64,000 nucleotides of DNA, taken from assembly GCA_043228905.1 (NCBI GenBank), contig JBHGNT010000013.1, positions 4,774,001-4,838,000 of the forward strand. Reading direction: 5' to 3'. The notes beneath the pieces are model-generated. The model worked only from the letters and a program-made list of their open reading frames with translations, did not search any database and was not told the origin of the DNA. The DNA is from Azolla caroliniana (lineage: Eukaryota; Plantae; Polypodiophyta). Within the stretch, counting starts at the first letter, position 1; each line of letters starts with the position of its first letter. Both the position numbers and the translations under genes were made by a program. Shown here one piece after another: positions 1 through 64,000 of the stretch.

Positions 1-594
1 TTGGGGGCTCTCTCCATATATTATTTTTCTTTTCCTTCTCAACTCCCTTATCTTAGGGAAGCCATAACTCTCATAAACCCTAAATTCCCTACGGAAGCCA
101 TAACACTCAAAAACCCTAATCTTCTCTACGGAAGATATCTCTCAAGTAAACCCTAATTTCCTTATCGAAGCCATATCTCTCAAGTAAACCCTAATTTCCT
201 TACGGAAGCCATATCTCTCAAGTAAACCCTAATTTCCTTACGGAAGCCATATCTATCAAGTAAACCCTAATTTCCTTTCCCTAAATTTCCATACGGAAGC
301 TATTCAACTCATAAAACCATAATCTCTTATCAAAACCAAAAACCCTAATTTTCTATAGAATTCATATCTTAATTTCCTTTAATCAATTACTCTAGCCATC
401 TCCATTAGCAAACTTTTTGTAATCCCAATCTTGGGATTAATTGTAATCTTTCTTTCTACTTGTTAATGAAATTTGTTAATCTTTCTCATTTCGGTTAATT
501 CTTAGTACATAAATACACGACTTTGATATCCTCTAGTCAAAGGCCCCGGGGTCTTGCCTCAACGTTCACGTATCCTCGTCGTATTTTCGCGACA
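1..594 (+). mobile_element. 3' part of a gypsy-type LTR (same family as solo LTR 13105-14172), inserted into a copia RT gene
   Basis: Ends ...TATCCTCGTCGTATTTTCGCGACA, identical to the end of 13105-14172; followed by ACGG and copia RT sequence. Confidence 0.85.
70..300 (+). repeat. ~38-bp tandem repeat containing telo-box AAACCCTAA inside the LTR
   Basis: CGGAAGCCATATCTCTCAAGTAAACCCTAATTTCCTTA units start at about 129, 166, 203 and 241. Confidence 0.85.
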
Positions 595-2968
595 ACGGCG
601 AAAGACGCAAATTGGCATGTCGCGATGGAGGAAGAGATGTGCGCATTAATAGACAATGAGACTTGGGATCCGGTTGACACACCGAAGGGTGTAAAGCCGA
701 TGGGATGTAGATGGGTGTTTAAGGTGAAATACAACATCGATGGTTCGGTAACTGATATAAGGCCCGTTTGGTTGCGAAAGGCTACGTGCAGAAGCACGAC
801 ATAGATTCTGATGAGACCTTCGCCCCAGTCGCGAAGATGACTACCGTGCGAGTTCTACTATAGCCATAACATCGATGAAAGGATGACATCTACATCAGAT
901 GGTTGTAAACAATGCGTTCCTGCAAGGTATTCTTGAGGAACAAGTGTACATGGTACAACCCCCTAGATTTCTATCCGAACAGAACAATTCAACAGTTTGC
1001 CAATTGAAGAAGGCGTTGTACGGACTTAAGCAAGCCCTGCGAGCTTGGAACGGTTGCGTAAAATGGGGTTTACGACATCAAAGTCGGACTCCTCGTTGTT
1101 CGTTCGACAAGGTCGACATGGACCAATTTGTCTTTTACTTTATGTTGATGATTTAGTCATCGCCGGTGCCGACCTGGAAGAAATCGGCCACGTAAAGTCT
1201 CAACTTGCGGCATCGTTCGAAGTGATCCATTCCCCCGAAGGCATATTGATCAGTCAACGTCATTACGCGCTGAATATGCTCTTCAAGTTCGGGATGGCAG
1301 ATTGTAAGCCCATCTTAACCCCTTTGGATAGCAACGTGAAGCTTCGTCGAGATTCGGGAAAGGCGTGCAACATGACATAGTTTCGATAGATTGTCGGAAG
1401 CCTCATCTACTTGACGATCACTCGGTCGGACCTCAGCTATCCGGTCGGAATGATCAGTCAAGTTATGTCGTAGCCCACGACCGAACACCTTCAATGCGCG
1501 TAAAGGATATTACGATATGTGAGCGGCTTGAAAGACATGGTGCTGTTGTATCGTATAGACGTAGCCGAGCAGTTAGTCGGCTACACGGATGGCGACTAGG
1601 CCGGAAATGCCCATGATCGAAGATCCACATCTGGATACACATTCTCATTGGGAAGAGCGGTGATCACGTGGAGTAGTAAGACGCAACCAATAGTAGCACT
1701 ATCGAGCACTGAGGCTGAATATTGAGGGGCGACTATCGCTACGTGCGAAGTCATTTTGGCTCAAACGGCTATTACGGGATCTGCACGTAGAGGTGTCCGA
1801 TCCAACGACGATCTACTATAACAACCTCAACAACATCCACCTTCTAAAAAACCCTGTATTGCACACTCAGACTAAGCACATTGAGGTGCACTACCATTTT
1901 GTCAACGAGCGTGTCCTTTCTGGTGAAGTCGAACTGCCGTATGTTCGAACGGGTCGGCAGATTGCCGACACCTTCACCAAGCCCCTTAGTCTCGACAAGT
2001 TACGACATTTCTCGATTGAGTTGGGTTTGTGTCACCTCGACACGCCAAACTTGAGGGGGAGACAGGAATAAGAATAGGAGCGTGAAAGGAGCGGTAGTAA
2101 CTGCAATGTCAAATTAGATGAAGAATTCGATTTCGGGCCGGCTGAAGAAGCCGAAGAAAAAAAACGGGGCCGTAATCGGAAGGAAGAGCTGGAGATAGCC
2201 GAATAAAGGGGAAACAAAGCCAAGAAAGGCGTAAAGGCCAAGATTAAGACATGGTCAGACGTAGTTAAGGGCCTAAAGAAAAAAGACGAATTGGAGACAA
2301 CCAATTCGAGTGAAAGCGGGAATGAATTGGAAATGTTCGATTTGGATACGCCAAATCAACTAAGGGCCAAGCGGAGAAAAGAGTAGCGAAATAGGCGCCA
2401 AAACCGTGATAGCAAGGGAGCTGAGAAAGGCCACATGAGTAGACAAGCCAACTGAAAGGGTCGAGGAGCGTGGAATTGGACGGGTCGAGGAGCGCGAGCG
2501 AGGCGTGAAGCCAAGAGAAGTCGGAGCGAAGATCCGGAAAAGCATAGGAACCTCAAGTTGAGCTTGAGGGGGAGTGTTGAGAGACAAGCTCAACATTGGG
2601 TGCGTAACCCAGTGTGTAGATTGGGTGCGTAAAACCGTACGCAAAATATGGCCGTGAAGGTGTCTAAACCGGAAGGCCGTTAGAACGTTATTCCTCGTAA
2701 GGAATAGTTTTGGGAGTTAGTGTAGAAGGCTCATTTATGAGCGGTCAAGTACTGTCAGTACTTGTGTTAGCCCGATAGTCAGGGCTTGTATAAAAGGTGC
2801 TCATTGAGCATGAAATATGTACAAAGAACATATAGAGAATTAGTTTCGAATATAGTTTTGTATTTTCTGCTCACTCTGTCTCTCCCTCTCCTTCTCTATG
2901 ATTTTTGAGTTTTATCGAACTGTCGTACGTCCGAACCGTGTACTCTTCCGCACACGTATTATTTTACA
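595..2968 (+). mobile_element. pol: Ty1/copia 3' half: degenerate RT-RNaseH, PPT and 3' LTR (2575-2968)
   Basis: Motifs WVFKVKYN, NAFLQG, LYGLKQA, LLYVDDL, TKHIEVHYHF and LRG; PPT GAGGGGGAG precedes TGTTGAG; LTR ends TTTTACA; many stops and frameshifts. Confidence 0.9.
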
Positions 2969-3606
2969 GATAGACACTTTAAGACCACGCAGATGGGGAG
3001 GAATAAAAGGGTACTTAAGGGAGAGAAGTGAGGGAAGATCTGAGAGAAAAGCGGTTGCCTTAACAACCTGATGTAACAACTTCTCTCCCTCTTTGAGCTA
3101 TAAAAGGAGGGAGAGAGGATGTAGAGGGGATGCACGATTTGGGAGGTCGAAGTGCTATTAGTTTGAGAGCTGAGCATTTGATTTGCTATGTCCGCATATC
3201 TGTGCGGTGCTGTGGAGTCCTCTGCTCTCGTAGGAAGCCCGAGTGCTCTCGACTAGAGGCCCACCAGTATCAGTGTCTGTGTGAGTGTGGGCATAGAGAG
3301 CTTGAAGCTCTTCTACCGGTCGAGTCCGGTTGTATTTCTTTTTCTATTTCCTCTGATTAATCATTAGTTTATTGCTCCTCCCATGTGTTTGGGTGTCCCT
3401 GTGCTTTATTCTTGCTTTGTTCCATTTGAGAGAGCGTTTCCGGGAGCATGAGCCTATGAGCTCATTGATGCTTTCTAGCATCCATTGTAGAACAACATAC
3501 GTCTCTAATCCCATGCGCTCACCGTTCGGCATCCGGGAATCAATCCGGATAGGATTACACATCCAGACACGTTTTCGATGAAGTTGTGAAGAGGCCGATC
3601 CGGACA
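2969..3606 (+). mobile_element. LTR fragment (probably gypsy) interrupted by the upstream copia
   Basis: TATAAAAGG box near 3099, R/U5-like composition, ends ...GATCCGGACA. Confidence 0.5.
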
Positions 3607-3609
3607 ACT

Positions 3610-4770
3610 TGTTGAGTGTACAATCTCAACATGATCTGGATTGGAGTTCAGAACGAGAACCGGATCTGTGTCAGTATGGTATCTAGAACCAAGGGCCGGA
3701 TTAGATTGTAACTGGTAGGCCGTTAGAGGCCTACAAATTTAGCCTAGTACGTAGACATATTTTTTGGGAGTCAGTGTTAGTCGCTCGTATGAGCATTGAA
3801 GTACTTGTCAATACTTCTGTCAGTTCATGTAAGGACTTGTATAAAAGTGCTCACTGAGCACATTGTATGTACATAGAATTATTGTTTTCAATAGAGTTAT
3901 GTTCTGCTCTCTCTGTCTCTCCCATGTAATGTTTCCATTAAACATGTGTCTATATTCTATTGCTATCCAATTGAGCTGGTTTTGTCTTAGCTTTCGCATA
4001 TCTACTTTTAAATGGTATCAGAGCGTGAGGGTTGAGAACCTTTGTAGCCGACAAGCGTTTTCTGAAGACAAAACCCTAATAGTTGGTAAAGAACAGACAA
4101 AAGAAGAATATGGACCGAGGAATGGCTAGCTCGCTCCCGACGGAAAAGCTCGACAGATCCAACTACACATCTTGGTCGTACAAGATGCACCAGTACCTAC
4201 TCGGGCATGGTTACTGGAGTTATGTCGACAGAGTTAACGATACGGCGCTTGACGCAATAGAAGGACTTCCCGACTTGGGAACAAACATGAAGCAAAGTTA
4301 TGTACTGCTTCGCGTCCAGTGTAGGCGCTCAATTACTGAGCCATATCTGGGACGGCAAGCTGCCAAAGGAAGATTGCGGAAACCTAAAGAGGGTCTTTGC
4401 TACAAGCACCATGACCCGGAAGCTGCAACTCCGGCAGGAGTTGAGCAATGTTTGATAGAAGGACATGTCGATGGCCGACTATGCGGCCCGGATCAAAGAA
4501 ATCTACGACTAACTTGCCTCTATCAACATGACCGTCGAGGAAGATGAGATGGTGCAGGTCTGTCTCGGGGGCCTAACGTCAAAGTTTGGAGCATTCCGGA
4601 TTGCGGTCTGTACAAGGGAGAATACGCCCTCGTTTTTCGATTTACAGTCGATGCTCCTAGTAGAGGAGAACCATGTGGGTGCATCAACGAGCACACACAC
4701 CAATAGCAGGATGATATAGATGGAGGCGGATTGGCCCTGTGATTGTGGCGAAGGAGGCGGATCAGCACGT
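3610..4770 (+). mobile_element. gag: Ty1/copia 5' part: LTR 3610-4012, Met-i PBS and degenerate gag, interrupted by a gypsy insertion
   Basis: TGTTGAG start; TGGTATCAGAGC at 4013-4024; gag peptide LPTEKLDRSNYTSWSYKMHQYL homologous to the gag near 12350. Confidence 0.88.
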
Positions 4771-4879
4771 TGTTGTGAAAATCTGTCACTATGTGCAGAT
4801 CAAGAGGCAAAACCGCCAAGGTTATGGACGGGAAGGAAATAGGGCTCACACACACAACACAAGGAAGTCTTACACAAAC

Positions 4880-5580
4880 AAGGCATGAGTATTTGAACGT
4901 GTTTGTGCAAAGGAGAGGTGCATGAGCAAGCCCGAATCAACCCCTAGTCATAAGGCGAATGAATGCACGTGAGGAAGGCTTACACACGGACACACAAGGA
5001 AAAGGCTTACTTACACACACGAGAGACAAAGTTTCAAATGCCTTTGTGAAAAGTAAGGTGCATGGGCAAGCCCAAACGTTCCCTTGTTACAAGACACACG
5101 AACACACAAGCAAGGTTTACACACGGGAGACACAATTTCAAACGCCTTTGTGAAAGGAGAGGTGCATGGGCAAGCCTGAACGCTCCCTTGCCACAAGTCG
5201 CACGATCACACAAGCAAGATTTACACTAACAGGCAAGACACAAAATTTTGAATGCCTTTGTGAATGGAGAGGCGCATGGGCAAGCCCGAAACGCTCCCTT
5301 GTCACAAGACACACAAACAAATAAGCACAAATGACAATAACATATAAGACACGTAAGTTTGAATGCCTTTGGGAAAGGAGAGGTGCATGGGCAAGCCCGA
5401 AGCGCTCCCTTGTCACAAGACACACAAACAAATAAGCACAAATGATGATAACATATAAGATACGTAAGTTTGAATGCCTTTGTGAAAGGAGAGGTGCAGG
5501 GGCAAGCCCGAAACGGCCCCTTGTCACAAGGCACACAAACAAATAAGCACAAATGACAATAACATATAAGACACGTAGGT
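4880..5580. repeat. ~111-bp tandem repeat (about 6 copies) inside the LTR of element C
   Basis: GAATGCCTTTG...AGAGGYGCATGGGCAAGCCCG recurs at about 5250, 5361 and 5472, with diverged copies near 4900, 5037 and 5140. Confidence 0.85.
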
Positions 5581-6429
5581 GAAACCAAACATTAGTTTAT
5601 TACAATATAATAGATTCTTTTATAAAATAAGAATCAATTTTACAACAGGTTTGATATGAATATGAGAGATAATTTATAAAGGAAGGGGGAAGAGAGGTGG
5701 AGGAAAGATGAGAGTGGAATATAGAAGAAGGTGATTCTTTGTTGATGATGCCTCTCGATGTTGTTGATCTTTCTTCTTTTGCCTTCCAATTGAGTAGACC
5801 TTCCGCATTCCTTCTCCCTCCCCCCCTTCTTCACTACAATAGGCTCTTATTTATAGGTTTAGGATTGCTTGCCTTTTCCCCCTAAAAAAAAGCTTGTGTA
5901 TATGAGTCGACTTTTCTTTTCCTCACTATTTCGGTTTCTAGCCCCAAATTTCACATGCAAGATATTCTTGGAAATCTCTTTGGGTTAGCTTTCTTATGGA
6001 TCTTTTCTTTTCTAATTTGGACATTTGATGAGGCAATTATGAGCTTTTTTCTCTATTGTGTTCCTCATATCCACGCGTGCTTTTGTCTTTTTTTCTCTCC
6101 ATCTTTTTCTCTACTTTTTTCTACTTTTGAAAACCGCCTCTAACTTAATATTCATCATTATTTATAGTAAGGTTCAATCCTTTGACCTTTTATTTATAAG
6201 GAATTATCTTTGGCAAATGAAAAAGTATTTTTGCTACCAATAAAGTTGACTTCACAATACTAGTTTATTTGAACTACTATTTTACTTCTTTTCGAGGGTG
6301 GTTTTACACTATGTGTTAGAAACATCACGACTTCCAGTCCCACCAAACCTACACATCCTCCGGTATGTGCCAATGATTGTTAGCTGCTATTGCTTATTCT
6401 TTTTAAACCTCGAAGTCTAGAGGTTCGAT

Positions 6430-9400
6430 TTAAGGATTTGTGGTCTCTCTTCTCTTAAAGATCTTGATTCTCTTCCCTGCAATCGGCAAAGCAAGTCGAG
6501 TTCCATCTAACTCCGCTAGAAAATAGGTTGCATTGTTTTCAGTTTCCTTAACCACATATGGGCCAAACCATCGTTTCACGAACTTTCGAGGAGTGCTATG
6601 CTGGTTATGAAGGCTTCTATCATAGACAAGTACCCAATCTCCTTCTTCAATTTTTCTTAGACGAAGACGATGTTTTTTATCAAAATTCTCCTGGTTCCTC
6701 AATTGAGCCTCACGTAACCGCTCTATTGCTAACTCGACATCTTTGGGTCTCCGTTCTAATTGTTGGATCCTTGTAGCTAGCAAGTCTTCTCGACTCATCT
6801 TCTCTTGCCATGGCAAAGCCGTCCATGAAGTAACACTTTTCTCGATAGGCATTATTGGTTTTTGCCCTAATATGAGGTCGCTCGACATATATCCTGTAGT
6901 CGTGCTATGTGTAGTTCTATCGGCCCACAATGCATATGGTAATAATCGTGGTCAGTCCCCCATCTTCCCTTCGCAAGAATTTGCTAGAGCTTTTACAATC
7001 GGGCTATGTCTCCGCTCCACCTTTCCATTTGCCTCCGGGTTGTATGCCATGGTAAGTGATAATTTGACACCTATCCTTGAGAAAAACTCTTTAGCTTCAT
7101 TTGCATCTAATTCTCCTCTATCGGCTACTATTTTGCCGACACATCCATATCGACAAATAACATCTTCCAAGAGAAACTTGCAAACCGCCAAAGTTGTTTT
7201 ATTCCTTAGTGCCCGACCTTCTACTTGGTTGGTGAGATCCTCTCTTGCTAGCACGAGGTATCTCATTTGCCACAATCCCATTGGCATAGCCACTATGTCT
7301 ACCAACCACTTATAGTGCATTGATAATGGATATGTCGGATGAAGTTCATCCCTAAGTTGAACATTCGAGTATAATTGGCATTGCGCACATGTTTCAACAT
7401 AGCTTGTTACATCATTGTAAACACCTGGACAACAATACTTCTCGTTGAGCTTTGCAAAAGTTGCCCATATACCTCGATGACCTGCCCACAAACTATCATG
7501 AAATTCAACAATTAGTGTTTGTTGATCTTGTTTCTTGCACACCACTCGAAGTGGAGTTCCATTCTTCCTCTTTGGAAACTTCCATAGATATCCTTCTTTG
7601 AGGAAGAACTTGTAGGACTTCTTCCTAATTCGGTAGAAGTCTTCCTTTGACCATGATTCATCCTTTGTAAGAGAGCTTAAGTACTTGCCAATTTTGATGA
7701 ATTCACCCTCATAATCTTCTACTTTAATCACCGCTAGCACCCGAGCACAAGAAATTGTAAAGAAGTTTAGGCCAACATCCTCTTTATCAGAGCATAGATC
7801 TTCTTCACCCTCGTACCTTGCCCTTGACAACATATTGGCCACCACATTATGCTTCCCAGTTTTATGTTGAATCTCGGGGTTGAACGACTTGATATAGGAA
7901 ATCCATCGTAGTATAGCAATATGTGGTGTAGCACAACCAAATATCATCCCGAGAATAGGTAGGCATTCGGTTTCGATTATGACTTCCATTCCGATAAGGT
8001 AGTCGCGATCGGTTTTAACCGCGGATACTATCCCCCATAGCTCTTTCTTTACTTGGATGTACTTTCTTTGTCTTTCGGTCAACACCTTTGCACCGAATCG
8101 GATTGCATACCGATTTTTGACTTTTTCTTCTTGGTTAATCAGCCATCCAATTCCGATTGGGCTCATATCCACTGTCACATATATCAGGGTACCTTCGGTG
8201 TAGTTGGATTTGCGCAATGCTGGAGCTTCCAATAATAGTTTCTTCAACTTTTGAACCGCGTAGGTATGCTCGTCTTCCCATCAAACTTCTTCCTTTTCTT
8301 TAGTAGTCCATGCAATGGTTCAACAACATGGGCATAGTGTGGAATCCATATGTGGTAGAACGCACATGCTCCCAAGAATCTTCTCACCTTTGTTTGGGAC
8401 TCACACTCCTATTTCATCTCTTGGATAACATTCACCTTGGATGGAGATGGCTTCCGGCCATAAGATCCACAGAAGTGTCCTACTACCAATATTTCTGGTT
8501 GACCGAATGCGAACTTCTCTCCCGAAAACGTGAGATTTGCATCCTCAAACTTTTGCAACACCTTCTTGTTATCCTTTATATGATCGATGACAAATCTTCG
8601 GCAACCATCTTCATCTTTTGATTCATCTTTTTCTTCCATCGAGCATCCTTTGATCGGAATTTCATCTAAGAAAGGCATTGTCATATTAGGAATACAATCC
8701 TTTAACACTTTTTTCATGCCATTCATCATATGGGCTATGGAGTTTGTCGCACCTTGGGGTAAGGTCCACATCCTTACCAACCCAATCGGTGTCCTCATTG
8801 TTGTAATGTCTCTACTATTGACTAGCAATTGAAATTGATCATAGCTCGAGTAGAGATCACCAATGGAATAGATCGATCTTCCCGCGAAGGCTTTGGCAAA
8901 TTCATCCACGCTTGGACCAATTCTGGCATTTCTGATCGTCATCTTGTTGACGGGTTGGAGATCTTGAATAAAGCGTAAGGACCCCTTCTTCTTCGGCACT
9001 GTAAACCATTTATTGGAGTAGGGAGCATTGGATGGCTCAAGAATTCCTATCCTAACCTTTTCCTTTAGAAGCTCAATCCACTTCGGAATGTGAGCTCTTG
9101 GAACTGGTATCAGCTTGAGGTTCCAAGGTACATGCGGCACCGTAAATATCACCATCGGCTCTATCATCTTCGGGTCGGCACATCCGATTTCTTGTCTCTC
9201 AAGCATCATCCGAAACCTTTCTTCTTCTTCGGGGAGAAGGAAGTCATCCTTCCTGACTTGGAGTTTCCCTCTTGATTCATTGGTGAAGGTATGACCTATC
9301 CCTTTTGGGTCTCTGAGACTTGGATCCTTGGTAACTTCCTTCATTCTTTGCCAACTATCCTCCGGTAAAGGAATAGCTACCGGCTTGACCTTCTTATCTA

Positions 9401-9797
9401 CTGTTTTATATTTTGTATTTACTTTGACCAACTCCTCCATAACCCCTCGTTGACATTTGTCAATGGCGGTATACATGTTGATGGAGTTGATATGAATAGT
9501 ATGTTGCTCATGAGGGCTGAAGTCCACGATACTCGTTATTTCTCCAATTGTATTGTTAAATGAGGCTTCCTCCATGACCCATGATATGTTGTCTTCTTCT
9601 TCTAATATTCCTTGTTCTTTTAACTAATGTTCAAAGCTTTGAACTTGGCTCTTCTCTCTCTCATTGAGTGTAGTCATCCCACACACGCCATTAGGTGCTA
9701 AATATAGGTTTCCTTCTTTCTTTCTTCTTCTTTTCAGGGACTTACTTTCTCTCAGACTATCTTTGCCCCATTCTTCAATAGTCCATGCTAAAAATCC
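6430..9797 (-). pseudogene. pol: Gypsy pol (RT-RNaseH-integrase), disrupted
   Basis: ORFs 8409-9575 (LPQGATNS, PFLDEIPIKG), 6952-8247 (RNase H; GHRG..C..C; ADRGE; YNPEANGKVER) and 6430-6930 (WFGPY). Confidence 0.92.
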
Positions 9798-11794
9798 GAG
9801 GCCTCATCTCCTAGGCTATCTTAGTTCCTCCCATGATTAGCTCACATGGTCAAGAATTGAACCAACTTTCGACCATCAAGACTCTTCACCTGAGCGAATG
9901 CCGCTCCATTGCCGAACACCTTAGCCTCCATCCTTGATGATGTTATGTAGGGTTGCCCAAGAATCACCGAATGGGAGGCTGAATCTTGCACAAAACAGTG
10001 TTGGTCGATCTCTACATCCCCGATTGTGACTTGAATATTGGGACATGCTCCATAAAGTTCTTCCGTTACCTTTGTCGCCGCATGAATCCTCCATCCATGG
10101 TTCGTGTTGATAGGCCATCTTCCCTTCTTATAGAAATCCATCGACATGAGGTTAATCTCTGATTCGTGGTCTATAAGAGCCACAACCGTCTCTTTTTTCT
10201 CTCCAATCTTCATTCGAGTTTCCGTTGTCGCTCTCGCCCAATGGGGTTGTGTATAATGACTGTCCACTAGATCTTCTTCTTTTTCTTCTGTCCTTGCCAT
10301 ATTTATGGCATTGGTTGTCACCTTTGTCGAAATTCCCTCTTCCTCATCCACTTGTTGTCTTTTTCATTTGATAAGATCGACGATGGTCTCATGGAACTCC
10401 TTCTTTGCAATTCCAAGTAGTTCTCTCAATGTAAGGTCAATACGGCTATCAAGCACTCTTTCTTCAAGAACCTTTCTTAAGTTAGTTGTTTGTTCAATAT
10501 CCGACCTTAATTTTTATGTTGGCGTCGATCTATCCTTCCCCTTCTTGGAAATCTCTTCAATGGGCTGAGTTGGTTCCTCGGCTCTCTTGTTTGAGCTTCT
10601 ATCTTCTTGACCTGTGGTCTTGATCATCTCTTCCTTCTTCTTAGTGCTTCTTGTGTCATGTTTCTTGGAAGGTCCTTCATCTAGATCTGTCCTCTTCCGC
10701 TTCTCATCCACAAACACTTTGTGGGTTTCGCATATGACCTTTGCAGAGATCGTGTTGTTATCAACTGGATCCGCCCACTCGATAAGGTCTCGTACATGAA
10801 AGTTGGCTAGCTTTGCATCATCCGAATTAATCTTCTCTTTTTTTCATATTCGAGGACGGTTGGCCAAAACCCTATTACTGGTTTAATCATTCCAAGGTTC
10901 TCCTTCCCGATTCTTATACCGGTGGATGCGGCATAGTTTATAGCTTCGACGTGGCTCACATCGGCCTCATCCATTATTTTCTTTAGAACCTGCCTACCGA
11001 AATTCACTTGCAAGAGCTTCCGAGTCTCACTTGAGTGTATAATGTTTTGTCGAATTGCCTCTTGAAGGCTAGCACAATCTTTCCTTGCATGATCAACACT
11101 ATCACACCATACACATCTATATGGGTCTTTCCCCTTTGGCCCTCTACGACTCATATTAGCTAATGAAACCGCTTCAAATTTTCATGCCAACTCTTCAATG
11201 ACAGAGTTATCCATCGCTCTTTCGGTCAGCTTGCTTTTCTTTGTCATCTCAGTTGCTATTGGAGCCTTCCTTCTTTGGACTACTGGGCCCTCTATGTAGG
11301 AATCATCTAGCCATTGGAGACGTTTGTCAAATCGATCACATGCCCTTCTTACCGCAATACAATCTGTTATGAGACCATTGGGTTGTGCTTCGTCTTCTAA
11401 TAGACTACCTCGTTCTCGTCTATTTTTTGCATCCACCGCCTTTAAGAAGTACAAAACTTTATGTCCTTCGAGAAGTGTTTGGTCGGTTCTCGGGAGACGG
11501 TTGTACATTTGGTCAAATTCAGTGTACACTCCCGATGTGTTCATGTTCTTCCCCTTCTTCTTGATCCACTTCATCAATGTATGACGAGTCATCCTCGACG
11601 CATCTTCAAGCATATATTCAGCCAAAAGCACCCTTTCAAATCCCACCCATGTTGTTTGGGCGGCTTGAATCTCCCTTATACGGACTTGTAACCCAATTGC
11701 TACGACACGCTTGAAGCTTGATATTTGCTTCTCTTTGAGGACATCACATTGTTGCATCTCCGTCTTGTATGTAGCGAGAAAATCCGTAATGTTT
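9788..11794 (-). pseudogene. gag: Gypsy gag-protease, disrupted
   Basis: Zinc knuckle CVWCDSVDHARKDC; protease ALIDHESEINL...ILGQPY. Confidence 0.88.
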
Positions 11795-12339
11795 TGTTGA
11801 GAATCAAGCTCAACTTGGTCTAGTGTGTGAACTCACCTTGAGAGTGAATAGACACTCCAACAATCAAGAGTCACCATTATGTCACCACTTTGTATTCTAG
11901 CATTTAGTATGAGTCATAGAATCATATTCTATGACACATAACTTATGAGCTTTCACATTACCCATGCTCCATGAGTCTTGTAGTTAATGTAGAGAGAGGG
12001 TGACTATATAAAGCACCCTCCTCCCACTTTGTAAAATGTTGAGTCTTTCTCCTTTGTTAATACAATCTACCTTGCGTATACTCTATGTCTTACTTCTCAC
12101 TCACTCACTCTCTCTCTCTCTCATACACACACAGTTCACACCTATTCTGCTACACAAGAATCATACCGGATTCTTTACATGGTATCAGAGCGATTTGGTA
12201 GCTCGATCTAGCCCATTCGCCTCATCGTGATTGTGTGTTGTGCTCCACGCTGACGACCAAGAACCGGCTCATCGTTATCGTAGCTTCGCTACATAGTTCG
12301 CATTCGAAGAGAGAAGAAGAAGAAGAAGAATCGACATAA

Positions 12340-15300
12340 TGAATACTCAAATGAGGAGCGCTCTCCCTACCGAGAAGTTGGATCGAAATAACTTCGCATC
12401 TTGGGAGTACAAGATGCACCAATAGCTTGTCGGACAAGGCTATTGGAGCTACATCAAAGGATCACATGAAGACCGACCCGCCGAAGCGGCTCCCGAATAC
12501 GCGACATGGGAGCAAGCCGCAAGTGGTGTGATGTATTGCTTGGCGACATGTGTTCATGATCACATGCTCGGCTACATTCACGAAGCCAAGACGCCGAAGG
12601 AGGCATGGGAAAATCTACGAAAGATTTTCGCGGCGAACACAATCGCAAGAAGGCTTCAACTTTGTAAGAGTTGAACAACATTCAACAAAGGGACATGTCC
12701 ATCACGACATACACCTCGAAGATCAAGGAGCTTTGCGATTCGCTCGGCTCAATAAGTGTAAATATCGATGATGATGAGATGGTTCAAATATGCCTCGGCG
12801 GCCTCGCACCATGGTTCGGCGTGATGCGAACCACCGTTCTAGCACAGGAGAAATCTCCCTCCTTCTTTGAGCTCCAATCAATGCTATTGGTCGAAGAAAA
12901 CCACGTGCATACAAGGAGCAATGAGTCGGAAGGCCACATGCTCTACACGCACTCGAACGGAGGAAGAGGATGCGGACGGTCGAGAGGCCGATTCGGCCAA
13001 GGACAAGGTGGACGAGGTCCGACCTATGATAACAACTCCCAATTTCGGCCGCAAAACGGAAGCCAACGAGGAACCTTCACAGGAAGGGGGAGCTTCCATT
13101 CCGGTGTAATGTGAATCTTCACACACTATGTAAAAAAAAAAATGAAATAATTATTATAGATTAGATTAGTAGAGTATTATAGAAAAATGGATATACTCAA
13201 GAGCTTCAAAACGTTTTTTACTATATACAAAATGGAGAAATACATATCAAGTTATGAGAAAATAAAGTTTGAGAAGATAGGGAAATTAGAACTATCCCAC
13301 ATAGATAGGAAAGTTAAGGCCCTGGCTATATAAACACCTTGAGCTCCCTCATTTTTCATTTGTGCTAAGAGCACTTTGGCCACTTTGTCTTAATGGATGA
13401 TGGTGGCCAAATTCCCTAAAACCGGAAACCGGTCGGTAAGCAAATCCGGAAATTGGCCGGTATGCAATCCGGAAACTGGCCGATATGCAAAACTGGAACC
13501 GGCCGGCAAGCAAAATCGGAACTGGAATCGACCGGCAAGCAAAATGGAACCGGCTACGGGACGAGGTTGGACGCGGACGAACGAAAGATTGGATCATGCA
13601 ACAAACTAAAGTAAAGGTCAAGTGGACGGTCGCATGTAACTAAAGAAAAAGCCATGCAACTAAAAATAGATTCAACGAAAAGAAAAGCTATGCAACTAAA
13701 AGTGGAGGCATATGATCAACGAGGAACTCCATATATAATTCCATTTTTTTTTTTTCCTAGACTGGGATACTCTCCATATTATCTTAATTTTCTTCTCAAC
13801 TCCCTTATCTTAGGGAAGCCATAACTCCCATAAACCCTAAAATTCCTTTCGGAAGCCATAACACTCAAAAACCCTAATCTTCCCTACGGAAGCCATAATA
13901 CTCATATAACCTAATCCTAATCTTCCCTACGGAAGCCATATCTACCAAAACCCCTAATTTTTCTTTTCTATTAATCTTAGTAAACCTAAAACTTCTAAAT
14001 TCCAATCTTGGGACATATTGTAATTTCTTTTTCCTTTGTTAATGAAAATTATTAAATTTCTTCTTTCTGTTATTTGTTAAAAAATATAAACGCACGAATG
14101 TGATTATCCTCTGGTCGGAGGCCCCGGGGTCTTGCCTCAACGTTCACGTATCCTCGTCGTATTTTCGCGACACCGGCCTGCGCCGTCAGAACGCAACCAA
14201 ATGCGGATATTGCGGAAAGCTCGGCCACCATGACGAAGAGTGCCGAAAGAAGATGCGTGAATCGGCTTCCACAACCGAGAACTCACGAATTACGCACACA
14301 ATTCCGACTACGAAGAGTATAGCAGAATGTATGGGCACAACTCCGACTACAAAGATCGTGGCGGAATGTACGCACACAACTCCGACCGTGGCGGAATGTT
14401 CATGATGAAACATAGAGCAAACTCTATGTCGGCCTCTACCTCAACTAATGCCCTCAATTCGGAGGACGTATGGTTTGTTGACTCCAGAGCCTCATACCAT
14501 ATGACATCTCATAAAGAATGGTTTCTCAAACTTCGAGAGCCGGAGCGACCCGATTATGTAGAAACCGGAGATGACACTACGCACCCGATTCGGCACATCG
14601 GCAATGTTCCGTTCGGTGAAAGAGGTAAGCAAACATACATTAAAAATGTCTTGCATGTTCCCACCATCATGAAGAATTTGGTCTCGGTTGGAAAAATGGT
14701 TGAGCAAGGGATGCAAGTACGATTTGACCAAGAAGGGTGCTTCATCGAAAAAGAGGGCCGAATCATCGCGCGTGGAAGAAGAGAGGGCTGGATGTTCATT
14801 CTTGATTCACGCGAGATGAAATCCGCCATTTTCGCGAAAAGCATAAAAGCCGACCCCGACATAGAGCTAAGGCACAAGCGAATCGGCCACATCAATCTCA
14901 ACAAACTCAAATCAATGAAATCGAAAGGAGTCGTCATCAGACTCCCGACATTCAAAGAGAAGGAGATTGAATGTGTATGCGAAGCATGCCAATTCGGCAA
15001 GCAACACCGACACCCATTCCCGAAAGAGCGGAACGTGAGCAAAGGTCTACTTGACGTAGTCCATTCCGACGTATGGGGACCGGCACAGATGGCTACATTC
15101 GGTGGATGCCGATATTACGTGCTCTTCATCGACGACTTCTCCAGGCACACTTGGATTTACCCGATGCGGCAAAAGAGCGAAGTGTTCGGACACTTACAAA
15201 TATTCAAGAATGAAGTCGAGAAAGCCACGGGTCGACATGTACGTTGTCTTCGATCGGATGGCGACAAGGAGTACTTCTTGGACGATTTCATGACGTATCT

Positions 15301-17712
15301 CTGAAAGGAAGGAATTCAGCGAGAATTCACTTGCCGACACACTCCGAAACAAAATGGAGTAGCCAAGCGCAAAAATCAGCACATGCTCGAAGTAGCGCGG
15401 CCCATGATGAACGAGAAGCATATGCCCAAGTCATATTGGGCCGAAGCTGCAAATACGGCCGTCTACCTAATGAACCGATGCACAACATCCGGCGTGCACG
15501 AGGTCACTCTGCACGAAAAATACTTTGGAAAGAATCCGGAGTTATCCCACACCCGGATATTCGGCGTGATAGCATACATGCACATCCCCGACGAGAAGCG
15601 TCAAAAGCTTGACCCAAAGTCGGAGAAATGTATCCTTGTAGGATACTCACTGGAGCAAAAGGGGTACAAGTGCTACAACCCCTCAACTCGAAAATCTCGA
15701 GTAAGTCGAGACGTCGTTTTTGACGAGTCCGCATCCTGGTACGCACCAGAGACAACTCTGACTCCGACTCCGCTGGACCGGGAATCCGCCGAACAAGAGA
15801 TACAGGATGAAGATCACCTTACGCGCATGTTCGAAGAAAGTCCGATCACGACCCAACTGAGTGGACCACAAGAGCCTTTGAGCGATCAAAGCACATCACA
15901 GCCTAGCCCGAAGATGGACAAAGGCAAGTCGAAAATGGCGGAATACGCAGATGATCACTTCGACGACGATGAGTCGACTCACTCACTCGACAGTGAGTTC
16001 GGTGGTTTCGAGGTACCAATCGGAGCTAAGAAAGCCCTCATCTTTGCAAATGAAAAGCTCCGTCGCTCCACCCGTGAAAAGAACCCCGTAAGCCGATTCG
16101 GCTACAACGATTATATGGTGTACCATTACGCCTTTATGATGAAGGTGGTGACAGTACGCAAGCCGGAAACTTTTTCCGATGCAGCCAAGGATCCGCGATG
16201 GATCGAAGCCATAGACGAGGAGATGCAGGCACTACGCAAGAATGAGACATGGGATCTCATTCCCACCTCACCACACAAAAAGGCGATCAGATGCAAATGG
16301 ATTTACAAAGTGAAGTACAATGCCGACGGTTCTGTCAACCGCTACAAAGCGCGACTTGTAGCGAAAGGCTATAACCAAACGCACGACGTTGACTACGAAG
16401 AGACCTTTGCCCCGGTGGCAAAGATGACGATGGTACGGACCGTAATTGCGCTTGCCGCGGCGAAAGGGTGGCACCTCCATCAAATGGACGTCAAGAACGC
16501 CTTTCTACAAGGCGAATTAGAAGAGGAGGTGTACATGATCCAACCACCCGGCTTCAAATCGAGCATCCATCCGAAAATTGTATGTCGACTCAAGAAGCTA
16601 CTCTATGGCCTCAAGCAAGCACCATGTGCTTGGCATTCGAAGATAATGCAATATCTTCATCAAATCGGCTTCCGTATGTCAAAATCGAACAACTCCCTCT
16701 ACATACGAAGCGATTCCGCAAGTCCGATCGTCATCATCTTATATGTGGATGACCTAGTCATTGGAGGTGAGCATCTTGTCAAAATCAATAAGGTCAAATC
16801 CCTCCTTTCTGACAAGTTCGAGATGACGGACATGAAGGAGCTCCACTACTTGGCATCGAGGTAATTCGGACTCCGGCCGGAATCATGATCTCTCAACGGC
16901 ACTACATCCTCAACTTGTTATACAAGTTCGGGATGGCTGAGTGCAAATCCGCGGCAACCCCGCTCGATCGCAATCTCAAACTAGATGCGAACTCCGGCAC
17001 CAAAGCGTGTGAGCCGACTCAATATTGGCAACTCATCGGGAGTCTCATCTACCTCACGATCACACGACCCGATCTCAGTTATCTAGTCGGTTTCCTTAGC
17101 CAATTCATGCAAACACCGCGTGATACTCACTTGGATTGCGCTAAGAGAGTTCTACGCTACGTGAGCGGCACAATGGATTGAGGCATCCTCTACAAGACCG
17201 TGATGCCAATACGATTCGAGGGGTACACAGACGCCGATTGGGCCGGCTACCGTCGCTCTTTCGGATTTGTTTTCTCCCTCGGCAGCGGAGCAATATCCTG
17301 GAGTAGCAAGAAGCAGCCTAGCATCGCTCTTTCGAGTACGGAGGCGGAATACAGGGGCGCAACCGTAGCTGCGTGTGAAGCCGTATGGCTCAAGAGGATT
17401 TTGAAGGACGTGGGAGTACCCATCAAGGATCCGACTTCCCTTTACTGCGACAACATGAGCAGTATCTATCTGGCTCGGAATCCAGTGTTCCATGCGTGGA
17501 CAAAGCACATCGAAGTGCACTATCACTTCATCCGAGAGCGCGTTCTAGCTAGCGATGTCGACCTACAACACATTAGCACCAATCTTCAAATGGCCGACAT
17601 CTTCACTAAAGCCTTAGGAGCCGACAAGCTATGGCAATTCATGACCGATCTCGGATTGACAATTCTTGACCTGCCAAGCTTGAGGGGGAGTACTGAAGAC
17701 ATTATGCAATAA
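12340..17712 (+). pseudogene. pol: Copia gag-pol (gag, PR, IN, RT, RNaseH) with stops and frameshifts, split by a solo LTR
   Basis: CGYCGKLGHHDEEC; WFVDSRASYHM; HSDVWGP; MDVKNAFL; LYVDDL; HIEVHYHFIRE. Confidence 0.93.
13105..14172 (+). mobile_element. Solo LTR (gypsy, probably Trp lineage) with 4-bp TSD CCGG
   Basis: TGTAATGTGA...TTCGCGACA; CCGG at 13101-13104 and 14173-14176; copia gag continues across it. Confidence 0.92.
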
Positions 17713-19494
17713 CACATGGATTCCGCAAACCGCGCACACTACGCAATAACGCGTGGATTACGGAATCCATGCAACGAAGCCGTGAAGAGCCGATCTACCA
17801 TGCAAAGCCGCGAAGAAAAACGCAAGCCGAAGCACAGACTTCGCAACTACACACAACGCAAGCTGGAGCACGTATTCTGCAACTCTGTATAAATGCGAGT
17901 CGATGCGGACTCCAGAACGCGAGTCGAAGCGGATTTCGGATACCGTATGAAACCGACCTGACTAGAGCTTGAGGGGGCATGTTGAGAATCAAGCTCAACT
18001 TGGTCTAGTGTGTGAACTCACCTTGAGAGTGAATAGACACTCCAACAGTCAAGAGTCACCATTATGTCACCACTTTGTATTCTAGCATTTAGTATGAGTC
18101 ATAGAATCATATTCTATGACACATAACTTATGAGCTTTCACATTCCCCATGCTCCATGAGTCTTGTAGTTAATGTAGAGAGAGGGTGACTATATAAAGCA
18201 CCCTCCTCCCACCTTGTAAAATGTTGAGTCTTTCTCCTTTGTTAATACAATCTACCTTGCGTATACTCTGTGTCTTACTTCTCACTTACTCACTCTCTCT
18301 CTCTCATACACACACAGTTCACACCTATTCTGCTACACAAGAATCATACCTGATTCTTTACATGTTTCTTCCACCAAATTGGCCTGTTATCTCAACGGTT
18401 CGGTCGATGGCCTTTTCTAAGGTTGCATCATTATTTCGAGCTCTCATCATATGCTCGACAATAGCCACCAACATTTCCACTTCGTCAGGTTGGGTGTGTT
18501 AAGCATTTGGATTGCAACAGAACCAATCATGAATAAGAGCGCATCAACAAGGATGTAGTATGTGTTGAAGGGCCTACGAAGAGGAAACGGGAAGAGGAAA
18601 AGAGGCAAAGGGACGTCCAAATGTGGAAGGCCCATACCCTAAACGTGAATGCTATATAAACCACATAATAGTGGCTTTGTAAGGATTCTTCCATTTGTAA
18701 AGATCTTCCTATTGATTAAGAGCTAGAGCTCCCTCTCCTCCTTCTTGTAAGCTTTAAGCTTAAGAGAGATTAGTGAAGTGTTTAGTTAGAGAACACTAAT
18801 CTCTCTTCCTTGTTGGTGCTAGAACTCTTAGCAAAGAGGGTTAATAAACATATTCATTACTCTTATTGTCTACATTCATTACCCTATTGTTTATGAGAGC
18901 GAGCTTGAGAGAGTGAGAGAGATATCGTGCTTAATCATCTATTAATCGTTAAGTGAGTGTGAGGCTCGGAGGTGTCTGACAACCATCTCCACCTGATTCG
19001 CCATCAAAAGGGTATACGCAGGTTTGAACTCTGCAAACGACATCGGGGAGTTAACTCCGTCGATACATAGATCGTACACATCTATTTGGTGTCGCTGCCG
19101 GGGATACGACCAACGCTTGAAGCCGATTTCGAGTAGTCAAAAATTCGTAGGAAACCCACTTAACTACTATTTCGTAGGAAGAAATCGAAAGGAAACCACT
19201 ATTTTCTGTTTTTTGCTCACTCTTTCATAGTTTAATTAAGTTAACTTTTGGTTTTTTAAAACACTTACTATTTCACATTTTCATTAAGTTAATTTTTTGT
19301 TTTTAAAGAAGTTTTAAATTACCCTTCCTTAATCGCCCAGACATTAGCAAGCTATTCGTTCGGTTAACACTAAGCATTGTTGAGATTTAGCCGTTGCAGG
19401 GCAAACATAACCACCGCGATTCTCGCGGATTACAATCATCCTATGGGACACGAAACAACTGTTGGCGCCAAAAAATTCAAATTCCCCCCGCAAA

Positions 19495-19775
19495 GTTCGT
19501 CGAAAGATCAAAGTTCGATAAGGGAATCATCCTTCGATGAAAGATCAAATTTCGACGAATCCACATCCTTCGACGAAAGATCAAAGTTCGACGAACCCAC
19601 ATCTTTCGACGAAAGATCCAAGTTTGATGAACCCACATCTTTCGACGAACCCACATCCTTCGACGAACCCATATCCTTAGACGAAAGATCAAAGTTCGAC
19701 AAACCCACATCTTTCGACGAAAGATCAAAGTTTGACGAACCCACATCCTTCGACAAAGATGAAAGTTCGACGAAA
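19495..19775 (+). repeat. 36-bp tandem repeat built from two 18-bp subunits sharing TTCGACGAA
   Basis: TTCGACGAAAGATCAAAG alternates with TTCGACGAACCCACATC(C/T); translates as SFDERSKFDEPT repeats. Confidence 0.9.
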
Positions 19776-21334
19776 TCGCAAAAGCTTGACAAGAAAACAT
19801 GGCCGGATCCTCATGGACAGAGATGTTCAAAACCCGACCCACACACCAGGAGGAGTCCACCCAAACCAACCAAATACACAATGCTGACCCACCTAACCCG
19901 ACTCGGTACCACGGAGGGTGGCTAACTCTGGGGACACTACCAAACATGAACCTCCCATCGAGCCCAGGAACTGAAGCACCTCTCAACACGCCCCCACTAC
20001 AGGAGAGCCCAATGATAGACCCACTTAGCGTAGAGAGACACATACGAGACACCGCACAGGAGTTACGAGTGATAGAACAAGAAATCAATCTATGGATGGT
20101 ACAACTCACGAAAGGAGGACAACTGGAAAGCATCACTTGAGATATCGAAGCCGCTTTGGCGGAAAGGAAAGACAGATTCACGAGTGCAACAAAAACTTCA
20201 CCTCCTAGAAACATCGTTGCACATGCACTGTCGAGGCCGTGAGCGCAGCCCCCTACCGCATTCGAGCACAACAGGCGACAGTCCAAATGAAACCCACACG
20301 CAACGACACTCGACACCACCACGTATGGACATGACCCCTACACCCGACCAAACTGCCCTGACACCCCCAAACGCCAAACACACAGTAGCGTTATAATCCA
20401 TCCAAACCCTCGTAGCATTGATGGAAAAAGAGCGAGCACCAACGGACCATCCGAGAAACACTACGAATGACAACGGGAAGAGTGCTTCCATTTCTAAACT
20501 AGTACCCCGTTTTCTCGGTTTTGGTGATGCCTATGATCATGTTGAGAGGTTCAAACAAATTTGTCGCGCTTATGAACCCCTCATAAAGACCACCAAGGTA
20601 GCCGAATTTGGGCTTACACTCGATGACCAAGCTGGAATTTGGTTTCGAACCTTGAATGAAGACATCGTGGAGGATTTCGAGTACGTTTTCATGACGATTT
20701 TCGGCTACGGTGTGAAACCGAGTGAGACGAATAAACCAAGGATGTGCAACATTGCACATGCACTTAGCAAATAAACCTAAGGCCTAGTGGCACTTGAGTT
20801 CATACAGAGGGGTGCAAGCAAGGTTTGAACCTTTCACCTCTAAGATACAAGATGATTGCCTTACCATTAGGACAACTATCATATAAGTAGATTCTATGTA
20901 TTTCCTTTTTATATACGAATTATAGATGAAACAACCATAGAAAACCATGTGCACAAAACCATGGTTCTAAACCCATGGTTTGTGCATGACATAAGCAAAA
21001 CCGTGTGCACAAAACCATGGTTTTAGCCCATGGTTTTGTGCATGTCACAAGCATGGAAAGACCTATAAAAGCCTCTAGTTGGGCTTGTGTAAGGGGGGCT
21101 CAATATGTGATATCACCAACTCCATTATCATCAATATAATTATATTTGTCTTCATCTTCTTCATATTTTTCTACTTCTCAAGAGTACAATTTTTCTTCTT
21201 CTCAAGTAAACCAATTTCATCTAATCTTACATTGATCATCATCTCTTCGATAATTCTGCAAACATCCTCCCCAGTCCAAGACCCCGGTGGTCGCTCAAGT
21301 AGCGCACGCGCACGCGAATCTTCGCGACATCATT

Positions 21335-21351
21335 TGGTGAACCCGACGTGA
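21335..21351 (+). promoter_or_regulatory. PBS complementary to the 3' end of plant tRNA-Trp
   Basis: Reverse complement TCACGTCGGGTTCACCA; identical PBS at 26344-26360. Confidence 0.85.
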
Positions 21352-21373
21352 AGAGCAGTAGGGGAGGACGAAG

Positions 21374-21634
21374 ATGGATGGAGAATATCTCATGGAGGCA
21401 ATGTCAAAAAGGATGATGGAGTTTCTGAGAGAAGAGAAAAGACGAAATGAAGCCCAACAAGCCGTCGATAGGGTAGTCGAGCGAGTGAGCTATCTCAACG
21501 GCGCTGAAGTCCAAAGTTTTCTAAAAGTCTACAATGCGGAGATGGATTCAAGAGGTGTGGACGAAGTGTAAAAGATTGCTTGTGGAAGCGTTAGAAAGAA
21601 CAATACACAAAGAGAGAGAGCGAGTACGCGGGAG

Positions 21635-21687
<53 letters not shown>

Positions 21688-24600
21688 ACACTATTTTCCA
21701 AAGTTATATGAATACTTTGTGCTCTGTATCTACAACGCGCTCATCATCGCTATTTATATAAGTCCACACGGGACTGTTAGAAGTATGGTGTACTTCAATG
21801 CTCACACGAGCATCTGACACTAACTATGAGACTATAACTACCTAGTAGTCTAACCTATACTAGGCTTCCAGTTACGGACTGGATCCGGCATACCGGCTCC
21901 CCAACTCACCGGTCCTTACTGCTTACCGGCTCGGTTTCTCACCGGCATACAGATTCATCTCGCTTACCGGCTCAGGCTTATTCAGCCGATCTGGCTCCGG
22001 TTGAGCTTGCCGCTAAACACTCCCCCTCAAGCTCAACCTAAGGTAGGGTCGTAGTGTCAACCTCTGTGGCAGCCGGTTCTTCCAACCGACTTCTCCTGGC
22101 GTCGCTTCGCCTTGCTCGCGCTCTTTGTCCGGTCCGGTCCCGTTTGCCGCGACCCCTTTGGTTTTGCGCGCCTCGACCTTTGGCATGTCTGATCAATAGG
22201 CCCATCTCAGCTCCTTCGCTACTATGACTCCGGCGCTTGCTGATCCGTCGGTTCCTCCGCGATGGCATCGACTTCCGCTGCGTCCGTGTCTCCTTGGCCT
22301 CTCGTTGATCCGACTCATCCAGATCCATTTGTTGATCCGAATCGGCTGTCTTCGACTTGTTCCAGCTCTTGTCCGAATCGGTATCCTCCGATTCGATTTT
22401 CGGCTTCAGGCCTCTCACCACATCGGACCACGTCCGGGTCTTGGCCTTCTCCGTGCTTCCCTTGGCTTCTTCAGTTGGTTCACCGACTTGTTCGGATGTG
22501 CCGACTTCCTTCGTCGACTCGGCTTCATTTTTCTTCTTGTCTCCACCTCTACCGGTTCTTCTCTTACCTACGGGTTCAACAGTTTTTTTTTGCCTTTGCC
22601 CGTTTCAATAGTGTCTTTGCCCTTGCGTCTCCACCTCAAGTGCGGCACGTCGAGATGCTGAACACCAAGCATTTCGGTAAAGTGCTGCAACTTGTCCGAC
22701 CCGAGCGGCTTGGTGAAGATGTCGGAAACTTGACGATTCGTGTGAACATACCGTAGTTCAACTTCACCGCTCAAGACCCGCTCACGCACGAAGTGATAAT
22801 GCACTTCTATGTGCTGTGCGAGCATGGAACACAGGGTTCTTGGCGAGCTGCATGCTGTTGAGGTTATTGCAGTAGATCAGGATCGGGGTCGGTACCTTGA
22901 TCCGTAGGTCTTGCAGTAGCCGCCGAAGCCAAATGGCTTCACAGGTGGCTATGGTCGCGCCCCGGTATTCAGCCTCAGTGCTGGATAGAGCCACTGTTGG
23001 CTGCTTTTTGCTGCTCCACGCAACAACCGCACTCCCAAGAGAAAACATAAAGCCGGAAGTTGAGCGACGATCCGTTGCATCGCCAGCCCAGTCGGCATCC
23101 GTAGAGTCGACAAGCTCTTCGGTTATACCTTGCCGGTATAAGAACCCCCGGTCCTTGGTGCCGCTTACATACCGCAGTATTCGTTGCGCCCACTGAAGGT
23201 GCTCCACGGTCGTCTTCTGCATGAATTGGCTTACCACTCCGACCAGATAGCTAATGTCGGGTCAGGTGATGGTCAAGTAGATCAGGCTTCCGACTATTTG
23301 TCGGAACCGTTTCTCATCGCAGTCTGGTCCGGAGTTGGGACAGATCTTCTGATTCCGGTCCAGGGGTGTGGAGACAAGTCGGCATTCTGTCATGCCGAAC
23401 TTGTACATCATATTCAACACATAATGGCGTTGAGAAAGCAATATGTCATCGGGGGTGCGGATCACCTCGATCCCCAAAAAATAATGAAGGTCCCCCAAGT
23501 CCTTCATATCGAATGCGTCCGACAACTGGGACTTGACGCGGTTGATTTCCGGAAGACCTGGGCCGGTGATGACTAAATCATCAACATGGAGTAAGATACA
23601 TACCAGACCGTTTGAGCCTTGACGGATGAACAGGGAAGAGTCCGACTTAGAGGCAACAAACCCCATCTTTTGCAACCGGTGCATGGTCTTAGCATTCCAA
23701 GCACGGGGGGCTTGCTTCAAGCCGTACAACGACTTCCTCAGCCGGCATAGCGCCAACTTGTTCACCTCCGACTAAAATCCAAGGGGCTGAGTCATAAAGT
23801 CATAAAGGCTCAGGCTTATTCAGCCGATCCGGCTCTGGTTGAGCTTGCCGCTCAACACGAAGTTATGAGGCTGGAGTACTTTTGTCTAGTGGTGTCTCAA
23901 CCGATCTTCAAAGATGTAAAAGAGCTTCTAGAAGCTCATGATTCGTGGGCGACTTTCGAGAAGGCTCTATTGGAGAAATATGGCTATGAGAGACTGAAGG
24001 GACGAGATCGACGCAACTTCGACCAATGGGTGACATCGGCGAAGACCCACCAAGGCGCGACACAAGATTTCGTAGACTTCGAGCGTAATTTTTTTCAACT
24101 CTCGGAGTGGGAACAAAGATTGGTGGGGGTCGATAAGGTCTTTATGTTCATGAAGTCAATCGATCGAATGGAAAAGATGGCCATCGGCCTCAAACTCGAA
24201 GAAGATGATAGTGCAAATGGCCTCATCGAGGATTGGAGCAAAGTGGAAAGTGTATGCCGACTACACGATAAGGGGCGAGTGAGAATATCGACGACAACAA
24301 GACGACCCACGAGGGACAATCAAAGAGGGGTGAGATGCAGCAACGCGCCACCAACAAAAGAAATAAAGCGTAAAAGGGAGACAAAACCGAGGCGAATGGT
24401 GATCGAGGAAGAAAAGACCTCCCAACAAATGCGGGTTAATGAAGTGGTCGATACAAAGGCTCATGTTCGGTATGCCGGTACCGAGAGAGAAGGTGCGAAA
24501 CAAGTCACCTTCTTGTCTTACGAAGAAACGACGGCCAAGGAGGAGGCCATCACAGGAACACACGCTCCCGATGAACAACGCTCGGCCACAACTAAGCTTA

Positions 24601-27600
24601 GAATCAAAACACAGAGAAAACGGGAATGAATGCACGACACAGTGAAGAGAAGAGTACACAGGATGTTTACGTGGAAAACCCAAATAAGGGAAAAAACCAC
24701 GGCAGTCCACAGACTGCAAACTATCACTATGTCAGAAAGTACAAAAATTGGTAAAGCACCGAAGCAACGACCTCGAGCTTTCTATCTTCACCACAGGCGG
24801 CGGTGACAATAGAGGCAACGACCTCTTCCTCTGTCTCACTCTCTCTGTACACAGTTGCGCTAATCTTACGCAAACAAGAATGACAACAACAACAAAAAAA
24901 GTTTGCCCTAAGTCATATTTATACTAATATGACTTTTCGGCTATTTACAAATATAGCCATGATGAACTCTCAGAAACATATTTACGAATATGTGTCTTCA
25001 TCTGGTGAGCACTCCTCACCGGGTCTGCACCATCCGGCTCTCCGTAGCTGGGTACTCTTCATCCGGTTCTCACTGGGTCTGCACCATCCGGCTCTCCGTA
25101 GTCGGGTACTCTTCATCTGGTTCTCACCGGGTCTTCACCATCCGGCTCTCCGTAGCTAGGTACTCTTCATCCGGTTCTCACCGGGTCTTCACCATCCGGA
25201 GGGACCTGTTTCCTAACAAATTCCCCCTTCACTCCGGCATGGGATGTCTTACTAGTCCGATCCGCTTCCAACATGCATCCAGCTTGTCGGGTATCAGTAC
25301 TTTGGTCAGCATATCTGACCCGTTCTCGGCTGTGTGGATCTTCATCAATGCGAACTTCTGGTCATCTACTCTTTCCTGGATCCAGTGATACCTTCGTTGG
25401 ATATGCTTCGTCCGGGAATGGTGGGCCACATTTTTAGCAAGGTGGATGGCACTTTGACTGTCGCAGAAGAGCCGGTATTCATCTTGCCTGATATCGAGCT
25501 TTCCGATGAAGTCCTTCATCCATAATATTTCCTTGCCGGCTTCCACAACCGCCATGTACTCCGCCTCCGTGGTTGACAACGCAACCGTCTTCTGCAGCCT
25601 CGACTGCCACGAAACAACCCCCCCTGCATATGTTATTACATACCCGGATGTGGACCGGCTGGTATCCACATCAGCCGACATGTCCGAATCGGTAAAACCG
25701 TCAAGTTGAGGTTTACCGGTGTCGTGAAGAAAACCGTCCACAAGCGGAATCGGTGCCGCGGAGCGTAGGAACCGGCTCTACGTGCACATGCGCCCCTTGT
25801 TGTACATAGAAGATCCTAGGCAGGTGGATTCGGTAGGTAGGGAAACGGCTCCTTCCTTACCTATAAAAGGAGGGCGGCGAGGAGGGGCGAAGGATCGCGG
25901 GGAGACGAGGACGAAGTGCTGTCGGTTTGCGTGCGAAGGCTTCTCTCTCTCTCTCTCTCTCTCTGGTTTGCAAACGCCATAGCTTCCTTCTGTGCAGGTT
26001 TCGGGAGGCTCGCGCTGCTCTGAGGAATGCCCAGTGCTTCCGGCAGCACCTCCAACCTACTCCTTCCTTTCTGTGCGTTTACGAACAGGTATCGGCATCT
26101 GTTCGCCGGCCTGTTCGATTGTAACCGACTCTGTGTTGTGTTGTTTGTCGTTTGTTAATACATACATACGTTTGTGTCTTCCTATGTCGCTGTCCCACTC
26201 GCGTCCTTGTGTCGAAGGGCCGTGTCCCTGTGAATCTACTCTCGCACGTAGTGGGCATCTTCTCCTTTCTCTCTTGCTCTTGGGTACAGGACCCCCGAGG
26301 TCCCGCCTCATTCCACGCATCCGCGAGGAAAACCTAGACATCTTGGTGAACCCGACGTGAAAGAGGCGGCAGAAGAGTAGAAGATGAAAGGGTCGGATCT
26401 TGCAAAGGCCATGGCTTCGGCCGTGGATCGGATACTGAGCGCACGCGAGGGCTCCGGCGCCCTCGACAGAGCCATTGAGGCGGTCGTCGGTACGATCGGC
26501 CGGTTCAGCGGAAAGGATGCCACGAAGTATTTGGCGTCCTACGGGGCAGAAATGGTGATGCGGGACATTTCGGAAGAGAGACGTCTTGCCGGGTTTCCTC
26601 GAGTGGCGATGCCGAGCATCCATGCGGAGGTGCTCGAGGTGCGGGCGGAGAGCCGTACCTGGGAGGAGTTCGAAGGCCGACTCCTAGAAAAATACGGGCT
26701 GGACGACGCGCTCCGGCTTTCGAAAAGGGACTTCATGGAATGGGCGGAGTTCCCCGGCAAGGGAAGAAACGCGACGGCACTCCTCCGGGAGTTCGAAGAA
26801 CGCTTTGCGCGCCTTTCGGCGCTTGACCGAACCGTTCTGGATACGAGCCGGGTCCTACTGTTCGTCAAGTCGGTGGACGAGCGGGACCGGGACCAAGTCG
26901 GCTCCTTGCTGGAAACTGAGGACAGGCTGACAACCGACTGGGCTGCGGTTAAGAGAGTCTGTGGCCGTTTCGATAAACGGCGAGAATGGGCTGATAACGG
27001 GGCGGCCGGTGCGGGGTCTGTCACAGCAAGGAGGCTTGAACCGGCACCGCAAGGGCGAAGGGAAGAAACCCGGGAATGGCTCGAAACTGGTCCGGCTTCG
27101 ACCGGCATGGTCAATAGCTCGTCCGGAGGAGCAGCGCTGGAGGAGTTGACGCGAGCGATAAAGGATCTCCAGATCGCCTAGGCTCGAAGGGAAGGCGGCG
27201 AACCGGCTCGTGACCGACTGCCTGCAGCAGGGAACAGGTGCATGTGGTGTGACGAGGTCGGCCACATCCGGAAGGACTGCGGCGATTTCGCAGAAGCGTT
27301 GAGGAACCGGGTGGTGTACCTGTGGGAAGGCCGGGTGCACGCTGGCGACACCAGAAGGGCCCTAAACCGAAACGACGGACGAGGAGGAATGAAGAGACTG
27401 ATGGAAGAGGTAGCGGCCCGACACGTGGACGCCATCCTCTACTCGGCGTCGGCCAGCATTCGGGTCGGGGGCAGCGAGGCCCGAAAGAAGGGCAAAGACG
27501 GATTCTGGTCGGCAATGCTGGAAGGTCTTGCCGGCGCACGGCTAAGGAAAGACGAAACGGACCGCGCTGAGAGACGGGTCCGGGAAATAACCGGGTGGAG

Positions 27601-30600
27601 CGATCCGGTCGGGGAGAAGACGGGCTTCGTAGAAGCCGCCTGCCGGAACTACGAGGCTCTGGTAGAAGACAAACGAGTGGGGAAAGCCGGAGCGGTCGAG
27701 CCTTCACAACGGTACGAGACCCGATTCGGGCAACGACGGAACGATGCCGGCGGGCTCAGCTCGCAAGATAACCCCAGGAAGGGCGGATACCGACTGGGGA
27801 CGGAAATAGAAAGGACTAGGGACCTACGGAAGGTCCTAGAGGAACGGATCCTCGACAGCAAGGTGGAGCTGTCATTGTGGGAGGTGCTAGGGATTGCCAA
27901 GAAGGAGTTCCACGACTCCATTGTAGACTTGGTGAAACGGAAGAGGTTGTCGACGGAGACGGATCCGGAAAGACCAGTAGAGGTGCGGACGGCGCACATC
28001 GACGACATGGCGATGGAAGACGAGTGGGCGGAGAGCCACTATTCGAGGCCACACTGGGCCCGAGCGACCACGGAGACCCCGGTAAAGATCGGAGATGTTC
28101 AGGAACCGGTGGTGGCGTTGGTGGACCACGGTTCGGAAATAAACCTAATGTCCATGGACTTCTATAAGAAGGGAAAGTGGTCGATCAACACCAAGCACGG
28201 GTGGAAGATACGGGCGGCGACGCGCGCCACCGAGGAACTGCACGGGGCCTGCCCGAACGTGCGAGTCAAGATCGGCGACGTCGAGATTGACCAACACTTC
28301 TTCGTACAGGAGACATCCTCGCATCCGGTCATATTAGGTGAACCATACATCACGGCGGCGCGAATGGAGACCAAGGTGTTAGACAACGGTTCGGCCTACG
28401 CAAGGGTCAAAAGCCAGGACGGGCGCCATTCGGTCCAATTTCTGACCGTGAGACCGAACCACGAGCGGAACCGCGAATCCCTCGGTGGCGAGAACCGGGA
28501 GGATTTTTAGAGAGGGCTGCCAAGGCGTGGGGCCGAGACAGTCCGGACACTCGGGAATGACCCCACGACTGTACGGTAGGTAGGAGATTTTGCTTCTCCG
28601 ACAACGGAGGGTGTATGATAGTCGGCATCGTTGGCCGAGAAAAGACAAGGGCGGAAGTGCGACTTCGAGCATGCGGAGTTCTCGGCCCGGACAAGGAAAT
28701 CAGCGGGGCCGTGGAGGCGGTCTCCTTCGACGACACCTTGGGGATGCTGAGGAAGGTTGCCGGAGAAGACCTTAACGAAGACCGGACGATACCGGTATGT
28801 TCCGAAGAGATGTACGAAGTCATCGCGAACTTCAGTCGGGGGCTCGGGTCGGATCGGACGGCCCGAGTTAGCACGAAGTACAAGACTGTGGACCGGAAGG
28901 TAAGGCCTGTCGCGGCACCCTTACCGGAGGGCAGCGAGTCCCGAATCAGAGGGGTTGCATCAGACCCCAGTTTACGAGATCCGGCCTGCATAGGACACAC
29001 CTTCACCGACGGGACGCTCCGGGAGCTCAAGATCGGTGGGGGCGGGTTCCTACTGCCTGCGGAGGAAGACCGGTTTCGGAGAATGCTCGGAAGGCACGGA
29101 AAGGCCTTCGCATTCTCACCGGAAGAGATCGGGTGCGTAGACCCGACGATCGTGGAGCTGATGGTGATATTCACGGTACCGCATGTACCGTGGAATCTCA
29201 ACCCGATTCCGGTACCGAGAGCTCACATCCCGAAGTTGATGGAGCTATTGAGGCAGAAAGTAGATATGGGCATTCTCGAACCGTCGCGTGCCCCATACTC
29301 GAACCGATGGTTTACCGTACCAAAGAAAAACGGAACGATGCGCTTCATTCAAGACCTGCAACCGGTCAACAGAGTGACCATTCGGATCGCAGGAATCGGA
29401 CCGACCATAGACGAGTTCACGGAGGCCTTCGCCGGAAGGTCGATTTACTCGGTCCGTGATCTGTACTCAGGGTACGACCAGTTCCAGCTAGCCGTGGAGA
29501 GCAGAGATATTACGACGATGCGAACTCCCCTCGGCCTAGTGCGAATGTGTACCCTGCCACAAGGAGGGACCAACTCGGTGGCCCACATGGTGAATGCAAT
29601 GAACAAGGTACTGAGGGATTGCATACCGGACATCACCATGCCATTTCTAGACGACATCCCGATCAAGGGGTGCCCGGTGGAGGAGAAGGACGAGACAGTC
29701 GGGCCGGACGGATGTCGGCGGTTCGTGGCGACACACATCGACGACTGCGAGAAGGTGCTACAGAGGCTACAGGATGCGAGACACACCTTCTCCGGGGAGA
29801 AATCAGCCTTCGGGCAATCGGAAATCCTGGTGGCCGGACACCTATGTGGACCTTATGGCCGGAAGCCATCTCCGGCAAAGGTAGAAGCCATCTCCGCGAT
29901 GAAGATCGATTGTAGCTCGGTTACGGAAGTTCGGAGGTTCCTGGGGGCTTGCGCGTTCTACCACATATGGATCCCTCATTACGCCCACGTTGCGGAGCCG
30001 CTATACGGGTTGCTGAAGAAAGGGCGAAAATTCGAGTGGCGAGACGAGCACACGGAGTCAGTCCGGAAGCTGAAGGAAGCTCTTGCGGCAGCACCGGCGC
30101 TCCGGAAGGCTGTCTACGAGAAGGGTACCCCGGTATACATAACGGTGGATACGAGTCCGACCGGGATCGGATGGGTCGTCAACCAAGAAGACGGGGACGG
30201 CACCCGGTTCCCGATCCGATTCGGCGCTAAGGTCCTCAGTGAACGACAGCAAGGGTACGCCCAGGTTAAACGGGAACTCTGGGGTATCGTTTCAGCAGTA
30301 AAGGCCGACAAAGACTACCTGATCGGGACAGAAGTGGTTATCGAGACGGATTGCCTGCCGATTCTCGGCATGGTTTCCGGATGCGCGACACCGGACCTGG
30401 CGATGCTCAGGTGGATAGCGTACATCAAGTCCCTGGACCCGGAAATACGACACATTTCCGGAAAAGACAACGCCATGGCCGACATGCTTTCGAGGGTGAA
30501 GTTTGATGACGAGGGCGGCATGGTTTCAGAGGACGAAGAAGTCGGCGTGGACTTCTTCGAGGCGGCGTACGTGACGACTGATGGGGCGAGCACTCCGGCA

Positions 30601-33600
30601 CTTAACGGCTTCGACGAGAGCAAGTACGACGGCGAGTGGCTGCAGATCGGTGGGTTTCTGAGGACAATGACGCCGGATGCGTCATGGACGAAAGACGAGG
30701 CCAACCGGGTCCGGAAGAAAGCTTACCGATTCTTTTTCCGGGACGGATACTTATGGAAGCACCCGAAGAAGAGGAACGGCGTCCCGCTCCGGGTGGTGGC
30801 GATGAAGGGAGAACAGGAGGAGCTGCTGACGGCCTACCACGACAGCCCTTGGGCTGGACACCGTGGAACGTGGGCCACGTTCGAGAAGATAAAGGGGAAG
30901 TACTGGTGGCCGGGACTGTACCGGGACGTGCATCGGTTCGTGACAACTTGTGAGAGCTGTCAGATGCACTCCATAGTCCGACATCGGGACGAGCTTCACC
31001 CTACGTACCCTCCGACCATCCACTTCAAATGGATGGTAGATCTGGTGACGATGCCGATGGAAGTAGGACAGATGCGGTATCTGGTCCTGGCTCGGGAAGA
31101 TCGGACCAACCAGGTAGAAGGCTGAGCCCTTCAGAACAAAACGACCGCGGCCGTATGTCGGTTCCTGATTGAGGATGTGATATGCCGGTACGGGTGCTGA
31201 TCGTGGCTGATCGTGGGGAGATCGTGGGAAGATCGTGGCTGATTGTGGGGAGCTGGACGCCGAAGAGGCCGAGGAGCTGTTCGACCGGCTAGGAGTCAAG
31301 CTCTCGCTTACCACTGCGTACAATCCGGAGGCGAATGGAAAGGTGGAGCGCGGACACGGACCGATCGTCAAGGCGTTAGTTCGGGCATGCGGGGGTCAAG
31401 TCGGGAACTGGCCGCGACTGCTGCCTTACGCGTTGTGGGCTGACCGAACTACGCACAATTCGGTAACCGGATTCATGCCGGCAGAGCTCATGTTTGGGCA
31501 GAAGCCGATCATGCCGATGGAACGTACAATCTCCTCATGGGCAACCGTGGACTGGAGAGACGAGATGAGCCGGGAGGAACTGTTGACGGCGCACATACGA
31601 CAGCTCGAGCGAAGACCGGAGGACCTGGAGCAGGCTGCGGAAAAGCTTCGGGTGGCCAGGACGAGGAAGAAAGCCCGGTTCGACCGGACGCACCGGCTCC
31701 GACCGAAGAAGATCGAGGAAGGCGACTGGGTGCTAGTCTAGGACAGCAGCCTCGACAACCAGCACCGAGCGACACGGAAGTTCGCAAGAAGGTGGTTCGG
31801 GCCTTACGTGGTACAAAGCGCCAATGACAACGGGACGTACCATTTGGCGGAACCCGACGGCACAAGAATAGCGATACCGGTAGCTGGGAAGCGGATCAAA
31901 GCGTTCAAGAAGCGTCACGACAACGAGCCGGATCCGGTTAACCTAGACCGCGACGACGAACGATCCGAAACCGAAGAAGAACCGACGGGTGGAGAATGAA
32001 GGCTGGAGAGGTTTTCTCCGTCCCAACACAATTTGGCGCATGCCGGTGGATGTGCGGTTAGGTGGGGGCGGATGTCGTGAAGAAAACCGTCCACAAGCGG
32101 AATCGGTGCCGCGGAGCGTAGGAGCCGGCTCTACGTGCACATGCGCCCCTTGTTGTACATAGAAGATCCTAGGCAGGTGGATTCTGTAGGTAGGGAAATG
32201 GCTCCTTCCTTACCTATAAAAGGGGGGTGGCGAGGAGGGGCGAAGGATCGCGGGGAGACGAGGATGAAGTTCTGTCGGTTTGCGTGCGAAGGCTTCTCTC
32301 TCTCTCTCTCTCTCTCTGGTTTGCAAACGCCATAGCTTCCTTCTGTGCAGGTTTCGGGAGGCTCGCGCTGCTCTGAGGAATGCCCGAGTGCTTCTGGCAA
32401 CACCTCCAACCTACTCCTTCCTTTCTGTGCGTTTACGAACAGGTATCGACATCTGTTCGCCGGCCTGTTCGATTGTAACCGACTCTGTGTTGTGTTGTTT
32501 GTCGTTTGTTAATACATACATACGTTTGTGTCTTCCTGTGTCACTGTCCCACTCGCGTCCTTGTGTCGAAGGGCCGTGTCCCTGTGAATCTACTCTCGCA
32601 CGTAGTGGGCATCTTCTCCTTTCTCTCTTGCTCTTGGGTACAGGACCCCCGAGGTCCCGCCTCATTCCACGCATCCGCGAGGAAAACCTCGACACCGGAG
32701 CCGAATCGGAGACACATGTTCGAAGTGCCCTTCAAGTACCGGAGTATCCATTTGACCGTGTTCTAATGCTCCTTGCCGGGATTGCTCATAAACCGGCTCA
32801 CCACTCTGACTGCGTATCCAATATATGGTCGAGTACACACCATTGCGTACATTAAGCTCCCGACAGCAGAGGCATATGGAACCTTCATCATATCCGCCTT
32901 CTCTGCTTTCGTCTTCTGGCTTTGCTTACCGGAAAACCTGCAGTTTGCCGGAAGTGTCGATCCGACTGGTTTCGCATCTGACATGTTGAACCGCTGAAGC
33001 ACCTTTGTCACGTACTCTCCTGTGACAGCCACAGTTACTTCGTTGGCCAGTTCCGGATGATATGCATCCCCAACATATGTCTTGCCGGACCCAAGTCTTT
33101 CATTGAGAATGTCCGCTTGAGAGCCTTCTTCAGCATCCATATTTTGGCTTGGTCCTGTCCGACGATCAACATGTCGTCCACGTACAGAATGAGTATCAGG
33201 AAGTCGCCTCCTTCGAACTTCTTCACAAACACGCAGTGATCGGCCTACGTCTTGTGGTACCCTTGATCGGTCATGAAGGAGTCGAACTTCCGGTACCATT
33301 GCGGGGGGGCCTGCTTCAACCTGTAGAGGCTCTTCTTCAACCGAAAAACCAGGTGCTCCTTCCCTTTCTCCACGAATCCTTCCGGTTGCTGCATGTAGAT
33401 CTCCTCTTCGAGGTCACCGTGAAGGAATGCCGTCTTCACGTCTAGCTGCTCTACCTCGAGGTCCATGCTTGCCGCTATACTCAGCACCGTCCGGATGGAG
33501 GTCATCTTTACTACCGGGGCAAATATCTCATCGAAGTCCACGCCCTTCTTCTGCTGGAACCCCTTCACCACGATCCTGGCTTTGTATCTCGGGGGGTTGC

Positions 33601-36600
33601 CGGCATCTCCCGGTTTCAACTTGTACACCCACTTGTTTCGGAGTGCCCGCTTTCCTTTCGGCAACTCCACCAATTTGTACGTATGGTTCTCATGCACAGA
33701 ATCCATCTCATCCTGCATGGCACTTAACCATTTTCGGTTGTGGGTGTCATCCTTTGCTTCTTCGAAGCTTTCTGGCTCCCCCTCATTGGTTAGCAGCACA
33801 TGCTCTGCATCTGGAAATCTCCGGGGGGCCCTTCTCTCTCTGAGTGGATATCTCCGTCTCTGGGCTTCGGAAACCGGCTCCTCCATTTGCTCTTCATCTG
33901 AATCCGATTCGGGGTCTTGACCCGTTCCGGTTTCAGTTTTCTCTACTTCTTCTTCTGTTGGTTCGGTATCCTCACCGTAACCGGCTGGTTCGTCGAGTGC
34001 TAACCGGTCTCCTGCCGGTTGGGTCTGCTCATCGTAGAATCGATCCTTACCGGTCGACTCAGAGTTCATTATCTTCTTCTCCGACTCCCAGTTGGCGAGC
34101 TTCTTATCCTCCATGAAGATAATATCTCGACTCCGGAATACCTTCTTGTCAATCGGGTCCCACACTTGGTAGCCGAACTCATCGTCGCCGTAATTGAGGA
34201 ATATGCATGGCCGGGTCTTTGGATCTAAGTTTCCTCTCCTGTCCTTAGCTACATGCACGTATGTGAGGCACCCGAACACCTTAAGATGCCAGTAGGACAC
34301 TTCCTTACTGGTCCACACCTTCTGCGGTGTGTCTCCATCCAAGGGCACTGAGGGTGATCTGTTTATCACATACGTTGTTGTCGACAACGCCGCAACCCAA
34401 AACGTCTTGGGTAACTTTTCATGTGCCAGCATACTCCGGACCCTCTCCATTATGGTCTGGTTCATCCTCTCGGCCAGCCTGTTTAGTTCTAGCGTCTTCG
34501 GCACGGTAAATTCGAGCCAGATTCCCTTCGAGCGATAATACTCCTCGAACTGCCCCCGGTATTCACCTCCGTTATCTGCTCGAACCGCCTTCAGCTTCCG
34601 GCCGGTTTCTCTTTCCACTCTCGCGTGGAGCTCTTTGAAGACGGATAACACCTGATCCTTCGTCTTCAATGGTGTGGCCCACAATTTCCGGCTGTAGTCA
34701 TCTATGAATGTCACGAAGTACTGCGATCCTGCATGTGACTTCGTGTCCACTTGACACACATCAGTATGCACCAACTCCAGCGGTGCATTACGTCTCATCG
34801 GAGGCCTCGATCGGAAAGAGGTCTGGTTTTGCTTTCCGGCCAGACAATCAGTGCACTTGTCCAAGTGCACGTTCTTCATTGGAATGAGGTTGTCATCTGC
34901 AAGACTCTTCATCCCCTTCTCGCTCATGTGACACAGCCTTTTGTGCCACAGCTCACCGGCAGTGTCGGATGCCACGTTCACTTCCTCCGGACATAACCGG
35001 GCATTCATCAGGTACAACGTGTTGACCTTCTGGGCTCGAGCCACAATCAGGCTCCCTTTGTTGAACTTCATAACACCGTTCCGGATGCTACCCGTGTAGC
35101 CTTCATCATCTAGCCGACCAACTGATATCAGGTTCAGACGAACCTCCGGAACGTGTCAGAAATCCTTCAGCAGCAACTTGCACCCGGTTGGTGTTGTCAA
35201 CCACACGTCTCCTATGCCGACAATTCGGCATGTACCTTCATTCCCCATCCGGACACAGCCGTGATCACCGACTGAGGAGGATGAGAAGCATTTCCGGTCT
35301 GGGGTAAGGTGGAACGACGCTCCGGAGTCGACCACCCAGGTCATCTCGTCGCCGGCAAGGTTTATCTCACTCTCCTCGGTGATGAGCATCAACTCTTCTT
35401 CACTTGCCGCGATTGCCATCGTTCCCTTCTGGTCCGACCCCGTCCGGTCTTTACCGTTCCGGTCCGATGTCTGCTTTGAATCGGTAGCGTCAGTTTCCTT
35501 GTCTTTTTGGAAATGCTGATAGTTCTTCTGGAAGTGTCCTGGCTTGCCGCAATAGAAGCAAGTAGGCCTCCCCCTTGACTTTGACCGTGTCCCCGACTTT
35601 TCCCGGTTCTGGGGGCTACGGTTCCTTTGTCTTCCGCGTTCCGATTCGGTAAGGAGTGCTTTGGAGTCGGAGTTCGTATCCTTATCTTTCCGACGCGCCT
35701 CCTCATTTAGCAAGCTCGACTTCACTCTTGCTAGGGATAACCGTTTCCCTTCCGGCCCGGCGTTGCCCAAGGTGACAACCAATGTCTCCCAGCTATCTGG
35801 GAGGCAACCGAGCAGGAGTAGTGCTAGTACCTCATCGGCAAGAGGTACTTCCAATGATGTTGCCTGGTGGATCAGCCCCTGGAAGGCATTCATGTGCTCC
35901 ACCATGCTGGAGCCATCTTGGTACCAGAGTCTTACTAGCTTCCGGAACACCGAAACCTGTTTAACAACATTTTTGTTCTGAAACATAATGCCGATCTTCT
36001 CCCAGAGCTCATGAGCCTTGCTCTCTTCATTGAAGTTGTTGTATAGGCTCATGTTGATGACGCACCATATGTACGTCGTTGTCTTCATGTGCATCACCTC
36101 CCATATCGTGGCGTCGATTTTGTCCGGTCTCTTGTCCCCGAACTGAACCGGCAACCAAAGATCTTTAACCACGAGCATGTCCCTCATCTTCGTCTTCCAC
36201 ACTAAATAGTTGGAGCCGGTGATCTTGAACATGCCAACGATTCGTCCATCTTCTGTGTCGTTTCGCTCTGATACCACTTTGACAAGAACACACACTCCCG
36301 ATGAACAATGCTCGGCCACAACCGAGCTTAGAATCAAAACACAGAAAAAATGGGAATGAATGCACGACACAGTGAAGAGAAGAGTACACAGGATGTTTAC
36401 GTGGAAAACCCAAATAAGGGAAAAAACCACGGCAGCCCACAGACTGCAAACTATCACTATGTCAGAAAGTACAAAAATTGGTAAAGCACCGAAGCAACGA
36501 CCTCGAGCTTTCTATCTTCACCACAGGCGGCGGTTACAATAGAGACAACGACCTCTTCCTCTGTCTCACTCTCTCTGTACACAGTTGCGCGCTCTAATCT

Positions 36601-38243
36601 TACACAAACAAGAATGACAACAACAACAAAAAAAGTTTGCCCTAAGTCATATTTATACTAATATGACTTTTCCGCTATTTACAAATATAGCCATGATGAA
36701 CTCTCAGAAACATATTTATGAATATGTCTCTTCATCTGGTGAGCACTCCTCACTGGGTCTGCACCATCCGGCTCTCCTTAGCCGGGTACTCTTCATCCGG
36801 TTCTCACCGGGTCTGCACCATCCGGCTCTCCGTAGTCGGGTACTCCTCATCTTGTTCTCACCGGGTCTGCACCATCCGGCTCTCCGTAGCCGGGTACTCT
36901 TCATCTGGTTCTCGCCGGGTCTTCACCATCCGGCTCTCCGTAGCCGGGTACTCTTCATCCGGTTCTCACCGGGTCTTCACCATCCGGAGGGACATGTTTC
37001 CTAACAGGCCGATGACTCGAGGATGGTGAACGCCACTTCGAGGGAGGATAAATGTTTCGGAACACGCATTGTGTACGAAACATCGAGTGATGAAGGTGCA
37101 AGCATGAGAAAATCTTCAATGATCGAGGGAGATAAAGTGTTTGAGTCCGACGTGATTGAGGAGGTAGCCATGAAAAACGACATTGAGTCAGAGGTGGCTA
37201 TGGACGAGTCGACGACGGATAGCCATGTCGACACTTTCTCCACGCTTGTTCTAGAGACTTCGGCGGTTGTGCCCGTGTGCCAACGTGAGACCAGAGAGAC
37301 GGAATGTGGTGACGGGAAGCCGAAGGCCCAACACAAAGAGGAAGAAGATCGAGGAAGAAAGGATATCCCCACACCTATTTTAGAGACTTCGGCGGTTGTG
37401 CACGTGCGCCAATGTGAGGCCGGAGAGACGGAATGTGTCGACGGAAAAGCGGACGACCGGAAGGGTGATGAGGAAGACAAGGTAAAGGAACGAAGGGATT
37501 CCTTCACACTGGTTCCGGAGACTTCGGTAGTCGAGACCGTGTGTCGACATAAGACCAAAGGTAAAGGAGGTGGCGGAGAGGACATAATATGGCTCGAGGC
37601 GAGCATACACAGAGGGAAGGATGTGGCCGACGAGGAGGCCAAGGATGAATCCGCGGTTGAGTTCAATGGAGAGGCAGCATGCAGGAACGGAGGAAGAGTC
37701 AAGAACCGGTCGAACTGGAAGACGATCCGGCCGGGATTCCGGCCCGAACGAAGGAAGATACACATGGGAGATGATCGACCAGGGCCGACCCGACCGAAAC
37801 TTGATTCGGAGGAAATTGATCGGATGATCTCGATCCAAAAGGGGGCCGACCCGGCTAGAATCAATCGGTCGAGCCCAACTCGGCGAAATGCGAATGTAGA
37901 CGAAGGCCAACCGAGCCAAGAAGCGATCGGCGGAGACCGATCCGGACAAGGGAAAACCTGGCATAATCGGAGATCGACACAAACGATCCACAACACCCAG
38001 TTGAAGACGGTGAGCGCAAGGAGTGGCCAGGAGTCCAATCGAAGGACACGCGCGGTGGACGAAGGAAGAGCAGTCGGATCGACGACATCGTTCGGTAGAT
38101 CTACTACAACCGATCGGGGAAGGTGTGAGCGCCGGATATGGTGGATCGGGTGGCTACGGTGGTTCGGTTGGAAAGATTGCGCATACTCGAAGTGGAAGAC
38201 GAAGTCAGACGAGGTCGACGAGCGTGCAGAGGATCTCGGTTGA
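21374..38243 (+). CDS. gag: Gag-derived ORF of element G in three pieces (21374-21566, 23863-24549, 37012-38243), about 703 aa when rejoined
   Basis: Reading frame is restored at both nested insertion sites after removing one TSD copy; N-terminal part is homologous to the gag at 26384-27181. Confidence 0.75.
21567..23857 (-). mobile_element. pol: Internally deleted Ty1/copia H (3' LTR 21567-22019, RT/RNaseH remnant, ~50-bp 5' LTR remnant), TSD CGAAG
   Basis: CGAAG at 21562-21566 and 23858-23862; PPT complement CTCCCCCTCAAG at 22020; motifs LYGLKQAPRAW and LSSTEAEY. Confidence 0.92.
21636..21684. repeat. (GATA)n/(GA)n microsatellite in the LTR of copia H
   Basis: Direct reading of the sequence. 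Confidence 0.9.
25021..25200. repeat. 54-bp CCGG-rich tandem repeat in U3 of copia I (3 full units here, 4 at 36755-36970)
   Basis: GGGTCTGCACCATCCGGCTCTCCGTAG...TTCTCACC units start at 25021, 25075 and 25129. Confidence 0.9.
26384..28510 (+). pseudogene. gag: Gag-protease of J (one internal TAG at 27179)
   Basis: CMWCDEVGHIRKDC knuckle; ALVDHGSEINL protease; ends EDF*. Confidence 0.9.
28501..31999 (+). pseudogene. pol: RT-RNaseH-integrase of J, in the -1 frame relative to gag-PR; a few stops and a small duplication near 31200
   Basis: PFLDDIPIKG; VDTSPTGIG; GHRG..CESC; YNPEANGKVER; WFGP. Confidence 0.93.
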
Positions 38244-40205
38244 TCACCGTTACCAAAGATCTCACCTCTTCACCTTTCTCGGCACATACCGGAGGATGTC
38301 GCGACGATTTTCGGCTACGGTGTGAAACCGAGTGAGACGAATAAACCAAGGATGTGCAACATTGCACATGCACTTAGCAAATAAACCTAAGGCCTAGTGG
38401 CACTTGAGTTCATATAGAGGGGTGCAAGCAAGGTTTGAACCTTGCACCTCTAAGATACAAAATGATTGCCTTACCATTAGGACAACTATCATATAGTGTA
38501 GATTCTATGTATTTCCTTTTTATATACGAATTATAGATGAAACAACCATAGAAAACCATGTGCACAAAACCATGGTTCTAAACCCATGGTTTGTGCATGA
38601 CATAAGCAAAACCGTGTGCACAAAACCATGGTTTTAGCCCATGGTTTTGTGCATGTCACAAGCATGGAAAGACCTATAAAAGCCCCTAGTTGGGCTTGTG
38701 TAAGGGGGGCTCAATATGTGATATCACCAACTCCATTATCATCAATATAATTATATTTGTCTTCATCTTCTTCATATTTTTCTACTTCTCAAGAGTACAA
38801 TTTTTCTTCTTCTCAAGCAAACCAATTTCATCTAATCTTACATTGATCGTCATCTCTTCGATAATTCTGCAAACATCCTCCCCAGTCCAAGACCCTGGTG
38901 GTCGCTCGAGTAGCACACGCACGCGCGAATCTTCGCGACAACGTCATCGAAGATTTCTTGATAAACTTCGCTCGTCGAGGGAATAAATGGAACCCCATTG
39001 ACCAACTTCTCGCCCTCAAGCAAGAAGCGAACGAGATGGTCAGGGACTACATACGTCGCATGAAAAGCTTGCACCATCGTTGTGGCCCGAGCGACAAGAT
39101 GTCAGATGACAAATTGATGAGTCGTTTCATCAATGGGTTGTTCAATCCGACACTCCAAAATTTCCTGATTGCCAAGATGTGTCGGTCGTTCACTAAAGCT
39201 TGCATAGTAGTGATGACCTTGGAAGATTCAATGAGCGGGTTATGGATACCCACTCAAGCACCCAGGAACAACCACGAGAAACCCTTGGACCTCACCCCCA
39301 CTCTACCCACACCACCGAGACCACCCTGTATAGAAAAACCCCAAGCATATGCCCAAAGAGAAAATGTAAGGTGTACGGTATGCCATGGACACAACACAGG
39401 GCATGAGTGTCCCCTCCTCCACCAACGATGGCTGCAATACTGTAAGTGGTGCAAAGCTTTCGTGATGCATCCGCAAGAGAACTGTTGGCAAGCCCCGACC
39501 GGAAGGTACAACCAAACACCAATGGTGGAGCACTCACGCTCACCTCCATCGCTTAGTCGCCCAGAACTACCAACGATACTTCCCCAACAACCTCCACTAC
39601 CATGCATTGGCGCTCACCTCGCCGAACTAGAATATACCACTGATAGCCAAACCCAGGTCAGGGTGAGTGCTCCCAAATACGAAGACTCGTACTGAGAGTA
39701 TGGTGTTGAAGAAGAGGTGTTGTCCCACTTTGTGGACTTCGAAGGAGACCAAATACCAATGTACATCCTGAGAGGGGAACAACGGGGGCCGTCGATGGGA
39801 TATCGCAACAATAATGGTCTAAGGAGGTCAGAATTGAAATGTTTAAACTACCAAGGCCCACATATGGTTAGCGAGTGCCCAACCAAACATGAATACTACA
39901 ACAAAATGGCACAACGACCACACCACCCCCCACTCGAAACACCCCCACAACCACCGGCGCAAAGTCTCACCCAATTGTCACAGGACCTTATCGAGTGGTT
40001 CCAAAGAGAAGCATCATGCCCATCGTGTGGTAAGGAGCACTTAGTACTTGATTGCCCAGAAAAGAAGAAAAGGGTTGGCACAAATCTGTTGTCTATCGTA
40101 CCATCCATGATTGGCGCCAACATCATCACATGAGCTCAACGAGTAGCTCATAATTTAAGTGCATGTCACATGAGCTCAACGAGTACCATCCACGATTGGC
40201 GCCAA

Positions 40206-40560
40206 CTGACACATGTTTGCATAACAAGTAAACCAGAACAATGTCACGATGAGGGTAAACAATAACTTAACATTCCTATCAATTACAGACAACAACCTAG
40301 ATACAATAAACTTATTGTTAGTACTAAAGTTGTGTTAAGAGTTTGCATCTGTAGACATATGTATCAAAGTAGTGACACTCATCACTCATCTTCTCATTGT
40401 CACATGTTTTCATAACAAGTAAACCAGAACAATGTCACGATGAGGGTAAACAATAACTTAACATTCCTATCAATTACAGACAACAACCTAGATACAATAA
40501 AATTTTCGTTAGTACTAAAGCTGTGTCACCATGACATGTGTGCATAACAAGTAAATTAAA
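40206..40560. repeat. ~190-bp tandem duplication downstream of the RING pseudogene
   Basis: CACATGTTT.CATAACAAGTAAACCAGAACAATGTCACGATGAGG at about 40210 and 40401. Confidence 0.85.
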
Positions 40561-40712
40561 ACTGTGTCAAGATGATGGTAATCAATGACTTAGCATTCCT
40601 ATAAATTAAAACAGTGTCAAGATGATTTCCATCAATGACTTAGTAAATTAAAACTATGTCAAGATTCGTTAATCAATTACATAAAACAATCAATATACAA
40701 TAAACTTTGGTT

Positions 40713-43700
40713 TTAGTTTTTTCTAGATCTTGTAATGCGCCTATTTTTGGTTTCATTCTGCTCAGATTTCACATCCTTCTTCATCTTAAAACCACGAGGT
40801 AGTAAACTACTTAGTGGCAACTCATCATCGGAAGGTGAAGCCAAGCTGGAGGGAACAATGTGCTCTGTTGCAACTGCTTGAGATGCACACACTTCCAAGA
40901 AGATGTGGTCGATAGTCTTACCAGAAATCTCCTGGAGGTCATTGGACGTGTCATTCTTCAACTTTTCTGGCTCCATTACCACATTATTAGGAGTACTAAC
41001 ATGTTCCTCATCTTGGGTAGTTTCCACTACCACATTATTAGGAGTACAAACATGTTCCTCTCCTTGGGTAGACACCACTACCACATTATTAGAGTGCTCC
41101 AAATGCAAGCTACTTGCAGTATTTTGGATAGACACCTCATTCGTAGTACCACACTCTCCTTCTTGGGTAGCTACAGGGGTCTCCTTAATGTTACATCCTT
41201 GCCCTAGATTAAGGTTGCTTGTGGTGTTTTGGACACACACCTCATTCTCCCCTTGGGTCATTTTCACATTCTCTGCAGACTCCATTGCAAAGTTGCTTGT
41301 CACCTCAGGCTTTTCACACTCCAGCTCCTCTTTTTGACTGATCTCACATTCCTCATGTGCGTTAGCATTTGAGCCTGAATAATCAAGATTGCTCCATAAA
41401 CTTCCTGAATCATCTAATGGTATTTGTGAATCTACATGCTCCTCTACTCCTAAATAACAGTAAAGTGATCCAAGAACAATATCAATTCACATTCTGAAAA
41501 AGTGAAGGCACCTAGCCAAATGATTAAGGTTAAGGGACAAATGTTTACCTACTGTTACATCGTCATTGTTGCTTGGGATGATCCCAGTTTCAACTTGGGG
41601 CTCTTCATCATGCCCTATGTATTAATACACATGTACATTATTGTCACATGAAGTAATATTGTCACGCGAAGTAATATGCTACCAACATGTACCTGGAAGT
41701 GACATAAATTCTTCTTCATATTGTGGCTCTGAATCTGTAACTCCATTTTCATTACTTTTTTCTTCCTTGTCTTAAAACAAAAGTATGCAGTATTAGTCTA
41801 ACTCATCAAGATGACAACAGACACAAGTTTGTGAGAATTTGTATTACCCACCACAACAATCACCTTTGCATTTTTTCCCCTTTTCGTACAATTTCCTTGC
41901 AGCAATACGCTTCTTTGTAGGCTCTTTCATAGAAACATAATAAATTAGTAGTATCCCAACATTTCAGAATTTAGAAAGGCAAACACAATTAGCATTACCA
42001 TTCACAGAGTCAGGGCGTGCCGAGCTAGCAGATTTTGGTTCAAGAATCACATCTTCAATTATTCCAATGGCCTTTCTCATACATTCATCTTCATCATAAA
42101 CTTCATCAGGTACCACTAAAGAACGACCGTGTACTTTGGAATTTGCAGTAGACTTTGTACGTAGTAACACAGGGCCTGGTTTGTCAATTACCTTCCCTGG
42201 TGTGGTGTTGCTAGAAACTACAACATTCATATTATAAGCATACATATTATAAGAGTACATATTATAACATGAGTCCAAAATAACAAATATACTACTGATC
42301 CACCTGGACATGCATATTTCCTTTGGATCCGAACAATGTTAGTACTAAAATGTCAACACATTCATGTCTATTTGTTCGGTCATGCAAAGCCTAATTCAAG
42401 TGGACACATAAAGTACAATGCAATAAGCAATGTTAGTGCTAATACAAGTTATACAACTAAATATTTAGGACCCACCGTACCAAATAATCAATACTGAATC
42501 AATTGATCATAAAGGAATACAATGTATTAAGTAATGTTAGTACTTAATCAACATCTTAGGAACTTAAAGGATTAGTACTAAGCCACCTGGACACACATAT
42601 TTCATTTGGTAATGAACAATGTTAGTACTAAAAAGCAAAGACCTTCATGCCTATTTGTTCGGTTATGCAAAGCCTAAGTCAAGTGGACTCAAAAGGTACT
42701 GTTAGTACTTAATCAACATCTTAGGATCTTAAAGGAATAGTACTGAACCATTTGGACATGCATATTTCTGATGGTAATGAGCAATGTTAGTACTAAACAA
42801 CCAAGACCGACAGGCCTATTTGTTCGGTTATGGAAAGCCTAGTAAAGTGGACACAAAAAGTACAATGCAATTAAGCAATGTTAGTAATAATACGATTTAT
42901 ACAACTAAACATTTAAGACTCTCCGTACTAAATAATCAATACTGAATCAAATGATCATGAACTAATAAAATGGAATAAGTACTATTAGTACTTAATCATG
43001 CAAAGCAACAATGTAATAAACAATGTTAATACTAATACAAGTTATACAACTAAACATTTAAGACCTTTAGTACTAAATAATCTGCACTAAATCGACTAAT
43101 CATCCTGGATCCAACTGTAAGAACAGAACCAAAAGTAAAATTATAAAATCATAGTATAAAAATTACATAATGCTTAATCATGTACCATAGGAGTGTACTT
43201 TTAAACCCCAAGCTAGGTACCATTCGGCTCCAACTGTACTTTTACAGTCCAAACATATATTTTCTTTCTTGAAATGGTACTTAACACATAACAAATGATA
43301 TGTGTGCAAGCATGGTGTAATGATAGCATCCATAGACTCAACCTTGAATCCAAGGCCACGGAATAAACACCTTCAATAACGAGACACAACATACACTATA
43401 TTAGTACCAATGATATTTTATACCATAGAAGGTCAAAAAGGAGAAATATAAACCATTACCATGATATAGTAATGCTTCTATTTGTACTTTCCATGCAAGC
43501 GTGGTGCTCAACTACGTCTGGACATAGAGTATCTAAACCTTTTTCTTTTAGACCCTTCATCAAACATGTTAGATTCTCTGAATGCAGCTTTAAGGCTAGT
43601 AATTGCTCATCAATTTCATTACGAGAAGACCGCCATGTCCCTAGATCTTTCTTTTGTGCTTCTAGATGAGTGCCCATACTTGTGAGCTCCTTCTTCAATT

Positions 43701-44500
43701 CCTCTTTTAACACATCACTTTCAAAATTTTGGATTGTTGATGCAATCCATTCGTATGTAATCGACCTAGATGTAAATTGTTTCTCTGTTGCCATCTCACC
43801 AGATGAAACTTCTTCCAAATCGGCCAACAGTGCTTGCATTTTTGTTTGCATGGAAGCTATACAACGCAACAATTGCTCTTCATGTTTTTTTGTCAGTGTG
43901 GCTTTCTGTTTTGCAATTTGTTGAGTGAACACAGATGTCCGAGTTGGGATTTCAATATGAGAGGTACCCTCAGACTTCATGGTAGTGTTGGTACTTGAGG
44001 ACCCTCTATAATGTGATGATCGATGATGAGCAAAATCTTCCCAATCAACTTCAATGCCACCAAGGAGCTCACATGCAAATGCATGTGCAAAGACAGATCC
44101 TAACCTCATTGTTTAGGATATGTTTCGTATCATAAACTTGTTCATATCGTGACTTTAGTTCAGTGATATAATCCATCTTCAATTGAGTGAGGTGGAAACC
44201 TCTCCGTGACTCGGGTTGTGATGAGCCCCAAGTTTGCTTCATCCACATGTCTACATCTTCATAAGTGTCAGGTCGTGCACGAAGGAAATAACCCCATCCC
44301 AATTTTGAACCTTGAAGGATGTTTGTGTGAACCTTTTTGCCTTGAGTTGCTAAAAACCATGACCTCCCTTTGGTGGGGGTCATCTTACTTTCTTTGATGG
44401 GGGTCCTTTTTATTTCCTTGCATGGTGTGATGACATTTTCGGTGACCATTTTCTTCTTTGTGGGTGTCTTCCTTGTCATGTGAATCATGCCTCTCTTCTT
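40713..44500 (-). pseudogene. Multi-exon gene: unknown N-terminal domain, coiled coil, RING-H2-like zinc finger and acidic low-complexity tail; frameshifted
   Basis: A GT-AG intron at 43371-43459 joins ...TISW to CLFRGLGFKVESMDAIITPCLHTYHLLC..CLDC (exon 43186-43370); further GT-AG-bounded exons at about 41999-42217, 41849-41924, 41692-41770, 41549-41614 and 40713-41448; frameshift near 44100. Confidence 0.65.
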
Positions 44501-45099
44501 CGCCTCACATGCACAACAATAGTAAATAACAGTAAATCATGCACAACAATAGTAAAGAATATTAAATAATATACAATTCAAGGAGATGTTGGATATGAAA
44601 CATAATGTTAACTCCCGATACTTGACATATACATATGTTGTCCGACTCTCAAATTCAAGCATATGCATGTACAACGCGCTCAAATGATCAAATGATCAAG
44701 GGAGACCAACAACAACAACAACAAAACCCTCAACGATAATAACAAATAGAATCAAACATATAGATAAACATGTCCCAGACATCATTATGGTTGCAGATGT
44801 AAGAAACAGATAGAAAATGACAAAAACAGATAGAATCAAACATACAAATATAGTGTAAAACAAGTACCAAATGTCGTTGTTGAAGTCTTTGAAGAGGGGA
44901 CGCGATTGAAACACACCGGGTAGAGGGAACTAGGTATGAGGGAACACTTGGAGGTAGAGGGAACACAACTAGCAAACCCTAAACCAATGCAAAGAGGACA
45001 CGGTGTGTAGACCACACTTCAAAGAACCCTTGAGAGAGAACGTGGCGAGCAGAGGAAAGCTCGAGAACATGGCCAACAGAGGACACAGTACAACGGTTG

Positions 45100-45390
45100 A
45101 GAGAGAGAATACCTGAGAGAGAGGACACGACGAGGACACAGTTGAAGACCTGATGTCAATGCAGCGAGGACACAATACAACACCTGATGTCGATGTAACG
45201 ACGACACAAAACAGAGAGGTCACAACGTACTGTTGTTGCAAAGAGGACATGACGAGGACACAGTTGAAGACCTGATGTCGATGCAGCGAGGACACAGTAC
45301 ATCGAGGACACAGTACAACACCTGATGTGGATGTAATGACGACACAGAACAACGAGGTCACAGTGTACTATTGTTGCAAAGAGGACATGA
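45100..45390. repeat. ~122-bp tandem repeat upstream of the RING pseudogene
   Basis: GAGGACA.GACGAGGACACAGTTGAAGACCTGATGTC at about 45121 and 45243. Confidence 0.8.
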
Positions 45391-45565
45391 CAGGCAGGGA
45401 ATGGGTTTAGGGTTTGCAGAGTGAGCAGAGAATGTGGAGAAACCTGTGCAAAAGTTGGAAGAGGGAGGGAGGGAGGGGGGTACGAACGTAATGAATTCTT
45501 GAATAGAAGGGGGAAGGAAAGAGTGCAAGAGAGAGGAGGTATGAACCTAGGGAATTACCAAGTGT

Positions 45566-45567
<2 letters not shown>

Positions 45568-45602
<35 letters not shown>

Positions 45603-45618
45603 AACTAACTAACTAACT
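45568..45618. repeat. (AG)n followed by (CTAA)n microsatellite
   Basis: Direct reading of the sequence. Confidence 0.9.
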
Positions 45619-46869
45619 GACAGTTCGACATAAACTTGTTAATTGCCAAGAGAGACAGAGTGGATGATTCACTGACGACTCGAGATCTTATATAGTTAAG
45701 ACCTCCTTACAACATTACCTAGGATTTTAACACAAGTGATGTGTATTTGTATTTGAATTCTATTTTCATTGAGTGTGACTTAATTTTAAGACAAGTGATC
45801 AACTTTTTAAACCCAAATATTGGATTTATTTTTACATTTTGAAGTTTTTCCTCCACATGGAATTCGTACTAAAGTTTTGGCCAAAAGTTGGTACACCATA
45901 GCATGCTTCGACCATAGTCACCATCCTTTTTTCAACAATTTTTTTTATTGACATCCCCATTGGTCACTTCGATTTCGTTACGTAACGAAATGCTCATAGC
46001 CACAATGGTGTTGAGAACGTAGGGCTTGACCCACTTCACGTGAGGTCGCTCTTATGACACACATATCCAACATCCCTCCCTCATTACATGGATACGATGC
46101 CACCATGAGATCATTCTTACGAAAGACATTGATGATGACGTAATCATGTGATGGGCCACGTGGGCCTATTATGAAAAGAGGGCTCATTTGGATTGACCAT
46201 TAGGTTGCACTTTGGCGTATGCCATCGTATTATGAGACTTGAGGTTAGGTAACGTACCAACATAGTTTGTGGTAAACCAGAGGGAAATAAGGACTCTTCA
46301 CATATATGTTTCTTTAAAAAAAAACATATATGGGCAAAAAACATTAAACATTAAACACGAGCAACCTATGTGGTTAGCTTAAGTGTTTAATGCATTTGTT
46401 CTTGATGTCTCGAGTTCAAATATGACCAAGACCATACAATATTGTTGATACAAATGACTATAATACATGTTTAGACTTTAGGTCTAAGTGCACTTTGGGG
46501 TCTTCATAATAGGACTTAAAGAGCTGAAACCACATTTGTGGGCACAAAAATATAGTTTATTGTTACCATTTTCTTCATGTATAAACTATTCATGATGCGA
46601 ACATACATGGTTCAGCCTCGGGGAGCCGCCATGAAAAAATCGATATAGAGATAAGGGAAAGACATTCATTTGTCACCCCCATGGTTTTTAAAACACCTTT
46701 GTGTTAGCATAGTAACCTAATCTTAAACCTCATCTCATACGTCTAGATGGGTATTCACGTGAGATCATGATATCGATTAATGTTGGCCCATGATATGTTT
46801 ACATCACGACTTGATGTTACGACTATTTGTCTCACCTTATCCTATTTTTTTGCCAGAAATAATCATTCA

Positions 46870-49800
46870 ATGACTCAGAATTACAACCCAATGTCATCCG
46901 CTCAAGCGGAAGGAACTCAAGGAAATCCTCCTGAAGCAATCTTCATTGAGTCGTATTTCTTACAAATACAAAATTTCCTTTGTTCAACTGCTCATCAGGT
47001 GTCCGAGCTTCTGCAATCTCAAAGTGCTCTCGAGGCATGTGTCATTAGTTTACAACGTGAGACTAATAGACCCAATGAGCGTTAGAGTGAACCATCATTT
47101 GTGGGAGAAAAAAAGGAAAGAACCGAAGAAGCAATCTGCATGTGGCTGGGCCGATGGGAGTCTCATTTTGAGCTCTATCCCACCCAGATAATATGAAGAT
47201 TGCATATGTCGGCCGAGAACTCGGGGATAAGGTTGTCGCCTAGTGGCATGGGCTCCGAACTTTGGGGAAATTGCCCGATACCTAGACAATTGTGGCCTAG
47301 TTTTTAAGGGCCGATTTCTGCAACTTCCCTCTCGAATCGAGGCAGCACAAGCTTTAATGAACCTCTCTAGCAGGAAGTTTTCCTCACTAGAAGACTATGT
47401 TCACCATGCTAGAACCCAAATACAAAAATAGGGTCTAGAAGGGGACAATTGGTTGATAGCTTGTTTTGTCAATGGCATCCCCAATTCGGACTATCACTAG
47501 ATAGTGCACGAAAAGGATCCAAAATCCTTCGAAGAGGCCGTTGAAATAGTTCTTTGCTATCAACGCACTTCAAAGAAGGACCATAACAAACCCAATGAAG
47601 CGCCCGGGTATGATTTACTACATGCGATTCATTCATTAGGAATTTCTATTGATACTTATATAGAGGAAGTAGACTTCTATGTAATGAATCTTTGTACCAT
47701 TGATGTAATATTGGGTTATCCTTGGTTTTTTAATAAAAACTCTTCTTTATCTATTGATTGGGTTCATCATTCAATTACTTTTGTACTGAATGATTGTACT
47801 TATTTTATTTGATGTGTTAAAAAACAATCTCTTTTGATTGTTTCCTCTCCATCAATATCCGGGTTGTATTGTTCTACTTTATTTTATTGTATACTTGATC
47901 CGGACATTCACGTTTACAATATCGATAATGTCTCGGGTCAATTATCATATTTTGAACAACAACAACTCTATGAAATCTTAAATGATTTTCATGATGTTTT
48001 TTGGAGTGAACTACCACATGGGTTACCTCTTAAATGTAATATAGACCATCGTATATATATTATACCTGGTGTTGCACCAATAAGTATACCTCCTTATCGC
48101 TTAAGTCAATCCGAAGAGGATGAGGTATCTAAGCAACTCAAGGACTATTTACGAATAGGGTATATACGTTATAGTAAATCTCCATGGGGTGCACCTATTC
48201 AACGCTAGTCTTTAGCTTCATAGCCCTTTTGTACTTACTCTTCTTATAATATATAATCTGTTATCATCATCTCTCTCTCTCTCTCTCTCTCTCGCGTCCT
48301 CCCTATCTCTCTCTCTCCTCTTCTCTTTTCCTCTCTCGGGAGTCTTACGCAGTCCCATCCTCTTAATACTAATAGTACTTCCCTTCTGTAGTACTAATTC
48401 TCTCTCTATTTAGTACTAATCCTCTCTCTATTTAGTACTATTCTTGACAGCTGATGGAAGAGTACAATACATCAACGAGGCGATTCATTGATTAGGAATT
48501 TCTATTGACACTTATATAGAGGAAGTAGACTTCCATGTAATGAATCTTTGTACCACCGATGTAATACTGGGTTATCCCTGGTTTTATAATAAAAACTCTT
48601 CTTTATCCATTGATTGGGTTCATCATTCAATTACATTTGTACTGAACGATTGTCCTCATTTTATTCAATGTGTAAAAAAATAATCCCTCTCGATTGTTTC
48701 CTCGTGTCCATCAATATCTGAGTTGTCTTGTTCTACTCTATTTTATTGTGTACTTGATCCGGACATTCACGTTTACAAAATCGATAATGTCTCGGTTCAA
48801 TTAACATATTTTGAACATTAACTTGATGAAATCTTAAATGATTTTCGTGATGTTTTTCTGAGTGAACTACTAGATGGTTTACCTCCTAAATGTAATATAG
48901 ACCATCGTATAGATATTGTACTTGGCGTTGCACCAATAAGTCTACCTCCTTATCGCTTAAGTCGATCTGAAGAGGATGAGGTAGCTAAGCAACTCAATGA
49001 CTATTTACGAATGGGTTATATACGTTATAGTAAATCTCCATGGGGTGCACCAGTTCTCTTGGTTACAAAGAAAGAGGGCACATGACGTATGTGTATTAAT
49101 TACGATGCCTGAATAAAGTGACGATCAAGAATTCATATCCATTGCCCCGGGCTGACGACCTAATTGATCGTCTCCAGGGAGCTCGGTATTTTACGAAACT
49201 TGATCTTTGTACGGGCTACCATCAAATTCGTATAAGTGAGGACGATGTTCCCAAAACAACATTTCGAACGCCTTATGGCCATTATGAGTTTTTGGTTATG
49301 CCTTTTGGTTTGACCAATGCTCCGGCCACGTTTCAACAAGGAATGAATGACATTTTCCGAGAACAACTTGGAAAATTTGTCGTTATTTTCTTGGATGATA
49401 TTCTAGTTTATAGTTGTACATTAGAAGAACATGCTAAACATGTCCGCTTTATTTTACAAACATTGCGCGACAAGCAGTTCTACGCGAAGATCTCAAAATG
49501 CGAGTTCTTCAAGAAATCAATTACTTATCTTGGACATCTCATAACCAAACGAGGAGTTGAAATTGATCCTTCTCGTATCGAGAAAATCAAACTTTGGCCC
49601 ACTCTTCGGAATATTCGAGAAGTTCGATTATTCCTTGGTTTTGTCGGGTTTTTGCAAAAATCCCTTCGTAATTACTCCCAATTGACGACGCCGTTTACTG
49701 ATCTACTAAAAGGTCAAACGCGTAAGTCTACAAAACCTATTGTGTGGAATGCTACACTAGACCTCGACTTTAAGGAACTCAAGGACCTAGTGTGCAAGGC

Positions 49801-51308
49801 TCCGTCACTTCTTTTACTCGATCCTCAGAACCTTTTGAGGTTGAAACCGATGCAAGCGATTATGCTATAGGTGTTGTCTTATATCAAGATGGTAAACCAA
49901 TAGCATTCGAGAGTAAGAAACTTGATTCTCCTCAATGTCGGTATACCATTCAAGAAAAGGAATTATTTGCAATTATACATGCGCTCAAAACATGGTGCCA
50001 TTATCTTTATGGAAAACGTTTTGTGGTAACTACGGACCACGAGTCCTTGAAATATTTTTGTGACCAACAAGACCTTAAAGGTCGTAAAGCATGATAGGCA
50101 GATCTCATCCAGGACTTTGATTTTTACGTATGATATCATAAAGGTTCCATGAACACTGTCATTGATGCACTATGTCAGATCCGTGAAGTTAACAGGCTTA
50201 GCTTCATTGAAATAACATCAGATATTTTTGTGACCACGATGGGTTGATCTCATCCAGGACTTTAATTTTTCCATGCGATATTGTAAAGGTTCCATGAACA
50301 TTGTCGCTAATGCACTAAGTCACATCCGTGAAGTTAACATGCTTAGCTTCATTGAAATAACATCAGATCTTTATGATCACCTTTGAGGAAAGTATGCTGA
50401 TGACAGTTATTTTGCGAAATACTGGACAAGAGTTGAGTCTGGAACAAACACCACCACATCCTCGAAGGAATCCTTTCACATTGCTAACAGTCTACTCTAC
50501 CATAATGGGAAGGTTTGTGTTCCAGATTTGCCTGAGGTCAAAAAGAGAATTATTTTTGAATGCCATGATGCACCCTTTGCAGGGCGCCCTGGAATACATC
50601 GTACACTCATTCTCATCTCCACTCAATTCTATTGGCCTAAGATGCATCCTGACATACATAGCTATGTGACAAAATGTCACCAATGTCAAGTTAACAAAGC
50701 CGCAAGACTTTTACATCCCTTGGACATTCCCAATAATAACTAGGAAAGTATATCCATGGATTTTATTATTAGACTTCCTCACACCCAAAAAGGTCATGAT
50801 GCCATCTGGGTTGTGGTAGATAGACTAACTAAAATGGCCAGATTTATTGCTACTAAAACCACGGTAACAACTCTTGAATTGGCTTACCAATTCGTTAACG
50901 AGTTATTTCGTTTTTTTGCATTACCGATGGATGTCATGAGTGATAGAGATCCAAAGTTTACTAGTGACTTCTGGTCGCAAGCCTTTAAGAAGTTAGAAAC
51001 TATGTTGAGCATGAGCTCCACAGATCATCCTCAATCCGATGGACAGATAGAATGAGTAAATCAAAATTGCGGACATGCTTTCAGCATACGTGGGTGCAAA
51101 ACCAACAAAATGGGAACATTATCTCCCAATTTTGGAGTTTGTTTATAACAGCTCCAACATACGTCAACAGGATATAGTCCTTTTATGTTGATGTATGGTT
51201 TTTAGCCACAAGCCCCGATTGATGTTAATATACATCATGATGAGTTGTGAAGTATGCAAAACTTTCTTCAGGATATGCAAGATATGTTGCATATTGCACG
51301 AGATAATA
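46870..51308 (+). mobile_element. pol: Degenerate chromovirus-like Ty3/gypsy internal region (gag, PR, RT, RH, IN) with a duplicated PR-RT segment
   Basis: YPLPRADDLID; VMPFGLTNAPATFQ; FLDDIL; ETDASDYAIG; MDFII..LP; SDRDPKF; HPQSDGQ. Confidence 0.88.
48198..48449 (+). mobile_element. R-U5 remnant of the Tcn1-like LTR family
   Basis: Aligns with 55970-56181; ends ...ACTATTCTTGACA. Confidence 0.85.
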
Positions 51309-51352
51309 TGTTGCATACAAGCTCTGAAGCATCAACGCAAGGTGGTTATCTT

Positions 51353-51484
51353 GGCGTCGATACAGAGGTCAACCATGTCAACACCCGAGCGCAGGTAGTA
51401 GGATATGCTGGTGACGAGGAGTTAGGGGCTGCATTACAAGGAGCAGATCTAGTCATTATAGCCGCAGGTGTTCATCGTAAACCA
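51353..51484 (+). pseudogene. MDH: Fragment of NAD-dependent malate dehydrogenase (mitochondrial-type)
   Basis: GVDTEVNHVNTRAQVVGYAGDEELGAALQGADLVIIAAGVHRKP resembles the MDH segment GVAADxSHxNT...ADxVIIPAGVPRKP. Confidence 0.85.
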
Positions 51485-51485
51485 T

Positions 51486-52169
51486 TGATGAGCTGCAGGA
51501 AAAGACTGCGGAATGTGAGAACGGGCCACAGCAAGATCAAGATGCAGAAAGCGGCAGTAGGAGGAATAGTGATCCCCAAGAATATGCTTGAAGCTTGATA
51601 TGACCATGCCTTGAGCTTCCCCTTTGGCAATCACCTCTGCAAAGTTACGTTAGAGAGCAAAAACTTCTTCCTGCTTCTTCTACTTCTCCGAGGGTCTAGG
51701 TTTTCCATCCCATAGAAAAAACAAAACGATGAGTGAGGGGAGAGACACACACACAACACAGAGATGCAAAGAGAGAGAGAGAGAGACTTCTCCTCAAGGG
51801 GGTCGGCCGTTCGGGCGTGCCAAAAAGTGTTGTTGGGGTGGGGGGTGAAGCCTAGAATGATTTCAGCCCCCCCCCCCCCCCCCCCCCCAAGGGGAGTTAC
51901 ATTAGAGAGAGAGAATGAAAGTGAGAATATGAAAATGACACAAAAATGAGTGGGAAAAGCTAGATCTGCATTATGTGGGCCATAAGGGGTTTTTATAGTA
52001 CATAATGTAACGGTTACTAATATGATCGTTACAAAAAGAAGATCGTTACATTCTTGTCAGATGCACATACTTGTGCATGTACTCACACATACTCATACTC
52101 ACGCACTCATATACATTAAACACCTTAGACCATACACATTACACCTTATCCCTCTCGTACACCTATACA
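51486..52169 (-). mobile_element. LTR-like sequence (TGTATAGG...CATCA on the minus strand)
   Basis: TG..CA ends, minus-strand TATAAAAA near 51995, CT-rich R region; no matching TSD. Confidence 0.5.
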
Positions 52170-52174
52170 AATAA

Positions 52175-52628
52175 TACCGGATGGATCTGCTATGAACCGG
52201 ATGCAGGGACATATATATAAATATGTTTTTGATGTGCCTATCATGACTATATTTGTAAATAGCCCTAAACTCATATGAGTATAAATATAACTTAGGGCAA
52301 TCACTTTAGGTGTTGTAATTGTAGTTGTTATAATTATCGGTGTACAGAGATAGAGAGACAGAGCGAGAGAGAGAAACAGAACTTGTTTCTGTTGTAACTG
52401 CCGGTTGGCGAAGACATAGACCTCGAGGTTGTTGCATCAGAGTCTCGCATTGTATTCTTTATCATATAGTGATAGTTGAAGTCTGTGGGCTCCTGTCGTT
52501 TTTTTCCAATTAGGGTTTTCCACGTCAACATATTGTGTTGTCTTACTTCTTGTTTCTATTTGTTGTCTTCTTCCATTCAATGATTAAGACTCAGTTGTGG
52601 CCGAGCGCTATTCCGCACACATGTGTCA
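52175..52628 (+). mobile_element. Truncated LTR related to the copia I/K family
   Basis: Reverse-complement similarity to 24550-25020 (TATAAATA.AACTTAGGGCAA; TTGTGGCCGAGCG); ends TGTCA. Confidence 0.75.
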
Positions 52629-55600
52629 ATGTCATCAGCAAGGCCACATGCCATGACCTCGATACCACCCAATGGGAACGATGCCTGTTTTGGCTCTGGA
52701 TGGCGGATACCCGGTCTATCAAACCAATGGGTTTAATTCGTTACATCAACTTTACTCTGGGGGGGCACACCTTCACGATTTCGGCGGTAGTGTTACGCCT
52801 TGATGCTCTTGGTGCCTAATCGATGTTGTTTGGTCACCCGTGGTTGCGCACAACAAACATCAAGCATCACTGGCCGCGAAATATGATCTCGTTCTGGCGT
52901 AGGAAAACCAAGGTTCGCGTCGTCACGGAGCATCAGATCTCTACCCCACAAGACACCACTCCATTATATGCGGAAGGTGTCCACATGTTTGATGGACTCG
53001 CCGACGAGGAAGTTGACCACTTCCTCGAGGAACACCCGACGATTGTCCCCCTATTTAAAATCGATGTCCTCACAGCCGTTAGACCTTATGTTTCCGAACC
53101 GGCCACCGAAGAGAAAGATGTCCACCGTGAACCTGATCCGAAGTTCATCGAAGAATTATGGCATCTTCGCCAAGCGATCAAACGAGAACTTGCTATCTCG
53201 CAACGGGTGAAGGCATCCACAGTAGAGGAGATCAATCTCGGCACTACCACGAATCCATGAACCCTGAAAATCGCAAAGGAATTGGCTCCTGAAGATCGCT
53301 CAACATTGGTTGGGTTGCTCGCGGAATACCAGGATGTTTTCGTAAGGTCATACAGTGACATGAAGGGGTTAGATCCACCATACTATCAGCACCAGATTCA
53401 TATGAAGCAGGATGCACGTATTGTACAACAACGCCGTTACAGAATGAATCCCAACTATGTTGCCAAAGTAAAGGAGGAAATCGACAAACCTCTCCGAGTG
53501 GGGTTCATCCGGCCAGTCAAGACGGTAACATGGTTAAGCCCTATTGTTGACGTCCTGAAGAAAAATGGCCAAATACAGGTTTGTGTCAACTATCGCAAGT
53601 TGAATGCAACAACCATCACGGATGCATTTCCTCTTCCATTTAAGGATGGAGTGCTCGACGCGGTGGTAGGGCACGAATGCTATAGTTTTTTCGATGGATT
53701 TAGCTAATATAATAAGATCCACATGCACCCCGAAGACCAAGAAAAGACTGCATTTCTGGCCGAATGGGGTGTTTTTATAGCACTCATCATGATGTTTGGA
53801 TTAAAGACGGCACTAGCCACCTTCCAACGAATTATTGCTGAAATTTTCAACGATTACGTCCCGGCCTTCATACAAGTATTTCTCGATGATTTTGTTATGC
53901 ATTTTACGTGTCGAGTAGCACTCTGCTCAGACACATTGTTAGCAGCGAAGGGATCACTATGGACCCCGACAAGGTTCAAGCCATCTTGAATGTCCCGGCC
54001 CTGAACACGGCAAAAGCCCTCATCCGGTTTTTGGGGCAAATCAGGATGCATAGTCGAATGTTGCGCTACCTTGCCGAATTCGTGACACCATTACACACGG
54101 CATTAAATCGGGTCACGTTTCAATGTTCAACAAAGGGAGAAGACGTTTATAGGTCCCTAAAGGTGATACTATTGCACGCACCAGTGGTGAAACCTCCTAA
54201 CTGGTCACAACCTTTTCATGTTTTCGTCGACGCGTCGGACGTGGCCATCGGAAGCGCTCTCATGCAATGAACACCTCCAAACTGGTATCGACCAATATAC
54301 TATGCTAGCAGACGACTCTTGACGACCGAAACGAATTATTCGACAACGGAACGTGAAGGACTCGGCATGATATACACAATATAACAAATTTTCGGCACTA
54401 TTTGCTCGACCAAAAATTTACACTCCATGTCGATCACTCGGCCTTATTGTATTTAGCCCACAAGCAAGCACTAACTGGCCGATTGGCACGATGCATGTTA
54501 CTTCTCCACGAATTCGAATTCGACATACACCATTGGCCAGGGGTACAACACGCGGTTGCAGACTATCTGAGTCAGCTCGAATTGGGGGAACCAGCCGAAA
54601 CCGTATATGATGATTTGCTCGACACCAACATTTTCTCTATGGACCCTATGACACCACATACCGAAATCGAGGATGAATGGATAAATGACACATTTCACTT
54701 CCTTAGCACAGGACTTCCATTAGACCATTTGCCCCTAGATGCGAAGCAGTGGTTAGTAGTCCGCAGCCGGAATTTTTGCATGTTCGTCGATACGCTCTAC
54801 CACAAGGGCTCGAACAGCATTTGGTGGCGCACGGTGTGGCAGTTCGAAAAAGATGCTATCCTACGAGAAGCACATTACGGGATAGCTGGGGGACACTATG
54901 TCGGAGATGCCACGGTTCAAAAAATTTGGTAGAGTAGGTTATGGTGGCCCACCTCGAAAAAAAATGCCCACAAATTTTGTAAGCAATGTGATTTATGCCA
55001 TCAGATGGGCCAGCCCACAGAGCAAGCCTGAATGCCGCACCAACTGGTTCTTCCATTATGACCTTTCCAAAAGTGGGGTTTGGATTTCATCGGCCCATTC
55101 CAACCGGTTCCGACTCGAACCGGAAATAAATATATCATTGTGGCAACCGATTATTGCACAAAATGGATCGAAGTGAAGGCACTTCGCGACAACACGACCA
55201 TATCTATGGCCAAATTCGTTTATGAATATCTATGGTGTCGATTTGGCTGCCCAATCGAGCTCTTCAACGACCAAGGAGATCATTTTCTCAATCGACTCAT
55301 TCACGATCTCACCACCCACTATGCGGTAGTGCAGAAGAAAAGCATGTTGTATTATCCTCAAGCCAACAGCTTGCAAAGTCAAAAAATAAGATACTGCAAA
55401 ACATCCTCAAGAAAATCGAACCGATTGGGATGGCAATCTCCACATTGCACTCTGGGCATATCGAACGATGTTCAAAACCAGTATCAAATCCACCCCTTTT
55501 CGCCTGGCTTACGGTTTGGAGGCAGTAATGCCTATTGAATTCCCGGTACCAACTTTACGAGTCCAGATCACTACACGACTTTCGAAGTCCAAGTCAGAGC

Positions 55601-55745
55601 AAAAACGACTCGAGCAATTACTCGAACTCGTCGAACATCAGAGCACCAGTCTGGACCGATTAGAACATGATCAACGGCAACGGAAAGCCTTCGCCGATTG
55701 CCATCTGAGAGGCTCAGAGAAATCATTCGAAATAGACACACCAAC
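52629..55745 (+). pseudogene. pol: Degenerate non-chromoviral gypsy pol (PR-RT-RH-IN)
   Basis: YRMNPNY; VCVNYRKLN; FVDASDVAIG; YASRRL; LDFIGPF; ATDYCTKWIEV. Confidence 0.88.
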
Positions 55746-57383
55746 TGTCATGATATGGCAAGACTCGAACCCATGACCTTAGGTTATATGGGTCGAGCTC
55801 TTAACCATTATATCATCTATTGTAATACGTAAGATATTATTTTCATTTACATTTTATTATAGGAAATTAATGTATATTCCAGATTTCTCTGGAACATTCT
55901 AGAAGCTTCAGGATTACTCCTAAGAACACTATAAAAGAGGGCACTAGGCATTATGTTGAACCAAATTGGTTCAACGCCAATCTTTAGCCTCATAGACCTT
56001 TCGTACTTACTCTTCTTATAATATATAATCTGTTATCATCATCTCTCTCTCTCTCTCCTCTTCTCTCTTCCTCTCTCAGGAGTCTTACGCAGTCTCGTCC
56101 TCTTAGTACTAATAGTACCTCCCTTCTCTAGTACTAATTCTCTCTCTATTTAGTACTAATCCTCTCTCTGTTGAGTACTATTGCTAAGAGTTTGAACCAA
56201 TTTTCGTTCTGTCTTTCTCCCTTCATACTAATCTCTTATTCCTCTTTTCTTTTCATCCCATGGCCACTATTAGCGCTCAGGAATATCAATCTGTTTTCTC
56301 AGAGTTTCAATGCTTGAAAGAGAAGTTCCTTGCTTTGGAACAAGAAAATCAACACTTGTTGGGGGATCTTCAACAAATCTCCTTAGAAAAGCAACAAACA
56401 CAACAAGAACATGGGGAACTTGCATTATGCGTGCAACAACTCGAAGCAACCATCGTAGCGATGCAATAACAAGGCCCCGGAACACAAGGGATTCATAAGG
56501 AACCCAAGATTGGCCTTCCCACAAAGTTCGATGGAACACGATCACAGTTTAGAGGGTTCCTTAATCAAGTACGATTAGTTATTCAAATGCATCCTTCCCG
56601 ATATCCTACCGATGCATCACGAGTGGGTTTAGTAGGGACGTTGTTAAGTGGCTCAGCGTTGGCATGGTTCGCTCCACTGTTGGAAAAGGAGTCTCCATTA
56701 CTCAACAACTTTGAAGAGTTTCGAGGTGAGTTTAAAGCATTCTTTGGAGATACTGACAGCATAAGGACCGCAATCAACAAAATCCGGCGATTACGCCAAG
56801 GAGACCATCCAGCCTCCGCATACGCTGCAGATTTCCACCTACTCGCCGCTGACATCCCTTGGGATTATCAAGCGTTGATGGAGAAATTTCGTTATGGTTT
56901 ACGCAACGATTTCAAGGATTTACTCTTGACCTTCCCTTAAGAGCCAAAGTCCTTAACAAAAGCAACCAGTCGCGCGGTGAGATGTGACAACCGCCTCTTT
57001 GAGCGACGTTCGGAACGATAGCTACAAATGCCGAGGGCAAGATCAGAGCCCACCTACGCCTCAATGGTAGCATAACCTTTACCGAGGGAGTCCTATAATG
57101 TGCCTTTAGTGAATACTCGAACTCTGATGGAGATTTACACTACACGTCGTCGAGGGCCATTATCCGAGGAAGAAAAGCAGCGACGCCGAACAAATCGACT
57201 ATGTCTCTACTACAGTGGACCAAGACACATTGCAATAAATTGTCCCCATAGGCCAAGAAGACAGGTAAACCAAATAGTTGCTAGTTCTAATTGTACTAAA
57301 CCCGAGCCTATTACAGTAGGGATATCTGATAGTACTAATAGTACTAATAGCCTAAATCTAGCGAACAAATTTGATGTCCTTAG
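55746..57383 (+). mobile_element. gag: Tcn1/sushi-like gypsy: 5' LTR 55746-~56181 and gag 56260-57383, interrupted by copia K
   Basis: TGTCATGA start, TATA at 55930; gag EPKIGLPTKFDGTRSQFRGFLNQ...LLSGSALAWF...LRQG...CLYYSGPRHIAINC. Confidence 0.85.
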
Positions 57384-59228
57384 TGACAGGAACTACATGC
57401 TCCTTATGCGCAACGCTCGGCCACAACCAAGCTTAGAATCAAACTCAGAAAACGGGTAATGAATGCACGACATAGTGAAGAGAAGAGAACACAAGATGTT
57501 ATTGTGGAAAACCCAAACTGGGGAAAAAACCATGGCAGCCCACAGACTGCAAACTATCACTATATCAGAATGTACAATAGTAAAGCACCGAGGCAACGAC
57601 CTCGAGCTTGCTATCTTCGCCACAGGCAGCAGTTACAACAGAGGCAACGACCTCTTCCTCTCTCTCACACTCTCTGTACACTATTGCGCTCTTATCTTGC
57701 GCCAACAAGAATGAAAACAACATTACACTAAGTTTGCCCTAAGTCATATTTATACTAATATGACTTTTCGGCTATCTACAAATATAGCCCCGATGGACTC
57801 TCAGAAACATATTTACGAATATGTCCCTTCATCCGGTGAGCTCTCCTCACCGGGCCTGCATCATCCGGCGCTTGCCGGGTACTCCTCATCCGGTTTAGGG
57901 TTTAGGGTCTTTCGTTTTCGGGTACTCCTCTTCCGGTTCTCACCGGGTCTTCCGTTTCCAGGTACTCCTCATCCGGTTCTCACCGGGTCTTGCGTTTCCG
58001 GGTACTCCTCATACGGTTATCAACAGGTCTTCTGTTGTCAGGTACTCCTTATCCGGTTCTCACCGGGTCATCCCATCCGGAGGGACCTGTTTCCTAACAA
58101 ACTCCCCCTTCACTCCGGCATGGGATGTCTTACTAGTCTAATCCGCTTCCGGCATGCTTCCAGCTTGTCGGGTATCATTACTTTGGTCAGCATATCTGAC
58201 CTGTTCTCGGCCATGTGGATCTTCGTCAGCGCGAACTCCTGGTCATCTACTCTTTCCCAGATCTAGTGATACCTTCGCTGGATATGCTTCGTCCAGGAAT
58301 GGTAGGCCACATTCTTAGCAAGGTGGATGGCACTTTGACTATCGCAATAGAGCCGGTATTCATCTTACCGGATATCGAGCTCTCCGATGAAGTCCTTCAT
58401 CCATAATATTTCCTTGCCGGCTTCCACAGCCGCCATATACTCTGCCTCCGTGGTTGACAACGCAACCGTCTTCTGCAGCCTCGACTGCCACGAAACATGT
58501 CCCCATGCATATGTCATTACATACTCGGATGTAGACTGATTGGTATCCACATCGGCCGACATGTCCGAATCAGTAAAACCGTCAAGTTGAGGTTTTTCCG
58601 GAGCCGAATCGGAGACACATATTCGAAGTGCCCTTCAAGTACCAGAGTATCCATTTGACCGCGTTCTAGTGCTCCTTGCCGGGATTGCTCATAAACCGGC
58701 TCACCACTCTGACTGCGTATCCTATATCCGGTCGGGTACACACCATTGTGTACATTAAGCTCTCGACGGCAGAGGCATATGGAACCTTCATCATATCAGC
58801 CTTCTCTGCTTTCGTCTTTTGGCTTTGCTTACCGGATAATCTACAGTTTGCCGGGAGTGTCGATCCGACCGGTTTCGCTTCCAACATGTTGAACCACTGA
58901 AGCACCTTTGTCACGTACTTCTCCTGTGACAGCCACAATTGCTTCATTGACCGGTTCCAGATGATATGCATCCCCAGCATCTGTCTTGCCGAACCCAAGA
59001 CTTTTATTGAGAAGGTCTCGTTGAGGGCCTTCTTCAGCATCTGTATTTTGGCTTGGTCTCATTCGACGATCAACATGTCGTCCATGTACAGAAGGAGTAT
59101 CAGGAAGTCGCCTCCTTCGAACTTCTTCGCAAACACGCAGTGATCGGCCTGCGTTTTGTGGTAACCTTGATCAGTCATGAAGGAGTCGAACTTCCGGTAC
59201 CATTGCCGGGGGGCCTGCTTCAACCCGT
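57384..59228 (-). mobile_element. pol: Ty1/copia K (same family as I): 3' LTR 57384-58099, RNaseH and part of RT, interrupted by gypsy L
   Basis: Highly similar to 24550-25719 and 32695-33320. Confidence 0.92.
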
Positions 59229-62200
59229 TGTCGTGAAGATCCGTCACTACGCGCGGATCGTGAGGCGGAACTGCCGGGGTTCTGGACCAGAAGGATTTAG
59301 AGTCGTTTGGCAAGAAAGTACTTAAGAAAGATTGGGAAAGAGAGAAGATGAGATTACATGATTGCTTTGATAACGAATTTCTCCTTCTTAATTTTCATAA
59401 AAAAAAACCCGTGTTTTTCTCCTCCCCCTTCCCTCTTTTATAGATGCTCTCATGCATATGATGCATGTGAGGGTACAAGACATGCATAAATTGCATGTTT
59501 GCCATTTGGCGCTTAAGTATTACATGTGGTGCATGCTAACCATGTCACTCATTTTAGCACTCATGGATGAGAATTTACATGTAAAAGTACAATGATAGAA
59601 ATATAATTTCAACTAAATATTATGGCTTAATGGTAAGCCATTTGACTCCTAACTTGGAGGTGCAAGGTTCGAATCCATACTTGCCCTCCTTGTATATGTA
59701 TATATTTTTATATATTTATTTTATCTAGTCGTCGGTTCGCCGGATACCGTCGCCGGATGCCGCCGTCGGATACCGGTGCCGCCGCCGCCGCCGACGCCGG
59801 ATACCGGTGCCGAATACCGACGCCGGGTACCGGTGCCGCATGCCGTCGGATCACCGGCTCCATCGCCGGTCCGGTTTTGGTTAGCCAAAACCCTTTACGA
59901 GTAGCTAGCCACCTCCACTCTAAGTTCAAGTTACCTTGAACTCTCTATGCTCCACACATAGACACAAAGATAATATCTTTTGCTCCTCCTTATATATGAT
60001 GAGAGCCGTATTTGTCGTGCCTATGTGGGATATCTCACAATTTTCTCTTTTCTTTTCACAAACTTTATACCCTCATATCTTGACATTTAGTTGTCCATTT
60101 CTCGTGTAATAAAGTGCATTCGAAACCTCCATCATTTTGTACTTAGATATTAAAAATGTTATCTTCACAATTATTGTATTACATGATTCATACTCGATTT
60201 TGTACGTTTTATGGGATTTTCACACTATTGCCGAAAATCTTCACGACATCCACCCCCACCAAACCGCACGTCCTCCGGTACGTGCCAAGAAGAGAAGAAG
60301 TGAGATTTCGGCTACGATGATCAATTAGATTCCTCCATGTCTTCATTTTCATCCGGCCTATTATGTTCATCGTCGAGGTAATCGAGGTCAGGATCCTTGT
60401 CTTGTCTTTTCTTGAAAAGCTTTACTCTTTTTCCCGCAATGGGTACGGCCAACCTTGATCCGTCTAGTTCCGCAAGGTGGTATGTGGCATTATCGTTGGC
60501 ACTTGTCACCACATACGGCCCGAACCATCTTCTTGCGAACTTCCTTGTTGTACTATGTTGATTGTCAAGGGTGCTGTCGTAAACTAAAACCCAATCCCCT
60601 TCTTCAATCTTCTTGGGACGAAGTCGATGCGTGTTGTCGAACCGAACTTTGTTCTTTACTCGGGCTGCCTTCATCATCTTTCGCGCTTTTTCTAAATCTT
60701 CAGGTCTTCTTTCAAGTTGCCTTATCCGCGCTGCTAATAACTCTTCTCGGCTCATCTCGTTCCCCCACGGTATCGCTACCCATGAGGCGATCGTCCTTTC
60801 GATGGGCATAATCGGCTTTTGTCCATACATAAGCTCTGTCGGCATATACCCTGTCACCGAGCTATGTGTCATTCTATCGGCCCACAAGGCATAGGGTAAT
60901 AGTCGTGGCCAATTCCCGACTCGACCGTTGCATGCCCGTACGATGGCTTTAACGATAGGTCCATGCCCTCGCTCGATCTTCCCATTTGCTTCCGGATTGT
61001 AGGCAGTCGTGAGGGAGAGCTTCACGCCTAGTCTTTCGAAGAGCTCCGTCGCTTCGTGCGCGTCCAACTCCCCTCGGTCGGCCACTATCTTCCCTACACA
61101 TCCATATCGGCAAACAACATCTTCAAGTAGAAATTTGCAAACGGCTGAAGTCGTCTTATTTGTCAAGGCTCGTCCTTCCACTTGATTTGTCAAGTCTTCC
61201 CTTGCGAGCGCTAAGTACTTCATTTGTCCCACTCCCATTGGCATCGAGACCAGATCCACCATCCATTTGAAGTGAATGGTGAGTGGGTATGTCGGCTTTA
61301 ACTCATCACGATGACATATATTTGAATATATTTGGCAAGTTTCCCATGTGGACACGAAATGGAGTACATCTTTGTACATGCTTGGCCACCAATACTTCTC
61401 CTTCAATTTTTCGAACGTCGCCCATGTTCCTCTATGACCTGCCCAAGCACTCTCGTGGAATTCGGTCATCAGCGTCTCTTGCTCTTCTTTCTTTACCACC
61501 ACTCGACGTGGTATTCCTGTCCTTCTTTTTGGATGTCGCCAAAGGAATCCTCCCTTCAAGAAGTATCGATAAGCTTTCTTCCGGATTCGTAGGGCCTCCT
61601 CCTTTGTCAACGAAGCATCGGTCGTCAATGTTCTTAGGAATCTGCCGATGAGTAACCATTCTCCTTCGTACTCGTTCTCGTTGAAGGCGTGGAGGGTTTG
61701 CGTGTCCTGGTCTTCCGCCGACAATCGAGCCATCTTGAAGAAGTCGAGGGCGACATCTTCATCTTCCGAAACCATGTTACTTCCATTTGAAAATCTTGCC
61801 CTTGACAGCATGTCAGCCATGGCGTTCTTCTTCCCTGCGATGTGACGGATCTCTGGGTTTAAAGACTTGATGTAGGCGATCCACCTTAGCATAGCAAGAT
61901 CTGGGGTCGCACATCCCGAGACCATTCCGAGAATTGGGAGACAATCTGTCTCTATTATCACTTCTGACCCGATCACGTAATCTTTGTCCGTCTTCACTGC
62001 CGACACAATACCCCAAAGTTCCCGCTTGACTTGGGCATATCTTTGTTGCCGTTCGCTGAGAACCTTTGCTCCGAACCGGACGGCATATCGCGCATTATCT
62101 TCACCTTCTTGATTGATGACCCACCCGATTCCGGTTGGGCTCCTATCTACGGTCACGTAAATTGGTTTCCCTTCAGCATAGTCGGCCTTCCTTAGTGCCG

Positions 62201-64000
62201 GAGCTTCAAGAAGCAGTTTCTTTAATCTTCGCATCGCCTCTGTGTGCTCTTCTCGCCATTCGAACTTTATTCTTTTCTTTAGTAGTCCATATAACGGTTC
62301 AGCGACATGAGCGTAGTGAGGAATCCATATATGATAAAACGCGCACGCTCCAAGGAACCTTCGAACCTCCGTTTGGTTTTCGCATTCTTCTTTCATGTCT
62401 TGGATTGCATTCACTTTGGATGGCGAGGGCTTTCGGCCATATGCTCCACACAAGTGACCTACCACCAAGATCTCTGGTTGCCCGAATGCGGATTTTTCTC
62501 CCGAAAATGTCAAATTCGCATCTTCGAGCCTTTGAAGCACCTTGTCGCAATCTTTCATATGATCCGCAACGAACTTTCTACAACCTTCCTTATCTTTCGA
62601 TTCATCTTTCTCCTCATCTGAACATCCTTTTATCGGAATATCATCCAAGAATGGCATCGTGATGTCCGGAATGCAATCCTTCAAGACTTTATTCATGGCA
62701 TTCACCATATGAGCCACCGAGTTCGTTGCGCCTTGGGGTAAGGTACACATCCGCACAAGCCCGATCGGAGTCCTCATGGTTGTAATGTCCCGACTGTCGA
62801 TCGCCAATTGGAATTGGTCATATCTGGAGTAGAGATCGCCAATGGAGTAGATGGACCGGCCCGCAAACGCTTCGGCAAATTCATCCACGCTCGGACCGAT
62901 TTCGGCATTTCGAATTGTCACCTTGTTGACGGGTTGAAGATCTTGGATGAATCGCAATGATCCATTCTTCTTCGGCACCGTGAACCACCTATTGGAATAA
63001 GGAGCATTCGACGGTTCTAGAATTCCCATACTCACCTTTTCTTTTAAGAGCTCGATCAGCTTCGGAAGGTGTGCTCTCGGAACCGGTATCGGTTTCAAAT
63101 TCCAAGGCACATGGGGCACCGTGAAGATCACCATTGGCTCTATAACCTTTGGGTCGGCGCATCCAATTTCTCGTGGGAAGAATGCGAAAGCCTTCCCATG
63201 TCTCTCAAGCATATCGCGAAACATTCGCTCCTCTTCAGGGAGAAGGAAATCCTCCTTTCCAACTCGTAGCTTCCCCTTCGTCTCTTTGGTGAAGTCATGA
63301 CCTATCTTCTTCGGATCTCTTAAGCTTGGATCATTAGCGACTTCCTTCATCTTTTGCCAGCTATCTTCCGGTAGCGGAACCGCAACTGGCTTGATCTTCT
63401 TATCCACTGTTTTATATTTCGTGTTGATGTCAGCTTCCTTCATCGAGATGCCACGACGGTATTCATCGATGATAGCGTACATGTTGACGGAGTTAACCGA
63501 AATCACGCATTGGTTGTGAAGATAGCTCAAGTCCACAACGTCCTCGATTTCGCCGATGGTGTCGTTAAATGAGGCTTCTTCCATAATATGAGTCACGAAC
63601 TCCCCTTCTTCTATTATGTTCTCTTCTTTCAGCATCTTCTCGAATTCTTGTATCCGGTGCTTGTGCTTCATGTCGGGTAGTACTAGTTTACATGCGCCAC
63701 TAGGTGTGACACATGTTGCTTCTCCTTGCAATCCATGCGCTCTTCTTTCTTGTGGGGTCTTGTGATTGCTCGGACTATTTGTGCCCCATGCTTCAATAGT
63801 CCGCTCTAAAAATCCGAGGATTCGCCTCCGAGACTATCTCGATTCCTTTCATGATTGGCTCGCACTGTTAGGAATTGGACCGATCTTTGGTTGTCAAGAC
63901 TCTTTATTCGTGCGAAGGCTGCTCCATTATCGAACACTTTGGTCTCCATCCGAGATGATGTGATATAAGGTTGCCCTAGGATGACAGGATGCGACGCCGA
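59229..64000 (-). mobile_element. Trp-lineage Ty3/gypsy L: 3' LTR 59229-60248, pol and the end of gag-PR; continues beyond the window
   Basis: TGTCGTGAAG...CTTCACGACA; PPT complement TCCACCCCCACC at 60249; preceded by CCGT. Confidence 0.93.
60321..63815 (-). CDS. pol: Uninterrupted RT-RNaseH-integrase reading frame of L, open from the slippery site
   Basis: The 1136-aa ORF extends without stops back to GGATTTTTAG at 63806-63815; PFLDDIPIKG, ADRGE, WFGPY; no chromodomain. Confidence 0.92.
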   Translation of the reverse strand, partial: GFLERTIEAWGTNSPSNHKTPQERRAHGLQGEATCVTPSGACKLVLPDMKHKHRIQEFEKMLKEENIIEEGEFVTHIMEEASFNDTIGEIEDVVDLSYLHNQCVISVNSVNMYAIIDEYRRGISMKEADINTKYKTVDKKIKPVAVPLPEDSWQKMKEVANDPSLRDPKKIGHDFTKETKGKLRVGKEDFLLPEEERMFRDMLERHGKAFAFFPREIGCADPKVIEPMVIFTVPHVPWNLKPIPVPRAHLPKLIELLKEKVSMGILEPSNAPYSNRWFTVPKKNGSLRFIQDLQPVNKVTIRNAEIGPSVDEFAEAFAGRSIYSIGDLYSRYDQFQLAIDSRDITTMRTPIGLVRMCTLPQGATNSVAHMVNAMNKVLKDCIPDITMPFLDDIPIKGCSDEEKDESKDKEGCRKFVADHMKDCDKVLQRLEDANLTFSGEKSAFGQPEILVVGHLCGAYGRKPSPSKVNAIQDMKEECENQTEVRRFLGACAFYHIWIPHYAHVAEPLYGLLKKRIKFEWREEHTEAMRRLKKLLLEAPALRKADYAEGKPIYVTVDRSPTGIGWVINQEGEDNARYAVRFGAKVLSERQQRYAQVKRELWGIVSAVKTDKDYVIGSEVIIETDCLPILGMVSGCATPDLAMLRWIAYIKSLNPEIRHIAGKKNAMADMLSRARFSNGSNMVSEDEDVALDFFKMARLSAEDQDTQTLHAFNENEYEGEWLLIGRFLRTLTTDASLTKEEALRIRKKAYRYFLKGGFLWRHPKRRTGIPRRVVVKKEEQETLMTEFHESAWAGHRGTWATFEKLKEKYWWPSMYKDVLHFVSTWETCQIYSNICHRDELKPTYPLTIHFKWMVDLVSMPMGVGQMKYLALAREDLTNQVEGRALTNKTTSAVCKFLLEDVVCRYGCVGKIVADRGELDAHEATELFERLGVKLSLTTAYNPEANGKIERGHGPIVKAIVRACNGRVGNWPRLLPYALWADRMTHSSVTGYMPTELMYGQKPIMPIERTIASWVAIPWGNEMSREELLAARIRQLERRPEDLEKARKMMKAARVKNKVRFDNTHRLRPKKIEEGDWVLVYDSTLDNQHSTTRKFARRWFGPYVVTSANDNATYHLAELDGSRLAVPIAGKRVKLFKKRQDKDPDLDYLDDEHNRPDENEDMEESN

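What the first reader, a model, noticed from the sequence alone, without database searches (positions are those of the whole stretch)
595..59228. Trp-lineage gypsy elements integrate at a CpG-centred palindromic target, (A/C)CG(G/T), with 4-bp TSDs
Seen: all six readable junctions fit MCGK. Both sides are visible for CCGG (13101/14173), ACGT (20683/38941) and CCGG (25716/32695). One side is visible for ACGG (595), ACGT (4767) and CCGT (59225). Only 4 of 256 tetramers fit this pattern. The copia elements in the same DNA make 5-bp TSDs with no shared motif (TGTTT, CGAAG, GGCCA). The L integrase has no chromodomain. The two isolated LTRs are assigned to this lineage only from their terminal sequence. 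Inference: the integrase has a sequence- or possibly mCpG-dependent target preference that could steer insertions into CpG-rich, methylated TE islands and help explain the nesting.
Basis: partly seen in the sequence, partly recalled or inferred. Interest (0 to 1): 0.85.

Follow-up and report, generated by a model that had tools for sequence, protein, structure and literature searches.

The report
Phygy-type retrotransposons insert at CG
Six related jumping genes in this stretch of plant DNA, likely from a fern, each sit next to a four-base target with CG at its centre; this is real, but it is the published signature of the Phygy group of plant retrotransposons, to which these elements likely belong.

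Summary
All 6 junction tetramers are as described, and the 3 two-sided ones are exact 4-bp duplications, not 5-bp. Reads from other copies agree: empty sites carry one CCGG, and the flank consensus before the LTR ends in ACGT in 3 of 4 runs. It is not new. Neumann et al. 2019 list Phygy as 4-bp TSD (100%, NCGN), tRNA-Trp PBS (81%), no extra domain, and Phygy has been reported from ferns and a liverwort. The window's elements meet these features; I could not place them in a tree with a reference Phygy sequence. The strict (A/C)CG(G/T) rule is too narrow: 9 of 10 single read junctions were NCGN but only 4 were MCGK. The likely mechanism is intrinsic integrase preference for a central CG step, as for ZAM and Ginger1. 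Methyl-CpG sensing is untested, and copia elements without a motif nest here too. The scan noted an NCGN preference before, in fungal retrotransposons (e1-10582392).

The parts
1..594 (+). Partial LTR of the Trp-PBS lineage, running off the window start; ends TTCGCGACA
   Evidence: Same terminus as the solo LTR; 80-94% to LTRs in L002, L007, L009
595..598 (.). One-sided target tetramer ACGG, followed by copia RT
4767..4770 (.). One-sided target tetramer ACGT in a copia gag
4771..18471 (-). Element A: 3' LTR 4771-6332, broken pol 6430-10363, gag interrupted by a copia at 11795-18362 and resuming to about 18471; 5' LTR and PBS not found in the window
13101..14176 (+). Solo LTR 13105-14172 with exact TSD CCGG (13101-13104, 14173-14176) in a copia gag
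20683..38944 (+). Element J 20687-38940, non-autonomous (gag-like only); LTRs 20687-21329 and 38297-38940, 2.3% divergent; TSD ACGT; holds two nested copia elements
21335..21350 (+). PBS of J, identical to the PBS of L; tRNA-Trp assignment is from recall of the plant tRNA-Trp 3' end
25716..32698 (+). Element L 25720-32694 (6975 bp); LTRs 25720-26340 and 32073-32694, 2.1% divergent; TSD CCGG; gag, protease, RT, RH, INT with stops and a frameshift; no chromodomain or second RNase H hit
26344..26359 (+). PBS of L (tRNA-Trp type)
32060..32072 (+). Polypurine tract of L, conserved in M, A and five loci
59225..59228 (.). One-sided target tetramer CCGT in a copia RT
59229..64000 (-). Element M: 3' LTR 59229-60248 and an open 1170-aa pol frame 60321-63833; runs off the window end
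11790..18367 (+). Control: copia 11795-18362 with 5-bp TSD TGTTT
21562..23862 (-). Control: truncated copia 21567-23857 with 5-bp TSD CGAAG
24545..37011 (-). Control: copia K 24550-37006 with 5-bp TSD GGCCA/GGCCG; host of L

Best explanation
These are chromodomain-less Ty3/gypsy retrotransposons with 4-bp, CG-centred target duplications, likely fern members of the Phygy clade, and their integrase likely selects the CG step by itself. Shown: 4-bp duplications, a central CG, a shared PBS, no chromodomain or extra RNase H hit. Inferred: a two-fold symmetric intasome cuts with a 4-base stagger, must bend the target at the central step, and combines a need for a flexible pyrimidine-purine step with base contacts that favour CG over TA or CA. 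The outer positions are loose; in the junctions seen, T at the first and A at the last position were avoided. Because young elements are CpG-rich, this would tilt insertions a few-fold towards them without any reading of methylation.
For: 6 of 6 window junctions NCGN, 3 of 3 two-sided TSDs exactly 4 bp. Flank consensus ends in ACGT for 1491 reads (X21), 18 contigs (X1) and 26 contigs (X5), at overall agreement 0.36-0.43, i.e. many different flanks. 9 of 10 single junction tetramers NCGN, 1 ambiguous. Phygy row of Neumann 2019, supplement 5: 186 elements, 4 bp (100%) (NCGN), tRNA-Trp 81%, no extra domain. Ferns are said to contain Phygy (PMC13477047, passage), and so is a liverwort (PMC12885004, passages). 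Named relatives of L and M are from Riccia, Adiantum and Ceratopteris and form one clade with them, support 100, apart from the chromovirus-like rows (quick tree). Precedent for intrinsic choice: purified ZAM integrase binds CGCGCg directly (PMC2527525, abstract); retroviral sites are enriched for central YR steps, more so for short TSDs, largely independent of chromatin (PMC4422553, abstract); Ginger1 TSDs are CCGG 75% and CCGT/ACGG 24% (PMC2836005, passages).
Against: No reference Phygy sequence could be obtained: the REXdb FASTA and the element table were too large to read and no Physcomitrium protein was named among the listed hits, so membership rests on features, not on a tree. L is 6975 bp, below the published range of 7656-9968. 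Of 4 outer flanks in 16 metagenome loci, 2 were exact (ACGT, ACGG) and 2 were not NCGN (CCAG, ATGT); homologues did not support a decayed CpG for ATGT. Three opposite-strand joints at the LTR start in the Hi-C run were not counted; read literally they would not be NCGN. The read consensus is a plurality only, X4 showed no such row, and flanks ending in A are under-counted because the reference has A there. No biochemistry exists for this integrase.
Confidence: 0.8

Rival explanations
1. The integrase prefers methylated CpG (directly or through the changed DNA flexibility), which would steer a chromodomain-less element into silenced transposon islands.
For: All six insertions lie in other retroelements. 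LTR pairs show many CpG-type changes (5 of 13 mismatches in L, 8 of 15 in J, 13 of 24 in K), which suggests that this DNA is methylated. No chromodomain hit.
Against: No methylation data were available. The window is almost all transposon, so nesting is expected of any element, and three copia elements without a motif nest here too. ZAM targets CGCGCg with purified integrase, in a fly that lacks CpG methylation (recalled). One literature search found no paper on this.
Confidence: 0.12
2. The elements are not Phygy but a separate non-chromovirus clade, allied to fungal elements, that has the same PBS, TSD length and target motif.
For: The plant clade nests with support 100 among rows that include Acaulospora and Tilletia proteins. 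Pol identity to the chromovirus-like rows is only 25-28% in RT-RH. L is shorter than the Phygy range.
Against: Four features match the Phygy row at once, and Phygy is reported from the same plant groups as the named relatives. Fungal kinship does not exclude Phygy. TatI also has 4-bp TSDs and a Trp PBS but carries an extra RNase H between protease and RT, for which there was no hit.
Confidence: 0.12
3. The pattern is chance plus a motif chosen after the fact in CpG-rich DNA.
For: Six sites only; host elements have CpG o/e near 1.
Against: p about 5e-8 for NCGN with local backgrounds; the same centre appears in reads from three runs and in print.
Confidence: 0.01

Closest known systems
Phygy clade, non-chromovirus Ty3/gypsy (Neumann et al. 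2019, PMC6317226; passages, sections 8 and 13, supplements 5 and 6 read; Jedlicka et al. 2019, PMC6911290, passages)
   Same: 4-bp TSD, NCGN target, tRNA-Trp PBS, no chromodomain, no extra RNase H, coding region fills the internal part, non-seed plant host
   Different: Defined from Physcomitrium patens; here likely a fern. L is 7.0 kb against 7.7-10.0 kb. A lean towards MCGK, and a non-autonomous partner (J), were not described in the parts I read.
TatI clade (Neumann et al. 2019, supplement 5)
   Same: 4-bp TSD, tRNA-Trp PBS (75% of 4 elements), non-seed plant
   Different: TatI has an additional RNase H between protease and RT and no stated TSD motif; no such domain hit here.
Ginger1 DNA transposons (Bao et al. 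2010, PMC2836005, passages)
   Same: Gypsy-like integrase with GPY/F motif, TGT termini, 4-bp TSD CCGG (75%) or CCGT/ACGG (24%)
   Different: DNA transposons with TIRs in animals, no RT. No relationship to these integrases was tested.
ZAM errantivirus of Drosophila (Faye et al. 2008, PMC2527525, abstract) and other Drosophila gypsy families (Linheiro and Bergman 2012, PMC3276498, passages)
   Same: 4-bp TSD, palindromic clade-specific target; ZAM targets CGCGCg and its integrase binds it directly
   Different: Different lineage and host; most Drosophila families have TATA or ATAT cores.

Membership tests
Phygy (REXdb) | Clusters with P. patens Phygy elements in RT-RH-INT trees (primary criterion) | not testable with these tools
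   REXdb FASTA too large to read; no Physcomitrium protein named in the listed hits. The quick tree shows only a liverwort-fern-window clade.
Phygy (REXdb) | 4-bp TSD | tested here: met
   3 of 3 two-sided insertions; empty-site contigs
Phygy (REXdb) | NCGN target motif | tested here: met
   6 of 6 in the window; ACGT consensus in 3 of 4 runs; 9 of 10 single junctions; 2 of 4 metagenome flanks
Phygy (REXdb) | tRNA-Trp PBS | tested here: inconclusive
   The same 16-nt PBS follows the 5' LTR in L, J and 4 loci. Its identity as tRNA-Trp is recalled; no tRNA gene lies in the window to compare.
Phygy (REXdb) | No chromodomain after INT | tested here: met
   Only weak SH3_Tf2-1 hits in L, M, A C-termini at E up to 1; pol ends about 50 aa after the GPY motif
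Phygy (REXdb) | No additional RNase H or extra ORF; gag-PR-RT-RH-INT order | tested here: met
Phygy (REXdb) | Length 7656-9968 bp (descriptive; the authors call size relatively insignificant for classification) | tested here: not met
   L is 6975 bp (paper)
TatI | Additional RNase H between protease and RT | tested here: not met
   No Pfam hit in window 28561-29300 or before RT in M
Chromoviruses (Tcn1, Tekay, Reina, Galadriel, CRM) | Chromodomain; Met PBS or self-priming; mostly 5-bp TSD | tested here: not met

The most novel reading that the evidence does not exclude
The integrase of this chromodomain-less lineage reads methylated CpG at the centre of its 4-bp target. That would be a DNA-methylation-guided route into silenced transposon islands, shared from fungal relatives to liverworts, mosses and ferns, and an alternative to chromodomain tethering.
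Probability: 0.1. Interest if true: 0.7.

Novelty: new member of a known kind. Interest (0 to 1): 0.2.

Why it matters
As it stands it matters little: it repeats in a likely fern genome the one plant LTR target motif that Neumann et al. 2019 singled out. It adds that the motif holds in a high-copy family in three labelled organisms, leans towards ACGT/CCGG, and resembles the Ginger1 target. In my searches NCGN with retrotransposon returned only that paper and one unrelated paper, so the mechanism looks unstudied. The open 1170-aa pol frame of element M gives a candidate integrase for testing whether methylation matters.

Tried and rejected
No whole genome is held, so no genome-wide TSD logo. 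A 5-bp TSD reading (for L, ACCGG with an LTR ending in GAC) was rejected because the 5' LTR also ends GACA before the PBS. Scans for relatives found nothing in GTDB genomes (18 stretches, none confirmed) or IMG/VR. The PBS pattern hit 2 prokaryote contigs that hold no retrotransposon. Cluster look-ups of 10 hits gave no plant names. The ESM Atlas gave generic RT-RNase H clusters only. DUF4100 has no paper in the library; its link to Physcomitrella is recalled only and was not used. PMC7466625, PMC2864245, PMC5014426, PMC13469084 and PMC8282616 (passages) gave nothing on Phygy target sites. The careful tree did not finish; the quick tree of 47 rows was used. An extended palindrome (C at -5 in all three read consensuses) is not backed by the window, where 2 of 9 flanks fit; left open. 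PDB sequence search gives PFV and Ty3 integrases as nearest solved structures; no structure was predicted, since it could not decide the question.

Full report
Setting. The window is a stack of nested LTR retrotransposons. No whole genome is held. The named relatives of the gypsy pol proteins come from the liverworts Riccia sorocarpa and R. fluitans and the ferns Adiantum nelumboides and Ceratopteris richardii, at about 52-68% identity, then fungi at 33-38%. The host is therefore likely a non-seed plant; earlier notes of this scan on the same genome say likely a fern, which fits these hits but was not tested further.

Observation. The nine coordinates carry the stated tetramers. L (25720-32694) has 621/622-bp LTRs 2.1% apart and a CCGG duplication. 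J (20687-38940) has LTRs 2.3% apart and an ACGT duplication. The solo LTR (13105-14172) has CCGG on both sides. Of flank lengths 2 to 8, only 4 matches in each case. Contigs from three runs cross the empty L site with a single CCGG (15, 38 and 14 contigs); the fourth run carries a variant at that site. The host frames around the solo LTR are in phase for a 4-base duplication, and the host gag around J reads as gag-like on both sides. The one-sided sites are ACGG, ACGT and CCGT. NCGN makes up 5.0% and MCGK 1.22% of window tetramers, so 6 of 6 is far beyond chance (p 1.6e-8 for NCGN; 5.4e-8 with local backgrounds). The copia controls have 5-bp TSDs TGTTT, CGAAG and GGCCA/GGCCG.

One lineage. L, M and A share pol (L and M 68% identical over 852 aa; A and M 70% at DNA level) and a conserved PPT. 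J's gag-like region matches the gag of L and of five loci, and J has the same PBS as L. The two isolated LTRs match LTRs in metagenome loci, in three of which the same end is followed by this PBS.

Beyond the window. I laid four runs on the start of L's 3' LTR with its PPT, so that reads from 5' and solo LTRs are clipped at 32073 and show host flank. The flank consensus ends in ACGT in X21 (1491 reads, agreement 0.36), X1 (18 contigs, 0.43) and X5 (26 contigs, 0.43). These runs carry three different organism labels. X4 showed no row at that place; 204 rows were hidden. The low agreement shows many different flanks, but the tool gives no per-position counts, and flanks ending in A are under-counted. 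Single junctions from the tables of letters between joints (8 rows that touch an LTR end, 1 further distinct row, read) give 10 tetramers: ACGT twice, CCGG twice, GCGT twice, ACGC, CCGC, GCGG and one ambiguous. So 9 of 10 are NCGN and 4 of 10 MCGK. These are insertions into the CpG-rich element itself. Three opposite-strand joints in the Hi-C run were left out because their orientation is unclear; read literally they are not NCGN. Of 16 metagenome loci, 4 gave an outer flank: ACGT, ACGG, CCAG and ATGT. The last two are one transition from MCGK, but homologues did not support this for ATGT. The rule is a central CG with loose outer bases, not strict MCGK.

What is known. Neumann et al. 2019 (PMC6317226) write that, except for Phygy elements, which prefer NCGN, plant TSD sequences are highly variable. 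Their supplement 5 gives Phygy as 186 elements, 4 bp (100%) (NCGN), 7656-9968 bp, tRNA-Trp 81%, no extra domain. Jedlicka et al. 2019 found 4-bp TSDs commonest in Phygy (passages). Phygy is reported in ferns (PMC13477047, one passage) and in a liverwort (PMC12885004, two passages). The window's elements meet the TSD length, motif and domain features, and the PBS by my recall of tRNA-Trp. L is 0.7 kb shorter than the range. TatI shares the TSD length and primer but has an extra RNase H, for which I found no hit. The primary criterion, tree position beside reference Phygy sequences, could not be tested: the two REXdb files that would allow it were too large to read. My quick tree puts L and M in one clade with fern and liverwort proteins (support 100), nested among rows that include fungal proteins.

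Mechanism. Shown: 4-base stagger and central CG. Inferred: retroviral integrases select flexible YR steps at the centre of the site, more strongly for short TSDs and largely independent of chromatin (PMC4422553, abstract). CG is such a step, but so are TA and CA, so base-specific contacts are needed as well. Purified ZAM integrase binds its CGCGCg target directly (PMC2527525, abstract), and Ginger1 transposases give CCGG, CCGT and ACGG duplications (PMC2836005, passages; lead from note e1-10582392). Intrinsic preference is the simplest reading (0.8 together with Phygy membership). Methyl-CpG sensing stays possible (about 0.1): CpG-type changes between LTR pairs suggest methylated DNA, but nothing here separates CpG from methyl-CpG, and one search found no paper on it.

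Nesting. MCGK sites are 3 to 9 times denser in five young element stretches than in the low-GC 40.1-47.0 kb stretch, though not in element A or J's host. A CG-requiring integrase would drift towards young elements by target density alone. Three motif-free copia elements nest in the same stack, so the preference is not needed to explain the nesting.

Verdict. A real and well-read observation of a published clade trait, seen in new families. New member of a known kind; interest 0.2.

Noticed in passing
window 38275-38297: J lacks the PPT: a 22-nt block that holds the PPT in L, M, A and five loci is missing between two GGATGT-like repeats just before the 3' LTR. L002 shares J's internal sequence and has a normal PPT, so this may be a single-copy deletion.
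   Followed up: partly
window 20687-20694, 13105-13112, 6325-6332: Three LTR 5' ends depart from TGTCG (TTTCATGA, TGTAATGT, AGTCGTGA) while the 3' ends are intact; J has 3 changes in its first 6 bases against 2.3% LTR divergence overall.
   Followed up: partly
window 25720-26450 (reads): Several read junctions show this lineage inserted into its own LTR or gag, and one contig has two LTRs 8 bases apart.
   Followed up: partly
window 18560-40130: Another LTR element, with a different PBS near 19090, a gag and a 36-bp tandem array at 19492-19779, interrupts element A and hosts J.
   Followed up: no
window 24961-25218, 36695-37006, 57870-58100: The LTRs of copia K and its paralogue carry tandem arrays of 54 bp and 40 bp units.
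   Followed up: no
window 40100-47000: Low-GC, CpG-poor stretch (o/e 0.48) with spliced-looking minus-strand ORFs and no Pfam family above cut-off; possibly a decayed DNA transposon.
   Followed up: no
window 51320-51480: A short stretch inside an old gypsy element looks like a malate dehydrogenase gene fragment (recalled motif, not searched).
   Followed up: no
window 28561-31125, 60321-63833: The RT catalytic motif reads FLDD, not YxDD, in L and M and in Riccia relatives.
   Followed up: no
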